Assembly (NCBI GenBank): GCA_020631075.1 | Contig: JAHDHX010000001.1 | Span: 11,283-75,282 of the forward strand | Direction: 5' to 3' | Source of the DNA: Candidatus Altimarinota bacterium | GTDB taxonomy: Bacteria; Patescibacteriota; Gracilibacteria; UBA4473 | Length of the DNA stretch: 64,000 bases | Part shown: positions 1 through 64,000 of the stretch, one piece after another | Layout of the letters: each line of letters opens with the position of its first letter | Numbering within the stretch: position 1 is the first letter of the stretch | Notes under the pieces: model-generated | Told to the model about the DNA's origin: nothing | The model's database searches: none | Seen by the model: the letters and a program-made list of their open reading frames with translations, nothing else | Made by a program: the position numbers and the translations under genes

Positions 1-1
1 G

Positions 2-907
2 AAGTCGCTTTTTGCCACGGCGCGGCCGATGATGACCCTGCCTGTGGGGGAACTGACGAACCCCTTTTTAACGTTGAATTCGAGTGGGTTTCCTTCGGCG
101 CATACAGCCACGGCCATGGCGCTGGTGTTGCCGCTGTGGCGACTCAACCCGTGGCTGGGGGGGGGATATGGGGTGTTGGCGGGGCTGATCTCTCTGGGGC
201 GGGTGTATCAACTGGTGCATAGTCCGATCGACATTGCGGGTGGGATGGTGCTGGGGCTGGGGGTGGGGGGGCTTTTCACCAACGGTTGGGTGAGTGCGAA
301 CGCAGGGCGACTGTGGCGTGAGCACCTAGAATGGCGGCGCCAGCTGGTGCACTGCTTGACGGGGCTGGGGGTGGTGTTTTTTCATGCGCAGGGGTGGCTG
401 AGCTGGGGGATGATCTTGGGGGTGCTGTTGCTGGGGGTGGGGTTTTCGGTGCTGCTACGCCGTGGGTGGTTGCCAGACTGGCACTGGGTGGTGGAGCCGT
501 TTGACCGTGTGCGGGACGACCACCCAGGACGAGGGGCCATCCTCTATGCGGTGGGGGTGGTGCTGGCGATGGGGCTCTTCCCCACGGTGGTGGCGTATGT
601 GGCGATCTTGACGCTGGCGATCGGGGACAGTGTCTGTCACTTGGGGGCGGTGGTGCGCCCTGAAGGGCGGAAGTTGCCCTGGCACCCGAGGCGGACGTGG
701 CTGGGGTTGTTGATCGGGTGGGGGTTTAGCGTGGTGGCGTGTGTGGGGTTTGTGCCGTGGTGGGTGGCGGTGGTCGCCACGGGGGTGGGGGTGGTGGCGG
801 AGAGTGTGCCGTGGCGAGTCGGTGGGCTGTATTTAGATGATAATGTGGTGGTGCCGCTGGTCACGGGCGGGGTGTGCTGGTGGTTGATGAGCGGGTTATG
901 GAGCTGA
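2..907 (+). CDS. PAP2-family phosphatase fused to a CTP-dependent polyprenol (dolichol/phytol) kinase-like membrane domain; 5' end lies outside the window
   Basis: The frame is open from nt 2 and reads KSLFATARP (PAP2 motif KxxxxxxRP), then FPSAH and GRVYQLVHSPIDI (PAP2 motifs 2 and 3). The C-terminal half has RRQLVH, LAIGD, RTWLG and DDNVVVPL, typical of the dolichol/phytol kinase (cytidylyltransferase-like) family. Confidence 0.75.
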   Translation, partial: KSLFATARPMMTLPVGELTNPFLTLNSSGFPSAHTATAMALVLPLWRLNPWLGGGYGVLAGLISLGRVYQLVHSPIDIAGGMVLGLGVGGLFTNGWVSANAGRLWREHLEWRRQLVHCLTGLGVVFFHAQGWLSWGMILGVLLLGVGFSVLLRRGWLPDWHWVVEPFDRVRDDHPGRGAILYAVGVVLAMGLFPTVVAYVAILTLAIGDSVCHLGAVVRPEGRKLPWHPRRTWLGLLIGWGFSVVACVGFVPWWVAVVATGVGVVAESVPWRVGGLYLDDNVVVPLVTGGVCWWLMSGLWS

Positions 908-2719
908 GTTGGGCTTGTACTCCACGATGATGCGGTAGTCGTTGTCAACCATGGGCTGGGGGAGGCCGAGGTTTTGGCTCTGGGCCTGGACGGTGGCGGA
1001 CTGGGCGTCGGCGCTGATGGTGGGGAGGTAGGTGAGCTGGCGGCCGATGGGCGTGCCGATGACTTGCAGGTGGTAGGGCCGCCAGTCAGACGAGCCGCGT
1101 TGCAGGGGGGTTTCGTACTCTAGGGTAAGGTCGATGTTTTCGCCTGGTTTCATGAAGAGGGGGACTTCCCACACGGTCCACAGGGCGTCGGGGGTGAGGC
1201 TGCTGGTGATGGGGCCAGAGGGGCTGGAGCCACTGATGAGCTGGGCCCCAGCGGGGACGTGCACGCGCATGACGACGCGGTTTTGCCCTAGGCCCAGCAC
1301 CCAGTCGCCCTGCGTGTCGGCGAGGGCCTGCAGGGTGGGGGGCCAGTCTGCCACCCCGAGGAGCTGGTCGAGCTCGCGGTCGCGGAGGGCGTGGGTGCGG
1401 GTGATCTGCAAAAGGTTGCGGACGCGGCCGTCGCGTTTGATTTCTGAGTCGTGGTGGAGGCGTGTCCACATGAAGCGGTCGGATTTATTGGCGCCGATGG
1501 AAACCAAGTCAACGTAGAGAGCGTTGTCGGCGGTGGGGCGGTGGCGGAGCTCACCACTCAGTCCCCAGTGGGCCCAGCGTTGCTGGAGTTTGGTGTTTTG
1601 ACTATGGGCGAGGAAGTTTTTTTGGGCTATGTATTCTGCGGGGTCAAACCCAGTGGCGGCCCAAGCAGCGGGGAGGTCGTCTATTTCTTTGAGCTGGGTG
1701 ATGAGCTGGGTGATGAGGGCCAAAACGGGGTCTTTGGCACTGTAGCGGCCAGCGGCTTTGGACTCGACGAGGAAGCTGAGGATGAGGTCGGCGTTGAGCT
1801 CGGTGAGCTGGATGTCGTAGGGGGGAAGCGACACAGGCCCCGTGAGGCGGATGAGCTGCGTGAGGAGGCTGAGGTTGACGGCGAGGACAGTGTCGGGCTC
1901 TGGCTGGTCGATGGCGCGGAAAAAGTGCCGATAGGTGTCGGCGACGGTGGGAAAGTGGGGGGAGAAGTTTGCGTCGCGGAGAGAGAGAGTCTGGTCGAGG
2001 GGAGTGAAGTAGTCCGGCACGGGGAGTCGGGCGCTGTCTGGGACGAGGCGGTCGAGGGAGTAAATGTCACGGAACTGGTAGCTGAGGCCGTCTTGGTCGA
2101 AATCAAGGATTAGGACGCTGCCGCTGAAGCCGCCAGAGGGGCGGACTTCGTTGTGGTTTTGCAGCAAGATGAGCACGCGGTGGGGTTGGCGGAGGAAGGT
2201 GTGGAGGACTTCGCGGAGGTGGGTGAGGGCGGTGGCGGTCTGTCGAAAGTCGCCCCGCAGGGCGGAGAGCTGGGCGGGGTCACGGTCGGTGGCACGGTCA
2301 AGCGCCCAGGTGGGGACGCTGTCGGCGAGCTGGCTGAGAGACTGCAGCTGGTGGGTGATGGTGTGGAGGTGTGTGAGCCCTGCGTCCAGCGTGCTGCGGG
2401 GGATGGTCTGGCCGTCGGCTGCGAGGGGCAGGGTGGTGAGGCCTTGCAAAGACTGGGCAGCGGCGGTGAGTTGGCTCATGGCGCTGGCGCCTTGGCGGAG
2501 CTGCCGAAAGGGAGGAAACCAAGGGAGGTCTCTGGCGGCGGCTTGGACGTCGGCCCACTGCTGCGGGTCAGTGCCAGCGGTGCGGGCGAGGTCCGCCACG
2601 ACGAGGGCCTGTGCCCGCCAGCGGGGCACAGACACGGTGGTCAACCGCCAGCCGAGCAACAGCAAGCAGCAGAGGAGTAAGCCCAGGCCGAGCAACCGAA
2701 ACAGGCGGGGGGTGGCCAT
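896..2719 (-). CDS. DUF4012-domain membrane-anchored protein
   Basis: N-terminal TM helix; LLQNHNEVRPSGGF, LRDANFSPHFP and ANKSD motifs typical of DUF4012 proteins. Confidence 0.8.
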   Translation of the reverse strand: MATPRLFRLLGLGLLLCCLLLLGWRLTTVSVPRWRAQALVVADLARTAGTDPQQWADVQAAARDLPWFPPFRQLRQGASAMSQLTAAAQSLQGLTTLPLAADGQTIPRSTLDAGLTHLHTITHQLQSLSQLADSVPTWALDRATDRDPAQLSALRGDFRQTATALTHLREVLHTFLRQPHRVLILLQNHNEVRPSGGFSGSVLILDFDQDGLSYQFRDIYSLDRLVPDSARLPVPDYFTPLDQTLSLRDANFSPHFPTVADTYRHFFRAIDQPEPDTVLAVNLSLLTQLIRLTGPVSLPPYDIQLTELNADLILSFLVESKAAGRYSAKDPVLALITQLITQLKEIDDLPAAWAATGFDPAEYIAQKNFLAHSQNTKLQQRWAHWGLSGELRHRPTADNALYVDLVSIGANKSDRFMWTRLHHDSEIKRDGRVRNLLQITRTHALRDRELDQLLGVADWPPTLQALADTQGDWVLGLGQNRVVMRVHVPAGAQLISGSSPSGPITSSLTPDALWTVWEVPLFMKPGENIDLTLEYETPLQRGSSDWRPYHLQVIGTPIGRQLTYLPTISADAQSATVQAQSQNLGLPQPMVDNDYRIIVEYKPNSAP

Positions 2720-2722
2720 CGG

Positions 2723-4042
2723 TCAGGAGTTTAGCGGATTGGGGGTGAGGGCACCAGCGAGACTAAACAGGGTGAGGGTGATGAACGGATAGAGGAGTGA
2801 GTTGACGAACTGGCTGTGCACGAGCAGGGACAGCAGGCCGCAGCTCAACCCGAGGCTGACGCTGGACTGGCGAGAGAGATAGCCCACGAAAGCCCCCCAC
2901 CAGAGCCGCCACAGCAGCCACAAGAAGACACTGAGGCCGAGGAGGCCCGTGGTGACAAAGACCGTCAAAAGAGTGGAGTCTGACCCACCAGAAGAAAAGT
3001 AGTTGCCGTCGACGATGCCTGCGTCGGCGGCGTGGTAACGGTAGGAGTTATAGCCCACGCCGAGGAGAGGGCGCTGGGCCCCGAGCCGTAACGAACGGCG
3101 CCAGCTCTGTAAACGCAGTGAAGCGGTGGGGTCGATTTCGTCGGTGTCGCGGAGGATGAGGGCCTTGACGGTGCCACTGAGCTGCAAGAGTCGTTGCTGA
3201 ACGCGAGGGGTGGCGGTGATGGCGAGGCTGACGATGAGGGCGCCGATGAAGAGCATCCGACGGTCACGCACAAGGAAAAACACGGCCAGCCCGACGAGGG
3301 CGGCGAGGTAGCCACTGCGGGAGTAGGTCAAAAACAGACAAAGGGCCCCGAGCCCGAGCAAGGCAGGCAAGAAGAGCACCAAGCGGGGGAGCTGGTGAGG
3401 GACTTTGGTTGTATGGAGGTGGAGAGAGTCGTACCACCAGCCGCACCACACAGGCAGGAGCAGCCCGATGAAGCCACCGATGAAGTTGGGGTCCATCCAT
3501 GTGCCGAGGAGGCGGCCGATGTGGGGATCCCACTGGCCTTCCTTGGAAATAGCGGAGAGGTCGGGGTAGAGGTAGAACTGGATGACGCCCCCAAGGAGGA
3601 CGAGCCCCGCGATGAGACTGAGGCCACGGAGGAAGCGCTGGGGGCCGTATGGCGGGCGGGCAAATAGGTCGTAGGAAAACAGCGCAAAGCCCGTAAAGTA
3701 GAGCAGTCGCACCACGAAAAACCAAGACAGGGCGAGTGTGGAGGGGGTGAGGACGTCACCCGCGCGCAGAAACAGGCTGGCGGTGCCCAGCAAGCAGAAG
3801 AGCAGCACTGGGGCGACCAGCGGGAGGCTGGGCCACTGACGGTGAAAAGAGAAACGATAGAGCCCCCACAGGCCCAGCACGACTGGGGCGTAGAGGTCAA
3901 CCAACAGCACCCCTGCGCCCCCGACGGGCAGGCGCAGGAGCATCCCTGGGACGAGCAGAAACAGACACGACCAATAGAGCCCCCTGAGCCACCCCGGGAG
4001 TGGGAGCTGCGCAAGGCTGGGGGAGGGGGTGAGAGTGGGCAT
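2723..4042 (-). CDS. O-antigen ligase (Wzy_C/WaaL) family protein
   Basis: Polytopic membrane protein with RLLGTWMDPN, LTYSRSGY, RLQSW and PLLGVGY motifs. Confidence 0.85.
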   Translation of the reverse strand: MPTLTPSPSLAQLPLPGWLRGLYWSCLFLLVPGMLLRLPVGGAGVLLVDLYAPVVLGLWGLYRFSFHRQWPSLPLVAPVLLFCLLGTASLFLRAGDVLTPSTLALSWFFVVRLLYFTGFALFSYDLFARPPYGPQRFLRGLSLIAGLVLLGGVIQFYLYPDLSAISKEGQWDPHIGRLLGTWMDPNFIGGFIGLLLPVWCGWWYDSLHLHTTKVPHQLPRLVLFLPALLGLGALCLFLTYSRSGYLAALVGLAVFFLVRDRRMLFIGALIVSLAITATPRVQQRLLQLSGTVKALILRDTDEIDPTASLRLQSWRRSLRLGAQRPLLGVGYNSYRYHAADAGIVDGNYFSSGGSDSTLLTVFVTTGLLGLSVFLWLLWRLWWGAFVGYLSRQSSVSLGLSCGLLSLLVHSQFVNSLLYPFITLTLFSLAGALTPNPLNS

Positions 4043-4051
4043 GGGGGAGCT

Positions 4052-5512
4052 TTAGGCGGGGGTGTCGAGGCGGGCGTAGAGGATCTGTGACGGGGTGACG
4101 GTGGGTTGGTCTGGCTGGAGGATGCTGTGCATTGTCTGGTGCGCTTCGGGGAGGAGGGGAGCGGCGAGCTCGGTGATGACGGTCAAGTAGTGTAGCTGGA
4201 CGGTGAAGATGTCTTTGGTGGCTTCGGGGTCAACTTTGAAGGCTTTCCACGGTTCGGTGTCATTGAGGTGCTGGTTGGCGGTGTCGACAACGGCAAAAAG
4301 CGTGTCGATGGCGGTTTTGAGTTTGTAGTCTGTGAAGGCGCGGTGGTAAGTGGCTTTGAGGGTGTCGGTGTGGGATTTTACCTCCGCGGGGAGGTCAGTG
4401 GTGGGCTTAACGCCGTCGTAGTATTTATTCACCAAGGTGATGACGCGGTGGAAGAGGTTGCCGATGCCGCCAGCGAGTTTGGTCTGGTAGAGCTGGTGAA
4501 AGGTCTGCTGTGAGAAGTCGCCGTCGTTGCCGAACTCAAAAGCCGAGAGGAGCCCGACCCGTACGGCGTCGTTGCCGTACTTTTCTGACAAGGTGAGCGG
4601 TTCGATGACGTTGCCGAGAGATTTGCTCATCTTGGTCCCGTCGACGGTGAAAAAGCCGTGCCCGAAAACCAGCTGCGGTACAGGCAGGCCAGCGCTGAGC
4701 AACAAGGCTGGCCAGATGACGGCGTGGAAGCGGGTGATGTCTTTGCCCATGAGGTGTATGGCGCTGGGCCAAAAGTGCTCGTGCGGGGTGTCGGCGATGG
4801 CGGAGTAATAGTTGATGAGGGCTTCGGTCCAGACGTAGACTTTGTGTGACTCGTCCCACGGGCAACTGATGCCGATCTGGGCGCCTTCGCGGCTGATAGA
4901 AATGTCTTCGAGGCCTGCCCGCACGAAAGCGAGCAGCTCGTTTTTGCGACTTTCGGGTTGGATGAGCCCGCCCTCCAGTAAGGCGATGATCTGGTCGCTG
5001 TATTTGCTGAGGCGGAAGAAGTAGTTTTGCTCTTTGATCTGCTGGGGGGGGCGCTGGTGGTGGGGGCAGTGGCCGTGTTCGTCGAGCTCATTTTCCTTGA
5101 GGAATGATTCGCAGCCCGTGCAGTACAGCCCGACGTATTCGCCAGCGTAGATGTCGCCTTGGTCGTACATTTTTTGCAACAAGGCTCGAGCGTGGTGGTG
5201 GTGGCGGGGCTCGGTGGTGCGGATGAAGTCGTCGTAGGCGATGCCGAGGGTGTCCCAGCAGTCACGGAAGCGTTGGGCCATCTGGTTGAGGTAGGGGCCG
5301 ACGGCGAGGCCAGCGGCGGCAGCGGCGTCGATGGTTTTTTGGGAGTTTTCGTCTGTGCCAGTCAGGAAGCGAACGTTGTCTGGGCCGAGCTGGGCCCGCC
5401 AGTAGCGGGCGAGGGTGTCCGCGGCCAAGGTGGTGTAGGCGGTACCAATGTGCGCGTCGCCGTTGACGTAGTAGATAGGGGTGGTGAAGTATTTGGTCTG
5501 GGGGGAGGTCAT
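4052..5512 (-). CDS. metG: Methionine--tRNA ligase (short form, no C-terminal tRNA-binding domain)
   Basis: TTPIYYVN..HIG (HIGH-like), GTDEN, Zn knuckle CxxC...CxxH, GKDI, KMSKS. Confidence 0.97.
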   Translation of the reverse strand: MTSPQTKYFTTPIYYVNGDAHIGTAYTTLAADTLARYWRAQLGPDNVRFLTGTDENSQKTIDAAAAAGLAVGPYLNQMAQRFRDCWDTLGIAYDDFIRTTEPRHHHHARALLQKMYDQGDIYAGEYVGLYCTGCESFLKENELDEHGHCPHHQRPPQQIKEQNYFFRLSKYSDQIIALLEGGLIQPESRKNELLAFVRAGLEDISISREGAQIGISCPWDESHKVYVWTEALINYYSAIADTPHEHFWPSAIHLMGKDITRFHAVIWPALLLSAGLPVPQLVFGHGFFTVDGTKMSKSLGNVIEPLTLSEKYGNDAVRVGLLSAFEFGNDGDFSQQTFHQLYQTKLAGGIGNLFHRVITLVNKYYDGVKPTTDLPAEVKSHTDTLKATYHRAFTDYKLKTAIDTLFAVVDTANQHLNDTEPWKAFKVDPEATKDIFTVQLHYLTVITELAAPLLPEAHQTMHSILQPDQPTVTPSQILYARLDTPA

Positions 5513-5541
5513 AGCGGTGGGACGAGGGGGGAACGAGTGAT

Positions 5542-6915
5542 TTATACGCGAGATGCAGTGGGGCGTCTATGCCGGTGGTGCCAGACACCCGCAAAGAGCA
5601 GGCATGAGGTGACATTGGTGATGACGTTGCCGATGGCCAGCCCCAGCACGGCCGTGGCGGGGGGCAGCACCCGCAGGGCCAGCACGGCGGCGATGAGGGT
5701 GGCGAGGGTGAGGCTGAAGATATTGATCATCAGGGGGGTGCGGGTGTCGTCATTGGCTAAGAAAGCGCGTGAAAGTGAAGGGATGGCGCAGGCGCAGGGG
5801 AGCGACAGGACGGTCCAGAAGAAGACGATCTGGGTGAGGGTACTGACCTCGGGGCTGAGGGCGGGGAAGATGAGCCCCACTAGCGGGCCCGAAAACAGGG
5901 CACAGAGCAGGGCGATCGGGACTGTCAGCACAAAGACGACTCCCACGGCGCGCCAGAGGGCGCTCGACTGGGCGTGTGGTTGGCCGCGGAGGTGCGTCAA
6001 CCGTGGGAAGAGGGCCTGCGCGATGGAGTAGCCGACGATGCTCATAAGCATATGGCCGAGGGTGCTGCCGAGCTGAAAGGCGGTGACAGACCCCGCCACC
6101 AGAGCCCCTGCGATGATGAGGTCGATGGTTTGGTTGACCTGAAAGCAGCTGGAGTTGGCCACGCGGCGCCAAAAGTCGGGCCAAAATTGCCGCCAGAGGT
6201 GCGAGGGCTGGGCCCACTGCCAACGGAGGCTGAGGCGGGTGCGCTGGGCGGCGAAGAGGTTGACCCCGAGGTGGCACAGTGCCCCTGCCAGCGCTCCCCA
6301 GCCGATGGTGCGTAGGCCCCACTGGTCACCGAAGATGGCCAGCCACAGGCAGATGCCCCCCGTGTAGAGCAACGGCGCGAGGGCGAGCGACCAAAACTGT
6401 TGACGGTGCTGCAGCCACGCCGCACACACGGACGACAAGGCAAGCAGAAAGGTCGACCCAAACAGGAGTTGGCTGAGGTGGGTGATAGGGGGGTGCAGAG
6501 AGCTGGATATGCCAGCGGCGAAGAGTTGGGTGAGCCACGGGGCTGCGAGGGCACAAAGCACGCTGGTGCTGCCGAACAGGACGAGGGTACCCCAAAAAAA
6601 ACTCTGAAAGAAGGGTTGCTCGTGCTGGGGGCCGCCTGCGGCGAGGCGGGGGAGCATGAGCGTGGCGATGGTGCCGCTGATCAGCAGGTAAAAGAAAAAG
6701 TCGGGGATGCGGAAGGCGACGTAGATGAGGTCGGTGATGCCACTGTCGGGGAAGGTGGCGGCGAAGAGGTTGTCGCGGATGAGGCCGAGGACTTTGGCGG
6801 CGAGGGCGGAGACCGCCAATAGCACGGCCGGTGACTGGGCCAGCTGCCAGCCGAGACGCCACACGTCCCCCCACTGTCGAGCCGACAGGGCACGCAGCCA
6901 AGCGTGGAGGAGCAT
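5542..6915 (-). CDS. murJ: Lipid II flippase MurJ/MviN family
   Basis: KVLGLIRD, AFRIPDFF, ALFPRL and RAFLANDDTRTP motifs; about 12-13 TM helices. Confidence 0.88.
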   Translation of the reverse strand: MLLHAWLRALSARQWGDVWRLGWQLAQSPAVLLAVSALAAKVLGLIRDNLFAATFPDSGITDLIYVAFRIPDFFFYLLISGTIATLMLPRLAAGGPQHEQPFFQSFFWGTLVLFGSTSVLCALAAPWLTQLFAAGISSSLHPPITHLSQLLFGSTFLLALSSVCAAWLQHRQQFWSLALAPLLYTGGICLWLAIFGDQWGLRTIGWGALAGALCHLGVNLFAAQRTRLSLRWQWAQPSHLWRQFWPDFWRRVANSSCFQVNQTIDLIIAGALVAGSVTAFQLGSTLGHMLMSIVGYSIAQALFPRLTHLRGQPHAQSSALWRAVGVVFVLTVPIALLCALFSGPLVGLIFPALSPEVSTLTQIVFFWTVLSLPCACAIPSLSRAFLANDDTRTPLMINIFSLTLATLIAAVLALRVLPPATAVLGLAIGNVITNVTSCLLFAGVWHHRHRRPTASRV

Positions 6916-6930
6916 AGGGCGGGGGGTGGT

Positions 6931-9603
6931 TTAGCGAAGGGCGGCCTGGGCGGCGGCGATGCGAGCGATGGGCACCCGAAACGGGGAACAGCTGACGTAG
7001 CGGAGGCCTTGGCGTTGGAAAAATTCGATCGAGGTGGGGTCGCCACCGTGCTCACCACAGACGCCGATTTTGAGCTTTGGGTTGGTGGCTTGGCCTTTTT
7101 GTACGGCGAGCTCGACCAACTGGCCGACGCCGCTCTGGTCGAGGCTGACGAAGGGGTCGCGCTCGATGATGCCTTGGCTCTGGTAGGCGGGCAGAAAGCG
7201 GCCAGCGTCGTCCCGCGAGAGGCCGAGGGTGGTTTGGGTGAGGTCGTTGGTGCCGAAAGAGAAGAAGTCAGCGTGGTGGGCGATCTCGTCGGCGGTGAGG
7301 CAGGCACGGGGGAGTTCGATCATGGTGCCGATGAGGTACTCGATCGTTTGGCCCTTGGAGTCAAAGACGGCTTGGGCGGCGTCGGTGATGAGCTGACGCT
7401 GGAGGGCGAGCTCATGCCCGTGGCCGACGAGGGGCACCATGATTTCTGGTTTGACGGTCAGGCCCTGGGCCTGGCAGTGAAGGGCCGCCTGCATGAGGGC
7501 GGTGACCTGCATGGTGGTGATCTCTGGGTAAAGCACGCCAAGGCGACAGCCGCGGAGGCCGAGCATGGGGTTGGATTCGTGGAGGGCGTGGATGCGGTCA
7601 CGCACGGCGTCGAGACTGAGGCCGAGGGCTTGGGCGACGAGCTTCATTTCGGCTTCTTGCTGGGGGAGGAACTCGTGCAATGGCGGGTCGAGCAAGCGCA
7701 CGGTGACGGGGAGGCCGTCCATGGCGGTGAAGATGCCTTCGAAGTCGGATTGCTGGTAGGGAAGAAGGAGGTCGAGGGCTTGCTGGCGTTCGGTGAGGGT
7801 GTCGGCCAAGATCATGGCGCGGACGTGGGTGATGCGGTCACCGTCAAAGAACATGTGTTCGGTTCGGCAGAGTCCGATGCCCTCGGCGCCGAAGTCGCGG
7901 GCGGTCTGGGCGTCGGTGGGGGTGTCGGCGTTGGTGCGGACACGCAGGGTGCGGGTGTCGTCGGCCCATTGCAGGACGGTCATAAGGTCGTCGTCGAGCT
8001 GGGCGGGGATGGTGGCGACTTTGTCGGCGAGGATCTCGCCCGTGGAGCCATTAAGTGACAGCCAGTCGCCTTTGCGCAGGGTGTGGAGAGTGCCGTCCTT
8101 GGTGGTGAGGGTGCAGCGTTGCTCGGCGTAGTCGATGCTGAGCTCGGTGCAGCCTGACACGCAGCACTTCCCCATGCCACGGGCGACCACGGCGGCGTGG
8201 GAGGTCATCCCGCCGCGAGCGGTCAGCACTCCAGCGGCGGCGTGCATCCCGCTGATGTCTTCAGGCGACGTCTCGACCCGAACTAAGATAGTGGGGTGGC
8301 CGGCCTCATGGAGGCTGACAGCTTCGGTGGAGTCAAAGCAGATCTGCCCGACGGCGGCCCCTGGTGAAGCGGGGAGGCCCTGGCCCAGCACGGTGACACT
8401 GGCGCTGGGGTCAAATGTCGGGTGGAGGAGTTCGTTGACTTTATGGGGGTCGAGCCGCAGCAGGGCGGTGCGCTGGTCGATGAGGCCTTCGGAGACCATG
8501 TCGACGGCGATCTTGACCATGGCTTTGGCGGTGCGCTTGCCCGTGCGGGTTTGCAGGAGGTAGAGCTGGCCGTCCTCAATGGTGAACTCGATGTCTTGCA
8601 TATCGGTGTAATGCGTTTCGAGTTTTTGCTGGATGGTGTCGAGCTGGGCGTAGACCTCGGGCAGGGCTGACTCAAGAGTCTGAGTGGCGCTGGGGTCGGC
8701 TTGGGTGTTTATGGCTTGGGGGGTGCGGATGCCAGCGACGACGTCTTCGCCCTGGGCGTTGAGGAGGTACTCACCAAAGAAGACTTTTTCCCCAGTGGAA
8801 GGGTGGCGCGTGAAGGCGACCCCAGTGCCAGAGGTCTGGCCGCGGTTGCCGAAGACCATTGTTTGGATGTTGACGGCGGTGCCGTGGAGGCCGTGCATAT
8901 CATTAATCTGGCGGTAGGCGATGGCGCGGGGGTTATTCCATGAGCCGAAGACGGCGTCGGTCGCGGCCCAGAGCTGGGCCATGGGGTCCTGCGGGAAGGT
9001 GTGGCCGTGACGGTTAATGACTTCCTTATAATGACGAATAACAGTTTGCAGTTGCTCGACGGTGAGGTCGGTGTCTTGGGTGACGTTGTGGGCGGTCTTG
9101 ACGGCGTCGAGTTCGTGCTCGAAATCATGATGGGGGATGTCGAGGACCACATTTCCAAACATCTGCAGCAGGCGGCGGTAGGCGTCGAACGCGAAGCGGG
9201 GGTTTTGGGTTTTTTCGCCCAAGGCGACTACGGTTTCGTCGTTGAGGCCAAGATTCAGCACGGTGTCCATCATCCCGGGCATGGACAGCGCCGCGCCAGA
9301 GCGCACAGACACCAGCAAGGGGTCAGGGCCAGTGCCGAAGGTCTTGCCCGTGGTGGCTTGTAGCTCGGTCAGGTGGGTGAGGATTTCGGATTTGAGGGTG
9401 GGCCAGAGGGTTTCTTGGTGCTCCTTATAGTATGCACGGCAGGCCTCGGTGGTGATGGTGAACCCTGGGGGGACGGGGAGGCCGAGCTGGGCCATTTCGG
9501 CGAGGTTGGCGCCTTTGCCCCCAAGGAGAGGTTTGAGCTGGGCAGAGCCTTCGGCGTTTTGGGCGCTGAAGAAGTAGACATATTTCGGAGAACTGTCAGT
9601 CAT
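6931..9603 (-). CDS. ppdK: Pyruvate, phosphate dikinase
   Basis: LLGGKGANLAEM, SVRSGA, GGMTSHAAVVAR (phospho-His), GIGLCRTEHM, FSFGTNDLTQ, VCGEHGG; 890 aa. Confidence 0.98.
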   Translation of the reverse strand: MTDSSPKYVYFFSAQNAEGSAQLKPLLGGKGANLAEMAQLGLPVPPGFTITTEACRAYYKEHQETLWPTLKSEILTHLTELQATTGKTFGTGPDPLLVSVRSGAALSMPGMMDTVLNLGLNDETVVALGEKTQNPRFAFDAYRRLLQMFGNVVLDIPHHDFEHELDAVKTAHNVTQDTDLTVEQLQTVIRHYKEVINRHGHTFPQDPMAQLWAATDAVFGSWNNPRAIAYRQINDMHGLHGTAVNIQTMVFGNRGQTSGTGVAFTRHPSTGEKVFFGEYLLNAQGEDVVAGIRTPQAINTQADPSATQTLESALPEVYAQLDTIQQKLETHYTDMQDIEFTIEDGQLYLLQTRTGKRTAKAMVKIAVDMVSEGLIDQRTALLRLDPHKVNELLHPTFDPSASVTVLGQGLPASPGAAVGQICFDSTEAVSLHEAGHPTILVRVETSPEDISGMHAAAGVLTARGGMTSHAAVVARGMGKCCVSGCTELSIDYAEQRCTLTTKDGTLHTLRKGDWLSLNGSTGEILADKVATIPAQLDDDLMTVLQWADDTRTLRVRTNADTPTDAQTARDFGAEGIGLCRTEHMFFDGDRITHVRAMILADTLTERQQALDLLLPYQQSDFEGIFTAMDGLPVTVRLLDPPLHEFLPQQEAEMKLVAQALGLSLDAVRDRIHALHESNPMLGLRGCRLGVLYPEITTMQVTALMQAALHCQAQGLTVKPEIMVPLVGHGHELALQRQLITDAAQAVFDSKGQTIEYLIGTMIELPRACLTADEIAHHADFFSFGTNDLTQTTLGLSRDDAGRFLPAYQSQGIIERDPFVSLDQSGVGQLVELAVQKGQATNPKLKIGVCGEHGGDPTSIEFFQRQGLRYVSCSPFRVPIARIAAAQAALR

Positions 9604-9837
9604 GGATTACACAAAAGAGAGAAGAGAAGGGGAAATCGGGGAGAATGTAAGCAGAGAGAGGCAGGAGGGCAACAGTTTCAACAAATGATAAACAAAGATA
9701 GCCACGGATGTGGCTGAGTGTGAGTAGGTGAAATGGGGGCTTTTGTTAGAAAATGCTTGACGTGTGGCGGTGGGCTATCATCATGCTGCATGAAAAAGTG
9801 TTTTTCATTAATACCTCATTTCTTATCTCTCCTCAGT

Positions 9838-10845
9838 ATGATGAAACGTTCTGCTGTGAGTATTGTAGCTGCTGTTGCGCTCATGCTCCCGCTCGTAACC
9901 CAAGCGAGTGGATACAACTTTAACAACACGGTCACCCGACCGATGTCTGGGCAAACTATGACTTTTGGTGAATTCGACTTCACCATGCCTGAGTTCAAAA
10001 TCCCTGCTCCAGTGCTCAACATCCAAGAGCCAGTGATCACGGTGCAAGAGCCACGAATTAACTTTACACCACCGAAAGTGAACGTGGCTAAGCCACAAAT
10101 CATTATGGGTGAGCCCAACATTCGTATCGCTCAACCGACCATTCGTTTTAATGAGCCAAACTTTGAAATTCCTGCGCCAGTGATCAACGTGAAGACACCA
10201 AACATCTCGGTACCTGCACCAGCGGTCAACATCAGCGTGCCTGATATCAACGTACAAGCTCCGCCAGTGAACGTAGTGATGCCAGAAATGTTTGTGCCTG
10301 CGCCTGAGATCGTGGTTGACTTCCCACAACTCGAGTTTGATATGCCGGTGATCGACGTGGAAGTGCCACCGATGGACATCCAAGTGCCGAGCATCGACTT
10401 GCAACTTGACCCTATCACGGTGGACGTGCCTGCGCTCGACATCGTCGTGCCAGAGCTTGACTTCACTATGCCTGAGATCCGACCAACGTTCTCTATGTCT
10501 CAGCCAACTATTTCTATGTCTATGACTGAGCCAACCATCAGTATGACTGGTGGCACGGGCATCACGATGAGCGAGCCAACTATTAGCATGACCACTGGTG
10601 GAGCGGCGATCACGACTACTACACCAGCGGTAACTCAAGCGACTACCACAGTCATGCCTGCGTACGGTTACTACTCCGACGTTGACACAGCGGCCACTGG
10701 CGCGGTGACAACCACTACCGCTGACGTGATGACTTCTGACTTTGACGGTGAGTTTTACAACTCCATCCAAGAGCAAGTCATTGCTGAATTTGCTGCCCAA
10801 GGGATCGACATCCCAGAAGAATGGCTTGAAGAATACGGGAACTAG
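9838..10845 (+). CDS. Secreted protein with 23 tandem P-x-Φ-x-Φ-x-x heptad repeats, a Thr-rich linker and an acidic C-terminus; function unknown
   Basis: Signal peptide MMKRSAVSIVAAVALMLPLVTQA; in-register heptads at 9988-10470; followed by its own terminator. Confidence 0.85.
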   Translation: MMKRSAVSIVAAVALMLPLVTQASGYNFNNTVTRPMSGQTMTFGEFDFTMPEFKIPAPVLNIQEPVITVQEPRINFTPPKVNVAKPQIIMGEPNIRIAQPTIRFNEPNFEIPAPVINVKTPNISVPAPAVNISVPDINVQAPPVNVVMPEMFVPAPEIVVDFPQLEFDMPVIDVEVPPMDIQVPSIDLQLDPITVDVPALDIVVPELDFTMPEIRPTFSMSQPTISMSMTEPTISMTGGTGITMSEPTISMTTGGAAITTTTPAVTQATTTVMPAYGYYSDVDTAATGAVTTTTADVMTSDFDGEFYNSIQEQVIAEFAAQGIDIPEEWLEEYGN

Positions 10846-10873
10846 TCTTCCTCGCGTACTTTGCAAAATTCTT

Positions 10874-10905
10874 AAACCCAGAGTCCTCCACTCTGGGTTT
10901 TTTTT
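10874..10905 (+). terminator. Intrinsic terminator after the heptad-repeat gene
   Basis: AAACCCAGAGT-cctcc-ACTCTGGGTTT (11-bp stem) followed by a T run. Confidence 0.85.
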
Positions 10906-10964
10906 ATGCCAAAAGACGCTAGACTAGGAATGAAAATTTTTTTTGATTCTCTCACTTATTTCAC

Positions 10965-12107
10965 ATGGCGGATATGCAAGAATTTGCTCGGCGGGCGTTA
11001 GCGTTTCGGACGCAGCACGGCGGGACGGTGGCGGTGACCCCCAAGGCGGAAGTGAATACGCCCGAAGAGCTGGCAACGCACTATACCCCCGGAATAGGGG
11101 CGGTGGCGCAGACGATTGCCGATGACCCCAGCCAAGCGGCGAAACTGACCATGAAGCGGGACACGGTGGTGGTGGTGTCAGACGGTTCGGCGGTGCTGGG
11201 GCTGGGGAATGTGGGGCCAGCGGCGGCGTTGCCAGTAATGGAAGGAAAAGCGATGCTGTTTCAGGCTTTTGCGGGGATCAATGCGGTGCCGTTGGTGGTG
11301 GACACCAATTCGACTGAGGAGTTTATTACGCTCGTACAGCAGATAGCGCCGACTTTTGGGGGGATTCACTTGGAAGACATTGGGGCACCAGCGTGCTTTG
11401 TGATCGAAGATCGTTTGGCGGAACTGCTGGACGTACCTGTGTTTCATGATGACCAGCATGGTACGGCGATCGTGGTGGTGGCGGCGTTGATCAATGCGTT
11501 GCGAGTGACAGAGCGCTCACCCGAAACGGTGCGGGTGCTGATAAACGGTGCGGGGGCGGCGGGGGTGGCGATCGGGCGATTGCTCCGTACGTGGGGGGTG
11601 ACAGACATTGTGATGCTGGACTCGAAGGGGATCATCACCACGGCGAGGGAAAACCTGCCTGACTATAAGCAAGAGTTTGCTGTGGATGGCCCTGCAGGAG
11701 GACTAGCGGACGCGATGGTGGGGCGTGATATATTCATCGGGGTGTCGAAACCTGGGCTGGTGACGGCGGAAATGATCCAGTCGATGGCGGCTGACCCGAT
11801 TGTCTGTGCCTTGGCGAACCCGATCCCTGAAATATACCCAGAGGAGGCGCTGGCGGCGGGGGCGGCCATTGTCGCGACGGGACGGTCGGACTTCCCGAAC
11901 CAGATCAATAACGCTTTGGTCTTCCCTGGTCTCTTTAGGGGGCTCCTGAAGCACCAAGTGCCGAAGGTGACGCCTGAGATAAAACTGGCGGCGGCCCAGG
12001 CGGTGGCCAGCATGGTGGAGTGTCCGACAGGGACGAACCTGTTGCCAGATATTTTCACCTCAGACGTGCATGAGGTGGTCGCTCAGGCGGTGGGGGAAGC
12101 GGTGTAG
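10965..12107 (+). CDS. NAD(P)-dependent malic enzyme (short, ~380 aa type)
   Basis: YTPGIG, SDGSAVLGLGN, PVMEGKA, LEDI, HDDQHGTA, GAGAAG, ATGRSDFPNQINN. Confidence 0.95.
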   Translation: MADMQEFARRALAFRTQHGGTVAVTPKAEVNTPEELATHYTPGIGAVAQTIADDPSQAAKLTMKRDTVVVVSDGSAVLGLGNVGPAAALPVMEGKAMLFQAFAGINAVPLVVDTNSTEEFITLVQQIAPTFGGIHLEDIGAPACFVIEDRLAELLDVPVFHDDQHGTAIVVVAALINALRVTERSPETVRVLINGAGAAGVAIGRLLRTWGVTDIVMLDSKGIITTARENLPDYKQEFAVDGPAGGLADAMVGRDIFIGVSKPGLVTAEMIQSMAADPIVCALANPIPEIYPEEALAAGAAIVATGRSDFPNQINNALVFPGLFRGLLKHQVPKVTPEIKLAAAQAVASMVECPTGTNLLPDIFTSDVHEVVAQAVGEAV

Positions 12108-12119
12108 GAATCTCTCATC

Positions 12120-12154
12120 AAAAACCCCTCAGTGTTTCTCACTGAGGGGTTTTT
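12120..12154. terminator. Bidirectional intrinsic terminator between convergent genes
   Basis: AAAACCCCTCAGTG-tttct-CACTGAGGGGTTTT with A/T tails on both sides. Confidence 0.88.
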
Positions 12155-12175
12155 CTGGTGGGTGATATTTTCTCT

Positions 12176-12943
12176 TTACTCGGTGTCGGTGTTGTCGTCG
12201 GTTGTCCCGTTGAGGATTTGCATGGCCTCTTGGGCGGCTTTGATGGCGATGCGGTAGGCTTCGCGGGCTTCACGGGTGGCGCGCAGTCCGTTGGTGATGG
12301 CTTCTTTTTTCCCTTCGACTTCAGAGACTTCGGCGAAGAACTCACTGGCGAGGGTGAATTTTTCTTCTGCCATGGTGAGACCTGTTTCGACCTGTGTGAT
12401 GAGGGTGTCTAGGTCAGTGGTGTCACCACTGAAAGCGTCGCGCTGGGTGGTGAGGTGGTCGAGGATGGCGGTTTTGCGGACCTCTAAAGCGGACAAGCGG
12501 GCGCTGAGGTGTCGGCCCCAGGTGTTCGTGATTTCGGCGCGATTTTTTTCGACGTAGGCGCGGGTTTCTTTCACTCGACGGCGAAAATTTTTGTTGTCGG
12601 CGTTCTGCATGGTTTGCAGTTTCTTGGCCAGGCCGTTTTTTCGTTTCTCGAGGGCTTCGCGGTAGCGTTGCTTTCTGGCGGCGGAAATATTGGGACTGTT
12701 TTCGATCAGCTTCATGCTGCGTTCATATCGTTTCTCGAACCGTTGGACGGCGTCTTGTGTCCTTTGGGTGAGGGCGGTGCGTTTGTCAGCGCGTTGCTGC
12801 CAAAATGGCCCGACTTCGCCGTTGGTCATGCGGAAGACTTTTTTGCCTTGGAAGGTGTCAGCGTCTGGGGTTTGGGCTTGGCTTACGCCAGGGGCGATGA
12901 AGAGACCAAGGCCGAGGAGCCCGATGAGGAGGGGTGTTTTCAT
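12176..12943 (-). CDS. Secreted, highly charged helical/coiled-coil protein of unknown function
   Basis: Signal peptide ending SQAQ; K/R/E-rich amphipathic helices. Confidence 0.75.
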   Translation of the reverse strand: MKTPLLIGLLGLGLFIAPGVSQAQTPDADTFQGKKVFRMTNGEVGPFWQQRADKRTALTQRTQDAVQRFEKRYERSMKLIENSPNISAARKQRYREALEKRKNGLAKKLQTMQNADNKNFRRRVKETRAYVEKNRAEITNTWGRHLSARLSALEVRKTAILDHLTTQRDAFSGDTTDLDTLITQVETGLTMAEEKFTLASEFFAEVSEVEGKKEAITNGLRATREAREAYRIAIKAAQEAMQILNGTTDDNTDTE

Positions 12944-13154
12944 GCGTGAGCGGGGAAAGAAAGTAGTTTTTCGCCCTGTATAGTAGGAGGATTAGAGGTG
13001 TCTGTCTGCTGATTTGTTTTGCCAAATTTTCAGACAGTTGGTTTTCGTGTGTTTTTTGGGGAGAGAAATTCCTCGTTCTGTGGTGGAGTATGGTATACTC
13101 TACAGACAACTTGGCTGTCGTTTTTGTTTTTCTGGGAAGTGTCTGCTCACGCTT

Positions 13155-15623
13155 ATGTCGATTGTGTTTTTGGTTCAGCTGGCTCTCACGCTCCTGCTCA
13201 TGCTGGGGGTGGGGTGGTGGTTGCTGACGGCTTATCGCGAGCGCGTTAACTTTCGGCGGAGTTTGGATTTGGTGTTTTTGGAGGTTCGGATACCGAAAAA
13301 GGACTCGAAGGAAGACATGGACCGTGAGCGTGACCAGACGTCGGAAATCCGCAAGGTGGTGGGAGTGGCGGAGCACTTTTTCCAGACTTTACACGGGGTG
13401 TATGACGATAGCTGGTCGGCGAAGATAAAGGGGCAAGATTTTTTATCGTTTGAAATTTTGGCCATTGAGGGAGAAATTCTCTTCATTGTCGGGTGTGGGC
13501 GCACCATGCAGGAGGTGATCAAAAAACAGATTACGAGTTTTTATACCGAGGCGATCATAGAAGAGCGGGAAACACCGCACCTTTTCCACCAAGGGACGCA
13601 CCAGCTGGGTGAAAATCTGGGTCTGGAGAAGTCGTTTCACTATCCGCTGAAGAACTATCAACAGTTTGAGTCGACTGATCCGCTCAACAACATCCTGAAT
13701 ACGCTGAGTGCGGCCTCTGACGAGAATGGCAACGCGGCAGCGGTGCAGATAATGATCCGACCAGTGGCCAATGACTGGCAGGACAGTTTGCGCCAAAAAT
13801 CAAAAGAGTTGGCGGAGGGGAAGGCTTCGTATGCGTGGTGGAACGTAGTGGGGAAAGTGGGTGGTTTGCTGGTCACGCTCGTGAACGGTGAGACGGACAA
13901 GGATGACGCAGGCGGGAACAACAATGACACCAACACGAACTCGCAGGAGGCCAACAAGCAGATGGACGAAAAGGGGGAAAAAGTGGGTTTTGAAACAATG
14001 GTGCGCTTGCTGGTGAGTGCCAGAGAGCCGCACACGGCCAAGTTGCAGCTGCAGTCGTTGGTCAATGCGTTTAGTCAGTACGGGGGGCCGACCATCAATG
14101 GGTTGACGAAGGCGAAGTGGCTACGAAAGCGTAAATTTTTGGAGAATTTTGTCTTGCGGGCATTCAGCTGGGGTACATGGCCGTGGGGGGGGCTGACGCG
14201 AGAGAAATCGATAATGACACCGACAGAGCTGGCGTCTTTGTTTCATTTCCCCCATGTGAAATACAACAACATTCCGGGGATCAAATGGCAGAATTATAAA
14301 ATCGTCCAGACGCCGCCCAATATTCCGAAAGATGGCTTGCTGCTGGGACATAATATCTATCGTGGGGTGAAGACACCGGTGTATATGAAGCGGGAAGATC
14401 GGTTTCGTCACTTCTATGTCATTGGGCAAACAGGGACGGGGAAGTCGTCGATCTTTCAGGCGATGATCCGCCAAGATCTGGCCAATGGAGACGGCTTGTG
14501 TGTGATTGACCCGCATGGCTCGCTGGTGGAAGATTTATTGCCCTTTGTGCCGAAGTCGCGGGTGGATGATGTGGTGATCTTTAACCCAGCGGACCTCGAG
14601 CGGCCGATGGGGCTGAACCTGCTGGAGGCGACGACACCAGAGGAGCAGGACGTGGTGGCGCTCGACGCGATGAACATCATGATCAAGATGTTTAATGAGG
14701 AGGTGTTTGGGCCGCGGATTCAGGATTACTTCCGCAATGGGTGCCTGACGCTGATGGCTGACCCTGAGGGGGGGCGACTGACCGACATTGTCCGTCTTTT
14801 CACGGATGATGACTTCCAAAAGCAGAAGGTGAAGCACGTCACGAACCCGATCGTGAAGAGTTTCTGGGAGAACCAAATGGCGAAAACGGGGGCGCGTGAA
14901 AAAGCAGAAATGATCCCGTACTTCGCGGCGAAGTTTGGGGCGTTCATCACTAACGGGATGATGCGTAACATCATTGGCCAACGGTCGGCCTTTGACATTT
15001 CTGAGTGTATGGACAACCAAAAAATCCTCTTTATGAACCTCTCGAAGGGGGTGACGGGAGAGATTAACTCAAAACTGCTGGGGCTGATTATCGTGTCGAA
15101 GTTGCAGATGGCGGCCCTGCGCCGACAGAAGCAAGGGAAAGGCGCGCGGCAGGATTTCTTTCTGTACATCGATGAGTTTCAGAACTATGTGACGGACTCG
15201 ATTGAGTCGATCTTGTCGGAGGCGCGTAAGTATCGCTTGAGCTTAAACATTGCCCATCAGTACATTGGACAGATCGACCAAGGGAACCAGAAGGGGGGGG
15301 TGAACTTGAAAGACGCGGTGTTTGGGAATGTGGGGACGATGATGTGCTATAAGATCAGTGCGACGGACTCCGAACACATGGCCAAAGAGATGGCGCCGAC
15401 GTTTTCGGATCAAGATTTGGTGAACATTGATAAGTATAAAGCGGTGATGAAGCTGTCGATCGACACGCAGCCGTCGCGGCCGTTTAGCATCATTCCGACG
15501 AACCCGTACCTCGTGCAAGGGAACCCCAAGATGGCGGACGCTCTGAAGCAAATTAGCCGCCTGACCTATGGGCGCAGTAAGAAATTTGTCGAGCGCGAGA
15601 TTTTTACGCGTTTAGATATTTAG
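13155..15623 (+). CDS. Membrane-anchored VirD4/TraG/HerA-like P-loop ATPase (CPR type IV secretion coupling-like protein)
   Basis: N-terminal TM; DRFRHFYVIGQTGTGKS (Walker A), IDPHG, YIDEFQN (Walker B), LSEARKY, HQYIGQ, VFGNVGT. Confidence 0.88.
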   Translation: MSIVFLVQLALTLLLMLGVGWWLLTAYRERVNFRRSLDLVFLEVRIPKKDSKEDMDRERDQTSEIRKVVGVAEHFFQTLHGVYDDSWSAKIKGQDFLSFEILAIEGEILFIVGCGRTMQEVIKKQITSFYTEAIIEERETPHLFHQGTHQLGENLGLEKSFHYPLKNYQQFESTDPLNNILNTLSAASDENGNAAAVQIMIRPVANDWQDSLRQKSKELAEGKASYAWWNVVGKVGGLLVTLVNGETDKDDAGGNNNDTNTNSQEANKQMDEKGEKVGFETMVRLLVSAREPHTAKLQLQSLVNAFSQYGGPTINGLTKAKWLRKRKFLENFVLRAFSWGTWPWGGLTREKSIMTPTELASLFHFPHVKYNNIPGIKWQNYKIVQTPPNIPKDGLLLGHNIYRGVKTPVYMKREDRFRHFYVIGQTGTGKSSIFQAMIRQDLANGDGLCVIDPHGSLVEDLLPFVPKSRVDDVVIFNPADLERPMGLNLLEATTPEEQDVVALDAMNIMIKMFNEEVFGPRIQDYFRNGCLTLMADPEGGRLTDIVRLFTDDDFQKQKVKHVTNPIVKSFWENQMAKTGAREKAEMIPYFAAKFGAFITNGMMRNIIGQRSAFDISECMDNQKILFMNLSKGVTGEINSKLLGLIIVSKLQMAALRRQKQGKGARQDFFLYIDEFQNYVTDSIESILSEARKYRLSLNIAHQYIGQIDQGNQKGGVNLKDAVFGNVGTMMCYKISATDSEHMAKEMAPTFSDQDLVNIDKYKAVMKLSIDTQPSRPFSIIPTNPYLVQGNPKMADALKQISRLTYGRSKKFVEREIFTRLDI

Positions 15624-15664
15624 CGTCTCTGACGCTTAACGGTAAGACTTATTGGTCTTCAGTT

Positions 15665-17152
15665 TTAATAAACAGGATAGGCCTTGGGTGGGGTGACTGG
15701 GGCACTGGGGGTGGCCGCTGGGGCGGGCGGAGCGGCAGGCGCGACAGCCACGGTGGCGGTGCTGGTGGCAGTGACGGTCTTGGTCGGGGTGGTGCGTTTG
15801 GGGCCGATGCGGATTTCAGGAGCCTTGGCGCGGTATTTTGACACGAATGTTTCGGTTTTGACTTCGCCGTTGGCATAGCGGATGGTGCGGTCCATTTCGG
15901 TGTCGTGGCCGATTTTGCCTTCGGACTCGCGCACGCGTTGGCCAGGGGAGAGATTATAGTCGTAGGTGAACTGCGTGTCGGGGATGTCACGGGTGTAGGT
16001 GATGACCGGCTCGGTCATGTCGACGCGGCGGCCGTCTGGGGTGCCGTACATCACGAAGGTAATCTCTTGGCCGTCGAGAGCGTATTGCAGCAGAATGTCA
16101 GCGGGAGTGTCGTTGACAAACTTGAGGTCGATAGAGCCGAGGTAAATAGCGGCGTCGCGCCCTGGTTCGCCGTAATAATCAACGATGTAGCTGTGGGGGT
16201 TGCGTTCGGTGATGGGGAGGCCTGCGGCCAGAGCGGTGCGGTACACGGTGGTGGAGACTTGGCACGTCCCGCCCCCGAGGCGGTCTTCGAGCTTGCCGTG
16301 GAGGATGACTTTTTCGGGAACAAAGCCGTCCTCGGGGTCGACGTCTTCGAGGATGTCATTGAATGAAAATTCGCTGCCCTGTGGGATGAGGGCGCCTTGG
16401 AATTTATTCGACGCGGCGATGATGTTTTTGACGCGGTTTTCGGATGAGCCGTGGAAGGTCGACTGCCCAATGGCGATGACGTCCGTGATGCCCCGCTGGC
16501 GGAGTGAGTCAGGCAGGGTGACTTCTGGGTAGCGGATCCGCCCAGGGGCGCGGACGGGGACAGTGCCACGCGACTGACCGATGAGGCTGGCCAAAGTCGC
16601 ATAGTCAGGGACAAACACGCCTTCTGGCTGGCCACTGAAGGCGAGGATTGCTTCACCAGTGTCGGCGTCTGTGTCTTGGGTGATGGTGACAGCGTTTGGC
16701 TGGGCCTGGGTGCCCGGCAAGGGCTGCTGAGCGAAGTGCTCAACCAGTGGGCCCAGGGCGATGGTTTCGCTGCTGTTGGACTGGATAGGAAGCCACGCGG
16801 TGGTGGGCTCAGTTAGGTCGAGGGTTGGCAGATCGAGCGGAATCTGCAGTTGACCGATTGCGAGCTGGTAGGTTTCTGTTTGGTGGTATTGCAGCGCTGA
16901 CTGAGGGATTTCGATGGTATGGGGTTGGTTTTCTATCCAGATGGTGTGGGAGCTGGATTTTTTTTGGGGTGAATTTTCTGCGTTTGCTTTTTTGTCCTCT
17001 TTGCCTTGTGACTCGGCTGGCTCGATGGTTTCGCTGACGCTGGTGTCGGTGTCTGAAGCGGTGTTGGTGTCTTCTGTCTGGGCGTGGGCCAAGGGAAGGC
17101 TTAGGGTAAGCCCTCCGAGGGTTAGTATGGCGAGGCTCCAGCTGTTTCTCAT
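15665..17152 (-). CDS. VanW family secreted protein with a G5-like C-terminal segment
   Basis: FSFN, GGGTCQVSTTVY, ERNPHSY, PGRDAAIY, DLKFVN; signal peptide. Confidence 0.9.
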   Translation of the reverse strand: MRNSWSLAILTLGGLTLSLPLAHAQTEDTNTASDTDTSVSETIEPAESQGKEDKKANAENSPQKKSSSHTIWIENQPHTIEIPQSALQYHQTETYQLAIGQLQIPLDLPTLDLTEPTTAWLPIQSNSSETIALGPLVEHFAQQPLPGTQAQPNAVTITQDTDADTGEAILAFSGQPEGVFVPDYATLASLIGQSRGTVPVRAPGRIRYPEVTLPDSLRQRGITDVIAIGQSTFHGSSENRVKNIIAASNKFQGALIPQGSEFSFNDILEDVDPEDGFVPEKVILHGKLEDRLGGGTCQVSTTVYRTALAAGLPITERNPHSYIVDYYGEPGRDAAIYLGSIDLKFVNDTPADILLQYALDGQEITFVMYGTPDGRRVDMTEPVITYTRDIPDTQFTYDYNLSPGQRVRESEGKIGHDTEMDRTIRYANGEVKTETFVSKYRAKAPEIRIGPKRTTPTKTVTATSTATVAVAPAAPPAPAATPSAPVTPPKAYPVY

Positions 17153-18585
17153 TCGTCTTTTTCTGACGTGGTGGGGTCGAGTTCGTCACTGTTTTGTGTG
17201 GTTTGTTCTTCGCCCTTGGTGGGCTCCTCCGCCCCGCCTGTGCTAGCGTCGTTGGTGTCTTGGTTCTTTTTCTCTTCCATGAGGGTTTCGTATTGGTCGG
17301 AGTTGAGCAGCTCAAGCGCACGGTCGAGCACTGGGTCGCGCTTGGCTTCGAAGTCTTCGGCGGTGGTCTCAACGATGATGTCTGGGGTGATGCCGACATT
17401 GTGAATAGAGCGACCAGCGGGGGTGAGCCACTCGGCGATGGTGACTTTGATGGCGGCGCCGTCAGAGAGTTCGTGAAATTCTTGAACGGAGCCTTTGCCG
17501 AAGGTGGTTTGCCCGAGGACGAGCCCGCGGTCGTAGTCTTGGAACGCGCCAGCGAGGATCTCAGACGCGGAGGCGGTGCCTTCGTTAACCAGCACAACCA
17601 GCGGGACGTCCAACAGGGCGCCGTCGGTGCCCGTGGAGATGTCACCTGTGTCGTAGAGGTCGCGGCCGCGAGTTTTAACGAGGATTTTGGTTTCAAGGAA
17701 TTCGCGGGCAATTTTGACGCACTCTTCGAGCACGCCACCGCCATTATTGCGCACGTCGAGCACGACGGCCTGGGGGGACTCGAGGACGATTTCGGTCACG
17801 GCGTTACTGAATTCTTTGGCGGTGGCGGAGCCAAATTGTTTCAGCGAGATGACGGCCACGTCGCCCTGCATTTCCCATTCCACGTCTTTGATGTCGATTT
17901 CGTCACGGATGATGGTGATTTCGAGGGGTTTCTTTTCGCCTTCACGGGCGATGGTCAGGGTGACGGGTTCGCCTTTCGGGCCGCGGATCAGCGTAACGGC
18001 TTCATAAATGTCCATCTCAAAAGTTTCTTCTTCGTCGATCATCAGGACGATGTCTTTTGACCGTAGGCCCGCTTTTTCGGCGGGGGAGCCTATCAACGGT
18101 GTGACGATGGTGAGACGATTATCTTTGATTTCTATTTCGGCCCCGATGCCTTGGAATTCGCCCGAGAGTGAGGTTTTGAATTCTTTGGTTTGCTCAGGGG
18201 TGAAGTAGTTGGTGTGGGGGTCATCGAGTGCGCGTACCATGCCGCCGATGGCACCGTGGATTTGGCTGTCTTCGTTGAAATTCTCGGTGTAGAGAAAATT
18301 TTCTTCGAGGTTTGCCCAGGTTTCCCAGAAGAGATCGAGGTCGACATTATTGGGGTTGGTGGGAGTGACGGGGTCGCGATCGATCTTGGCTGCAGATTTA
18401 GTGTTTGTTTGAGGCTCGATGTCTGTGACCTCGATACTGTCAGTGGTAGCAGCGTCAGGGGTGATGACGACCTCTGGGCCGCTTTGGTGACTGACTTTTT
18501 GACTTAGGCTCCATCCGAGGATGAAGGTCATAATCGGGATGAACAGGAAGAGGATGAGGCGAATGTTGCGCTGGTAATGCGACAT
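17149..18585 (-). CDS. ctpA: S41 family carboxy-terminal processing protease (PDZ)
   Basis: LDDPHT, GIGAEI, PDZ (SPAEKAGL), LDVRNNGGG, TASASEI, FGKGSVQ. Confidence 0.93.
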   Translation of the reverse strand: MSHYQRNIRLILFLFIPIMTFILGWSLSQKVSHQSGPEVVITPDAATTDSIEVTDIEPQTNTKSAAKIDRDPVTPTNPNNVDLDLFWETWANLEENFLYTENFNEDSQIHGAIGGMVRALDDPHTNYFTPEQTKEFKTSLSGEFQGIGAEIEIKDNRLTIVTPLIGSPAEKAGLRSKDIVLMIDEEETFEMDIYEAVTLIRGPKGEPVTLTIAREGEKKPLEITIIRDEIDIKDVEWEMQGDVAVISLKQFGSATAKEFSNAVTEIVLESPQAVVLDVRNNGGGVLEECVKIAREFLETKILVKTRGRDLYDTGDISTGTDGALLDVPLVVLVNEGTASASEILAGAFQDYDRGLVLGQTTFGKGSVQEFHELSDGAAIKVTIAEWLTPAGRSIHNVGITPDIIVETTAEDFEAKRDPVLDRALELLNSDQYETLMEEKKNQDTNDASTGGAEEPTKGEEQTTQNSDELDPTTSEKDE

Positions 18586-18749
18586 GGTTTGGGTGTGTAA
18601 GGGTGAGGGAGATGGTTTTCTTGAGTCGTTTTGCAAAGAAAGCAGAGGGAGGGGGCTTTTATACAAATATGTATATGTCAGCTTCACGCAGATAGTATGA
18701 GAAAAACCCTACAGGGCAACCGCCCAGCGGGAAAAAGTGCAAAACTCGT

Positions 18750-18777
18750 TTGACACTGTGGTGGGGCTCACTACGTT
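18750..18777 (+). promoter_or_regulatory. Probable sigma70 promoter of the infA-rpsI operon
   Basis: TTGACA (18750-55), 16-nt spacer, TACGTT (18772-77); same geometry as the promoter before rplP. Confidence 0.55.
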
Positions 18778-18781
18778 GGCT

Positions 18782-18932
18782 GGGCTTTTTTAGGTATGTA
18801 AATCCTAAGAGTTCCCGTTGCTCGGGTGCTGGGCTGTTTTCTAGCCGAGTGATTGCTCAGGTTTTTGCACAGATTTTTCTCTCTGCGTTTTTGCGTCTGG
18901 TGAGGGCTGTGTTGGGCTGAGTGGTTGAGCAA
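18782..18932 (+). promoter_or_regulatory. Structured 5' leader upstream of infA (candidate cis-regulatory RNA)
   Basis: Three consecutive GU-containing hairpins: GGCTTTTTAGG/CCTAAGAGTT, CTCGG/CCGAG, and TTGCTCA...GCACAG...CTGTGT...TGAGCAA. Confidence 0.4.
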
Positions 18933-18949
18933 ATTCTTCAATTATCTGT

Positions 18950-19183
18950 ATGTCTGGAAAAGACGAAAACATCGAAGTCGAAGGCGTGATAGCGGAAACG
19001 CTGCCTGGTTCTCGGTTTCGGGTAAAGATAACAACAGAAGGATTTGAAGGGCACGAGGTACTCTGTACGATGTCTGGCAAAATGCGGATGCACTACATTC
19101 GGATCGTGCCTGGTGATCGTGTAAAAGTCTCAATTTCTCCATATAATTTGGATGAAGGGCGTATTACATACCGCTTTCGTTAA
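18950..19183 (+). CDS. infA: Translation initiation factor IF-1
   Basis: [42 protein letters not shown]. Confidence 0.98.
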
Positions 19184-19191
19184 AGATTCCC

Positions 19192-19308
19192 ATGAAAGTT
19201 GGTGCTTCTGCCAAACGTCGTTGTAAACACTGTCAAGTAGTCAGTCGTAAAAACAAAGTTTATGTGATTTGTCCTAAGGACAAGCGTCATAAGCAGCGAC
19301 AAGGTTAA
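19192..19308 (+). CDS. rpmJ: 50S ribosomal protein L36 (too short for the ORF track)
   Basis: Manual translation [38 protein letters not shown]; sits between infA and rpsM. Confidence 0.97.
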
Positions 19309-19326
19309 TTTTAAAACTTCCCTTCT

Positions 19327-19701
19327 ATGCGTATTGCAGGTGCTAGTATTCCCGACGAGAAGCGAATTGTGATCGCTTTGACTTACATATATGGTGTGGG
19401 GCCGAAGTTGTCGGCTGATATTTTGAAAAAAACGAAAATCGATCAGTCGACGCGGGTGAAAGACCTGACGGCTGATCAAGAGTCTTCCTTGCGTGAAGCA
19501 GTGGGTGAGTATGTGGTGGAGGCCGATCTGCGGCGTGAAGTGTCTATGAATATTAAGCGTTTGCAAGACATTGGTTCTTACCGTGGGTATCGTCATCGTC
19601 GGCGCTTGCCGGTCCGTGGGCAGCGCACCAAGACCAATGCGCGCACGCGACGAGGGAAGAAGGGGGCGGCTATTACTAAAAAGAAAGTGGCTACTAAATA
19701 A
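19327..19701 (+). CDS. rpsM: 30S ribosomal protein S13
   Basis: [37 protein letters not shown]. Confidence 0.98.
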
Positions 19702-19725
19702 TCTCCTTTATTTTACTTTTGCACT

Positions 19726-20106
19726 ATGGCAGCGACCAAGAAGAAAAAAATCAAAAAGTCATTTCAGCACGGGAAAGTGTTTATCCGTGCGCGATACAAT
19801 AACACCTTTGTGACGTTAACTGACCCTGATGGAAACGTGCTGGCGTGGAGTTCGCCTGGGGCGAATGGCTTTAAGGGGGCGCGACAGTCGACGCCTTATG
19901 CTGGTCAAGTGTCAGCGGAAGCGGTGGCAGAAAAGGCGCAAGCATTTGGCATGGAAACTGTTGATGTTATCATCAAGGGGACTGGGCCTGGTCGTGACCA
20001 GACAGTTCGTGGCCTGATGAATGGAGGGTTGAACGTGGTTTCGATCATGGATCGTTCACGGTTGCCGCATGGGGGGTGTCGGCCGCGTCGTCAGCGGAAA
20101 GTTTAA
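19726..20106 (+). CDS. rpsK: 30S ribosomal protein S11
   Basis: YNNT, GFKGARQSTPYA, GPGRD, PHGGCRP. Confidence 0.98.
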   Translation: MAATKKKKIKKSFQHGKVFIRARYNNTFVTLTDPDGNVLAWSSPGANGFKGARQSTPYAGQVSAEAVAEKAQAFGMETVDVIIKGTGPGRDQTVRGLMNGGLNVVSIMDRSRLPHGGCRPRRQRKV

Positions 20107-20118
20107 TCGTTTTATACT

Positions 20119-20733
20119 ATGAGATACACTGGACCGAAAGCTCGATTGTGTCGCCGTGAGGGAGTGAACCTCTTTGGCTCACAGAAATACCAAAAGATTA
20201 TGGGACGAAGTCCTAATATTCCTGGTATGCACGGTGGCAAGCGCCAAGGAAAGTTGTCTGAGTACGGTAAGCAGCTGCGTGAAAAGCAAAAAGCGAAACG
20301 TATGTATGGCCTGTCTGAAAAACAATTTTACAAGTATTACCAAAAAGCGGTGCAGTCCAAGCAGGTCACTGGCTTTGCTTTGCTGCAGCAGCTTGAGTTG
20401 CGTCTGGACAACGCGGTGTATCGTGCTGGGTTTGCGCTCACCCGCGCTCAAGCGCGACAGTTTGTGTCTCATGGTTTATTCTTGGTCAATGGTCGTCGAG
20501 TGGATGTGCCGTCGATTAAGGTTCGTCCTGGGGACATAGTAGAGGTGCGGTCTTCCCGTAAAGGTTCGCCAGTGTTTAAGCACAATCGTGAAGAGCAAGA
20601 GAAATATGCAGCTCCTAACTGGTTGAAGGTTGACGTGCGTGATTTGAAGTTTGAAATTGTATCTCTGCCTGAGCAATCTCACTTTGAACCATTGATTCAG
20701 CCCCAAATGATCGTAGAATTCTATTCGCGATAG
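20119..20733 (+). CDS. rpsD: 30S ribosomal protein S4
   Basis: MRYTGPK, SEYGKQLREKQK, LELRLDN, QARQFVSHG, VEFYSR. Confidence 0.98.
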   Translation: MRYTGPKARLCRREGVNLFGSQKYQKIMGRSPNIPGMHGGKRQGKLSEYGKQLREKQKAKRMYGLSEKQFYKYYQKAVQSKQVTGFALLQQLELRLDNAVYRAGFALTRAQARQFVSHGLFLVNGRRVDVPSIKVRPGDIVEVRSSRKGSPVFKHNREEQEKYAAPNWLKVDVRDLKFEIVSLPEQSHFEPLIQPQMIVEFYSR

Positions 20734-20758
20734 ATTTTCTTTCTGTTTTTCCCTGCGT

Positions 20759-21772
20759 ATGCACATTATTCACGAGGTTATTGGCTCGGCACAGCTCTAT
20801 CTAGAGGAAACGTCTAAGATGGAGGCGTCGGTGAAGTTTACGCCCTTGCCAGAAGGCTATGGGGTGACTATCGGCAATAGTCTGCGCCGTGTGTTGCTGT
20901 CGAGTTTGCCAGGTACGGCTGTGACGGGGATTAAATTTCCTGGTTACACCCATGAATACACGGCGGTCAAGGGCGTGAAAGAGAGTTTGTTTGATGTAAC
21001 GCTGAATTTGCGTGAGTTGCAACTCAACAAGCACACCAAGGGCGTAGAAGTGATCGAATTGCCTCTAAAAAAATCAGGCGTATTGACGGCTAAAGATCTC
21101 AAGGTCTCTTCTGATATTGAAATCCTTGACCCTGAACAGGTAATTATGACTTGTGATGGTGCAGACGCAAAAGTGAAGGTTCAGATCCGCGTCGAAAAAG
21201 GGGTAGGGTATCGTTTGGTAAACAACATTGATAACTCTTCGGAGGAAGATCCTGAAATGATCCTCATTGATGCGGATTTCTCACCCGTCAAGCACGTGCG
21301 GTACCAAGTAGAGCCTGCGAGGGTCGGTGAATTGACCAACCTCGATGAGCTGAACCTGACGGTGAAGACCGATGGAGGAATAGAAGCTGTGAAGGCCATT
21401 AAGCTGGCTTCAAACTTGCTGCAAGATTACTTCGCCCTGTTTAATGTCGATGACGCGTACACTGACGAAGAGTTTACGACGTCATTTGAAGAGCTGAAAA
21501 AACGAAAAGAGTCAGAAGAACTTGCGGCACAAAAGGCGCAAGAGACTTCATTCACGCCGATTGATATTTTGGGCTTGAGCCAACGCACCTTGAACGCCTT
21601 GGTCAATGGTGGGGTAACCTCCGTCGAGCAGCTCCTGACGACGCCGATGAGCCAGTTGGTTCAGTTGCGTGGTTTCGGGCAAAAAGCGAAATCAGAACTT
21701 GAGCAAGTGCTCAAAGAGCGTGGCTATACTCCTGGTATGCCACCACAACCAACCCAAGCCCCGGCCGCTTAA
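20759..21772 (+). CDS. rpoA: RNA polymerase alpha subunit
   Basis: PLPEGYGVTIGNSLRRVLLSSLPG, HEY, IDADFSPV; CTD motif LGLSQRTLNAL..GFGQK. Confidence 0.97.
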   Translation: MHIIHEVIGSAQLYLEETSKMEASVKFTPLPEGYGVTIGNSLRRVLLSSLPGTAVTGIKFPGYTHEYTAVKGVKESLFDVTLNLRELQLNKHTKGVEVIELPLKKSGVLTAKDLKVSSDIEILDPEQVIMTCDGADAKVKVQIRVEKGVGYRLVNNIDNSSEEDPEMILIDADFSPVKHVRYQVEPARVGELTNLDELNLTVKTDGGIEAVKAIKLASNLLQDYFALFNVDDAYTDEEFTTSFEELKKRKESEELAAQKAQETSFTPIDILGLSQRTLNALVNGGVTSVEQLLTTPMSQLVQLRGFGQKAKSELEQVLKERGYTPGMPPQPTQAPAA

Positions 21773-21790
21773 ACATAATTTTCCCTTTCT

Positions 21791-22150
21791 ATGAGACATC
21801 GCGTAAAGAAACATATCCTCAATCGTCCAGCTGACCAGCGGAAAGCGCTGGTGCGCAATCTCGTGACTTCCTTATTCCTCTACGGTAAAGTGAAAACCAC
21901 GGAATCTAAGGCTCGGGCGCTGAAGTCAGAGGCTGAAAAGCTCATTACGGCGGTGAAGCGCCAACCGGAAGATCGCAATGCGATTCGTATGCTGACTAAA
22001 ACGATTTTCACAGAAGAAGCCTCCAAAAAAGCCTTGGCTTACATTAAGGGGACAGAAAAAATTTCTGGGTATACTCGTGCAACAAAGCTGGGGTACCGTG
22101 CTGGTGACAATGCCTTGCTCGTGCAGGTAGAACTCTTGCCTCACTCATAA
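21791..22150 (+). CDS. rplQ: 50S ribosomal protein L17
   Basis: MRHR, RKALVRNL, KTTESKA, GYTR, RAGDNA. Confidence 0.97.
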   Translation: MRHRVKKHILNRPADQRKALVRNLVTSLFLYGKVKTTESKARALKSEAEKLITAVKRQPEDRNAIRMLTKTIFTEEASKKALAYIKGTEKISGYTRATKLGYRAGDNALLVQVELLPHS

Positions 22151-22159
22151 TAATTTTCG

Positions 22160-22606
22160 ATGACATTTTTGAAAAAAACCAGTCTCAAACAAAACATTAC
22201 TGCGGGTGATCGTCAGTGGTTTGTGATAGATGCCAACCAACAGCGCCTCGGTAAACTGGCAGCACTGGTGGCTAATAAGCTCCGTGGGAAAGATGAACCC
22301 AGCTTTACGCCTCACTCTGACTGTGGCAACTACGTGGTGGTGCTCAACGCGGAAAAAATTGCTGTGTCTGGTAATAAAGAGTCAGACAAGATGTATTACC
22401 GTCACTCTGGGTACTTGGGTCACCTAAAAGAAGAAAGTCTCTCGGTGGTGCGTGCAAAGACTCCAGAACGTATCTTGAGGGATGCTATCAGTGGAATGCT
22501 CCCGAAGAATAAACTGCGGAATAAAGCCTTAGAACGTCTGACGCTGGTGATCGGTGGTGAAAACCCCCACGCAGCCCAGAAACCAACAGAACTCACCCTC
22601 AATTAA
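22160..22606 (+). CDS. rplM: 50S ribosomal protein L13
   Basis: WFVIDA, LRGK..FTPHSDCG, YYRHSGY, GMLPKN, PHAAQKP. Confidence 0.98.
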   Translation: MTFLKKTSLKQNITAGDRQWFVIDANQQRLGKLAALVANKLRGKDEPSFTPHSDCGNYVVVLNAEKIAVSGNKESDKMYYRHSGYLGHLKEESLSVVRAKTPERILRDAISGMLPKNKLRNKALERLTLVIGGENPHAAQKPTELTLN

Positions 22607-22608
22607 TC

Positions 22609-23007
22609 ATGACAAATCGTGCGTATTTTTATGGTCTCGGGAAAAGAAAAACGGCTCGAGCCACTGTGAAGCTCTTTCCAGAAGGTTCGGGAGAAATTAC
22701 CGTCAATGGCATGACGCTCAGTGAATGGGCTGACACATACCAAATCCAAAAGGTGCTGCTAGCTCCGTTAGAAGTGCTTTCGCTCAAGAAAGATGTGGAT
22801 CTTGAAATCCGTGTGAGCGGTGGTGGAAAGTCGGCTCAAGCAGACGCCGCCAAGCTGGGGATAGCACGAGCACTGGTGCGAAAAGATATGAGTTACAAGC
22901 TGCAACTCAAGGAGGATGATATGCTGACCCGTGACTCCCGCGTGAAAGAGCGAAAAAAACCTGGACTCAAGCGAGCACGACGAGCACCGCAGTTCTCAAA
23001 ACGTTAG
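22609..23007 (+). CDS. rpsI: 30S ribosomal protein S9
   Basis: GKRKTA, VSGGG, GIARAL, LTRDSRVKERKKPG..AR..QFSKR. Confidence 0.98.
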   Translation: MTNRAYFYGLGKRKTARATVKLFPEGSGEITVNGMTLSEWADTYQIQKVLLAPLEVLSLKKDVDLEIRVSGGGKSAQADAAKLGIARALVRKDMSYKLQLKEDDMLTRDSRVKERKKPGLKRARRAPQFSKR

Positions 23008-23025
23008 ACCGCTTGAATTTGGTGT

Positions 23026-23059
23026 TACAAAAAATCCTCCACGCGGAGGTTTTTTTGTA
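23026..23059. terminator. Bidirectional terminator after rpsI
   Basis: TACAAAAAATCCTCC-acgc-GGAGGTTTTTTTGTA. Confidence 0.85.
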
Positions 23060-23063
23060 GGTG

Positions 23064-24098
23064 CTAGCTGGTGGGCGGGTGAAAGGTGAGGCAGAGATCG
23101 CCTTGCCGTGATTGTATCTCAGTCATTTGATAATCCTCCCAACGGGTAGGCGGCCAGCTGGGTGTATTTTTATTGATGTTTTGGTGGTAATAATTCGAGG
23201 CGATGTGGAGTTGAATTTCGTTAGCAAGGCCAGCGTCGATGAGGGCGCTGCAGAGCGTTGGGCCGCACTCGGTCATGAGGCTGCGGTAGCCGAGTTTATA
23301 CATATGTATGAGGGCGTCGGCGAGTGGCTGGCTGGGAAGGTGGTGCACGGTGCGGGGGGCGTGGGTGTGGGCGTCAGTGTGGCGGGGCAGCGAGGTGTTG
23401 CCGAAGATGATCAAGTCGGGGTCAGAGTGAGGATGGAGAAGAGAAGACTGTGTCAGCCTGACATTGAGCTGGGGATTGTCGGCGATGATGGTGGCGGGGG
23501 TGGTGAGAATGGTGTCATGCTGAGCTCTGAGCTCGTGCACGTGCTGGCGGGTGGTGGCGCTGGTGATGTGGGGTGAATGCGGGTTGACCCATTGGCCAGC
23601 GAGTGATTGGGCGATCTTAACGGTCAGGTAAGGCCGCTGTTGCTGGGTGGCGGTAAGCCAAAACCGATTGACGGAGTGACAGCCAGTGTGCTGGACATAG
23701 TGCGCGGCGACGCCCTGCTGGCGCAGATGCGCGAGGTTGGCACCAGACCAGGTGGGGTCGAGTGAGCCGACGATGACCTGGGCGGGGCGGAGTGCCGTCA
23801 GGCGGCCGACGCAGGCGGGGGTGCGTTTGCCGGTGAAGTGGGCGCAGGGTTCAAGAGTGATGTAAACGGTGGCTGTCTGGACGTCGCTGGGGGTGAGACC
23901 GTGCAGGGCGACGGCTTCGGCGTGGGGGCCGCCGACGTGCGTGTGAGCGCCTTGGGCGATGAGGTGGCCGTCTCTGACTACTACGCAACCGACTCGTGGG
24001 TTGGGGCGGGTGGCGTGAGGGTCAACGTGCTGGGCGAGGCGAGCGGCGTGGTCAAGCCAGGCTGTGTGCACGGAGGATGTATTTGCCGTAGAGGTCAT
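23064..24098 (-). CDS. ribD: Bifunctional riboflavin deaminase/reductase
   Basis: PNPRVGCVVV, HAE, TLEPC..RTPAC (Zn deaminase), ADNPQL, ECG; adjacent to riboflavin synthase. Confidence 0.92.
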   Translation of the reverse strand: MTSTANTSSVHTAWLDHAARLAQHVDPHATRPNPRVGCVVVRDGHLIAQGAHTHVGGPHAEAVALHGLTPSDVQTATVYITLEPCAHFTGKRTPACVGRLTALRPAQVIVGSLDPTWSGANLAHLRQQGVAAHYVQHTGCHSVNRFWLTATQQQRPYLTVKIAQSLAGQWVNPHSPHITSATTRQHVHELRAQHDTILTTPATIIADNPQLNVRLTQSSLLHPHSDPDLIIFGNTSLPRHTDAHTHAPRTVHHLPSQPLADALIHMYKLGYRSLMTECGPTLCSALIDAGLANEIQLHIASNYYHQNINKNTPSWPPTRWEDYQMTEIQSRQGDLCLTFHPPTS

Positions 24099-24681
24099 AT
24101 TCGATGTTGAGAGAGTCGCCTATCTGTCGCTGGTGCAGGGTGGTGTGTGTCCATGTGTGGTGAATAATGGAGACTTCAAACCAGTCGGGCCCGAGGGTCG
24201 AAACGGTGAGGGCGATGCCGTCGAGGGTGATGGAGCCTTTATCAATGAGGTTGGGTTGTCGCTCTGGGGGGAGGTCGACTCGTAGCACCCAGTGGTCGGC
24301 CTGTTGGCGGCGGTCAAGGATGGGGCTGAGGCCGTCCACGTGGCCGAGCACCATGTGGCCGCTGTTGCGTTGGCCGATCTGGGCGGAGCGTTCAAGGTTT
24401 ACGGTCGTGCCTGCAGTGAGGCTGCCAAAGGTTGTCAGTTGGCGTGACTGGGCCATGACCTCGACAGTGAAGGTCTGGGCGGTGTGCTGCACCACGGTGG
24501 TGCACATCCCCGAAAGGGCAATTGACTCGCCCAGTGTCAGGGTGTCCCCCCATGGGTGGGTGACGGTGTAGAGCCAGTATTGTGCGGGATTGTCGGTGAC
24601 TGGGTGGTCGCTCGGCGGCTTTTGGGGGGCGACGGTGATGTCGGTCACGGTGCCGATGGCTTCGATGATGCCAGTAAACAT
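24052..24681 (-). CDS. ribE: Riboflavin synthase (alpha chain)
   Basis: MFTGII, GESIALSGMCTTV, VNLER, GHMVLGHVDG, KGSITLDGIALT, NIEYD. Confidence 0.96.
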   Translation of the reverse strand: MFTGIIEAIGTVTDITVAPQKPPSDHPVTDNPAQYWLYTVTHPWGDTLTLGESIALSGMCTTVVQHTAQTFTVEVMAQSRQLTTFGSLTAGTTVNLERSAQIGQRNSGHMVLGHVDGLSPILDRRQQADHWVLRVDLPPERQPNLIDKGSITLDGIALTVSTLGPDWFEVSIIHHTWTHTTLHQRQIGDSLNIEYDLYGKYILRAHSLA

Positions 24682-24693
24682 GGGGGAGAGCTT

Positions 24694-25299
24694 TTAGAAA
24701 TCCAGCTGGCGAAGCCGACTGAGCCACGTTTCACGTTCGGGGAGGGTGCTCTGGCGTACATTGCCCAGGGCGTAGGTGAGGAAGGCGCGCCAGCTGACCC
24801 CAGCGAAGGTGAAGAGACCAAAGATTTGTTTGGTGAGGAGCTGCTGCCACCAGAGGAGACGGTAGAAGTAGCGGGGGCCGTCGGCTGTCCAGACGGTGAT
24901 GACCCGTCGGGTGCGGAGAAACCCGACTGGCACGCCGAGTTTGCCCAACAGTGGGAGGGTGAGGCTTTTGAAGCGGAAGTGTTTTTTGGCTTGGATGCTG
25001 CCGTCGAGGAGGTTTTTGAATGCACCGGGGACAGAGTAGTTCCACATGGGGCAACAGAGGGCAATGGTGTCGGCCTGGCTGATGGCTTGGGCGACGGGGT
25101 CAAACTCAGGCGGGAAGCCGTCGGTGGCGATGTCGCCGACTAAAGGAAAATCAAAGGCTTCGAAGTGGGTGACGGTGTAGCCTTTGGCTTCGGCGTTGGC
25201 CCGTAGGGCGTCGGCCGCGGCGTAGCAGAGCGAACCTGCCCGCTTGGGGTGGGCGGTGAGCAGCAGGAAGGATTTGGGGTCGGGGGTGAGGGGAGTCAT
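24694..25299 (-). CDS. Flavodoxin-fold NAD(P)H-dependent oxidoreductase (Flavodoxin_2)
   Basis: AHPKRAGS, ADTIALCCPMWNYSVPGAFKNLLD, TADGP. Confidence 0.85.
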   Translation of the reverse strand: MTPLTPDPKSFLLLTAHPKRAGSLCYAAADALRANAEAKGYTVTHFEAFDFPLVGDIATDGFPPEFDPVAQAISQADTIALCCPMWNYSVPGAFKNLLDGSIQAKKHFRFKSLTLPLLGKLGVPVGFLRTRRVITVWTADGPRYFYRLLWWQQLLTKQIFGLFTFAGVSWRAFLTYALGNVRQSTLPERETWLSRLRQLDF

Positions 25300-25322
25300 G
25301 GTGATGGGAAATAGGGGCAAAA

Positions 25323-25973
25323 TTAGGCAGAAGATTGGTCGAGTGATTGGAGTTTGGCGATGGTTTGTGAGCGTTGGTCAGCGGGGAAATTCATCAAAAA
25401 GGAGCCAACGACGCAGATGTCACCGCCAGCCTTGGCAATGAGCGGGATCTGCTCTGGTTTCACGCCGCCATCAAACTCAATCTCGCCTGTGTAGCCGCGC
25501 TCGCGCAGCATTTTACATTTCACGAGGCTCTGCGGGAGGAAGGCCTGACCGCCGAGGCCTGCTTTCACAGACATGATGAGCACCTGGTCGGCGAGGTTGA
25601 GGACTTCGTCAGTGAGATAGGCGGGTGAGGTGTAGCCGTCGATAGAGATGCCAGCCCGTATGCCTTGCGCTTTGATGAATTTGAGGAGGTTGAGCGCGCT
25701 GGTGAGGCCAGTGGCTTCGATGTGAAAGGTGATGGTGTGGGCACCTGTTTTTATCCATTGGGGGACAAAATTTTCTGGGTGTTGCACCATGAGGTGGACT
25801 TCGTGGGGGAGGGGGACTTCGATCTGGGTGAAGAGGTCGGGCCCGAAGGTGAGGGCGGGGACGTAGTGGCCGTCCATGATGTCAAGATGGAGGCGGTCGG
25901 CGTCGGCGAGAGAGTTGATCTCGAGCTGGAGGTGGCCGAAGTGGGCGTTGAGAATGGAGGGGGCGATCTGCAT
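25323..25973 (-). CDS. rpe: Ribulose-phosphate 3-epimerase
   Basis: IAPSIL, HLDIMDGHYVP, HLMV, MSV..G.GGQAF, DGGV, VGS. Confidence 0.96.
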   Translation of the reverse strand: MQIAPSILNAHFGHLQLEINSLADADRLHLDIMDGHYVPALTFGPDLFTQIEVPLPHEVHLMVQHPENFVPQWIKTGAHTITFHIEATGLTSALNLLKFIKAQGIRAGISIDGYTSPAYLTDEVLNLADQVLIMSVKAGLGGQAFLPQSLVKCKMLRERGYTGEIEFDGGVKPEQIPLIAKAGGDICVVGSFLMNFPADQRSQTIAKLQSLDQSSA

Positions 25974-26201
25974 GGTGGTGGGCAACGAAATGAAGTGGGC
26001 GTGGCCGTCTGAAGATGGGGGACGGATGGGCCTTGGCACGGTGGGGATGATATGTTACAACGGAGGGGAATGCGAGTGACCGAGGGACGATTTTTTCGTC
26101 GGTTATTCTGACAATGGTTTTCGTGCGCTGGGCCCTGTGCGTGCAGGTGACTGACAGCGTTGCGTGATTGTCGCTCTCATGCTTCTTTTCCCTTCCCCTT
26201 G

Positions 26202-29200
26202 ATGCGGGTGCACCGATACCGACGGCGACGACGCCAATCACCCGTCAGTCGGGGGGCGAGGCTCAAGCAATGGTTGGGTGACCGCTGGGCGGGGCTGGGG
26301 GCGGTGCTGCGAGGGCTGCGCCCGAGTGGCGGAGGTGGGTTTGACCGACTACCTGCCCCCGTCGACAAACCCCAGCGACCGTGGTGGAAAAAACTCCTCT
26401 GGTGGGGGTGCTGTGCTGGGGTGGGGGTGCTGGTCTTGCTGGTGGCGTATGCGGTCTTATGGCTGCCTTCGGTGGCGGGGGCAGCGGAGTTGGACTTCTC
26501 TGAGTCGACGGTGATCTATGATCGGGGGGCGCTGGCGGAGGGGGCGAACCCTGAAGAGCATATTTTGTATGTGATACACGGGGATGAAAACCGCAGCTAT
26601 GTGCCGTTGAGTGATATTTCACCAGCGGTGGTGAACGCAACGCTGGCGATCGAAGATGATCAATTTTACAGTCACTGGGGGTTTGACATTGGGGGGATAG
26701 TGAAAGCGGTGGCGAACCGATTTTTCGGGATTGGGTCGGCGCGGGGAGGGTCGACGATCACCCAGCAACTGGTCAAAAATACCTTTCTTTCCTCCGAACG
26801 GACGCTGACGCGGAAGCTGAAAGAAATCCTGCTGTCGGTGAAAGTCGAGGCGGCTTACACCAAAGACCAAATCTTGGAAATGTACCTGAATAAGGTCTTT
26901 TATGGTTCGAATGCGTATGGGGTGGAGGCGGCCGCGCAGGCGTTTTTTAGTAAATCAGCCAAGGACATCACGGTGGCGGAGGCGAGTATCTTAGCCAGTT
27001 TGATTAATCGTCCGACGTACTTTTCCCCGTATGGAAACAACATTGACGCGCTGATGGGTGACCCCGAAGCGGAAAAGCTGGGGCGGAAAGACCTCGTGCT
27101 GCGGCGGATGGCGACGCTGGGGATGATCACTGAAGAGGAGCAGGCGGCAGCGGTGGCGGAAGCGGCGGCGCTGGAATTCCAGCCGAATATTACGGATATA
27201 CGCGCGCCGCACTTTGTGTTTTATGTCCAACAATTGATCGAAGATCGCTATGGGAAAGAGTTTTTGAAAAATGGTGGTTTGCAGATCTACACCACGCTCG
27301 ACCCAGCGGTGCAGACCGTTGCGGAAGACACGGTGAGTGAGCGCACGGCCGACTATGCCAGTAAATATGATGCGACTAACGCCGCCCTGGTGGGGATTAA
27401 CCCTGACAACGGGGAAATCTTGGCCTATGTGGGGGGGCGGGATTATTTCGATGAGGAAAACAAAGGCCAAGTGGACGTCTTGACGCGTTCGCGGCAGCCT
27501 GGGTCGAGCTTTAAGCCGATGGTGTATGCGGCGGCTTTTGAGCAGGGGTATGCGCCGTCGACGGTGGTGTTTGACGTGGAAACAGACTTTGGGGGGAATT
27601 ATACACCGCAAAACTTTGATGGAAAGTTCTCGGGGCCGGTGTCGGTGCGGCGGGCGCTGAACGCGAGCCTGAACATCCCTGCGGTGAAGATGGCGTATCT
27701 GGCGGGGGTGAAGAATGTGATTGATTTTGCGGATAAGCTGGGGATCAAAATGGGGGGGACGCCGTATGACCTTGGGGTGGCGGTGGGGATAGGGGTGGCG
27801 GAGGTGGAGCCGCTGAGTCACATTAATGCCTTTACGGCCTTTGCGGGGGACGGGGCGTACTTTGAGCCGTTAGCCATCCTTGAGGTGCGAAACAGCGAGG
27901 GGAAGACGCTGGAGCGGTTTGATGACGCTGATGATCGTAAAATGAAGGGGATAGACCCTGAGACGGCCGCGCTGGTGCGGAACATCCTGACTGATGAGTC
28001 AACGCGGCCGACGACGAATGGGTTTGACTGGAATAAATATCTGCAGCTGGATGGCTACAACAACGCCGCCAAGACAGGGACGTCAAACCGACAACTGCCC
28101 AACCCTGCTTACCCAGCGAGTAGCCCAGACGAGACGATTCTGGCACCTGGGGACTCGTGGACGGTGGGGTTCACGCCACACCTAGTGGCGGGGGTGTGGG
28201 TGGGAAACAACAACGGGTCAGCCATGAAACCCGGGGCCACGGGGATGACGGTGGCGGCGCCGATCTGGCAGGAATTCATGGCCGAAGCGCACGCTGTGCT
28301 GGTGGAGCAGGGGGCGGACCCTGAGAAGGGGTACAACGAGCCGAAGCTGCTGGAGGTGCGGCGGGTGAATAAATTTTCGGGGAAGCTGGCGAATGAGAAC
28401 ACGCCGTCGGGGCTGGTGACCGAGGGGTACTTTGCAAGCTATAACACGCCGACGGAGTATGATGAGAGCCTGAAGTCGGTGCTGGTGGACGTGCTGACGG
28501 GTTTGCCCCCGACAGAGGAAACCCCCGAAGAAGACCGACAATATCGGCAAATCTTGAGCTTGACCTCACTGCAGCCTGAAAAACCAAACTGGGAAAACCC
28601 CGTGCAAAAATGGTTGGCGGGGCACCCGCACTGGGTGCATAGCTTGGGGGTGAGCCTGGGGCAAAGTGCGGGCGATAAAGCAGAAATCGAACGGAAATTG
28701 GCGGAGCGTCGAGAGCGGTTGGCGGAAGATAAAATTAAGCTGGATGAACTGTATGAAGCCCAAGACGCGGCCGAAGCGCAGGCAGCGAAAGCGGAACGTG
28801 AGGCTGCGCAGCGAGCGCAGATTGATAACATTTATCAGCAGCCAGACCCTGCACCAACCACCACAGGGGTAAGCCCAACACCAGTGGCACCAACCAACAA
28901 TGGGGTGAAGTTTGGCTTGCTGACGCCCGTGGATGGGGCGCGAGTGGGGGAGGGATTTCGTGCGCAGGTGCGGGTGCCGAGCGGAAAGCGGCCGATCAAT
29001 GTGGAGTACCTACTCAACGGTGAGCTGCTGCACCGTGTGGTGCGGGCGGACTGGTCCAAGCAGCTGCGGGTGCCACGGCAGATGCGTGACTTGCCGCAGG
29101 TGACGCTGACGGCGAGGGTGAAGTATAGCGATGGGTCGACAGATGAGGCTAAAGTTACCCTGAAGCTGGGGGGAGAGGTGGTGACGCCACCACCAGTGAC

Positions 29201-29816
29201 TACGCCCACGGAGCCCGCCAAACCAGTAGCGGCGGCGAAGTCACCCCAGTGGCAGAGCCCCGCCAACAACCAGCAAGTAACGGTGGGGACGAGCATCACG
29301 CTGGGGGTGGTGGATAATCAGCACGATATTACTTCGGTGGCGTTTGACCTGGGGGGAGTGTCGCTGGGGACGGATTACCGACAGCCGTGGAGCTGGCCGC
29401 TGACGGTCGGGGGGGCGAGCGGGCAGCAGACACTACGGGCGGTGGTGCAATATAAAGACGGGGAAAAGGTGACGATCACGCGGAACATCAACGTGCAGGG
29501 GGCACCAACCAGCACGACGCTGCAGGCGGAGACGTCACTGGTGCAAGCTGCGCCGCGGATAGCCAGTGTGCGGGACGCAGGGGAGTATGTGTTGGTGACG
29601 TCGGTGATACCCCAAGCGTCAACTGTGGAGTGGGTGGACCTGGTCGTGCAGCAGGGGGGGCAGATGGTGCTGAGCCAGCGGTCAACGGCGCCGACGGACA
29701 ATATGATCTGGAAGGTGCAACGGACGGTAACGGGCAATACGGAAATCGCGGTGCGGGTGAAGTATAGAAACACGACGGAGGTGACGACCAGCCCGATCAA
29801 GGTGGTGGCGCTGTAG
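26202..29816 (+). CDS. Class A penicillin-binding protein with a coiled-coil and C-terminal Ig-like domains
   Basis: Transglycosylase motifs EDDQF..H.G, GGSTITQQLVKN, RKLKE, YLN; transpeptidase SSFK, SLN, KTGT; about 400 extra C-terminal residues with beta-rich repeats. Confidence 0.93.
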   Translation: MRVHRYRRRRRQSPVSRGARLKQWLGDRWAGLGAVLRGLRPSGGGGFDRLPAPVDKPQRPWWKKLLWWGCCAGVGVLVLLVAYAVLWLPSVAGAAELDFSESTVIYDRGALAEGANPEEHILYVIHGDENRSYVPLSDISPAVVNATLAIEDDQFYSHWGFDIGGIVKAVANRFFGIGSARGGSTITQQLVKNTFLSSERTLTRKLKEILLSVKVEAAYTKDQILEMYLNKVFYGSNAYGVEAAAQAFFSKSAKDITVAEASILASLINRPTYFSPYGNNIDALMGDPEAEKLGRKDLVLRRMATLGMITEEEQAAAVAEAAALEFQPNITDIRAPHFVFYVQQLIEDRYGKEFLKNGGLQIYTTLDPAVQTVAEDTVSERTADYASKYDATNAALVGINPDNGEILAYVGGRDYFDEENKGQVDVLTRSRQPGSSFKPMVYAAAFEQGYAPSTVVFDVETDFGGNYTPQNFDGKFSGPVSVRRALNASLNIPAVKMAYLAGVKNVIDFADKLGIKMGGTPYDLGVAVGIGVAEVEPLSHINAFTAFAGDGAYFEPLAILEVRNSEGKTLERFDDADDRKMKGIDPETAALVRNILTDESTRPTTNGFDWNKYLQLDGYNNAAKTGTSNRQLPNPAYPASSPDETILAPGDSWTVGFTPHLVAGVWVGNNNGSAMKPGATGMTVAAPIWQEFMAEAHAVLVEQGADPEKGYNEPKLLEVRRVNKFSGKLANENTPSGLVTEGYFASYNTPTEYDESLKSVLVDVLTGLPPTEETPEEDRQYRQILSLTSLQPEKPNWENPVQKWLAGHPHWVHSLGVSLGQSAGDKAEIERKLAERRERLAEDKIKLDELYEAQDAAEAQAAKAEREAAQRAQIDNIYQQPDPAPTTTGVSPTPVAPTNNGVKFGLLTPVDGARVGEGFRAQVRVPSGKRPINVEYLLNGELLHRVVRADWSKQLRVPRQMRDLPQVTLTARVKYSDGSTDEAKVTLKLGGEVVTPPPVTTPTEPAKPVAAAKSPQWQSPANNQQVTVGTSITLGVVDNQHDITSVAFDLGGVSLGTDYRQPWSWPLTVGGASGQQTLRAVVQYKDGEKVTITRNINVQGAPTSTTLQAETSLVQAAPRIASVRDAGEYVLVTSVIPQASTVEWVDLVVQQGGQMVLSQRSTAPTDNMIWKVQRTVTGNTEIAVRVKYRNTTEVTTSPIKVVAL

Positions 29817-29876
29817 CGGGACTAAAAATTTTTTGAAGGTGGTACGGGGGAGAGTGAAGTGTGTGATTGTGCCTCT

Positions 29877-30500
29877 TTAGCTCTGGACCGCGGGGTAGAC
29901 GTAGTAGGCGCTGGGTGGGGTGTCGGCTGGCTGTGGCTGGCTGGTCTGGGCGAGGTGCTGGGCGGCGGATGGGATTTCGAGCGGGGTGGGGTGGAGGTGG
30001 AGTTTGGCGGTCGTGAGTTGGGTCAGGTCACTTTGAGCACTGGGGGGAAGGAGCCCGACCCAAGTGGGCGTGGGGCCGATGAGTGTAGGTAGGTCACATA
30101 GCGCCAGTGGCTGGGCGTCGGGGTGTGTGGGGTGCCCGCCGAGGAAGCATTTGCCAGAGAACGAAGCGAGGGTGAAGTAGGGGCACTGGGGGTGCTGCTG
30201 TTTTGCGTAGGCGGAAATCCAGTGCTGGGCCGTAGTGGTTTGGAGTGGGCAGGCGTGATGGCTGGCGAGGGCTTGGGCTGTGAGCAGGCCAACCCGGGTG
30301 CTGGAAAACCCTCCTGGGCCAGTGCAGATGCTGACGGTGGAGAGTGAGTGGTCGTGGAGACGCTGCTGGGTGATGAAGTCGGCGAGCTGCTGGCCGTCTT
30401 GTCGGGGGGTCTCCCAGCTAGTGCTGGCGGTCATTCCTCCACGGTCGTCAAGTAGGGCCACGAAGTGTGGGCTGATGATAGTGTTGATGACCAGTTGCAT
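29877..30500 (-). CDS. tsaB: Divergent tRNA threonylcarbamoyladenosine biosynthesis protein TsaB
   Basis: From ATG 30500 (MQLVINT): CTGPGGFSSTRVG resembles the TsaB motif GPGSFTGxRIG, and the protein ends in a P..Y motif. Confidence 0.7.
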   Translation of the reverse strand: MQLVINTIISPHFVALLDDRGGMTASTSWETPRQDGQQLADFITQQRLHDHSLSTVSICTGPGGFSSTRVGLLTAQALASHHACPLQTTTAQHWISAYAKQQHPQCPYFTLASFSGKCFLGGHPTHPDAQPLALCDLPTLIGPTPTWVGLLPPSAQSDLTQLTTAKLHLHPTPLEIPSAAQHLAQTSQPQPADTPPSAYYVYPAVQS

Positions 30501-30514
30501 TTGCGAGCAGGCTA

Positions 30515-31267
30515 CTATTTTTGAGTAGGTGCGGCAAAGTGGGTCTCGTAAAATTCGCGGGACTCGACCAAAATTTTGCGCATTTGTTCTTCTTGGCCTT
30601 GCTGGAGCTGCTGCGGGGAAATCTTGAGCGTGATGTGGTGTGGGTAGCCTTTGGCGTGGAGCCGTTGCAAGAATTCTGACAGGGGGAGGATGCCTTGGTC
30701 GGGGCGGCTGTAGGTGGTGTCGTTGAGGACGTTGGACAGGTAGACGTGGCGCAGACGCTTGCCCAAGAACTGCTGGGCCTGCAGGAGGTCTTGCTGGCGC
30801 TGCCACAGGGCGCTGGTGTCGAGGGCGACGTGGCCACTGGCCCGCAGGGCGGCGAGTGAAGACTGGGTCTGGAGGGGGATGAGGCCGAAGAGGAGCTTGA
30901 ACTCGCCGTTGATGCGGTTGGCGTGGAGGCTGTACTTCTGGCAGAGTTTGGGGATGAGCCCCGTGAGCCACTGTCGGTAACGAAAGGCAAAGACTTCGGG
31001 GGGGTACAGATTGAGCATGGTGCCCGGGAACTCGCGCACGGTGGTCTGGAACGGTTTGAGGAGGGACTCGGGGTGGTCGGTGCCGAGACTGAAGGCTTTG
31101 ATCTGGACTTGGTATTTGTCCTGCAACGACTGAAGGTAGCTGGGGTCTTGGGTGTCGAAGTTGGCGTTGAGGCTGATCTCGACGCCTTGGTAACCAGCCT
31201 CCTGTGCGAACTGAAAAAAGCGCTCGAGGCCATACCGCGGGAAGCTGGCGGAGGTGAGGAGCAGCAT
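30515..31267 (-). CDS. Xylose-isomerase-like TIM-barrel protein with degenerate metal ligands
   Basis: AQEAGYQGVEI, ALDTS, HVYLSN, PDQGILPL, GY...ITLKI pattern of the AP_endonuc_2 family. Confidence 0.7.
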   Translation of the reverse strand: MLLLTSASFPRYGLERFFQFAQEAGYQGVEISLNANFDTQDPSYLQSLQDKYQVQIKAFSLGTDHPESLLKPFQTTVREFPGTMLNLYPPEVFAFRYRQWLTGLIPKLCQKYSLHANRINGEFKLLFGLIPLQTQSSLAALRASGHVALDTSALWQRQQDLLQAQQFLGKRLRHVYLSNVLNDTTYSRPDQGILPLSEFLQRLHAKGYPHHITLKISPQQLQQGQEEQMRKILVESREFYETHFAAPTQK

Positions 31268-31391
31268 AGGGAAGGGAGGCTTAGATCATTGCATTATACG
31301 GGGTTTGGGGCGGTGACTCAAGGCAAAAGTGTGCTTGTGTAATGGGGGGATGATTGGGTATGCTGGGGGTGATTTTTTACTGTTAAAGCTC

Positions 31392-32063
31392 ATGACTGCC
31401 CTGACTGGAGGCCCACTGTGGGTGACGAACCTAAAAAACTATGAACTGACGACGGGGGAGGCGCTGCACAGACTAATGGCGGCGCATGACGCTGCGCAAG
31501 CCGAAACAGGGGCGGAAATAATGGTGGCGGGGTCGGTGCTGGACGTCGCGATGCTAGCGGCGCAATATGAAACGCCCGTGCTGTCGCAGCACGCTGACCC
31601 GCTGGGGTGGGGGAAGCACACTGGCCACGTGGTGCTGCCCAAGCTGGCGGCGGTGGGCGCGAGGGGGACGCTGCTCAACCACTCTGAACGGCGGATGAAC
31701 CCTGCGGTGATAGCGGAAACTGTCCGCCAAGCGGAAGCGGAAGGCTTGCTGACGATTGTCTGTGCGGAGAGCCCAGCGGAAGTCGAACAGTTGGCGGCAC
31801 TGAAGCCGTCGATGATCGCGTATGAGCCGCCAGAGCTGATCGGGTCGACGGGGGCGTCGGTGGCTTCGGCCAAGCCAGAGTCGATTGCGGAGTCGGTGCG
31901 GCTGGCAGGGGGGATCCCCCTGCTGGTGGGGGCGGGGGTGAGCCGTGTGGAGGACGTGGAAGTGTCGCTGGAGCTGGGGGCGAGGGGGTTCCTGGTCGCG
32001 ACGGCGGTGGTGAAGGCGACTGACCCGCTTGAAAAACTAAAAGAGTTTGTAGGGGCGTTTTAG
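31392..32063 (+). CDS. tpiA: Triosephosphate isomerase, archaeal type
   Basis: NLKNY, HTGHV, LLNHSE, YEPPELIG, GAGVS, GFLVATAVVKA; about 223 aa, the short archaeal form. Confidence 0.93.
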   Translation: MTALTGGPLWVTNLKNYELTTGEALHRLMAAHDAAQAETGAEIMVAGSVLDVAMLAAQYETPVLSQHADPLGWGKHTGHVVLPKLAAVGARGTLLNHSERRMNPAVIAETVRQAEAEGLLTIVCAESPAEVEQLAALKPSMIAYEPPELIGSTGASVASAKPESIAESVRLAGGIPLLVGAGVSRVEDVEVSLELGARGFLVATAVVKATDPLEKLKEFVGAF

Positions 32064-32253
32064 GGAGTGTTCACAAATTGGAAAAAGTAGATTGATTTTG
32101 AAGTATGAGGAGGGGTTTGAGTGAAAAAAGGATCTTTTTGGCTGCAAAATGGTTGCGTATTTTTGCCTTGATCCATCAAGGCTGCAAATACGCGCCCATT
32201 TTTCGCTCAAAAATCTCTCTTTTTTCTTCTCAAACCAATTTGTGGACACTCCC
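32063..32253. mobile_element. MITE-like rod-shaped element 1 (~191 bp) with TIRs and a probable TA target duplication, between the tpiA and holB stop codons
   Basis: TAGGGAGTGTTCACAAATTGG (32061-81) versus CCAATTTGTGGACACTCCCTA (32235-55) match 20/21 as an inverted repeat; internal long hairpin 32114-32236; AT-rich relative to flanking genes. Confidence 0.8.
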
Positions 32254-33002
32254 TAAGACTGTTTCTGGGCCCTTTTAAGCACGAATCGCTCCAGCGTTGC
32301 GCGCATATTGGCGTTGCGTTCGAGCCTTTGGTAGGTGTCGAGCGCGAGGTCGAGCCACTGGCGTTGACTGGGGGTGCGGCAGAGCTCGACGAGCTCGCGT
32401 GCATAGGTGCGTACAAGCCCTCGTCCGTCTTCGCTTTTCTTGGCGGCCTTGTGCAGGGCTTCGATCTGTCGAAATTGGCCCACGAGTGACGCTTCACCCA
32501 GCAAAGCGCGTGCGCTGCTGTCGGGGGCAACGGTGAAATCCAATGTGGGGAGGACTATGACCTGCACTCGGGAGAGGATAGTGTCGAGGAGCTGGTGGTG
32601 GTTGGCGGTGGTGAGGATGAACCGTACGCCTGCTGGGGGTTCTTCGAGGAGTTTGAGCAGGGCGTGGGGGGCTTCTCTGGTGGCGCGCTCTATGTGCTCG
32701 ATGATCACTATCCGCCACGGCGAATCGCCCCGCGACTGGTGGCACCAGCGCATGACCCCCCTGACGGATTCGTATTCGCCCTGGCCGTCGCGCACGGCGG
32801 CGTCGCTGTGGTCTATTTTCAGGGATTTGCCCTGGTCACGCAGGATGAGCGTGTCGAGGTTTCGTTCTATGGCTTGGGGGGGAACGTCTTGCAGCCCTGC
32901 GGCGAGCTCGAGCGCGAGGGTGAGCCCGTCACCACCACTCAGCAGTAGGCGCTGGGGTAAACGCCCAGTGGTCATCATGGCTCGTACCTGCGCTTCGGTC
33001 AT
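32253..33002 (-). CDS. holB: DNA polymerase III delta'-like clamp-loader subunit (short, divergent)
   Basis: RIVIIEHIERAT.EA.HALLKLLEEPP, FILT, LLDTILSR. Confidence 0.8.
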   Translation of the reverse strand: MTEAQVRAMMTTGRLPQRLLLSGGDGLTLALELAAGLQDVPPQAIERNLDTLILRDQGKSLKIDHSDAAVRDGQGEYESVRGVMRWCHQSRGDSPWRIVIIEHIERATREAPHALLKLLEEPPAGVRFILTTANHHQLLDTILSRVQVIVLPTLDFTVAPDSSARALLGEASLVGQFRQIEALHKAAKKSEDGRGLVRTYARELVELCRTPSQRQWLDLALDTYQRLERNANMRATLERFVLKRAQKQS

Positions 33003-34075
33003 GACTGCTTCTTTTTAGGTTTTTTGGGGGTACTTGCTTTCAGCAAGGGGTAGGTGATGGTGTCGTAGCTGGTGGGGGAGTGTTTGACCAGTCGCCAGCC
33101 TGTCTGGCCGTCGATGGCGCCTTCCCACTGGGCGTTGTCGGGGGCTTGGTCGATTTCTTTGATGGTGGGGCGGTCTTTGGCTTTGAGTTTTTCTAGCACG
33201 GCGTGGGCTTCGAGCAGGTAGTGCAGGCTGTCTGGGGTGTGTGGGTCACGCTGGCGCCGCCGTGTGAGCCACAGGAGGACGGAGAGCACCAGCACCACGG
33301 GCCCCCACAGGGGGCTGGCCCCCAGTACCCGCAGCCCGATGCCTTTGGCTCGGTCCCAGTTTTGTTGGAGTTGGGTTTGGGTGCCTCCCCGTGAGGCCTC
33401 ATTCAGCGGACGGACGGTGACTGACACTTGGGCGAGGCCTGTCAGTGACTGGTCGGTGCTGATCTCGGCTTGGAGGGCTTCGATCTCGGTCTGGACTTCG
33501 GTGATCTCTCTAAGGAGGGCTTTTTTATCGGCGACCTTGTCGGTCGCTTCCATGAGGGTTTCGAGCTGTTGCTGGTACCGACTGAGTGACTCGATGCGGT
33601 AGGACACGTCTGGCCGTGCGGGGAGGGTCTGTGGTCGGATGACTTGTTCTTGCTCGAGTTCGGCGACTTTGCCGAGGTTGAGCACGAGGTTGCCGATCTC
33701 GACTTCGGGCACGAGGGCCTCGAGGTGGACGGCTCGGCGTCGCTCATCGGTCAGTTTTGACTCTAGCGCGACGACCTCCCCCCCGAGGGTGCCGATTTCT
33801 TGCTCTATCAGTGGGCGGATCTCGCCCGGGGCGGTCGCGCGCAGGACTATCCGCGCTTGGGCTTTGCGGGTGTCTATGACTTTTGGGTCGTAGGCGAACT
33901 CACGGCGTTGCTTCTCGACCTCCTGAGTGGCGGACTGCCAGATCTGCGGGAAGGCGACTTCTTGCGTGCTGTCTGGCCACTCGTCCACCCAAAACCACCC
34001 AGCGACCCCCAGGCACGTCACCCCGAGCAAGATGCCGAGCCAGCGCCACCAGCCGATGCCTGTTTGCCGTGCCAT
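32999..34075 (-). CDS. DUF4349-like membrane protein
   Basis: N-terminal TM; ferredoxin-like core (LEALVP..LGKV), coiled coil 'LLREITEVQTEIEAL', AQVSVTV, C-terminal TM. Confidence 0.65.
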   Translation of the reverse strand: MARQTGIGWWRWLGILLGVTCLGVAGWFWVDEWPDSTQEVAFPQIWQSATQEVEKQRREFAYDPKVIDTRKAQARIVLRATAPGEIRPLIEQEIGTLGGEVVALESKLTDERRRAVHLEALVPEVEIGNLVLNLGKVAELEQEQVIRPQTLPARPDVSYRIESLSRYQQQLETLMEATDKVADKKALLREITEVQTEIEALQAEISTDQSLTGLAQVSVTVRPLNEASRGGTQTQLQQNWDRAKGIGLRVLGASPLWGPVVLVLSVLLWLTRRRQRDPHTPDSLHYLLEAHAVLEKLKAKDRPTIKEIDQAPDNAQWEGAIDGQTGWRLVKHSPTSYDTITYPLLKASTPKKPKKKQS

Positions 34076-34141
34076 GTGTGATGTGGGTTATTTTCACTCC
34101 TTACTCTACACATCTTGAACTTGTCCACCACTGACTAGCTG

Positions 34142-35506
34142 TCAGTTATACTTGCTGGGTCGGTTTATCTGTGGTCTCGCCACACAGAGGAAGGACGTCC
34201 AGTTGGCGGTGTTGTCTTGCAGGTTTTCTTCGACGATCTGTAGGCCGTGAAGCTGACACAGGAGGCCCGGGCCCAAGATGGCTACCGTCTGTGGCAGGCG
34301 CCCCTCGGCCAGGGCGCGTGCGCACTCGGCCGTGTCGATGAGCTCGCCCTCACCGCTCTGGAGCTCGTGCTCGGGGTACTTGATGGCTAAATTGTCCTGA
34401 CACTGCTTAAACACCTGTGGGTGGGCCATAATGGCAGTAATATCTTCCCAGGCGACGTCTGGTCGTTTCATCAAATGGTGGCGGATCATGACTTGGAACT
34501 GGTCGACGATCCGAAATTTATGGGCGGCCATGGCTTCGATTGATTCCTGCACCATGCCGCCGATGGAGTTTTGGATGGCGAAAATGCCGCGGTCGATATC
34601 ACCCCGGTGTAACTCTTGCAAGACTCGCTGGGTGGTGTAGAGGTACTGGGTGCTGTAGGCGGGGATAGACCGACTGGCGACGTACTCTTGCAGGGCCATT
34701 TGGTTGAAGGAGCCTTCGCCGCCCTGAATGCCGAAGATCAGCTGGCCGGCCTGTTTTTGCGGGGGGATGAGGGCTTGGAAGATTTGGTCGTAGGCTTCCC
34801 CAAACTCGACGCGCATTTGTCGTGTGTAAGGGTTGAAGTTTTGCAGGTTGGCAAACAGCTGCCATGAGTCGTGGCAGGTTTGCTCACGCACGGCGAGGAG
34901 CTGCTGGGCGCCGAGGGTGTCGATGGAGGAGGGTTGGATGTCGATTAAATCCAAGATCCTTCCGACGAGGTGCACGACGCCCTGCGACTTGGCGGCGAGG
35001 GCGTCGTGCTGGTCGCTGGTCATGACCTGCACGTCGAGCCCCCGCTGGGTGAAAATGTCGACCCATTCGGTGAGCTGGGCGTCGGTGGCGCGGTATTGGT
35101 CTATCACGAGTGGTAACCCTGTGAACCCTTCGGCGGCGCTGTCAGGGCCAAAGAGGGGGTGGGTGAGCATGATGTGGACGTCTGTGTCGGATAGCAGCTG
35201 GTCACAGATGTCTCTGGGGTGGCGTTTGACTGACAGGACGTCAACCAGCAGGTGGTCTGGCCGAAAGAACGGCTGATGGTTGCGGATAAACACCTCGAAA
35301 TGTTCGATCGGGAGGCAGAGGAATATCACTTTGGATTCGTAAATTTCTTCCAGTTGCTCGGTCCCGTGGTCGCCTTTGCGGAAGGGAAAATCGGCCCATT
35401 GGGTGACGAGAGGGTCAAAGACTCGCACGGAGAAATCGGCCCCGAGGAGCTGGTAGAGCACTTGCCCGAACCGTCCAAACCCGATAATGCTGATACGTTT
35501 TTTCAT
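34142..35506 (-). CDS. Fused prephenate dehydrogenase (TyrA-like) and prephenate dehydratase (PheA catalytic domain, no ACT)
   Basis: N-terminal half: IIGFGRFG, DVLSVK, HPLFGP, HD..AA.SQG..H. C-terminal half: QGGEGSF, QNSIGG, HPQVFKQC, QDNTANWTSF. Confidence 0.85.
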   Translation of the reverse strand: MKKRISIIGFGRFGQVLYQLLGADFSVRVFDPLVTQWADFPFRKGDHGTEQLEEIYESKVIFLCLPIEHFEVFIRNHQPFFRPDHLLVDVLSVKRHPRDICDQLLSDTDVHIMLTHPLFGPDSAAEGFTGLPLVIDQYRATDAQLTEWVDIFTQRGLDVQVMTSDQHDALAAKSQGVVHLVGRILDLIDIQPSSIDTLGAQQLLAVREQTCHDSWQLFANLQNFNPYTRQMRVEFGEAYDQIFQALIPPQKQAGQLIFGIQGGEGSFNQMALQEYVASRSIPAYSTQYLYTTQRVLQELHRGDIDRGIFAIQNSIGGMVQESIEAMAAHKFRIVDQFQVMIRHHLMKRPDVAWEDITAIMAHPQVFKQCQDNLAIKYPEHELQSGEGELIDTAECARALAEGRLPQTVAILGPGLLCQLHGLQIVEENLQDNTANWTSFLCVARPQINRPSKYN

Positions 35507-35518
35507 GAGGGGGGAGAT

Positions 35519-35881
35519 TTAGGATGAAGGGGGAAACTGGATGTCGCCGAGGTGGCTCTGGGCGACGGTTTCGCCGTGGTCGTGGATGTGCTGGTACATG
35601 ACGCGGATGAAGTTTGGGTCTATGCCGAGCTCTTGGCCTTTGGTCATGCGGTTGCGCATGAGCGCAGCCCAGCGCTTGCGGTCGAGAAAGGGGAGGTGGT
35701 GTTCTCGCTTGAGGGCGGAGATGTTTTTGACCACGCGGATGCGTTCGGCCATGAGGCTTAAGATGGCGTTGTCGAGGAGATTAACGCTGGCTCGGTATTC
35801 GCCCAGCTGCGCCAGCACGGTCGGGGGCATGGCCCCGTGGTGGTCGCTGTCGGATGCGGGTGGGTGGACGTTTTCTGGCAT
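35519..35881 (-). CDS. Chorismate mutase (AroQ, type II)
   Basis: LGEYR..V..LD..IL.LMAER......I..LK......D..RW pattern; directly upstream of the PDH-PDT fusion. Confidence 0.88.
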   Translation of the reverse strand: MPENVHPPASDSDHHGAMPPTVLAQLGEYRASVNLLDNAILSLMAERIRVVKNISALKREHHLPFLDRKRWAALMRNRMTKGQELGIDPNFIRVMYQHIHDHGETVAQSHLGDIQFPPSS

Positions 35882-35933
35882 TTTTAAGTGGTAAATAGTG
35901 TTGGTTTGCGGGCTAACTTCATGGCCCGAAACG

Positions 35934-35967
35934 AAAAAGCTCCTGACGATTGTCAGGAGCTTTTTTT
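35934..35967. terminator. Intrinsic terminator after the PPIase gene
   Basis: AAAAAGCTCCTGAC-gatt-GTCAGGAGCTTTTT perfect stem with A/T tails. Confidence 0.88.
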
Positions 35968-35985
35968 ATAAAATTCTTCTCTGAC

Positions 35986-36552
35986 TTATCGTTTCACTTC
36001 TTGAAACCCAGCGACATAGATGATGTGATAACCAAAGGGCGTTTCGACGAGCTCGGGCACGAGGGTTTCGGCGTCGGTGGCGAAGACAGCTTCGTCAAAT
36101 GGCTTGACCATGCGGCCAGCGGGGAAGACCCCGAGGTCACCACCGCGAACAGCGCTCGGGCCAGTGGAGAACTCTTTGGCTTTTTCTGCGAACATACCGA
36201 CGAGCTCGGCTGCGGGGGCGGCTTGCAGCTCGGCCAAGATTTCTTCGGCTTTGGCTTTGGCGGCGGCTTGGTCGGTGTAGGGCAGGTCAGGTTTGGCCAT
36301 GGTGGCGCCTTGGTAGCCGATCAAAATGTGTGAGGCGCGGGCCATTTTAATGGTGGGCTGTTTGACGACTTCTTCTTCGACTGGTTTTTCAGCTGGCTTT
36401 TCGGCTACCGCTGGGGCGGTGTTTTCTGCGGCTGGAGCTTGGGTCTCGACAGCTTTCTCAGGGGTGTATTCGGTTTTCTTTTTGCCGCCTGTGCAGGCAG
36501 AAACCGTCACCATCATTACCCCGAGGGAGAGGACTAGTAGAGCTTTTTTCAT
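35986..36552 (-). CDS. Parvulin-type peptidyl-prolyl isomerase lipoprotein
   Basis: Lipobox VSAC; ASHILI, AKEFS, GGDLG, MVKPFDEAVF, ETPFGYHII. Confidence 0.93.
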   Translation of the reverse strand: MKKALLVLSLGVMMVTVSACTGGKKKTEYTPEKAVETQAPAAENTAPAVAEKPAEKPVEEEVVKQPTIKMARASHILIGYQGATMAKPDLPYTDQAAAKAKAEEILAELQAAPAAELVGMFAEKAKEFSTGPSAVRGGDLGVFPAGRMVKPFDEAVFATDAETLVPELVETPFGYHIIYVAGFQEVKR

Positions 36553-36760
36553 GTGTTTGAAGGAGTTGAAAAAACAAATTTCAGCGTCACTGTATGTGCT
36601 GCACACGAGGGTGGCAAGCTTTTTCGGTGAGGGGCGGGGCGTTGCGGCGGATGGCTGAAGCATGATCTTTCGGGATAAAAATCAGTCATTCCCCACGACA
36701 AACTATCGAGACTTCCGTATTATCATCGACGATTTTGCTTTGTCGTTTTCCGTATTGCGT

Positions 36761-38548
36761 ATGTCTACTTTGGTGCTTCGCCTTCGTCCTGCTGACACTT
36801 ATCTGCAGATTTTCCGTGCGATGGAAGACCCTGAGGCGAAGCGGTTGATCTTTCTTTTCCCGCGTAATGGAGGGCAATACTCTGATCTGAAATTTCTGAA
36901 ACTGCTGAAAACGAAGGCGGATGAGGAGGGGAAGGAGTTGCTGTGCATTACGAGCCGTTTGTTGATACATCAGATCCTGAAAACGCAGTCTATTCCTTAT
37001 GATACTCGTCTGAAAGGGGCTGATGCGGAACTCCCTGTGCAAACGTTGCCTGATTACCTCGGGGTGCAGCTGGCGGTGCCGCACAGTGCGTTGGCATCAT
37101 CTGCCCGACCTGCCCGTGACACTCCCCCTGCGGAAGGGGAGCACCCTGCGAACATCGATCCTGCGGAGGCAGAAGCACCTTCCCTGGCGACGGCGCTTTT
37201 CTCTAGCCAGCCGATCACCGACGCGCCGCCACCGAAATCGATCCGTGGGTTGGTTTTCTTCGGTTTGCTGGGCCTCATTAGCACGTTGGTGCTGATTATC
37301 TTGTTTATAGTGCCGCAGGCGACCATCACGGTGAAACCGACGCTGTCGGCGGCGCCGATCACGCAGAATTTTATTGTGGCTTTCCCTGAGTCGCGGGTGC
37401 CGAGTAGTGAAGATCTGCTGCCGCAGATCCCTGGGTATTACGTTCAGTCGCAGATCAGCGGGAGTGAGATCTATGCCTCGACGAGGAGTGAGTATGATAT
37501 ATTCAACGCGGTGGGAAAGGTGACGCTGTATAACGAAACGACTCGCCCGAAATCTTTTGTGCCTTCGCGGTTGCAGGCTGACACGGGGGAGGTGTTTCGC
37601 TTTGCAGAGACGGTGACGGTGCCCGGGGCGACGACGGAGGCGCCTGGGGCCATCGTGGTGGATGTGATAGCGGATGCGTATGACGCAGACGGAAAAGTGA
37701 TCGGGAAGCGGGGGAACCTCGAGCCTGACACGAAGCTATTTTTTCCAGCGTTGTCGGAGGATATGCGGACGCTGTACTATGCGCGGGCTGACCAAGGGCC
37801 CTTTGTGCAGGGGGATCAGCTGGAGAAGCGGTTCATCCAGCAGGCGGATCTAGATAAGGCGCCTGAGAGCTTTTTAGAAACATTTGGCATCCGTGGGTTG
37901 GAGGGGTTGAAGGCGAACATTCGTGAACGGGCGACGACGAGTGACCTTGATCTGATGTTTTTGGATGATCCGCGGCTGATCAAAAAGGAGCTGGTGGAGG
38001 TGAACATCCCCGAAGAACTCCTGAACACGGAGACGAATGGGTTCCGTGTGGAGGGGACGGTGAAGGTGTTTGGGGTGCTGTTTGACAAGGCGGAAATTGT
38101 CCGTGTGATGGCGGACAAGCTGCGGGAATCGACGCCAGAGAAAAACAAGCTGTTGGCCCTGGATGCGGATGCGATTGATTACCGAGTGCTGGAATCGGCG
38201 GCGTTTGATTCTGATAAGTGGTTGAAGTTGTCGATCTCTATGGTGGGGGCGCAGACTCTGGATCTAGACTCGCAGACGGAATCGGCCCATCGCTGGCGGC
38301 AGCAGCTGAAACAAGAACTGGTGGGGCTGACCCCTGAGGAGGCTCGGAGCCGCCTTGTCAACCTAGACGAGATAGAAGATGTCACTGAGATTAACATTCA
38401 GCCCTTTTGGGCGAGAACCTTGCCCAATATTATCGATCAGCTTGAAATTACGGTGGAATATGACGATATGGATCAATATGACTTCCCGCAGGAGTCGCCG
38501 CCGCTGGAAACAACGCCCTTGAGCTCGCCGCCAGTGGGGGAAGAGTAG
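36761..38548 (+). CDS. Bitopic membrane protein with a baseplate J/gp47-like extracellular region (CPR-typical)
   Basis: N-terminal domain, Pro-rich linker, TM then P.ATITVKP, AVGKVTLYN, RL...G.VF..AETVTVPG, V.AD...G.RGN, final 'INIQPFW..LP' pattern. Confidence 0.65.
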   Translation: MSTLVLRLRPADTYLQIFRAMEDPEAKRLIFLFPRNGGQYSDLKFLKLLKTKADEEGKELLCITSRLLIHQILKTQSIPYDTRLKGADAELPVQTLPDYLGVQLAVPHSALASSARPARDTPPAEGEHPANIDPAEAEAPSLATALFSSQPITDAPPPKSIRGLVFFGLLGLISTLVLIILFIVPQATITVKPTLSAAPITQNFIVAFPESRVPSSEDLLPQIPGYYVQSQISGSEIYASTRSEYDIFNAVGKVTLYNETTRPKSFVPSRLQADTGEVFRFAETVTVPGATTEAPGAIVVDVIADAYDADGKVIGKRGNLEPDTKLFFPALSEDMRTLYYARADQGPFVQGDQLEKRFIQQADLDKAPESFLETFGIRGLEGLKANIRERATTSDLDLMFLDDPRLIKKELVEVNIPEELLNTETNGFRVEGTVKVFGVLFDKAEIVRVMADKLRESTPEKNKLLALDADAIDYRVLESAAFDSDKWLKLSISMVGAQTLDLDSQTESAHRWRQQLKQELVGLTPEEARSRLVNLDEIEDVTEINIQPFWARTLPNIIDQLEITVEYDDMDQYDFPQESPPLETTPLSSPPVGEE

Positions 38549-38640
38549 GGGGGTGATGGGGGGCATGGGCTGAGGGCTGTTGTTTATGATTTTGCTTATT
38601 TTGGGGTACTGTGGGGGTGGGCTGCTGGGGGGTGGGGAAA

Positions 38641-39080
38641 GTCCACTTACAGCGAACCGTGGTTCGCTGTCGCAGCTGGATCACTATGCTGCGGCTTTTT
38701 GGGGCTTGATCGCCCCAAAGTGCGCGCTGCTTCGTCGCTGGGTGATTTCGCCGTGGGTCGCTCGCCGCTCCCGACTGGCTCTATCACCGCTCCTCCTTCC
38801 TCGGCAATCGCTGAGCGATGAGTCAGGTGGCGCGATCACCTCGGATGTCTGCATCTGCATTCAGGCATCTTGAATGCCTCAGGGGGCTTGATTCCGCTAC
38901 GCTGCATCTACGCGCCCTTTCGCATTCGCTCTTGTTCTTTCTCGTTATACTGGTTGGTTCATTTTTAGATCCCCGATTTTCTTACTGTTATCATTGATAA
39001 GGCGGGTGGGGGGCGCTGAGTGATTTTTAGTGAGATTGGGAGGGGGGCGGTGGACTCGCGCAGCGAACCACGGTGGGACA
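38641..39080. repeat. Cluster of REP-like palindromes and hairpins
   Basis: ACAGCGAACC-gt-GGTTCGCTGT (38649-70) with a 14-nt inverted copy at 39061-74; TTTGGGGC/GCCCCAAA (38698-719); GGTGATTTCGCC/GGCGCGATCACC (38741-840); GCATTCA/TGAATGC (38857-77). Confidence 0.6.
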
Positions 39081-39217
39081 GTTTGGGGGAAGATTGTCTG
39101 TGCAAAGGGTTGTTTGGGCCTGAGGAAAGGGAAAATATGTGGTATCAGAAAATAATACAGAGTTTGAAAAGAAATGTGAGAGGGGAAATTGATTTTTAAT
39201 TTTTCGTTTGTAAAATC

Positions 39218-39850
39218 ATGCAAATGAGCATAAATCTCTGGTCTGACGCGTTTGAGATTATAAGCATAGCGATTGGGGTTGGGTTTGTGAATGGAGCAAT
39301 CCCTGGTCCATTATTAGCATTGATGTGTGTGAGAATTTTGGATAAGGGGTACTTTTCTGCCATGAGAGTTCCGTTCCTTGCGGTAGGAGTGGTGGGAATA
39401 GTAGTAGCAAGTGCTTTTTTGGGAATTCTCCATTATTTGGAAGAAATTCCTGAAAAATCGTACAGATTGCTAACTTTTCTAGGAGGTTTTTATCTGTTGT
39501 TTTTGGGTCAAAAAGTGGCAAGAAAAAAACAAATATCACAGAATTTTGACTTAATTACTGATGGTCAAATCGTGATAGCGACTTTGCTCAACGGGAGTCT
39601 GTGGTGGTCATGGTTGATTGTATTTTTACCCCAGGCATTGGCGTTGGGGGAATTATTTAATGGTGGGGAGTGGGTTTTTCTTATTCTGTATCAATTTGCT
39701 TGGGTAATGGGTTTTTTGGCAATGGGAGGACTTTTTTCTTTAGGGAGAAGACACTTCGTACAGAGTAAGTCAGTGAATTTTATTTTTCGTTTTTTTGGAT
39801 CTGTATTGTTTGTTTTAGGAATTTTTATGATAAGGGCGGCGTGGAAATGA
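39218..39850 (+). CDS. LysE family exporter (AT-rich, probably acquired)
   Basis: GAIPGPL, LGGFYLLFLG, LLNG..W.SW; about 6 TM helices; markedly lower GC than its neighbours. Confidence 0.82.
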   Translation: MQMSINLWSDAFEIISIAIGVGFVNGAIPGPLLALMCVRILDKGYFSAMRVPFLAVGVVGIVVASAFLGILHYLEEIPEKSYRLLTFLGGFYLLFLGQKVARKKQISQNFDLITDGQIVIATLLNGSLWWSWLIVFLPQALALGELFNGGEWVFLILYQFAWVMGFLAMGGLFSLGRRHFVQSKSVNFIFRFFGSVLFVLGIFMIRAAWK

Positions 39851-39875
39851 ATTCGCGTGGTGACGTGGGCGGGCT

Positions 39876-41060
39876 ATGGTGCGGGGGATGAAATGGGAAT
39901 TGCCACAGACGACTGCTACCCGAGCTTTGCTGGTGCATAAGCTGAGTGAAAGTCTGGGGTGGGGGGTGATGGGGGTGTTTTTTCCGATCATTATGGGGCG
40001 GGCGTATGGGCTGGATGCGGTGGGGACGCTCTGGTTGGTTTTTGCTTTGTATGTGGGGTACACCCTGACGATGCCGTGGCTGGTGTGGGGGTTGACGCGG
40101 TTGCGTGACTATCGGGTAGGGTTGGGGGTGGGGATGGGGTTGTCGACGCTGATGCTGGTGTTGCTGAGCCAAGAGTCGTGGCTGGAGTCACGCTGGGTGC
40201 TGGGGGTGAGCTTTGTGGCGCAGTTTATGACGTGGGGGGCGTATTGGCCGTTGTATCTCTATAGTTTTGAGTTTATCGCGCCGACGGCCGAGCGGGGAAG
40301 GTATCAGGCGATATTGCAGATATTTGCGGTGGGGGGGAACCTGCTGGGGCCTGTGCTGACGGGGTGGTTGCTGGCGCGAAACTTGGACGGGTATGCGCTG
40401 GGGGTGGGGGCGGGGTTTATGGCGGTGGCGACGGTGGCGATAGCGTGGTTGCCGCGGCTGGAGTTGCCGTTATTTCAGCTGGGGCGGCACTGGCAATATA
40501 GCTTGTGGATGATGTGGCGGGCGCCGTATCGCTGGGGGGTGCTGGTGAGTGGGATATATGGGGTGGTGTTTTATGTAGTGTTTCCGTTGCTGACGGTGTG
40601 GGCTTTGGGCGGGGACTTCGTGGTGATGGGGGCGGTGGTGGCGTTGTCGGCACTCGTCGAAACGGGAGTGTCGCTGTGGGCGGGGAAGCTGAGTGATCGT
40701 CTGGGGGCGAGGAGGGTGCTGCGTCGATATGGCTGGTGGCTGCGGGGGCTTGATTTTGCGGGGCGTGCGCTGATCGGGCTGTTGCCGTATGGGTGGTATG
40801 TGGGGGCGGCGTATGTGTTGGCGGGGGTGCTGGGGCCGGCTTTTAATGTTTCGTTTAGTGCGCGGATACACGATCTGGGGGAGGAGGTGGTGGGGGAGGA
40901 AAAGTTGTATTTTTACACTGCAGGGGAGGCGGTGGCGGGGTTGCTGGGGCTGCTGACGGTGGGGGTGGCGGCGGGAATCTTGCAGGTGTGGGGCTGGGGG
41001 GTGCTGACGATGTGGTTGCTGGGCCTAAGTGGGTTGGCGGTTGGGTTCCGTCGGTTTTGA
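39876..41060 (+). CDS. MFS transporter
   Basis: About 12 TM helices; ERGRYQA, GPVLTG and motif A-like AGKLSDRLGARR. Confidence 0.85.
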   Translation: MVRGMKWELPQTTATRALLVHKLSESLGWGVMGVFFPIIMGRAYGLDAVGTLWLVFALYVGYTLTMPWLVWGLTRLRDYRVGLGVGMGLSTLMLVLLSQESWLESRWVLGVSFVAQFMTWGAYWPLYLYSFEFIAPTAERGRYQAILQIFAVGGNLLGPVLTGWLLARNLDGYALGVGAGFMAVATVAIAWLPRLELPLFQLGRHWQYSLWMMWRAPYRWGVLVSGIYGVVFYVVFPLLTVWALGGDFVVMGAVVALSALVETGVSLWAGKLSDRLGARRVLRRYGWWLRGLDFAGRALIGLLPYGWYVGAAYVLAGVLGPAFNVSFSARIHDLGEEVVGEEKLYFYTAGEAVAGLLGLLTVGVAAGILQVWGWGVLTMWLLGLSGLAVGFRRF

Positions 41061-41126
41061 GTGGTGTGGGGGGCGGCTTGTGGCTAGGCTGAGGATGATT
41101 TCTTTGTTTCCTTGCTGTTGTCTTTC

Positions 41127-42482
41127 ATGCCTGCTCTTTCCCCTCTGGATGGTCGCTATGCGGCTCGTGTGACGCCGTATGCGGCGGTGTTTTCTGAATT
41201 TGGGTTGATGCGACAGCGGGTGCGGGTGGAAATAGAATGGCTGTGGATGCTGCAAGCCGTCGTGCCAGCGTGCCCGAAGGTGCCTGACCTGCGGGCAGAG
41301 GCGGGGTTGCGGCGGTTGCTGGAGAACTTTACGGAGGAAGATTATGAGGGGATCAAAGAAATAGAGCGGACGACGAACCATGATGTGAAGGCGGTGGAGT
41401 ACTTCTTGCGGGGGTATGTGCCTGAGAACCTCTGGAGCTGGATACACTGGGGGTGCACGTCGGAGGACATAAACAACACGGCGTATGGGTTGATGCTGCA
41501 AGCGGGGCGCGGGGAGATAGCCACGCAGCTGCGGGATGTGATAGATGATCTGCGGACACTGGCAGAGGAGTGGGCGGATGTGCCGATGCTGAGCCGTACG
41601 CACGGGCAAACCGCCACACCGACGACGCTCGGGAAAGAAGTGGGGGTGTATGTGTATCGGCTGGAGGAGGCGGTCGGGCAGCTGGAGCGGCTGCCGTTGA
41701 CGGCGAAGATAAACGGGGCGACGGGGACGTATGCCGCGCACGTGGTGGCGGTGCCTGAGATAGACTGGGTGGGGGTGTCGCGGGAGTTTGTCACGGAACG
41801 GCTAGGGCTGGGGTGGGCGCCGCTGACGACGCAGATAGAAGCCCATGACACCGCCGTGCAGGTGCTGCACCAGCTGGCGCTGGTGGGAAGTATCATCATT
41901 GACCTGTGTCGGGATGTGTGGGGGTATGTGAGTTTGGGGTACTTCGGCCAGAAGCTGAAGGCGGGGGAAGTGGGGTCGTCGACCATGCCGCACAAGGTCA
42001 ATCCGATAGATTTTGAAAATGCGGAGGGGAACTGCGCCCTGGCGCGTGGGGTGGCGCGGACGCTGGCGGACCAGTTGCCGATCTCACGATGGCAGCGTGA
42101 CCTGACGGACTCAACCCTGCAGCGGAACTATGGACTAGTGTGGGGGCACCTCGGGCTGGGGCTGGTGTCGCTGAAAAAAGGGTTGGGGAAGCTGGAGCTG
42201 CGCCCTGAACGGGTGAGGGGGGACCTGACGGCGGCGCCTGAGGTGCTGACGGAGGCGGTGCAGACTGTCCTGCGCACCCATGGCCATGCGGATGCGTATG
42301 ATCAACTGAAGGCATTTAGTCGGGGGCAGGCGCTGAACCTGCAGCAGGTGCGGGAGTTTGTGACTGGGCTTGCCATCCCCCAAGAAGACAAAGACCGATT
42401 GCTGAACCTGACGCCTGAGGCGTACACAGGGGTGGCGACGGAGCTGGTGCGGGGGTACCTTTCGGGGGAGCTGTCGCGGTGA
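41127..42482 (+). CDS. purB: Adenylosuccinate lyase
   Basis: LSPLDGRY, TNHDVKAVEY, TSEDINN, SRTHGQ, GSSTMPHKVNPIDFEN, SRWQRDLTDST. Confidence 0.98.
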   Translation: MPALSPLDGRYAARVTPYAAVFSEFGLMRQRVRVEIEWLWMLQAVVPACPKVPDLRAEAGLRRLLENFTEEDYEGIKEIERTTNHDVKAVEYFLRGYVPENLWSWIHWGCTSEDINNTAYGLMLQAGRGEIATQLRDVIDDLRTLAEEWADVPMLSRTHGQTATPTTLGKEVGVYVYRLEEAVGQLERLPLTAKINGATGTYAAHVVAVPEIDWVGVSREFVTERLGLGWAPLTTQIEAHDTAVQVLHQLALVGSIIIDLCRDVWGYVSLGYFGQKLKAGEVGSSTMPHKVNPIDFENAEGNCALARGVARTLADQLPISRWQRDLTDSTLQRNYGLVWGHLGLGLVSLKKGLGKLELRPERVRGDLTAAPEVLTEAVQTVLRTHGHADAYDQLKAFSRGQALNLQQVREFVTGLAIPQEDKDRLLNLTPEAYTGVATELVRGYLSGELSR

Positions 42483-43075
42483 TGGGTGACGGGCGAATCT
42501 TTGTCGGGGTGGGGAGCTCGCTGGGGGACGCGGAGGAGACTTTTGCTCAGGCGGAGCGAGCGCTGGCAGCGCGGGGGGTGCGGGTGGTGGCACAGGCGAA
42601 AAACCTGAAAAATGCGCCGATGGGTGGGGTGGCGCTGGAAGAATTCACCAACAGTGTGTGGGAGGTGGCAACGACGCAATCGCCGTGGGAACTGCTGCGG
42701 ACGTTGCAGGCGGTGGAGGGGGATTTGGGTCGAGTGCGGACGGTGCGCTGGGGTGACCGTACGCTGGACCTGGATCTGCTGGTGTATGGGGGGCTGGTGC
42801 TGAACACGCCTGAGCTGACGCTGCCGCACCCGCGGATAGGGGAGCGGGAGTTTGTGCTGGGGCCGTGGGCGGAAATAGTCGATGAGGGGTATGCGGTGGT
42901 GGGCGTCGGGGCGGTGCACGCGGCGCTGAGGGAACTGAAGGAGGTAGCACAGGAGGTACCAGTTGACCGCAGACAAGTGACGGATAGATTGGCCAGTGAT
43001 GAAGACTCCCAAAAAACCAACGAAACGACAGGCGATCAAGGCGGTGCAGACGCTGATCCGATACATTGGGGATGA
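42479..43075 (+). CDS. folK: 6-hydroxymethyl-7,8-dihydropterin pyrophosphokinase
   Basis: VGSSLGD, F.N.V, E..LGR.R..RWG.RTLDLDLL, LTLPHPRI.EREFVL.P. Confidence 0.93.
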   Translation: MMGDGRIFVGVGSSLGDAEETFAQAERALAARGVRVVAQAKNLKNAPMGGVALEEFTNSVWEVATTQSPWELLRTLQAVEGDLGRVRTVRWGDRTLDLDLLVYGGLVLNTPELTLPHPRIGEREFVLGPWAEIVDEGYAVVGVGAVHAALRELKEVAQEVPVDRRQVTDRLASDEDSQKTNETTGDQGGADADPIHWG

Positions 43076-43565
43076 CCCCGAGCGGGAAGGGCTGCTGGAG
43101 ACGCCTGAGCGGGTGCTGAAGGCCTATGGTGACCTGTATGGAGGGTATGGGGTGGAGCCAGCGAATGTGCTCAAGACATTTTCGGCGGAGGGGTATGACG
43201 ATATGATCCTCGTCAAGGACATAGAGTATTACAGCGCGTGTGAGCACCATATGGCGCTATTTTATGGGCGGGCGCACGTGGCGTACATCCCCGGGGAGAA
43301 GATAACGGGGTTGTCAAAACTGCCACGGATAGTGGAAACCTATGCCCGACGGTTGCAAAACCAAGAGCGGATCACCACGCAGATAGCCGACGCGATCGCG
43401 GAGAACCTGTCCCCGAAGGGGGTGGCGGTGATGCTGACTGGGGTGCACACGTGCATGTGCGCGCGGGGGGTGAAGTCACGCGCGGAGACGGTGACGTTTG
43501 CGTATCGGGGGGAATTTCGTGGGGATGATGATCTGGTGGAGCGGTTTGAGGGGTTGGTGGGGTAG
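42999..43565 (+). CDS. folE: GTP cyclohydrolase I
   Basis: REGLLETPERV, SACEHH, GLSKL.R, RRLQ.QE, HTCM..RGV. Confidence 0.97.
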   Translation: MKTPKKPTKRQAIKAVQTLIRYIGDDPEREGLLETPERVLKAYGDLYGGYGVEPANVLKTFSAEGYDDMILVKDIEYYSACEHHMALFYGRAHVAYIPGEKITGLSKLPRIVETYARRLQNQERITTQIADAIAENLSPKGVAVMLTGVHTCMCARGVKSRAETVTFAYRGEFRGDDDLVERFEGLVG

Positions 43566-43602
43566 GGAGAAGAAACTGCCCTGTGAGAAGCGACTGAGGT
43601 GC

Positions 43603-44322
43603 TTACCAGAGCATTTCAAAAATCTGGCGCTGGGTGTCGGCCACGGCGGGGGACTGGATGTGGATGGCGAATGTCTGGGGGGCGAAGGAGACGATGAGGA
43701 CGGATTGATCCCAGATCATAACTTCGTTGTCGGCGTTGAAGAGCTGGGGGTCGATGAGTCGAGTCTGGCGGTGGAACTGGGCGTCGGCGGCGAGGACGGC
43801 TTGACCGTGGGGGTCACGCGGAGAGATGCAACGAAGAAAGATGCCCCGAGCGCAGCGTTGGGCGACGTAGTCGTGGTCGTACTCCGGCCAGTGGTCGCGG
43901 ATGATGGCGGAGTTGGCGTAGTTGCAGATCTCCGTGCTGGCGTCGAGGGAGAGCTGGTAGGCGCGCTGGACGGCGAGGAGGCCTTCGTATTGCTGGACGG
44001 TGGGGCGACTGGGGGCGGGGGCGGAGAGCTGGTGTAGGAGGGGGAGGATGGATTCGAGCTCGGCGGTGCGCTGCTGGGTGTCACGCAAGAGTGAGGATGG
44101 GTCAACCGCGGCGTAGAGCCGTGAGCGTGGGGACTGGCCGCGGGTGACGAGCCGCTGGCCGACGAGGCGCTCCAAGATGGTGTAGGTGGTGACGCGGTTA
44201 AGCCCCGCGTGCTGCGCGACGGCTGCCGCTGTGGACTGGCCCAGGGTGAGGAGCGAGAGGTAAATGGTGGCTTCGCGGGGGGAGTAGCCGAGGGATTCGA
44301 CAATTGATTGTATGTTTTTCAT
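43603..44322 (-). CDS. TrmB-family transcriptional regulator, divergent from glnA
   Basis: LGYS.REA.IYL.LL.LG, A....GLNR.T.Y..L..L winged HTH; YEG; C-terminal PLD-like effector domain (NEVMIWD..IQSPAVADTQRQIFEMLW). Confidence 0.88.
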   Translation of the reverse strand: MKNIQSIVESLGYSPREATIYLSLLTLGQSTAAAVAQHAGLNRVTTYTILERLVGQRLVTRGQSPRSRLYAAVDPSSLLRDTQQRTAELESILPLLHQLSAPAPSRPTVQQYEGLLAVQRAYQLSLDASTEICNYANSAIIRDHWPEYDHDYVAQRCARGIFLRCISPRDPHGQAVLAADAQFHRQTRLIDPQLFNADNEVMIWDQSVLIVSFAPQTFAIHIQSPAVADTQRQIFEMLW

Positions 44323-44397
44323 GTTTTTATTTTTAGGCAATTTATAATAAAAGTGACAGGAGGAGGTGAAAGGGGTTTTGGGTGGGGGGCGGGGTGT

Positions 44398-44414
44398 TGT
44401 AAATTTTTTCTACA
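44398..44414. promoter_or_regulatory. Candidate operator TGTA-N9-TACA between the TrmB gene and glnA
   Basis: TGTAAATTTTTTCTACA; one mismatch from the GlnR/TnrA consensus TGTNA-N7-TNACA. Confidence 0.4.
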
Positions 44415-44521
44415 GTAAAAATAGGGCTCGAATAATATGATGTAAAGCATATGGTATGGGGCGTGTTGGTTGTTTCTCTTTTTTTCTTCTCTCTTCTTTA
44501 TTTTTTAGAATTTCTTTTCAC

Positions 44522-45970
44522 ATGATGAATGTACTCAACCCGTTGCTGGAGCTGACATACCCTGAGTTGCAGCAAAAAAATATGACGATAAAAGAAGCCC
44601 AAGCGGCTGGGAAAAAGACCCTCGAAAAGGACTGCATCAAGGCGCTGAAGTCTGAAACGGGGGTGAAGGCGGTGACGGTGGCCTTTTGTGACATTGAGGG
44701 GAAGCTGCATATGTTGGACTATGATAAGGAGTTTTTCTTGGGGGGGTATGACAACCTAACGTTTGATGGCTCGTCGGTGCGGGGGTTTAGTGAGCTGGAG
44801 CAGTCTGACTTGCGGCTGGTGCCTGACTGGGGGTCGATGCGGTATTTGCCAGCGGACGTCTTTGGCCCTGGGAAGGTGCTGCTGTTTGGGTTTGTGTGTA
44901 ACCATGATGGGACGTACTTTGCGAGTGATTACCGTGGGCAGCTGAAAGCGGCGACGGAGAAAATCGGTAAAAAATATGGGTATACCATCCTGACGGCGCC
45001 TGAGGTGGAGGGGTTTGTTTTTAACGGTGAAGATGCGGAAGCGTATTATCACCAAGAGGAGGGGTTTGAGTTTGTGACGCAGGGGGGGTACTTCAACGCG
45101 TTGCCTCAAGATGATCTGCGAACCTTCATTGACAAGGTGGCGGAAGTGCAACGGGCGATGGCTTTTGAAAATGAGAAAGACCATGGGGAGGTGGCACCGT
45201 CACAGTTTGAAATTAATTTCAAATATGGAGAGGTGCTGATGACGTGTGACCAGATCATGCTTTACAAACTTATTTGTCGCCAAGTGGCGAAGCTGATGGG
45301 CTTTACGGCGAGCTTCCTGCCCAAACCTGTGGCGGGGATCAACGGGAGTGGGATGCACTGTAATATGTCGATGACGAAGGGAGGGAAGAACATTTTTTAT
45401 GATAAGAAGGACGACAATAAAATCTCAGAGTTGGCGTATCAGTTCCTCTACGGCATCTTGGCCCATGCGAAGGGGTTGAACTTGATCATTAACCCGAGTG
45501 TGAACGCGTATCGCCGCCTTGACCCGAACTTTGAGGCACCCAACGAGATAAAATACTCAGCGTGTGACCGTGGGTCGATGGTGCGGATCCCGCTGGGGAA
45601 TGAGAAGTCGGCCCGCATTGAGGTGCGGTCGGTGGCGCCAGATGCGAACCCTTACCTGACGAAGCTGATCCTGGTGGAGGCGGGGATGTCGGCGGTGGAG
45701 GCGAGTAAAAAAGAGTACAAGTCGCTGACGGCGACCGTGGACGCCAAGCCGACAAAGAAGCTGCACGGAACGATGCATGAGGCGCTGGTGTCTTATGGTC
45801 GGAGTAGTTTTGTGCGGTCGGTGATGGGGGACCACGGGTTTGAGCAGTTCTTGGAGATGAAGCAAGAGAAGGCGGATCGTGCACCGAAGCACCTCGGGAC
45901 GATCGTCAAAACGGATGAGGTGCGGTTTCACCATGAGGTGTGTAACCAGATCCTCTGGAAGGAGTTTTAG
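44522..45970 (+). CDS. glnA: Glutamine synthetase type I
   Basis: FDGSS, PEVEGF, HGEVAPSQFEI, FLPKP..GINGSGMH, NAYRRL.P.FEAP, RIEVRS..PDANPYL. Confidence 0.96.
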   Translation: MMNVLNPLLELTYPELQQKNMTIKEAQAAGKKTLEKDCIKALKSETGVKAVTVAFCDIEGKLHMLDYDKEFFLGGYDNLTFDGSSVRGFSELEQSDLRLVPDWGSMRYLPADVFGPGKVLLFGFVCNHDGTYFASDYRGQLKAATEKIGKKYGYTILTAPEVEGFVFNGEDAEAYYHQEEGFEFVTQGGYFNALPQDDLRTFIDKVAEVQRAMAFENEKDHGEVAPSQFEINFKYGEVLMTCDQIMLYKLICRQVAKLMGFTASFLPKPVAGINGSGMHCNMSMTKGGKNIFYDKKDDNKISELAYQFLYGILAHAKGLNLIINPSVNAYRRLDPNFEAPNEIKYSACDRGSMVRIPLGNEKSARIEVRSVAPDANPYLTKLILVEAGMSAVEASKKEYKSLTATVDAKPTKKLHGTMHEALVSYGRSSFVRSVMGDHGFEQFLEMKQEKADRAPKHLGTIVKTDEVRFHHEVCNQILWKEF

Positions 45971-46002
45971 GGGGAATCTTGGGGGATCTGTCGATAAGGG
46001 GG

Positions 46003-46042
46003 AGGCCTCTGCGGCTCTGTAAAGAGCGGTGGGGGCTTTTTT
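46003..46042 (+). terminator. Intrinsic terminator after glnA
   Basis: GGCCTCTGC-GGCTCT-gtaa-AGAGC-GGTGGGGGCT followed by a T run. Confidence 0.7.
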
Positions 46043-46121
46043 CATTGTGTGACTGTGGGAGGGGAAAAGGCAGGGAAAGAGCTACTTAGATGGGTTTTGC
46101 GGGAAATGGTAAAAAAAGGGT

Positions 46122-46149
46122 TTGACAGGGGGCGGGGGGTGGTTACATT
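46122..46149 (+). promoter_or_regulatory. Probable sigma70 promoter of the rplP-rplO operon
   Basis: TTGACA (46122-27), 16-nt spacer, TACATT (46144-49), A-tract upstream. Confidence 0.65.
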
Positions 46150-46155
46150 CGGCCA

Positions 46156-46330
46156 GCTCTTTTGCCCACGGAAACTCTCTGTGATCGGTGGTAGGTAAGG
46201 TTTAGGTTATGATAGGTGGTCCTTTGGGGCTGTGCTGTGTGATCTAGGCGGGGTCTGAAAAAGGGCTTGGCTCAAAAAATTGAGCGTCATGACTACTTCC
46301 AAGTGACCAAGAGAAAGTCTCGTGGCAAAA
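46156..46330 (+). ncRNA. Structured RNA/leader (~175 nt) upstream of rplP; identity unknown
   Basis: Closing stem TTTTGCCCACGGAAACTCTCT (46160-80) / AGAGAAAGTCTCGTGGCAAAA (46310-30); internal GU-rich hairpin GTTTAGGTTAT/GTGATCTAGGC; GCTCAA/TTGAGC hairpin inside CTTGG/CCAAG. Confidence 0.5.
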
Positions 46331-46391
46331 ATGATATTGCTTTGTTTGTGCGCTCAAAACTGGGTGCCTGACTCCAACCAACATCTCATCT

Positions 46392-46808
46392 ATGCTTCAG
46401 CCTAAGAAGACTAAATTCCGCCGCACTCATCGCTTGCGTTCGCAAGGGAAGGGGATAGCGCGTCGCGGGGCAACGATTGCTTTCGGGACGATCGCCCTGA
46501 AGGCGGTGACTGGGGGGGAGATTACTTCGCGGCAGATAGAGGCGGCTCGTCGGACAATTACGCGGACGCTCAAGCGGGGGGGGAAGGTGTGGATTCGTGT
46601 ATTCCCTGACCGAGTGGTAACCGCCAAGGGGGCGGAGGTGCCGATGGGTTCTGGGAAAGGGGCGCCTGACTACTGGGTGCAGCAGGTTCATCCTGGTCGA
46701 GTACTCTTTGAGGTGGCGGGGGTCGACGAAGAGACAATGCGACACGCGTTGTCATTGGCGGCGTATAAATTGCCGTTTAAGTGTAAGGTTGTAACTCCTG
46801 AACTTTAA
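46392..46808 (+). CDS. rplP: 50S ribosomal protein L16
   Basis: [33 protein letters not shown]. Confidence 0.98.
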
Positions 46809-46809
46809 T

Positions 46810-47016
46810 ATGACTATTCAAGAAATACGACAATTGACGTTGAAAAAGCTCTGGGTGAAAATCCGTGAGATGCGTCGCGAGCTGGCTGCGCTGCGATTCC
46901 ACGCGGCGACGGGACAGAACCAAGACACGGCCAAGGTGTCGAAAGCAAAAAAAACGATTGCGCGGATGCTGGCGGTGGCGCAGGAAAAGCAAGTTGTAAC
47001 TGATACTCAAGCATGA
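46810..47016 (+). CDS. rpmC: 50S ribosomal protein L29
   Basis: EIR, EL..LRF..ATGQ, KKTIAR; lies between rplP and rpsQ. Confidence 0.93.
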   Translation: MTIQEIRQLTLKKLWVKIREMRRELAALRFHAATGQNQDTAKVSKAKKTIARMLAVAQEKQVVTDTQA

Positions 47017-47258
47017 TTACGAAAAAAGGTGCGGTTGTGAAAATCTCTGGCCAGAAGACGGTCAAGGTGGAGGTGCATGAATATCGTGCGCATCCGAAAT
47101 ATAAAAAGCGGTACCGTGTGACTAAGCGTTTTCTGGTGCATGATGAAACGGAAAAAGCGAAGATGGGTGATACGGTGACGATTGCGCCGTGTAAGCCTGT
47201 GTCAAAACAGAAAGCCTGGGTGCTGGTGTCGGTTGATTCTTCAGAGCCAACTGAATAA
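47013..47258 (+). CDS. rpsQ: 30S ribosomal protein S17
   Basis: G.VV, KTV.V, HPKYKK, VHDE, GD.V.I..CKPVSK.K.W. Confidence 0.97.
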
Positions 47259-47626
47259 TGATCCAACATATGACCCGTTTGCGAGTGGCTGACAATACTG
47301 GAGCCAAGTATGTGATGTGCATCAAAGTGCTGGGGGGGTCAAAGCGACGGTATGCGCGTGTGGGGGACGTGATCATCTGTAGCGTGAAGCAGGCTTCGCC
47401 AAAGGGGGTGGTGAAAAAGAAGTCTGTGCAGCGAGCGGTGGTGGTGCGCCAAAAGTCAACGATCAAGCGTAAAGATGGTTCGGCGCTACGGTTTGATGAA
47501 AACGCGGTGGTGATCATTAACCCTGAGGGGCAGCCGAAGGGCACGCGGGTGTTTGGCCCGGTGGCGCGTGAGCTGCGGGGGCGGGGGTACCAAAAAATTG
47601 TTTCTCTTGCACCTGAAGTCGTATGA
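47258..47626 (+). CDS. rplN: 50S ribosomal protein L14
   Basis: [42 protein letters not shown]. Confidence 0.98.
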
Positions 47627-47967
47627 AGATCCTCGTAGGGGACACTGTCGTTGTCCGAACTGGTAAAGATAAAGGGAAAACTGGCAAAGTGCTAGCTTTC
47701 ACGAAAGATAAAAAACGTGTGCTGGTAGAAGGGGTGGGGGCGGTGATAAAGCACGTGAAGCCGCGACAAGGAGCGGAGGGGGGGCGCGTGGAAACATTTG
47801 CGCCGATAGATGTCTCGAACGTGGGGGTGTTGGACGAGAAGTCTGGGAAGGCTTCACGGGTGGGGTATAGCTTTGACAAAGCGGGGGTGAAGTCGCGGAT
47901 GCTGAAGAGTACGGGGGCGGTGCTGCCGAATAATTTCAGCCGATCAACTAAAGGTAAAACTGTCTAG
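47623..47967 (+). CDS. rplX: 50S ribosomal protein L24
   Basis: KOW motif [29 protein letters not shown]. Confidence 0.97.
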
Positions 47968-47969
47968 CC

Positions 47970-48542
47970 ATGATTACTGATTCACGATTGTATGACGCGT
48001 ATATGACTGAGGTTCGACCTCAGCTCATGAAAGACCTTGGCATTACGAATGCGATGGAGGTGCCGCGGGTAGAAAAAGTGGTGATTAACGTTGGTATGGG
48101 ATCATACTTACGGAAGCTCAATTCAAAGGATTACTCCTTTGTGCTCGATAACATTACCAATATTGCGGGGCAAAAGCCCGTGGTGCAAAAAGCGAAGCTG
48201 TCGGTGTCGAACTTTAAGCTCCGTGAAGGGCAGCCAGTCGGGGTGTCGGTGACGCTGCGCAAGAAGGCGGCGTATAACTTCCTCGATAAACTGATTAACA
48301 TTGTCTACCCGCGGGTGCGGGACTTCCGTGGGGTGCGCTCAGTGTGCTTTGATAAATTTGGAAACTGTAGTGTGGGATTTAAAGATCACACGGTGTTTCC
48401 TGAAGGGAAGTTGCCTGAAGATAGTCGGAAAATCCATGGTGTGCAGGTTACTATTGTGACCTCGGCCACAGACAAAGATGGAGCGAAGGCGCTGCTGGAT
48501 GCGTTTAGTTTCCCGTTCATTAAACCAGTAACTCAAGCTTAA
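47970..48542 (+). CDS. rplE: 50S ribosomal protein L5
   Basis: [36 protein letters not shown]. Confidence 0.98.
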
Positions 48543-48544
48543 AT

Positions 48545-48769
48545 ATGGTACGCAAAGCAATTGTTCACAAGTCGACGAAATTTATGGAGCGGGTGATCCG
48601 CGCGCGGAAGGAGGGCCGCAAGGTGGCGAAGTCCACGCGGGCGTATAATCGCTGTGCTTTATGTGGTCGTGCGCGGGGGTATATGCGTGATTTTGGAATT
48701 TGCCGGTGTTGTTTCCGTGAACTGGCGGAACAGGGAATGATCCCTGGTGTGCGTAAGTCTTCTTGGTAA
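48545..48769 (+). CDS. rpsN: 30S ribosomal protein S14, zinc-binding type
   Basis: [30 protein letters not shown]. Confidence 0.97.
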
Positions 48770-48784
48770 AAAATTGATTGAACT

Positions 48785-49159
48785 ATGACTGATCCTATTG
48801 CTGACTTTTTGACTCGGATGCGGAACGCCCAAATGGTGAACCGTGCAGAGATCTCTGTGCCATTTTCTAAGTTGAAACTGGCAATCGCTGAAACTATGAA
48901 AAAGAACCGCTTTGTGGCGGACGTCTCAACTGATAAATCCGGGAAATTTCCGAAACTGGTGGTAAAGTTTGCTGAGAAGAAACTCTCACTCAAGCGAGTG
49001 TCCAAGCCTGGGCAGCGGATTTACAAGAGTTCTGAGTCACTGCGAAAAGTGAAGAATGGGTTTGGATGTTTGATTGTTTCGACGCCTCTGGGGGTGATGA
49101 CGGGGTATGAAGCGCGAGCGAAAAATGTGGGAGGGGAAGTACTTTGTGAAGTGAGTTAA
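48785..49159 (+). CDS. rpsH: 30S ribosomal protein S8
   Basis: TDPIADFLTRMRNA, RVSKPG.RIY, IVST..GVMT, GGEV. Confidence 0.98.
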   Translation: MTDPIADFLTRMRNAQMVNRAEISVPFSKLKLAIAETMKKNRFVADVSTDKSGKFPKLVVKFAEKKLSLKRVSKPGQRIYKSSESLRKVKNGFGCLIVSTPLGVMTGYEARAKNVGGEVLCEVS

Positions 49160-49161
49160 TC

Positions 49162-49710
49162 ATGAGTCGTATAGGAAAAAAGCCGTTATCGATCCCTGCG
49201 GGGGTGACATTCCAGATAGATGGGAATGTGATCACTGTAAAAGGTCCGAAAGGGGAAATGTCGCAGGCGTTTGAGCCTGAGTATGTGTCTATTACCCAAG
49301 ATGATGGCACGGTGACGGTGAACCGTAACGACGACACCAAGCCCGCACGGTCGCGACACGGTTTGTATCGTTCATTGATTCAAAATTTATTTGTGGGGGT
49401 GACGGATGGGTTTGCGAAGACTTTGGAGATCCGTGGGGTGGGGTACCGCGCGGCGTTGCAAGGGACAACTTTGGTATTGAATCTTGGGTATTCGCACCCG
49501 ATTAATTATGAGTTGCCACAAGGAATCGAAGTGAAGTTTAATGAGAAGGAAAATAATGTGTTTACGGTGAGTGGAATCGACAAACAACAAGTGGGGCAAG
49601 TGGCAGCGGAGATTCGTTCGTTCCGCAAGCCTGAACCATATAAAGGGAAGGGAATTCGCTACCAAGATGAATATGTGGCGCGTAAAGCTGGTAAATCTGT
49701 GAAAGCATGA
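49162..49710 (+). CDS. rplF: 50S ribosomal protein L6
   Basis: [39 protein letters not shown]. Confidence 0.98.
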
Positions 49711-50045
49711 GTAATACTACAACTAATCTTCGGCAGGCTCGGGCTCGGCGTACGCACGCGAAAGCGCGTATTGCGGGGCGGCCACGGCTGGTGGTGTTTC
49801 GTTCGAATAAGTACATTACGGCGCAGTTGATGGATGACGCGACGGGCAAAATAGTCTGTGGGGCGAGCAGCAAAGGCCTGAAAGGTACGGGCACTGAACG
49901 AGCCGCTGCCGTCGGAAAACAAGTGGCGGAAAAAGCCAAAGCGGCCAAAGTGGAAGCGGTGGCGTTTGACCGGAATGGGTTTTTGTATCACGGCCAAGTG
50001 AAAGCACTGGCTGACGCGGCTCGTGAAGCGGGCTTGTCCTTCTAA
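49707..50045 (+). CDS. rplR: 50S ribosomal protein L18
   Basis: [35 protein letters not shown]. Confidence 0.97.
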
Positions 50046-50060
50046 GTTTACCTACACAAT

Positions 50061-50939
50061 ATGACTGAAGAAACAACGGCACCAAAGACAGAAGCAGCGG
50101 CACCAGTGGCTGATAAACCTGCGGCAACTGAAACGACTGAGAAGAAGCCAGAAGGCAAAGCTGCCGGTGAAGGCCGAGGCGCACGGGGTGGGCGCGGTGG
50201 AGGCCGAGGACGTGGACGCCGTGGGGGAGGGCGCGGGCGACGAACGCGTGAGCCGAAAGAATTTGAAGAGACAATTTTGCAAATTGACCGTGTGACGCGA
50301 GTGACCCGTGGGGGGCGACAGCTGCGGTTCCGTGTGTCGGTGGTAATCGGTGACCGTAAAGGTCGAGTGGGACTGGGGATCGGGAAATCGTCTGAAGTGC
50401 TGGGGGGGATCCGTAAGGCGGTGTCGATGGCGAAGAAGAACCTCGTGAAGGTGCCGATCTATGGGGAAACAATTCCGCATAATGTGCAGTCGAAATTTAA
50501 GGCTTCGCAAGTGACGCTGATGCCCGCCCAAGAGGGGAAAGGGGTGATTGCTGGGGGATCGGTGCGGAAGATTTTGGACTTGGCGGGCGTGAAAAACGTG
50601 CTGTCAAAGATGCACGGATCGCGTAACCCGATCAACACGGCGAAGGCGACGTTGATTGCTTTGAAAGAGTTGGAGCAGCAAGCGCCACCGCACATTCGCA
50701 ATCAGAAAAAGCAAGAAGCTAATGGGGAAGCGGGTCAGGGCGCAGTGAAGGCTGAAGCCAGCAAGCCAGCGAAAAAGAAGGCGGCCCCGAAAGTGAAAGC
50801 TGAAGCGGCGGAGAAAACCAAGACTGCAGCGGTAGATAAGCAAGAAGCGTCAGCCGTGAAAAAATCAGCTCCGAAGAAGGCTATGGATAAGGCAGCAGAA
50901 AAGTCTGCGCCTGAGGCTGAGAACCCGACTGAAGCATAA
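50061..50939 (+). CDS. rpsE: 30S ribosomal protein S5 with long N- and C-terminal low-complexity extensions
   Basis: RVTRVTRGGR, VVIGD..GRVG.G.GK, PA..G.GVIAGG, GSRNPIN; 292 aa overall. Confidence 0.97.
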   Translation: MTEETTAPKTEAAAPVADKPAATETTEKKPEGKAAGEGRGARGGRGGGRGRGRRGGGRGRRTREPKEFEETILQIDRVTRVTRGGRQLRFRVSVVIGDRKGRVGLGIGKSSEVLGGIRKAVSMAKKNLVKVPIYGETIPHNVQSKFKASQVTLMPAQEGKGVIAGGSVRKILDLAGVKNVLSKMHGSRNPINTAKATLIALKELEQQAPPHIRNQKKQEANGEAGQGAVKAEASKPAKKKAAPKVKAEAAEKTKTAAVDKQEASAVKKSAPKKAMDKAAEKSAPEAENPTEA

Positions 50940-50953
50940 CCCACAACCCAACC

Positions 50954-51391
50954 ATGAAACTGAACCAACTGCGTCCGAATATAAAAAAGCCTGCGCGTAA
51001 GCGCCGTGGGCAAGGAAATGGCACTGGAAATGGTACCTTTGCGGGGCGGGGGTGCAACGGCCAAAACGCCCGAGCGGGGGGTGGAGTGCGGCCTGGATTT
51101 GAGGGGGGGCAATCAGGGTTGCTGATGCGGATGCCGAAGCAACGAGGGTTCCGAAATCCGAACCGAGTGGTAGCCGACATCGTGCAAACGGCGCAGCTGG
51201 AAGCAGCGTATGCCGCGGGTGAGATTGTCAGCGTAGCGACGCTGCTGGAAAAGAAGCTGATCAGCGGGAAGAACGCGAAGGTCAAGATCCTCAATGACGG
51301 GGAAGTGACCAAGAGTCTGACCGTTGAAGGGGTGCTGGTGTCTGGGGCGGCCAAGACAGCGATAGAAAAAGCGGGGGGGATAGTGAAGTAG
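50954..51391 (+). CDS. rplO: 50S ribosomal protein L15
   Basis: RRGQG.G.G.G..AGRG..GQ.AR.G, GFEGGQ, RMPK.RGF, AIEKAGG. Confidence 0.97.
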   Translation: MKLNQLRPNIKKPARKRRGQGNGTGNGTFAGRGCNGQNARAGGGVRPGFEGGQSGLLMRMPKQRGFRNPNRVVADIVQTAQLEAAYAAGEIVSVATLLEKKLISGKNAKVKILNDGEVTKSLTVEGVLVSGAAKTAIEKAGGIVK

Positions 51392-51504
51392 AGGGGGTGT
51401 CTCTGTCACGGGGGGTGGCTTGATTGAAGATTTCGGTATGTGAAAAGCACTGCTTGGATGACAAGGGGTGTTTTTTGGTTTTGGTTGGTTAGAGGGGTTT
51501 GCTG

Positions 51505-51678
51505 GTGCCGACCAAATGCCCTGACCAACGACACGCTGAACAAATGGCGCTGCGCAATCCACGAAAGCTGTACGAACGGCCGTGCGGCGAGTGTGGGGAG
51601 ATGATGCAGACAACGTACGCACCCGATAGGCCAGAGCGAGTGCTGTGTGAGGGATGCTATCTGGCGGTGGTGCGGTGA
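51505..51678 (+). pseudogene. 57-codon ORF or gene remnant homologous to the C-terminal Zn-ribbon end of the Cys-rich protein at 61072-62733
   Basis: Manual translation VPTKCPDQRHAEQMALRNPRKLYERPCGECGEMMQTTYAPDRPERVLCEGCYLAVVR* aligns without gaps to LPRKSFWARHADRLALRLPRELHDRPCSVSGVPLRTPYHPDRPEQIVSEDVYNNEVV; in-frame TAG at 51490. Confidence 0.75.
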
Positions 51679-51744
51679 GGGGTTTTCTCTGTTTTTATAT
51701 CTAGAATGTTTTACTTATTTTTCTAAATAATATATTAATGAGTT

Positions 51745-52716
51745 ATGGAAAATATATCGGATCGGTTGCGTCAGGTGGGATTTTCGAAAGACAAGTCACA
51801 AGATAGAGATCTGAAAACTCTGGGAAAAATAGTAGAGAATATTAAGGCCACGGACATAACCTGTAAGGACATAGAGCTGGTGAGGGCGAGAAATTCGGAA
51901 TTAGTTGATGGACTGATAACTCAGTCTGGAAAAGATCAGTATTACTATTTTGGTATGATTGATCGGATACTGCGGTATACTGGGCAACCGTCTTTGATGG
52001 ATTGGCTGAGAACGTCAGAGTATAAAAAATTGCGGAAACTGAATACCCCTTTGGCTGAATTTTTTGAGGAGCGTTTTGGTCAGGCTGTTGAAAACATTTT
52101 AGGTGAAAAGATTGAATCAATGGAAGATGCAGACGAGCTTGAAATTTTGCGCTTGATGCAGATTGAAGCGTTTGATCGGTTGGGGGAAAACACAGTTGAG
52201 CCGAGTGAGACGGTACTGGGGTATATATTAGAACGGCTGGAACTAGGAGACACGAAGGTGAACTGGCAGAAATTTATTGAGTATCGGATCACAAAAAGTA
52301 ATAGCATTACACCAGCGGTGGTGAACTTCATAGCGCAGGCGTCGCCAGTGGGAGTGGGTGACGCGCTGGCTAATAAAATAACAGATACTTTTTTACCATA
52401 TTTTGCTCAACAAGCTTTAGAAGAGGGGAAGTTTAATAGTCGTTCAAACTTTGTGTTGTACGTTGTGCCAAAGACAACTGCGAGTCTTGCTCTATTAAAC
52501 AAGGCGCCAGTCATACGGGATATGATTGAGGGTGGATACAGTTTTGCTGCGACGAATCTGTTTGATGAATCTGATTTTAATACGGAAATGAGTGAAAAAC
52601 AAAAAAATAGATTTGTAAAAACTCTTAAGAAATCTAGGAAATTTGAACAGATGTTGAATGATAAGACGGTGCTAGCGAGTGCGATCAAAAAATTCTGTGC
52701 CTTGAGTCGTTCTTAG
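51745..52716 (+). CDS. Hypothetical protein, AT-rich
   Basis: 323-aa ORF with ordinary globular composition and lower GC than the flanks; no family recognised. Confidence 0.7.
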   Translation: MENISDRLRQVGFSKDKSQDRDLKTLGKIVENIKATDITCKDIELVRARNSELVDGLITQSGKDQYYYFGMIDRILRYTGQPSLMDWLRTSEYKKLRKLNTPLAEFFEERFGQAVENILGEKIESMEDADELEILRLMQIEAFDRLGENTVEPSETVLGYILERLELGDTKVNWQKFIEYRITKSNSITPAVVNFIAQASPVGVGDALANKITDTFLPYFAQQALEEGKFNSRSNFVLYVVPKTTASLALLNKAPVIRDMIEGGYSFAATNLFDESDFNTEMSEKQKNRFVKTLKKSRKFEQMLNDKTVLASAIKKFCALSRS

Positions 52717-52717
52717 T

Positions 52718-54949
52718 TTAGACAATCGGTTCGTCGAACTCGTCGTTGGTGAGGTGGGGGCCGGTGGTGGTGTCTGAGGTACTTGAATCTGGGTCGTATT
52801 TGCCTTCCTCCCACTGGGTGAGGATGTGGGTGACTTCGGACACGGGGCGGGCGTAGTGCTGGCGGGAGTAGTCGATGGCGGCCTGGGCGTGGTGGTCTTT
52901 CGGAAGGTACATGTCCATGGTGCGGCCGCTGAAGGCTTCGCAGAGTTCGCCGTCGATGGACATCTTGGTATAAAAATTTCGTACGCCGAGGTTGATGATG
53001 TCGCGCTCGCTGAAGCGGGGGTTGTATTCTTCTGAAAGAATGGTGGCGTCTTCGCCGCCGACGCGGAAGCTGATCATTGACCCGACATTGCCAAACACGG
53101 TTGTGCGGATGCGGTCGGTCAGTTGCCCGAGGAACTGGTGGGCGATGGTGAGACAGAGGCGGTACTTCCGAGCTTCGGAGAGGATCTCGTCAAAGGTGTC
53201 GGTGGCGAAGTTTTGGAATTCGTCGACGTAGAGGTAGTAGTCGACGCGGTCTTCCTCCGACGTGTCAGCGCGGGACATGGCGGCTTGGTATAACTTGGTG
53301 ATGACGATAGCGCCCAGCAAGGCGGCATTTTCTTCGCCTAAGATTCCTTTGCTGACCTTCATGAGGAAGATTTTTTGGTTGTCCATGATGTCGCGGAAGT
53401 CGATGCGGTTTTCGGGTTGGCCGACGATGTTGCGGATCATGTTGGTGGAGACGAACTGGCCGACCTTGTTGAGGAGGGGGGTGATGGCTTCATTGTCGAA
53501 TTTCTCAGACCAGCCAGCGAACTCGTTGACCCAGAAGTTTTTGACGACGTTATCTTGGATATTGCGCACTATGGTCTGGCGGTAGTTTTTGTCGGTGAGC
53601 ATCTTCAAAATACTCAAGATGGTGGTGCCGGGGGTGTCGAGCAGGGCGAGGGTGGTGTAGCGTAGGACGTGTTCGAGCCGGGGGGACCAGTTGGCGCCGA
53701 AGAGCTTTTTGAAAATTTCAATAAAGCCGATGGTGACGCGGATCTTGAGTTCGGGGGGGACTTGTTCGATGGGGTTAAACGAGATGGGGAAGTCGAGGTC
53801 GGAGGGGTCGAAGATGACGACGTCTTTGAGTCGCTCGGGGGGGATCATCTTGAGCACGTTGTCGACGAGGTCGCCGTGGGGGTCGAGCACGCCGACGCCT
53901 TTGCCGGCTTTGATGTCATTTTGGATGAGGAGTTCGAGGAGTTTGGATTTGCCTGAGCCTGACTTCCCCACGGAGTAGAGGTGGCGGCGGCGGTCGCCTC
54001 GCTTGATGCCGAAGGGGATCTGCTGGCCGTGGAAGTTGGTGGTGCCGAAAAAGGAGATGTTGTCGTCGTTGCGGTCGGTGGGGAGGGCGGCGGGGGGTTC
54101 GGCCTTCTTAAACAAGACGTGGATGATGTTGGGGACTTCGTGTTCGTTGGGCAGATGGTAGATGGTGGTGAGCTCGTCGGCTGAGAGCATAAAACTGTTG
54201 CTGAGGCGGCGCTTCTGGAAGTCTTTGAGTGCGCCGAAGCCTTTGCGGATGGAGCCGACTTTGATCTGGTTGAAGTCCAGCGTGTTGTAGTTGGACAAGG
54301 CGCCGAAGATGGCGCGGAGTTTTTGCTCGGGGACGGATTTGGAGTGGCTGGAGTAGGTGGCGATGCGGATGGTGGTTTCGAACTGGCGCTGGGCGATCTT
54401 GGCGTCTATGGCGGCGGAAAATGACTGGGCGACGTCACGTTTGAACCAATATTTCACCCGAAAGGCTTGGCGAATGCGGTCGAGCCGTTTGCGCCAGCCG
54501 AGCTTAAAGTGGTGGAGGCCCGTGTCGGACACGGGTTGGGTGACGATCTGCAGCCAGATGCCTTCGCCTGGTTTGGATTTCGACAAGACGCTCAGCAACC
54601 CTGAAATAGAGTCGCCGTCGAACTGGTCGTATGTCTTGAGCGGGAAGATGCTGCTGCGCACGAGGGTGACTTCGCTGGAGGCGAAGTGGGTGTTTTGGCT
54701 GAGCTTCCGCGTGAAGTCGGGGATGGGGATGATGTCGGCGGTGGGGGCCATGGCGTAGATCTGCCCTTCGACCACGGCGAGGGTGGCTTCATCAGCCGTG
54801 AAGCAAAAGCCGATATTTTGCCCCATGGCAACGATCTCCCACGCGACCTTGGCGCCGCGGCTAGTTTCGTGCAGCTGGACGAGCACCTCCCGAAAAGCGG
54901 CGGCTTTTTTTTGGTTGTCTTGCGGGATGCGGATCAAGCGGGTGGGCAT
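52718..54949 (-). CDS. VirD4/TraG/HerA-like P-loop ATPase, paralog of 13155-15623 without a clear N-terminal TM
   Basis: DRRRHLYSVGKSGSGKS, LDPHGDL, YVDEFQNF, LSEARKY, HQFLGQ, VFGNVGS. Confidence 0.88.
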   Translation of the reverse strand: MPTRLIRIPQDNQKKAAAFREVLVQLHETSRGAKVAWEIVAMGQNIGFCFTADEATLAVVEGQIYAMAPTADIIPIPDFTRKLSQNTHFASSEVTLVRSSIFPLKTYDQFDGDSISGLLSVLSKSKPGEGIWLQIVTQPVSDTGLHHFKLGWRKRLDRIRQAFRVKYWFKRDVAQSFSAAIDAKIAQRQFETTIRIATYSSHSKSVPEQKLRAIFGALSNYNTLDFNQIKVGSIRKGFGALKDFQKRRLSNSFMLSADELTTIYHLPNEHEVPNIIHVLFKKAEPPAALPTDRNDDNISFFGTTNFHGQQIPFGIKRGDRRRHLYSVGKSGSGKSKLLELLIQNDIKAGKGVGVLDPHGDLVDNVLKMIPPERLKDVVIFDPSDLDFPISFNPIEQVPPELKIRVTIGFIEIFKKLFGANWSPRLEHVLRYTTLALLDTPGTTILSILKMLTDKNYRQTIVRNIQDNVVKNFWVNEFAGWSEKFDNEAITPLLNKVGQFVSTNMIRNIVGQPENRIDFRDIMDNQKIFLMKVSKGILGEENAALLGAIVITKLYQAAMSRADTSEEDRVDYYLYVDEFQNFATDTFDEILSEARKYRLCLTIAHQFLGQLTDRIRTTVFGNVGSMISFRVGGEDATILSEEYNPRFSERDIINLGVRNFYTKMSIDGELCEAFSGRTMDMYLPKDHHAQAAIDYSRQHYARPVSEVTHILTQWEEGKYDPDSSTSDTTTGPHLTNDEFDEPIV

Positions 54950-55056
54950 GGGGAGATTTTCCTCCTTATGATAGCAGAAAATGGCTTGCTGGGCACGGAG
55001 AGATAGGCGAGAATGCGGCTGGAAAAAATTACTTGCTTCACAAAAAAACAGACCCC

Positions 55057-55620
55057 ATGACGGAAAATGTAGAAACGGTGGCGGGACGGAACCTGGAACA
55101 AGATGGGGCGCTGATAGAACAGATGATGGCGGAAGAGGCGCTGCGAGAGGAGATCCGTGAGGAGCTGAAAAATGTGCTGGGGGCGCGGGCGCGGGTGGAA
55201 CTGTTTGCGGAGATGATGGACAAATATGGACTGGACGCGGTGCTGGGAATGGTGCCTTTGCCCGTGGCGCCAGAGGCGGCGACGGCCGTGGCGCAGAGTG
55301 TGTACCTCCTTGCGGAGGCGGGCAATGCGGGGCTGTCGAAGATGGATATGTTGAAAATAGTGGGGCTGGAGACGGCAGATTTCTTTGTGGGGGTGGCGGG
55401 GATGAAAACGGGGGTATTGGATTACCTCTTTAAGGCGAATAAGCAGGCGGCGAAGTACTTTGCCCGGCAAGAAGAAGCGGTGGTGGCCCGAGCCAAAGAA
55501 CTGGGGCTGACCGAAGAGCAGATAGCGGAAATCCGCCAAGAGGCGTCGATCTTCCCGCGGATAGGGAAAAAGGTATTGTCGCTTGACTCATTGGGCAAAA
55601 GCAAAGAAAAGAGTGTTTAA
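55057..55620 (+). CDS. DUF4112-like protein
   Basis: MDKYGLDAVLGMVP, YLL.EA..AGL, D.FVG, LDYLFKAN pattern. Confidence 0.65.
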   Translation: MTENVETVAGRNLEQDGALIEQMMAEEALREEIREELKNVLGARARVELFAEMMDKYGLDAVLGMVPLPVAPEAATAVAQSVYLLAEAGNAGLSKMDMLKIVGLETADFFVGVAGMKTGVLDYLFKANKQAAKYFARQEEAVVARAKELGLTEEQIAEIRQEASIFPRIGKKVLSLDSLGKSKEKSV

Positions 55621-55694
55621 GTGGGGGGAAGTGTTACTTTTTGCTGCGGGGAACGATAGCGCAAGTGAGTGGGGGGGAATTTCAACCAAAGTGT

Positions 55695-57641
55695 ATGATG
55701 ACAAACATAGGTAAACGGGGACGGAACTGGCTGCTGGGGGGACTGCTGTGGGCGTGCCTGTGTGGGGGGGCGGTCGTGCAAGCGCAGGCCGAAGCTGGTA
55801 CCGACAATGAAACTGTGCAGACGGAAACTGCGCCAGTGGAAACGGCCGCGGAAGCAGAGCGAGTAGAAAAAGAAGAAGCCACAGACCCACCAGCGGGGGT
55901 GATGAACGCGGCCACGCGGGTGGAATTTGCCGAGGGGGAGTATGCGGTGGGGGACCAAGCGCAGCTGCAAATGGAGGTGCAAACGGGGGGGGGAGCCGAA
56001 GCGCTGACCGGGGTGGCGGTGCAGCTGTCGCTGCCAGAGTCGCTGCAGTATGTGGGGGACACGGGGGCGGCGCTGGTGGGGGAGGGGTACTATAACGCGA
56101 CGACCAACACCTGGACGGTGCCGACCCTGGGCCCAGACGAGCAGGCGGAACTGACGGTAGACCTGTCGGTGGTGGGGGGAGAAGAGACGGCCGTCGGGTA
56201 CACCTGGACGGTGGCTGACCCCGAGCAGGTGAACTGGGCGGTGGCAGACGACCTGCAGGGGGAGGTGGAGTTTACTCCGCAGGTGACGACGGTGCGGACG
56301 GTGATGGGGTTCACGCAGTCGGAAATGATGCCGGGGGAAACGGTTAAGCTGCAAATAGAGGCGGGGAGTGCGGAAACGCTGGTGGGGGAGTATTTTTATC
56401 AAATAGGGGCGGAAGAGGCGTCGGTGCTGGTGTACACGAACCATACGGGTGATGGGAGCTATGACCCGTTGACTGGAAAATGGACGGTGGACTATGAAGC
56501 GCTGGACGAAGGGACGGCGGTGCTGGAAATAGAAATGATGTTGCCGCAGGACACCAGCAGTGCGGGGACTGACCGCTGGACTGTCAGCTGGGCGGATGAA
56601 ACGACGGTGAAAGGAGCGGCGCTGGTGGGGGAGGGGGCGCTGGTGGGGTATGGGCCGCGGATGCTGGGGCTGGATGGGATGTCGGTGGGGCTGGAGACCC
56701 AGCCAGAGACGGCCCAGCCCGGGGAGTATGTGCAGTATCTGCTGACGCTCGACAACCAGCAACGCACGGCCGTGGAGGGGGTGCGGGTGGTGAATCTGGT
56801 AAATAGTCCTGAACTGCTGTATGTGTATGACTCAGTCGCGGTGGCGGGGGTAGCGCAAACCGACCGCGTGGACCGTGACCAGGTGGCGCTCGACCATAAA
56901 CAGGGGGTGGCGCTGGAAATAGACACAATCGCTGAAGGGGAGCGGGTGGTGGTGGAGTTTTTCACGCAGGTGCGGCCAGACACAGACGCGGAGGTGGTGC
57001 TGAACCAATTTGCGGTGACGGACGGGGAGGGGCAGCAGGTGCTGGTGGAGCATGCGCTCCCGCTGGTGCAACAAGCAGCGATGGCGTGTGAAATGATGGC
57101 ACTGGAGCCTGAACTGGGGCTGGATGTGGGGCTGATAGACACGCCGAAAAGCTCGCCGTGGCGGGCGGGAGTGGAAGCGCTGTATGCCCGTGGGGTGATG
57201 ACCGGGCAGGGGGAAGTGGGGCGGATGGCGATAGACCAGAAGGTGAACCGTGCGGAGATGGCCAAGATGCTGCTGCTGGCGGTGGGGGAGCCGCTGAAGG
57301 TGGGGTGTCTGACGGGAGAGTTTGATGATGTGGCGGCGGGGGCGTGGTATGAGCCGTATGTGTTGAACCTTGTGGATCGGGGTGTGGTGCGGGGGTATGA
57401 CAATGGGGACTTCGGCCCTGCGGATGACGTGCGACTGGGGGAAGCGGCCAAGATGGTGGCGTTGAGCTTTGGGCTGGAGGTAGACACCAAAAAAGGGGTG
57501 CTGGGCCACTGGGCGGGGCCGTATGTGACGGCGCTGCAAGAAGCGGGCTGGCTGGGGGAAATGGTGCTGGGGGATGGGAACTTGGAACGACAGCTGACCC
57601 GTGGGGAAGTGGCGGCGCTGCTGGGGGCGGCGGTGCAGTAG
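55695..57641 (+). CDS. Secreted surface protein with DUF11-like beta domains and C-terminal S-layer homology (SLH) domains
   Basis: Signal peptide; YN..T.TWTV..L and YDP.TGKWTV (DUF11-like); AQPGEYVQYLLT; SLH motifs VNRAEMAKML, FDDV...WY..YV, GY.NG.F.P, LTRGEVA. Confidence 0.85.
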   Translation: MMTNIGKRGRNWLLGGLLWACLCGGAVVQAQAEAGTDNETVQTETAPVETAAEAERVEKEEATDPPAGVMNAATRVEFAEGEYAVGDQAQLQMEVQTGGGAEALTGVAVQLSLPESLQYVGDTGAALVGEGYYNATTNTWTVPTLGPDEQAELTVDLSVVGGEETAVGYTWTVADPEQVNWAVADDLQGEVEFTPQVTTVRTVMGFTQSEMMPGETVKLQIEAGSAETLVGEYFYQIGAEEASVLVYTNHTGDGSYDPLTGKWTVDYEALDEGTAVLEIEMMLPQDTSSAGTDRWTVSWADETTVKGAALVGEGALVGYGPRMLGLDGMSVGLETQPETAQPGEYVQYLLTLDNQQRTAVEGVRVVNLVNSPELLYVYDSVAVAGVAQTDRVDRDQVALDHKQGVALEIDTIAEGERVVVEFFTQVRPDTDAEVVLNQFAVTDGEGQQVLVEHALPLVQQAAMACEMMALEPELGLDVGLIDTPKSSPWRAGVEALYARGVMTGQGEVGRMAIDQKVNRAEMAKMLLLAVGEPLKVGCLTGEFDDVAAGAWYEPYVLNLVDRGVVRGYDNGDFGPADDVRLGEAAKMVALSFGLEVDTKKGVLGHWAGPYVTALQEAGWLGEMVLGDGNLERQLTRGEVAALLGAAVQ

Positions 57642-57663
57642 GGGGGTGGGTTCCGTTTTTAAT

Positions 57664-58575
57664 CTAAGGTTGTTTTGGTTGGGGGGATTGCTGAAGCTGG
57701 CGGCAGTGCTGCGCTATGTGGGCGTAGGTTTTTTGGGCTTGCTGGAACAGTGACTGGCGCACAGACACCAAATGTAATGAAGACTGAGGCCCGAAGTGAG
57801 CGGTGGGTGGGTGCTGACGGATGAGCTGCTGCACCAGACAGGTGGGGGAGTCCGGCTGGGGGGAGTGGCACTGTGACAAGAGGTCCTGCAGATGCTGGGG
57901 GTCGATGAAGCTGTGGATGGCGGAGACGAGGAGGGACTTCTGGCTAATGAAGTGGTGGAACTGGCTGAGCTGAGATTCGGTGTGGTGGAGTTGCTGGGTG
58001 AGGGATTCGAGCTGGGGCCAGTCAGTGGTGGGACTGAGCTGGGTGAGCTGTCGGTGCAGCTGGGTGAAGCGGAGGTGGAGCTGACTGGCTGGCTGAGTAC
58101 CGAGCAAGTGCTGCCGATAGGGCTGCAGAAAGGGGGCGAGGATGCGGCGGGTGAGCTGGAGCGAAAGAGTGGCCCAGAAGAGCTCGCTGAAGGGCTGACC
58201 CGTGGCCCGAGCGTGCAGGGCTATGGCCTGCGGAAAGAGGAGGGTGGTGGTGCTGTGCGGCACGAAGGCGCCGAGTAGTAGCTGGGTGGAGGAGGCGGGG
58301 AGGGCCCGTGGGGCGACATAAAATGAGACGCTGTGGGCGCGCACTTGCAGGCCAAGTTGGCGGAAATGAGTGATGAGCCGTGGCGGGATGGGGAGGCGGA
58401 AGCGACGGAGGCTGAGGGTGCGGATGAGGGGGCGCTTGGACGGGGACTGGGCGAGGCGGTCAAGCAGGAGGTCAAGCGCGCAGTGGTGGGCACCGTGGAG
58501 GGAGTATTTTGAAAAATCTGGCTTGGGGGCCAGCGTGGACTCAATGGTGAGGTCGGTGAGGGAGAGGTGCTGCAT
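57664..58575 (-). CDS. Hypothetical protein with a coiled-coil segment
   Basis: 303-aa ORF filling the gap between neighbours; strongly L/Q/H/S/P-biased, as expected for this C-rich strand. Confidence 0.55.
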   Translation of the reverse strand: MQHLSLTDLTIESTLAPKPDFSKYSLHGAHHCALDLLLDRLAQSPSKRPLIRTLSLRRFRLPIPPRLITHFRQLGLQVRAHSVSFYVAPRALPASSTQLLLGAFVPHSTTTLLFPQAIALHARATGQPFSELFWATLSLQLTRRILAPFLQPYRQHLLGTQPASQLHLRFTQLHRQLTQLSPTTDWPQLESLTQQLHHTESQLSQFHHFISQKSLLVSAIHSFIDPQHLQDLLSQCHSPQPDSPTCLVQQLIRQHPPTAHFGPQSSLHLVSVRQSLFQQAQKTYAHIAQHCRQLQQSPQPKQP

Positions 58576-58633
58576 CGGCCGTAGGGATACGGCAGATGGT
58601 TTTATTTGTCAATTTTATATTGTATTTTATTAT

Positions 58634-59386
58634 CTATTTTTCAGATGAAGAGAGTTGGGTGAATTTGGCTAAAAATGTCTCGACGCAGGGGGAGACGTCG
58701 TGCTCGTCAGACAGGGACTGGGTGTCGTAGGTGTCGTAGAGGCGGAGGCGGTAGAGGAGCTCGGCGAGGTTGAGCTCTGGGTGGAACTGGAACCCCCAGA
58801 CGCGCGGGGCGTAGCGACAGGCCGTGATGGGGCAGCGGTCGGAGGCGCTGAGAACAGTGGCGGAGTCGGGGACGGAAATGACGGAGCCCTGATGCCCGAC
58901 GACGGCTAGAAATTCGTCGGGGAAGTGGCCGATGAGGGGGTCGGTGCTGGCGGCGGGGGTGAGGTATTGCGGGAGGACGCCGCACTCGCCGTAGGCGGGG
59001 TCGGCGGTGACTTGGCCGCCGTAGAGGTCGGCCAAGAGCTGGTGCCCGAAGCAGCTGCCGAGCACGAAGACACCGCGGTCGATGGCGCTGGTGATCAGTG
59101 GTTTGACCTTTGCGATGGTGTCGTCGACCCACTGACGGACTGGGCCCTGGGACTCGTACCCTGCCTCACCCCAGCCACCGATGATGAGGTGGGTGGCTTT
59201 GGCGAAAAAGGGAGCGAGGTCTGACTGGGTGACTGCGGGGTGAGCGCAGTTGAGCGCGATGATCTGGCCAAACGGAATGGCGGCGAGGCGCTGCATGCAC
59301 GCGAGCTCATGCGGGCCAGAGACGTCGGTGCGAAATTGCAGGATGACCACGAAGCGTTCAAAGGTGGGGAGGGTGCTGGTGGCCAT
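58634..59386 (-). CDS. Class I glutamine amidotransferase (stand-alone)
   Basis: IIGG, LGSCFGHQLLA..YGG (nucleophile Cys), HQ, GFQFHPE (His-x-Glu). Confidence 0.9.
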   Translation of the reverse strand: MATSTLPTFERFVVILQFRTDVSGPHELACMQRLAAIPFGQIIALNCAHPAVTQSDLAPFFAKATHLIIGGWGEAGYESQGPVRQWVDDTIAKVKPLITSAIDRGVFVLGSCFGHQLLADLYGGQVTADPAYGECGVLPQYLTPAASTDPLIGHFPDEFLAVVGHQGSVISVPDSATVLSASDRCPITACRYAPRVWGFQFHPELNLAELLYRLRLYDTYDTQSLSDEHDVSPCVETFLAKFTQLSSSEK

Positions 59387-59501
59387 AAAAAAAAGGTGAT
59401 GGTGTTGGGGTTCGACCTATTATAACAGGCAATTGCTTGGCGAGGGGGGAAAAAATCTTACATTGGGGGTGAAATCCTTACAATGTAATAGTTTGCACAC
59501 G

Positions 59502-59804
59502 ATGGCACAGGTGAAAGTGACGGATCACGCGGGGGAGATGGCGGGGGAGTTTGCGTCGAACGCGGAGGAGTCGGTGGGGGTACAGGCGCAAGATGCGGGG
59601 GTGCCGGTGATGTTTGGCTGTGGGTCGGGGGCGTGTGGGACCTGTCGCGCGACGGTGACGAAGGGGATGGAGCACCTGGACGCCGAGGCGATCGATGAAG
59701 CGCAGATAGAAACGGCAGAAAACGAGGTGCTGACGTGCCTGTGCGCGGTGAAGCCAGAGGCGCCTGCAGACGCGGAGATAGAACTGGCGCTGGAAAATCT
59801 GTAG
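59502..59804 (+). CDS. 2Fe-2S ferredoxin
   Basis: FGCGSGACGTC...LTC (Cx4Cx2C...C); acidic, about 100 aa. Confidence 0.9.
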   Translation: MAQVKVTDHAGEMAGEFASNAEESVGVQAQDAGVPVMFGCGSGACGTCRATVTKGMEHLDAEAIDEAQIETAENEVLTCLCAVKPEAPADAEIELALENL

Positions 59805-59837
59805 GGTGGTTGGCATTGCCTGTAAAACTGTGTGCGT

Positions 59838-60884
59838 ATGACTGGGCCAGAACTGGTGCTGGGGATAGAAACGTCGTGTGATGACACGGCGGCGGCCGTG
59901 GTGCGCGGGGGGACGGAGGTGCTGAGCCAAGTGAAGCACAGCCAGGGCCAGCACGCGACCTATGGCGGGGTGGTGCCAGAGCTGGCGGCGCGGTTGCACG
60001 CGGAGATGCTGCCCCGAGTGGTAGACCGTGCCCTGGCGGAAGCGGGGGTGACGTGGGGGGAAATAGACGCGGTGGCGGTGACGCAGGGGCCTGGGTTGCA
60101 GCCGTGCTTGCTGGTGGGAACGACCTATGGGAGTGTGATGGCGCAGCTGAAGGGAATACCGCTGGTGCCGGTGCATCACATCCATGGGCATATAGCTAGT
60201 GTGCGGCTCAACCAGCGGGGTGACTGGCCGTTGCCCGCGCTGTGCCTGACGGTGGCGGGGGGGCACACGCAGTTGCACCTCGTGCGGAGGTGGCTGGACG
60301 TGGTGCGACTGGGGCAGTCGCGGGATGATGCGCTGGGGGAGGTGTATGATAAGACGGCGAAGTACCTCGGGCTGGGGTACCCTGGGGGGCCTATCATCAG
60401 CCAGTTGGCTGACCAAGGTGATGGGGGGCGGTTTGCGTTGCCGCGGCCGTACCTTGGGAAGGGATCGTTGGAGTTTTCGTTTTCGGGCCTGAAGGCGGCG
60501 GTCAAGCGGCACTGTGAGCAGGCGGAGGTGATAGACGATGCGTTTCGTCGTGACATGGCGGCGTCGTTTCAGCGGACGGTGGAGGCGGTGCTGATAAAAA
60601 AGCTGGGCTGGGCACTGGCGGCGCACCCTGCGGTGCGGTCGATGTTTTTTGCGGGGGGGGTGTCGGCCAATCGGCAGCTGCGCGCACTGCTGGGGGGGTG
60701 GGCGGCGGAGCGGGGACTGGAACTGGGGGTGCCGAGTGAGATAGCGCTGAGCACAGACAATGCGGCCATGATAGCGGCGTCGGGGTGGCTGTGGGCGGTG
60801 GAGCGGGGACTGGCGCGGGCCCCGCGCCATGTGGAACCCAAGGGGCGGTGGGAGATGGGGGAGTGGCTGGGGGGAAATAGCTAG
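59838..60884 (+). CDS. tsaD: tRNA N6-adenosine threonylcarbamoyltransferase
   Basis: LGIETSCDDT, YGGVVPELAAR.H, GPGL, HHIHGH, GGHT, DDALGE.YDK, FSFSGLK, GGVSAN, TDNAAMI. Confidence 0.97.
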   Translation: MTGPELVLGIETSCDDTAAAVVRGGTEVLSQVKHSQGQHATYGGVVPELAARLHAEMLPRVVDRALAEAGVTWGEIDAVAVTQGPGLQPCLLVGTTYGSVMAQLKGIPLVPVHHIHGHIASVRLNQRGDWPLPALCLTVAGGHTQLHLVRRWLDVVRLGQSRDDALGEVYDKTAKYLGLGYPGGPIISQLADQGDGGRFALPRPYLGKGSLEFSFSGLKAAVKRHCEQAEVIDDAFRRDMAASFQRTVEAVLIKKLGWALAAHPAVRSMFFAGGVSANRQLRALLGGWAAERGLELGVPSEIALSTDNAAMIAASGWLWAVERGLARAPRHVEPKGRWEMGEWLGGNS

Positions 60885-61072
60885 GCAGTCTTGATATAAC
60901 GGTGTTAGAAAAGTGATAGATTGAAAGAAGAAATCTCGAACAAAAATGAATCTTTTTCGCGAGGGTACGCTTGAGAACTGCAAAAGGTACGAAGGTACCT
61001 TTTGCAAACCTCGCACTCCCCTCACATGAAATCTCCTATTTTTGTTTCGAGACCGTTTATGTCGACACTACC
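60884..61072. mobile_element. MITE-like rod-shaped element 2 (~189 bp) between the stop codons of tsaD and the Cys-rich gene
   Basis: CTAGGCAGTCTTGATATAACGGT (60881-903) and ACCGTTTATGTCGACACTACCTAG (61052-75) form an imperfect inverted repeat; inner TCTCGAACAAAAAT/ATTTTTGTTTCGAGA; perfect apical stem TGCAAAAGGTAC-gaag-GTACCTTTTGCA (60979-61006). Confidence 0.75.
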
Positions 61073-62733
61073 TAGTCTACCACTTCGTTGTTGTAGACGT
61101 CTTCGGAGACGATTTGCTCGGGGCGGTCGGGGTGGTAGGGGGTGCGAAGGGGGACGCCTGAAACGGAGCAGGGGCGGTCGTGTAACTCCCGCGGGAGACG
61201 AAGAGCGAGACGGTCAGCGTGGCGGGCCCAGAAGGATTTGCGGGGGAGGGGGAGGGCCATGTCGCGGTAGAACTTGAGTTCTGATTTTTGCAGTTTGAAG
61301 TTGCGGCCCGTGTCGGGGCACTGGAGCATTTGCTGGGTGATGTCGGCGGGGATGTCGCTGGCGCTGTCAGGGAGGGCGATGGTCTGGGGGATGGTTTCTT
61401 TGGGGTTGGTGTCTTGCCATTTGTAGCCTCGGGCGAGCGCCTGGCTGCGGGTGAGGGGGAGATAGTCTTGGGCGTGGGAGTGGTTGTAGTAGAAGGGGGA
61501 ATCTTTAATCGGGAAAAATTCGCCCCACTCACCCGTGGAGCGCATATGCTCGATGATTTTTTTGGTCAGGTCTTGGTATTCGGCTTCGGAGTATTGCTGG
61601 TTGAGGATGCGGAATTTGGCTTTATTGACCCCGACGCACCCGAAGAGGTGCTCGGAGGACTGGCAGTAGAAGCAGTAGCGGAGGAATTTGTTGTTGTTGA
61701 GGCAGTGGGTGATGGCGATGTTGTCATAACAAACGTAGCCGCTGGTGGCGCACTCGTAGAGGAGTTCGGCGCCGTCGCCGACTTCGGTGCAGTCGATGCA
61801 GGTTTTGGCGTCGTCAAAGGCTTGGGTGACGTAGGCACAACCCCACAGGCGTGAGGAGTCGAAGCATTCGTGGGAGTCTTTGGAATGGGTGAGGTAGTTG
61901 CCGGTGACGTTTTCGTTTTGGATGCCTTCCATAAACCGATGGGGGAAGCGCTGCACAAACTGCTGAAAGTGGGCCCGCAGGGGCGACAGGCCAGAGTAGG
62001 TGTCGAGCCGAAGGGCGGCGAGCTTGGCTTGGTACTCCTCTTTGGTGCATTTTTCGTTCATGAAGTAGTACTGCTTGTTGCGGAGATTAACGCAGCCGAA
62101 GCAGTCGTGGCAGCCGATGCAGTTTTTAAGGAAGGCGGAAGAGGAGCAGTTGTGGCAGTTTTGTAGAAATTTGCTGTCGTAGCAGCTGACGCAGTCGATG
62201 CACTCGTAGCAGAGCTCGCACGAGCGGAGGCGGAAGCAGTCGCAGCAGTTTTGGCAGGAATTAATGGAATAGCTGTAGTAGCAGTCCCAGTTTTTGTCGG
62301 AGTCGAAGACGAAGTAGCAATTTTTATTCTTCCCAGCGTAGTTGGTGTAGTCGCTGTTTTCGTCGTATTGCGGGGTGCGTTGCAGGTTGGGCCGAGGGGC
62401 GACTTGTAGGAGGTCGTGGAACTGGTCGAAGAAGGGGCGGTGGAAGTCGTAGTCACGGCCAGTGGCGAGCTGGTCCCATTGGTCGGTATTCCAGAGGTGG
62501 ATGTCCATCACGGGGTGGGCGAACTCGGGTGGGTAGTGGCTGAGGATGGGTTTACCCGAGTGGCAGCAGGTGGTGCGATAGAACTCTAACTGGTTTGACC
62601 AGGCCATGCGCCGACGGGCGCGTTCGTCGGGGTGGAGGGTGGGGGTGGGGACGTCGAATTTTTGGTAAAATTCTAGATCGGCTTCGCGGACAGTGAAGGA
62701 GCGGCCAGAGACGGGGCAGGTTTTGGTTTGCAT
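61072..62733 (-). CDS. CPR-type Cys-rich repeat protein (Zn-ribbon-like ends, central CxxC/CxxS repeats); function unknown
   Basis: Two blocks of short Cys repeats (..SCQNCCDC..SCELCYECIDCVSCYDS..NCIGCHDCFGCVNL; ..SSEHLFGCVG), WDQLATGRDYDFHRPFF.QF, GEWGEFFP, YN.S.AQ.Y.P. Confidence 0.85.
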   Translation of the reverse strand: MQTKTCPVSGRSFTVREADLEFYQKFDVPTPTLHPDERARRRMAWSNQLEFYRTTCCHSGKPILSHYPPEFAHPVMDIHLWNTDQWDQLATGRDYDFHRPFFDQFHDLLQVAPRPNLQRTPQYDENSDYTNYAGKNKNCYFVFDSDKNWDCYYSYSINSCQNCCDCFRLRSCELCYECIDCVSCYDSKFLQNCHNCSSSAFLKNCIGCHDCFGCVNLRNKQYYFMNEKCTKEEYQAKLAALRLDTYSGLSPLRAHFQQFVQRFPHRFMEGIQNENVTGNYLTHSKDSHECFDSSRLWGCAYVTQAFDDAKTCIDCTEVGDGAELLYECATSGYVCYDNIAITHCLNNNKFLRYCFYCQSSEHLFGCVGVNKAKFRILNQQYSEAEYQDLTKKIIEHMRSTGEWGEFFPIKDSPFYYNHSHAQDYLPLTRSQALARGYKWQDTNPKETIPQTIALPDSASDIPADITQQMLQCPDTGRNFKLQKSELKFYRDMALPLPRKSFWARHADRLALRLPRELHDRPCSVSGVPLRTPYHPDRPEQIVSEDVYNNEVVD

Positions 62734-62849
62734 GGTTTTAGTATTTGTATTTCTATTTATTTTATCAAGAGGAGGGTGTGGTTGGCAAGTGGATTGCGAG
62801 AGGGGGCTGTGTGTGGGTATACTGGAGGTGTGTTGGGAAAAATTAACAG

Positions 62850-63674
62850 ATGGAAATGGAGCAGGTGTTGCGAAAAATCGGCCTGAGTGACAAGGAAGTG
62901 CAGATATATCTGACGGCGTTGCAGCTGGGGCGAGCGCCAGCGAGCACGATTGCGGCGGGGGCGGGGCTAAACCGTTCGACGGGGTACTTGCTGATGAAAG
63001 AGCTGGTGAAGCGGGGGTTTTTGACCCGTACGACGCGGGGGGCGGTGCAGCACTTTGCCGCGGTGGAGCCAGCGCGAATAGTGCCGGTGCTCGAAGCGCA
63101 GGTGGACGCGTGGGGGCGACGGGTGGCGGAATATGAAGCGGTGGTGCCTGAGCTGGAAGCGTTGAGACCAGCGGGGTTGTCGGCGCCGAAGTTGCGGTAT
63201 TACCACGGGCATGAAAATGTGGCGCGGTTGTATAAAGAAATCCAGCGGGAACCAGTGTGGTGCGGGTTTTTTGATCCGTTGTACATACAGGAACAGTTTC
63301 CGCCTGAGTTGCACTTTGAGGTGATAGCGGGGGCGATGCAAAAACGGGCCACCAATGTGCGAGACCTGATGGTCGATAGCCCGTATGTGCGGGAGATGGC
63401 GGAGAAGTACACGACGCCTGGGTATGAGTACCGTGTGTTGCCGGTGGGGACGGTGGTGCGGTCGGATACGATTATCTTGCCTGATCGGTACTATCAAGTG
63501 TCTTTTGCGGCGGATGACTGCCATATGATCGAGATCGTGGAGCCCAACCTGACGGCGGCGCAGCAGCTGATGTTTGACGGGCTGTGGGCACAGGCGGAGC
63601 CGCTGCACAAGCGGGAGGTTGGGGCTGGTGAGGGGGGTTTGAATAACGAACTGAGTAGAGCAAAGAGCCTCTAG
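62850..63674 (+). CDS. TrmB-family transcriptional regulator, divergent from the Cys-rich gene
   Basis: IGLSDKEVQIYL..LQLG, IA..AGLNRST.Y..MKELVK.G HTH; YYHG; C-terminal I.EP.L...QQLMFD.LW. Confidence 0.88.
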   Translation: MEMEQVLRKIGLSDKEVQIYLTALQLGRAPASTIAAGAGLNRSTGYLLMKELVKRGFLTRTTRGAVQHFAAVEPARIVPVLEAQVDAWGRRVAEYEAVVPELEALRPAGLSAPKLRYYHGHENVARLYKEIQREPVWCGFFDPLYIQEQFPPELHFEVIAGAMQKRATNVRDLMVDSPYVREMAEKYTTPGYEYRVLPVGTVVRSDTIILPDRYYQVSFAADDCHMIEIVEPNLTAAQQLMFDGLWAQAEPLHKREVGAGEGGLNNELSRAKSL

Positions 63675-64000
63675 AGTAAGCCCTGAAACGCGGTGGTGGG
63701 GTCGCAGTCGGGGCGGTCAAACACGATGCGGCCAGACTCTAGCCGAATGACGCGTGGGCGGAGCTGCCGAACGAGCAATGGGTCGTGGGTGGAAAAGATG
63801 GTGGTGAGGCCTTGTTGGGAATTTAGCCTGTGGAAAAGGTCGCCGACGATGCGAGAGGAGCGGGGGTCGAGGTTGCCGGTGGGTTCGTCGGCGATGAGGA
63901 TGCGGGGCTGGTGCACGAGGGCGCGGGCGATGGCGGTGCGTTGCTTTTCGCCGCCAGAGAGCGTCGGGGGAAAGGCGTCGCGCCGTGGGTAGAGGCCCGT
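63671..64000 (-). CDS. ftsE: ABC ATPase, FtsE-like (C-terminal part; 5' end outside the window)
   Basis: LSGGEKQRTAIARALVHQPRILIADEPTGNLDP, GLT.I.STHD, RVIRLE.GRI. Confidence 0.75.
   Translation of the reverse strand, partial: TGLYPRRDAFPPTLSGGEKQRTAIARALVHQPRILIADEPTGNLDPRSSRIVGDLFHRLNSQQGLTTIFSTHDPLLVRQLRPRVIRLESGRIVFDRPDCDPTTAFQGLL

Follow-up and report, generated by a model that had tools for sequence, protein, structure and literature searches.

Hairpin spacers at convergent stop codons of a Candidatus Altimarinota genome as probable copies of an IS5-related MITE family

Two AT-rich spacers in the window, the 64,000-nucleotide stretch of a Candidatus Altimarinota contig analyzed here, fold into hairpins, are bounded by TAGG and CCTA, and share their outermost bases with the stop codons of the genes that face each other across them. 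What these spacers are, and how they came to end exactly where both of their neighbors end, is the question that this locus raises. Both are very probably copies of a family of miniature elements (MITEs) whose parent is a small IS5-family insertion sequence (IS) of IS427-group architecture, inserted at TA in a manner that rebuilds stop codons.

Two spacers and their family in the genome

The first element, copy A, spans positions 32061..32255 of the window (195 bp, counting both terminal TAs; all element features are given on the plus strand) and lies between tpiA (31329..32063, plus strand; 244 aa, Pfam TIM) and a gene for a DNA polymerase III delta'-like protein (holB-like; 32253..33002, minus strand; 249 aa, Pfam DNA_pol3_delta2). 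Its left terminal inverted repeat (32061..32081) opens with the TAG stop of tpiA (32061-32063) and its right one (32235..32255) closes with CTA (32253-32255), the TAG stop of the holB-like gene, and both genes take their stops from the element. The element folds as a single long hairpin in which bases 1-21 pair with bases 175-195; a purine-rich, mostly unpaired segment of the 5' arm (approximately 32082..32106) leads into a long and imperfect inner hairpin with a conserved internal loop (approximately 32107..32229). Copy B (60882..61074; 193 bp including both TAs) is likewise a single long hairpin and supplies the stops of tsaD (59832..60884, plus strand; 350 aa, Pfam TsaD) and of a 553-aa ORF (61072..62733, minus strand) that matched no Pfam or NCBIfam family. 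Its left terminal inverted repeat (60882..60902) begins with the tsaD TAG (60882-60884) and its right one (61054..61074) ends with CTA (61072-61074), the TAG of the minus-strand ORF. The fold energies are -87.6 kcal/mol for copy A (z -10.3) and -64.8 kcal/mol for copy B (z -6.1), values equaled by none of 200 shuffled sequences in either case. The layout described in the initial annotation, which had been made from the window sequence alone, is present throughout: end repeats, a purine-rich segment with two motifs shared by both copies, and complementary stems that differ in sequence.

Copies A and B are not a product of chance, since nhmmer locates 35 loci of the family in the 1.46-Mb genome, the contig depth summed over copy A is 30 to 50 times that of its flanks, and loose contig ends coincide exactly with the borders of copy A, positions 32061 and 32255 (contigs of three DNA sequencing runs from one sample). 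Counting loci of at least 185 bp as full-length, 31 of the 35 are full-length, with sizes of 190 to 196 bp, and four are fragments; together they occupy 6,371 bp, or 0.44% of the genome. The full-length copies form two subfamilies, A (21 copies, among them copy A, whose nhmmer match belongs to the top-scoring class) and B (10 copies, including copy B). Mean identity is 91.8% within A, where copies are 84-97% identical to one another, and 88.7% within B, versus 50.5% between A and B. In most of the 31 copies, the terminal inverted repeats show as pairing between alignment columns 2-16 and 186-200. No transposase homologue was found inside or near any copy. These results bear out the initial annotation, which had described a diverged family of non-autonomous elements bounded by TA.

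Element ends, target sites and rebuilt stop codons

The TAGG and CCTA ends are intact, with TA at both, in 22 of the 31 full-length copies. The target inferred from these copies is YTAR in 17 cases (TTAG in nine, CTAG in four, CTAA in three, and TTAA in one), although YTAR makes up only 21% of the tolerated TA sites (P = 3e-8). Of the bases that directly flank the element at 52 ends, 31 are C, 16 are T, four are G, and one is A.

An in-frame TAG for an ORF of 100 aa or more is supplied by 17 of the 62 ends, on 15 of the 31 copies. Pfam domains are present in 13 of these 17 ORFs, and the ORFs for SmpB, PemK, Bac_transf, and Zip reach the end of their Pfam profiles, in agreement with the proposal that the terminal G regenerates a TAG and leaves the proteins intact. 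If any tolerated TA could serve as a target, 6.7% of insertions would be expected to fall in stops, and if only YTAR could, 14%; both shares are based on gene calls from a crude codon-model ORF pick (1,059 genes, 82.6% coding) that inflates the count of tolerated sites. The 15 copies on stops exceed both expectations (P = 2.6e-10 versus 6.7%; P = 5e-6 versus 14%), and the enrichment still has P = 6e-4 at an expectation of 21%. Insertion at the shared stops of convergent genes, which had been put forward as a trait of the family, is a special case and not the rule, because the two window elements are the only two of the 31 full-length copies that supply stops on both sides.

Relatives of the organism and contigs of sequencing runs were searched for sites without an insertion. 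In 17 of 29 family-level relatives, the last residue of TpiA aligns with the last residue here, and none of the 29 has holB beside tpiA. BLAST returned no match to copy A in 40 relatives, and the contigs of the three sequencing runs, all from one sample, include none that joins the flanks across copy A. Neither an empty site nor an insertion polymorphism was found in the 29 relatives or in these contigs, so that TA duplication and mobility are inferred for these particular copies.

A candidate parent insertion sequence

A scan of metagenomes with the 20-nt end motif recovered 68 loci. Six of them contain elements of 844-854 bp with the end repeats of the MITEs, all six in YTAR with TA at both ends. 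Two of these elements, L139 and L167, were scanned for coding content, and each has two overlapping ORFs, orfA with DUF4096 and orfB with DDE_Tnp_1/DDE_Tnp_1_2; the L139 ORFs align with the NCBIfam model transpos_IS5_3 at positions 5-113 and 112-257, so that one follows the other along the model, in two frames. The L139 element terminates 17 contigs in G133, a genome of the same phylum (nine at one end type, eight at the other), and is present there at eight or more copies. The interior of this multicopy IS is absent from the G133 contigs and is found in the metagenome contig L139. Between the MITE ends and the six long elements, the outermost 15-18 bases are identical and identity stops beyond them, so that descent from that exact IS of about 850 bp is not established.

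The same type of end occurs farther afield. A plasmid of Paracoccus alcaliphilus carries an IS5-family element of about 824 bp with perfect 17-nt end repeats and TA at both ends, which has one mismatch to the MITE ends in the first 15 positions. Among plasmid-borne transposases in PLSDB, those nearest to the metagenomic one share 38-46% identity with it, and none of the 2,286 records that matched reaches 60%. Members of the IS427 group are described as 832-865 bp long, with inverted repeats of 12-21 bp and a 2-bp direct repeat in all but one element (PMC3281130), and as having two ORFs that overlap and contain a frameshift motif (PMC3281130, a trap-plasmid study). Judged by sequence, the 844-854-bp elements agree with this group in size, end repeats, 2-bp flanking repeat, two overlapping frames, and a predicted DDE transposase, as had been suspected from the window alone when an IS5-family parent of the IS427 group was suggested. 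Members such as IS1248, ISPpa2, and ISPaes1 of Paracoccus (PMC3281130) resemble them in size, in end repeats of about 20 nt, in the 2-bp flanking repeat, and in the two frames. The window elements, in contrast, lack a transposase, fold into a hairpin from end to end, and have only the 15-18 end bases in common with such elements. They represent a new family of a known kind of element, IS5-type-related MITEs.

No matching transposase is present in the window's own assembly, which is 95.9% complete and whose smallest contig is 1,012 bp, a size at which an unassembled multicopy IS of about 850 bp could be missed; no contig end in the assembly carries the MITE end repeat. Given that no matching transposase was detected in the assembly, the copies in this genome look orphaned. 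Hairpin elements of 180-192 bp that share these ends but differ in their interiors occur at eight loci in seven metagenome-assembled genomes of several phyla, and nine further end pairs of 139-176 bp were among the metagenome loci. The distribution of the end motif is patchy, with occurrences in 6 of 400 further genomes from the phylum, 5 of 200 from the class, and none of 23 from the same family. Solo end motifs in five other genomes were considered as candidate full IS copies; all five that were fetched proved to be MITE-sized pairs of 154-197 bp, and the candidates were rejected.

In the mechanism that we propose, the parent would be an IS5-family element of about 850 bp and of the IS427 group, with a DDE transposase that recognizes ends starting TAGGNAGTGTTNACA and probably inserts into the TA of YTAR, duplicating that TA. 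The first element base past the TA is G on both strands, so that the junction into the element reads TAG from either side, and YTAR is itself a TAA or TAG stop on both strands. Insertion into the TA of a stop, or into the TA common to overlapping convergent stops, would then rebuild TAG and leave the proteins unchanged. In a gene-dense genome, insertions may survive at such stop sites and at the 3' ends of genes generally, which would account for about half of the copies touching a stop codon. The full-length hairpin would be kept mainly in propagating lineages, where it probably helps a very short element to bring its ends together or to be mobilized in some other way. The current copies would be orphans that are decaying or that rely on a transposase supplied in trans.

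Alternative origins, known systems and meaning

One alternative is that the host has domesticated the elements after insertion, as bidirectional terminators, RNA 3'-end stabilizers, or RNase III processing sites between genes, with the hairpin under selection at the level of the host. The hairpins are very stable, and 11 of the 30 copies that could be classified are in convergent gaps, compared with 17.3% of gene pairs (P = 0.009); however, 16 are in tandem gaps and three in divergent ones, so that 19 of the 30 are tandem or divergent, and stops are supplied about equally by the two arms (9 versus 8). Paired columns are 2.4-4.2 times less variable than unpaired ones within each subfamily, and single-copy variants of subfamily A, in which the purine-rich segment is the most variable block (diversity per 10 columns), number 15 in 130 paired columns versus 26 in 65 unpaired ones (P = 1e-5). 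In subfamily B, in contrast, single-copy variants number 35 in 124 stem columns versus 18 in 69 loop columns (P = 0.87), and 27 of its 35 stem variants break a pair. Variants that are as frequent in stems as in loops and that mostly disrupt pairing follow the pattern of neutral decay after insertion. Covariation is weak by robust measures and is essentially a single split between A and B: 23 pairs are changed on both sides, compared with 21.0 in shuffled alignments (40 of 500 shuffles reach 23), and 45 pair types are present, compared with 48.4 (496 of 500 reach 45). Around both window copies, no terminator-like site (a G+C-rich stem followed by a T run) was detected on either strand. With neither a terminator signature nor an Rfam match found, and no empty site either, domestication as a terminator or processing site, which the initial annotation had raised, is unsupported. 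We regard it as unlikely that the hairpins are host-kept RNA 3'-end modules, acting as insulators or stabilizers between abutting, and especially convergent, genes of a very compact genome from a candidate phylum. If they were host-kept, the stop-rebuilding ends would be the entry ticket of a domesticated element class common to several phyla.

Two other origins are far less probable still. In place of a DDE-type MITE, the elements could be REPIN-like doublets that a RAYT tyrosine transposase mobilizes, or a structured non-coding RNA family, and in favor of this they are long hairpins outside genes, with an excess at gene ends and in convergent gaps. This is a very remote prospect, however: the genome has no match to Y1_Tnp (PF01797), and the GTAG head, a signature of REP sequences, is missing, with G before TAG at only 4 of 52 ends. 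The window contains no Rfam match at the gathering score, and a search of both elements at E values up to 1 gave only two matches in all, both sub-threshold (26.9 bits versus a cut-off of 90, and 23.8 versus 54.3). A promoter-like site was not found in copy A, and IS5-type elements have ends identical to these. It is scarcely more probable that a resident IS630-family transposase moves the elements. That family duplicates TA and prefers CTAG, which would suit the TA ends and CTAG-like targets seen here, and one DDE_3/transpos_IS630 gene is present at C7:60952-61788. Yet in local alignments the flanks of this gene lack similarity to the MITE ends or to the whole element (best scores 16-28), an IS630 copy in G133 has a different end repeat, and the MITE ends are carried exactly by IS5-type elements; the resident IS630 was rejected as a parent, its ends being unrelated.

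The preferred reading, a MITE family with an IS5-type parent, has parallels in several well-described systems. Correia/NEMIS of Neisseria, ERIC of enterobacteria, and RUP of pneumococcus are described in PMC2229807 as short, multicopy, TA-bounded, end-to-end stem-loops situated in transcribed intergenic regions, but their end sequences and parent families are unlike those of the window elements. RUP is linked there to IS630-Spn1, and for Correia elements both IHF sites and processing by RNase III are on record (PMC2229807). According to PMC5896051, copies of QMITE1 and QMITE2 in Coxiella burnetii similarly reach into functional genes at the 3' end, for 1-3 bp or more, with little change in protein size. 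The QMITE overlaps reported there vary and sometimes alter the C-terminus (PMC5896051), whereas the overlap of the window elements is exactly the stop codon, a consequence of the TA target and a first element base of G. REP and REPIN sequences are also extragenic hairpins that are often placed between convergent genes, but they move by RAYT, while in this genome a Y1 transposase was not found and the element ends match those of DDE-type IS.

A literature search for MITEs in this group of bacteria found nothing relevant. Roughly half of the copies overlap a stop, and in annotation none of them should be called a gene or an RNA. The two odd AT-rich spacers would be ordinary mobile DNA with an IS5-family parent of the IS427-group type. 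They point to a simple rule: a TA-duplicating, YTAR-targeting element whose first base is G can occupy a stop codon harmlessly for both of its neighbors, even where that stop is common to two facing genes. Stop-codon insertion is thus one way in which elements of this kind can persist in small genomes of very high gene density.

Hairpin elements and their copies in the genome

Copy A occupies window positions 32061-32255 (195 bp) and copy B positions 60882-61074 (193 bp); both start with TAGG and end with CCTA, and the description of the two in the initial annotation matches the window sequence base for base. Copy A opens with the TAG that terminates a plus-strand ORF (31329..32063), its last CTA is the stop of a minus-strand ORF (32253..33002), and copy B likewise terminates the ORFs at 59832..60884 (+) and 61072..62733 (-). 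Three of these four flanking ORFs have Pfam names (TIM, DNA_pol3_delta2, and TsaD), and the 553-aa ORF at 61072..62733, initially labelled Cys-rich, matched no Pfam or NCBIfam family. Removal of the element plus one TA leaves TTAA at copy A and CTAG at copy B, the same restored targets as first proposed and both of the form YTAR. Each copy is predicted to fold into a single long hairpin closed by the end repeats, with a purine-rich, mostly unpaired stretch in the 5' arm (copy A, -87.6 kcal/mol, z -10.3; copy B, -64.8 kcal/mol, z -6.1; 0 of 200 shuffles as good for either). Elsewhere in the window, the stretches at about 19000-23200, 47000-49200, and 52000-52200 have a G+C content of 41-50%, versus 57% for the genome.

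That the two copies belong to a larger family was borne out across the genome (1.46 Mb, 50 contigs, 57% G+C). A strict regular expression for the end motifs recovered 21 copies, and an nhmmer profile identified 35 separate loci, including 31 full-length copies (at least 185 bp) and four fragments of 62-114 bp, which total 6,371 bp or 0.44% of the genome; three more weak partial matches lie beyond these. The full-length copies comprise subfamily A (21 copies of about 195 bp, including copy A) and subfamily B (10 copies of about 193 bp, including copy B), with a mean identity of 91.8% among A copies, 88.7% among B copies, and 50.5% from one subfamily to the other. In Logan contigs from three runs of one sample, possibly the source of the window DNA, the summed contig depth over the element is 30-50 times that of its flanks, and loose contig ends coincide exactly with positions 32061 and 32255, which are therefore the boundaries of the repeat.

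The fragments are shortened subfamily-A copies outside the window (C3:80275-80388, C5:5872-5938, C22:112251-112362, and C49:53489-53550), two of which appear to be internal-deletion derivatives, since both ends are still present. Two 22-bp palindromes, also outside the window (C3:133720-133741 and C40:28429-28450), are made up solely of the two outer end repeats, joined at the central palindrome that both share, and a third, more degenerate one is located at C7:100931-100952; the reversed-genome control contained none. These look like copies from which the interior between the repeats has been deleted, and the palindrome on C40 is the source of the TAG stop for a 310-aa ORF. The genome also has a second modular repeat family, unrelated to the MITE.

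Hairpin conservation and possible host function

RNAalifold on all 31 copies gave 48 pairs, 20 of them with both sides changed. For a 57-pair structure including the ends, 94.6% of cells pair versus 83.8% in column shuffles (reached by 0 of 500), and 43-55% pair with the partner shifted by 1-3 columns. Covariation, put forward earlier as a test of the family, was not significant in the column shuffles by either relatedness-robust measure (double-change pairs, 23 versus 21.0, reached by 40 of 500; pair types, 45 versus 48.4, reached by 496 of 500). Nearly all double changes represent one A-versus-B split, and at 50% identity they mainly indicate that A and B share one hairpin geometry.

Diversity is lower in paired than in unpaired columns in subfamily A (0.039 versus 0.167, P = 2e-9) and subfamily B (0.076 versus 0.182, P = 6e-4). 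In subfamily A, 41 of 63 variant cells in stems keep the pair, and single-copy variants are rarer in stems (15 in 130 columns versus 26 in 65 unpaired, P = 1e-5). In subfamily B they are not depleted in stems (35 in 124 columns versus 18 in 69, P = 0.87), and 27 of the 35 stem variants break the pair. These patterns suggest that constraint operates chiefly in the propagating lineages and that decay after insertion is largely neutral, with some room for post-insertion constraint in subfamily A.

Nothing was found in support of the suggested domestication as a bidirectional terminator or RNA-processing site: a stem followed by a T run is absent from both window copies, copy A has no promoter-like site, and copy B has one weak site on the minus strand (9 of 12 positions matched). 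The elements may have such a role, although this is hypothetical. No Rfam family matched at the gathering score, and the two elements had only two sub-threshold matches.

Probable parent element and distribution of the ends

The MITE ends also bound longer elements. Among 68 metagenome loci that matched a 20-nt end motif, six contain elements of 844-854 bp bounded by the end repeats, all in YTAR sites. Both elements covered by our ORF scan (loci L139 and L167) have two overlapping ORFs, DUF4096 followed by DDE_Tnp_1/DDE_Tnp_1_2; those of L139 align consecutively to NCBIfam transpos_IS5_3 (positions 5-113 and 112-257 of 258). According to PMC3281130, IS427-group elements are 832-865 bp long and have inverted repeats of 12-21 bp; all but one show a 2-bp direct repeat, and their two ORFs are accompanied by a frameshift motif. 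The elements of about 850 bp match this description, in agreement with the initial comparison to IS5-family elements of the IS427 group.

Of 400 other genomes sampled from the phylum, 6 have the end motif. In one of these six, G133, the motif lies at 17 contig ends, nine of one end type and eight of another, a pattern typical of multicopy elements that break the assembly. The L139 element (6427-7274, 848 bp), intact in its metagenome contig, has exactly these two end types; at least eight copies are present in G133, with the assembly broken at each and the interior absent from its contigs. Among plasmid-borne transposases, the nearest relatives of the metagenomic one share just 38-46% identity with it. 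An IS5-family element of about 824 bp on a Paracoccus alcaliphilus plasmid has TA at both ends and 17-nt perfect end repeats, with a single mismatch to the MITE ends within the first 15 bases.

The window's own genome had no matches to DDE_Tnp_1, DDE_Tnp_1_2, or Y1_Tnp. Because tblastn of the four IS5-type ORFs from L139 and L167 found nothing there (best E 0.39) and the repeat is absent from all contig ends, its copies look orphaned, without a matching transposase; a multicopy IS of about 850 bp would fall below the smallest contig (1,012 bp). The genome's only IS630-type transposase (278 aa, C7:60952-61788, positions 1117-1953 of locus L011) was rejected as the parent, its flanks being unrelated to the MITE ends. 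This gene is located within a low-G+C stretch (37-42% versus 57% for the genome).

A scan for the two end motifs at a spacing of 150-180 bp, with each species represented by one genome, identified eight loci in seven MAGs (two unclassified bacteria, Yonathbacteria, Saccharibacteria, two Dehalococcoidia, and Poribacteria), all of them 180-192-bp hairpins with different interiors. Five unpaired end motifs inspected in five of those genomes all form MITE-sized pairs (154-197 bp). In G530, a genome of the same class, end-motif pairs at C2:4064-4120 (57 bp apart), C2:334533-334772 (240 bp), and C3:70690-70934 (245 bp) are probably further MITE size classes.

We found no relevant literature on MITEs in this bacterial group, and none of the candidate papers, most of them judged by their descriptions, was seen to describe an IS427-derived hairpin MITE; the MITE of PMC11578231 is linked to IS1182. 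The copies form a new family within a well-known class of MITEs and work in the same way as Correia, ERIC, and RUP, which are likewise TA-duplicating hairpin MITEs (PMC2229807).

Insertion targets and stop codons

Both TAGG and CCTA are intact in 22 of the 31 copies, and removing the element plus one TA leaves YTAR in 17 of these (TTAG 9, CTAG 4, CTAA 3, and TTAA 1), although YTAR accounts for only 21% of TA sites scored as tolerated (P = 3e-8). Across 52 ends, the base immediately flanking the element is C in 31 cases, T in 16, G in 4, and A in one.

An in-frame TAG for an ORF of at least 100 aa is supplied by 17 of 62 ends in 15 of 31 copies, equally often by both arms (nine genomic-left and eight genomic-right). 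The proposed placement at shared stops of convergent genes holds as such only for the two window copies, the only ones to supply stops at both ends. Pfam domains are present in 13 of the 17 stop-receiving ORFs, including SmpB, ClpB, photolyase, sugar transferase, and a PemK-like toxin, and several extend to the final positions of their profiles. A PemK/MazF-like toxin gene (C49:73615-73965, 116 aa) ends at a stop codon provided by a degenerate subfamily-B copy close to the contig end. Among 29 family relatives, 17 have a TpiA that terminates at the same aligned residue as here, whereas it extends one residue further in 9, two in 1, and three in 2.

In Coxiella, MITEs are reported to overlap the 3' ends of genes (PMC5896051). 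A model of random insertion into tolerated TA sites, built on our rough gene calls (1,059 genes, 82.6% coding), predicts 6.7% of insertions in stop codons for any tolerated TA and 14% for YTAR only; the observed 15 of 31 exceeds both (P = 2.6e-10 and 5e-6), and still does with the expectation raised to 21% for missed genes (P = 6e-4). Of the 31 copies, 11 are flanked by convergent genes (baseline 17.3%, P = 0.009), 16 occupy tandem gaps, and three are in divergent gaps, a shortfall that is not significant (P = 0.22); one is unclassifiable. Since a YTAR site contains TAA or TAG whichever strand is read, target preference together with purifying selection in a dense genome is enough for the stop-codon pattern.
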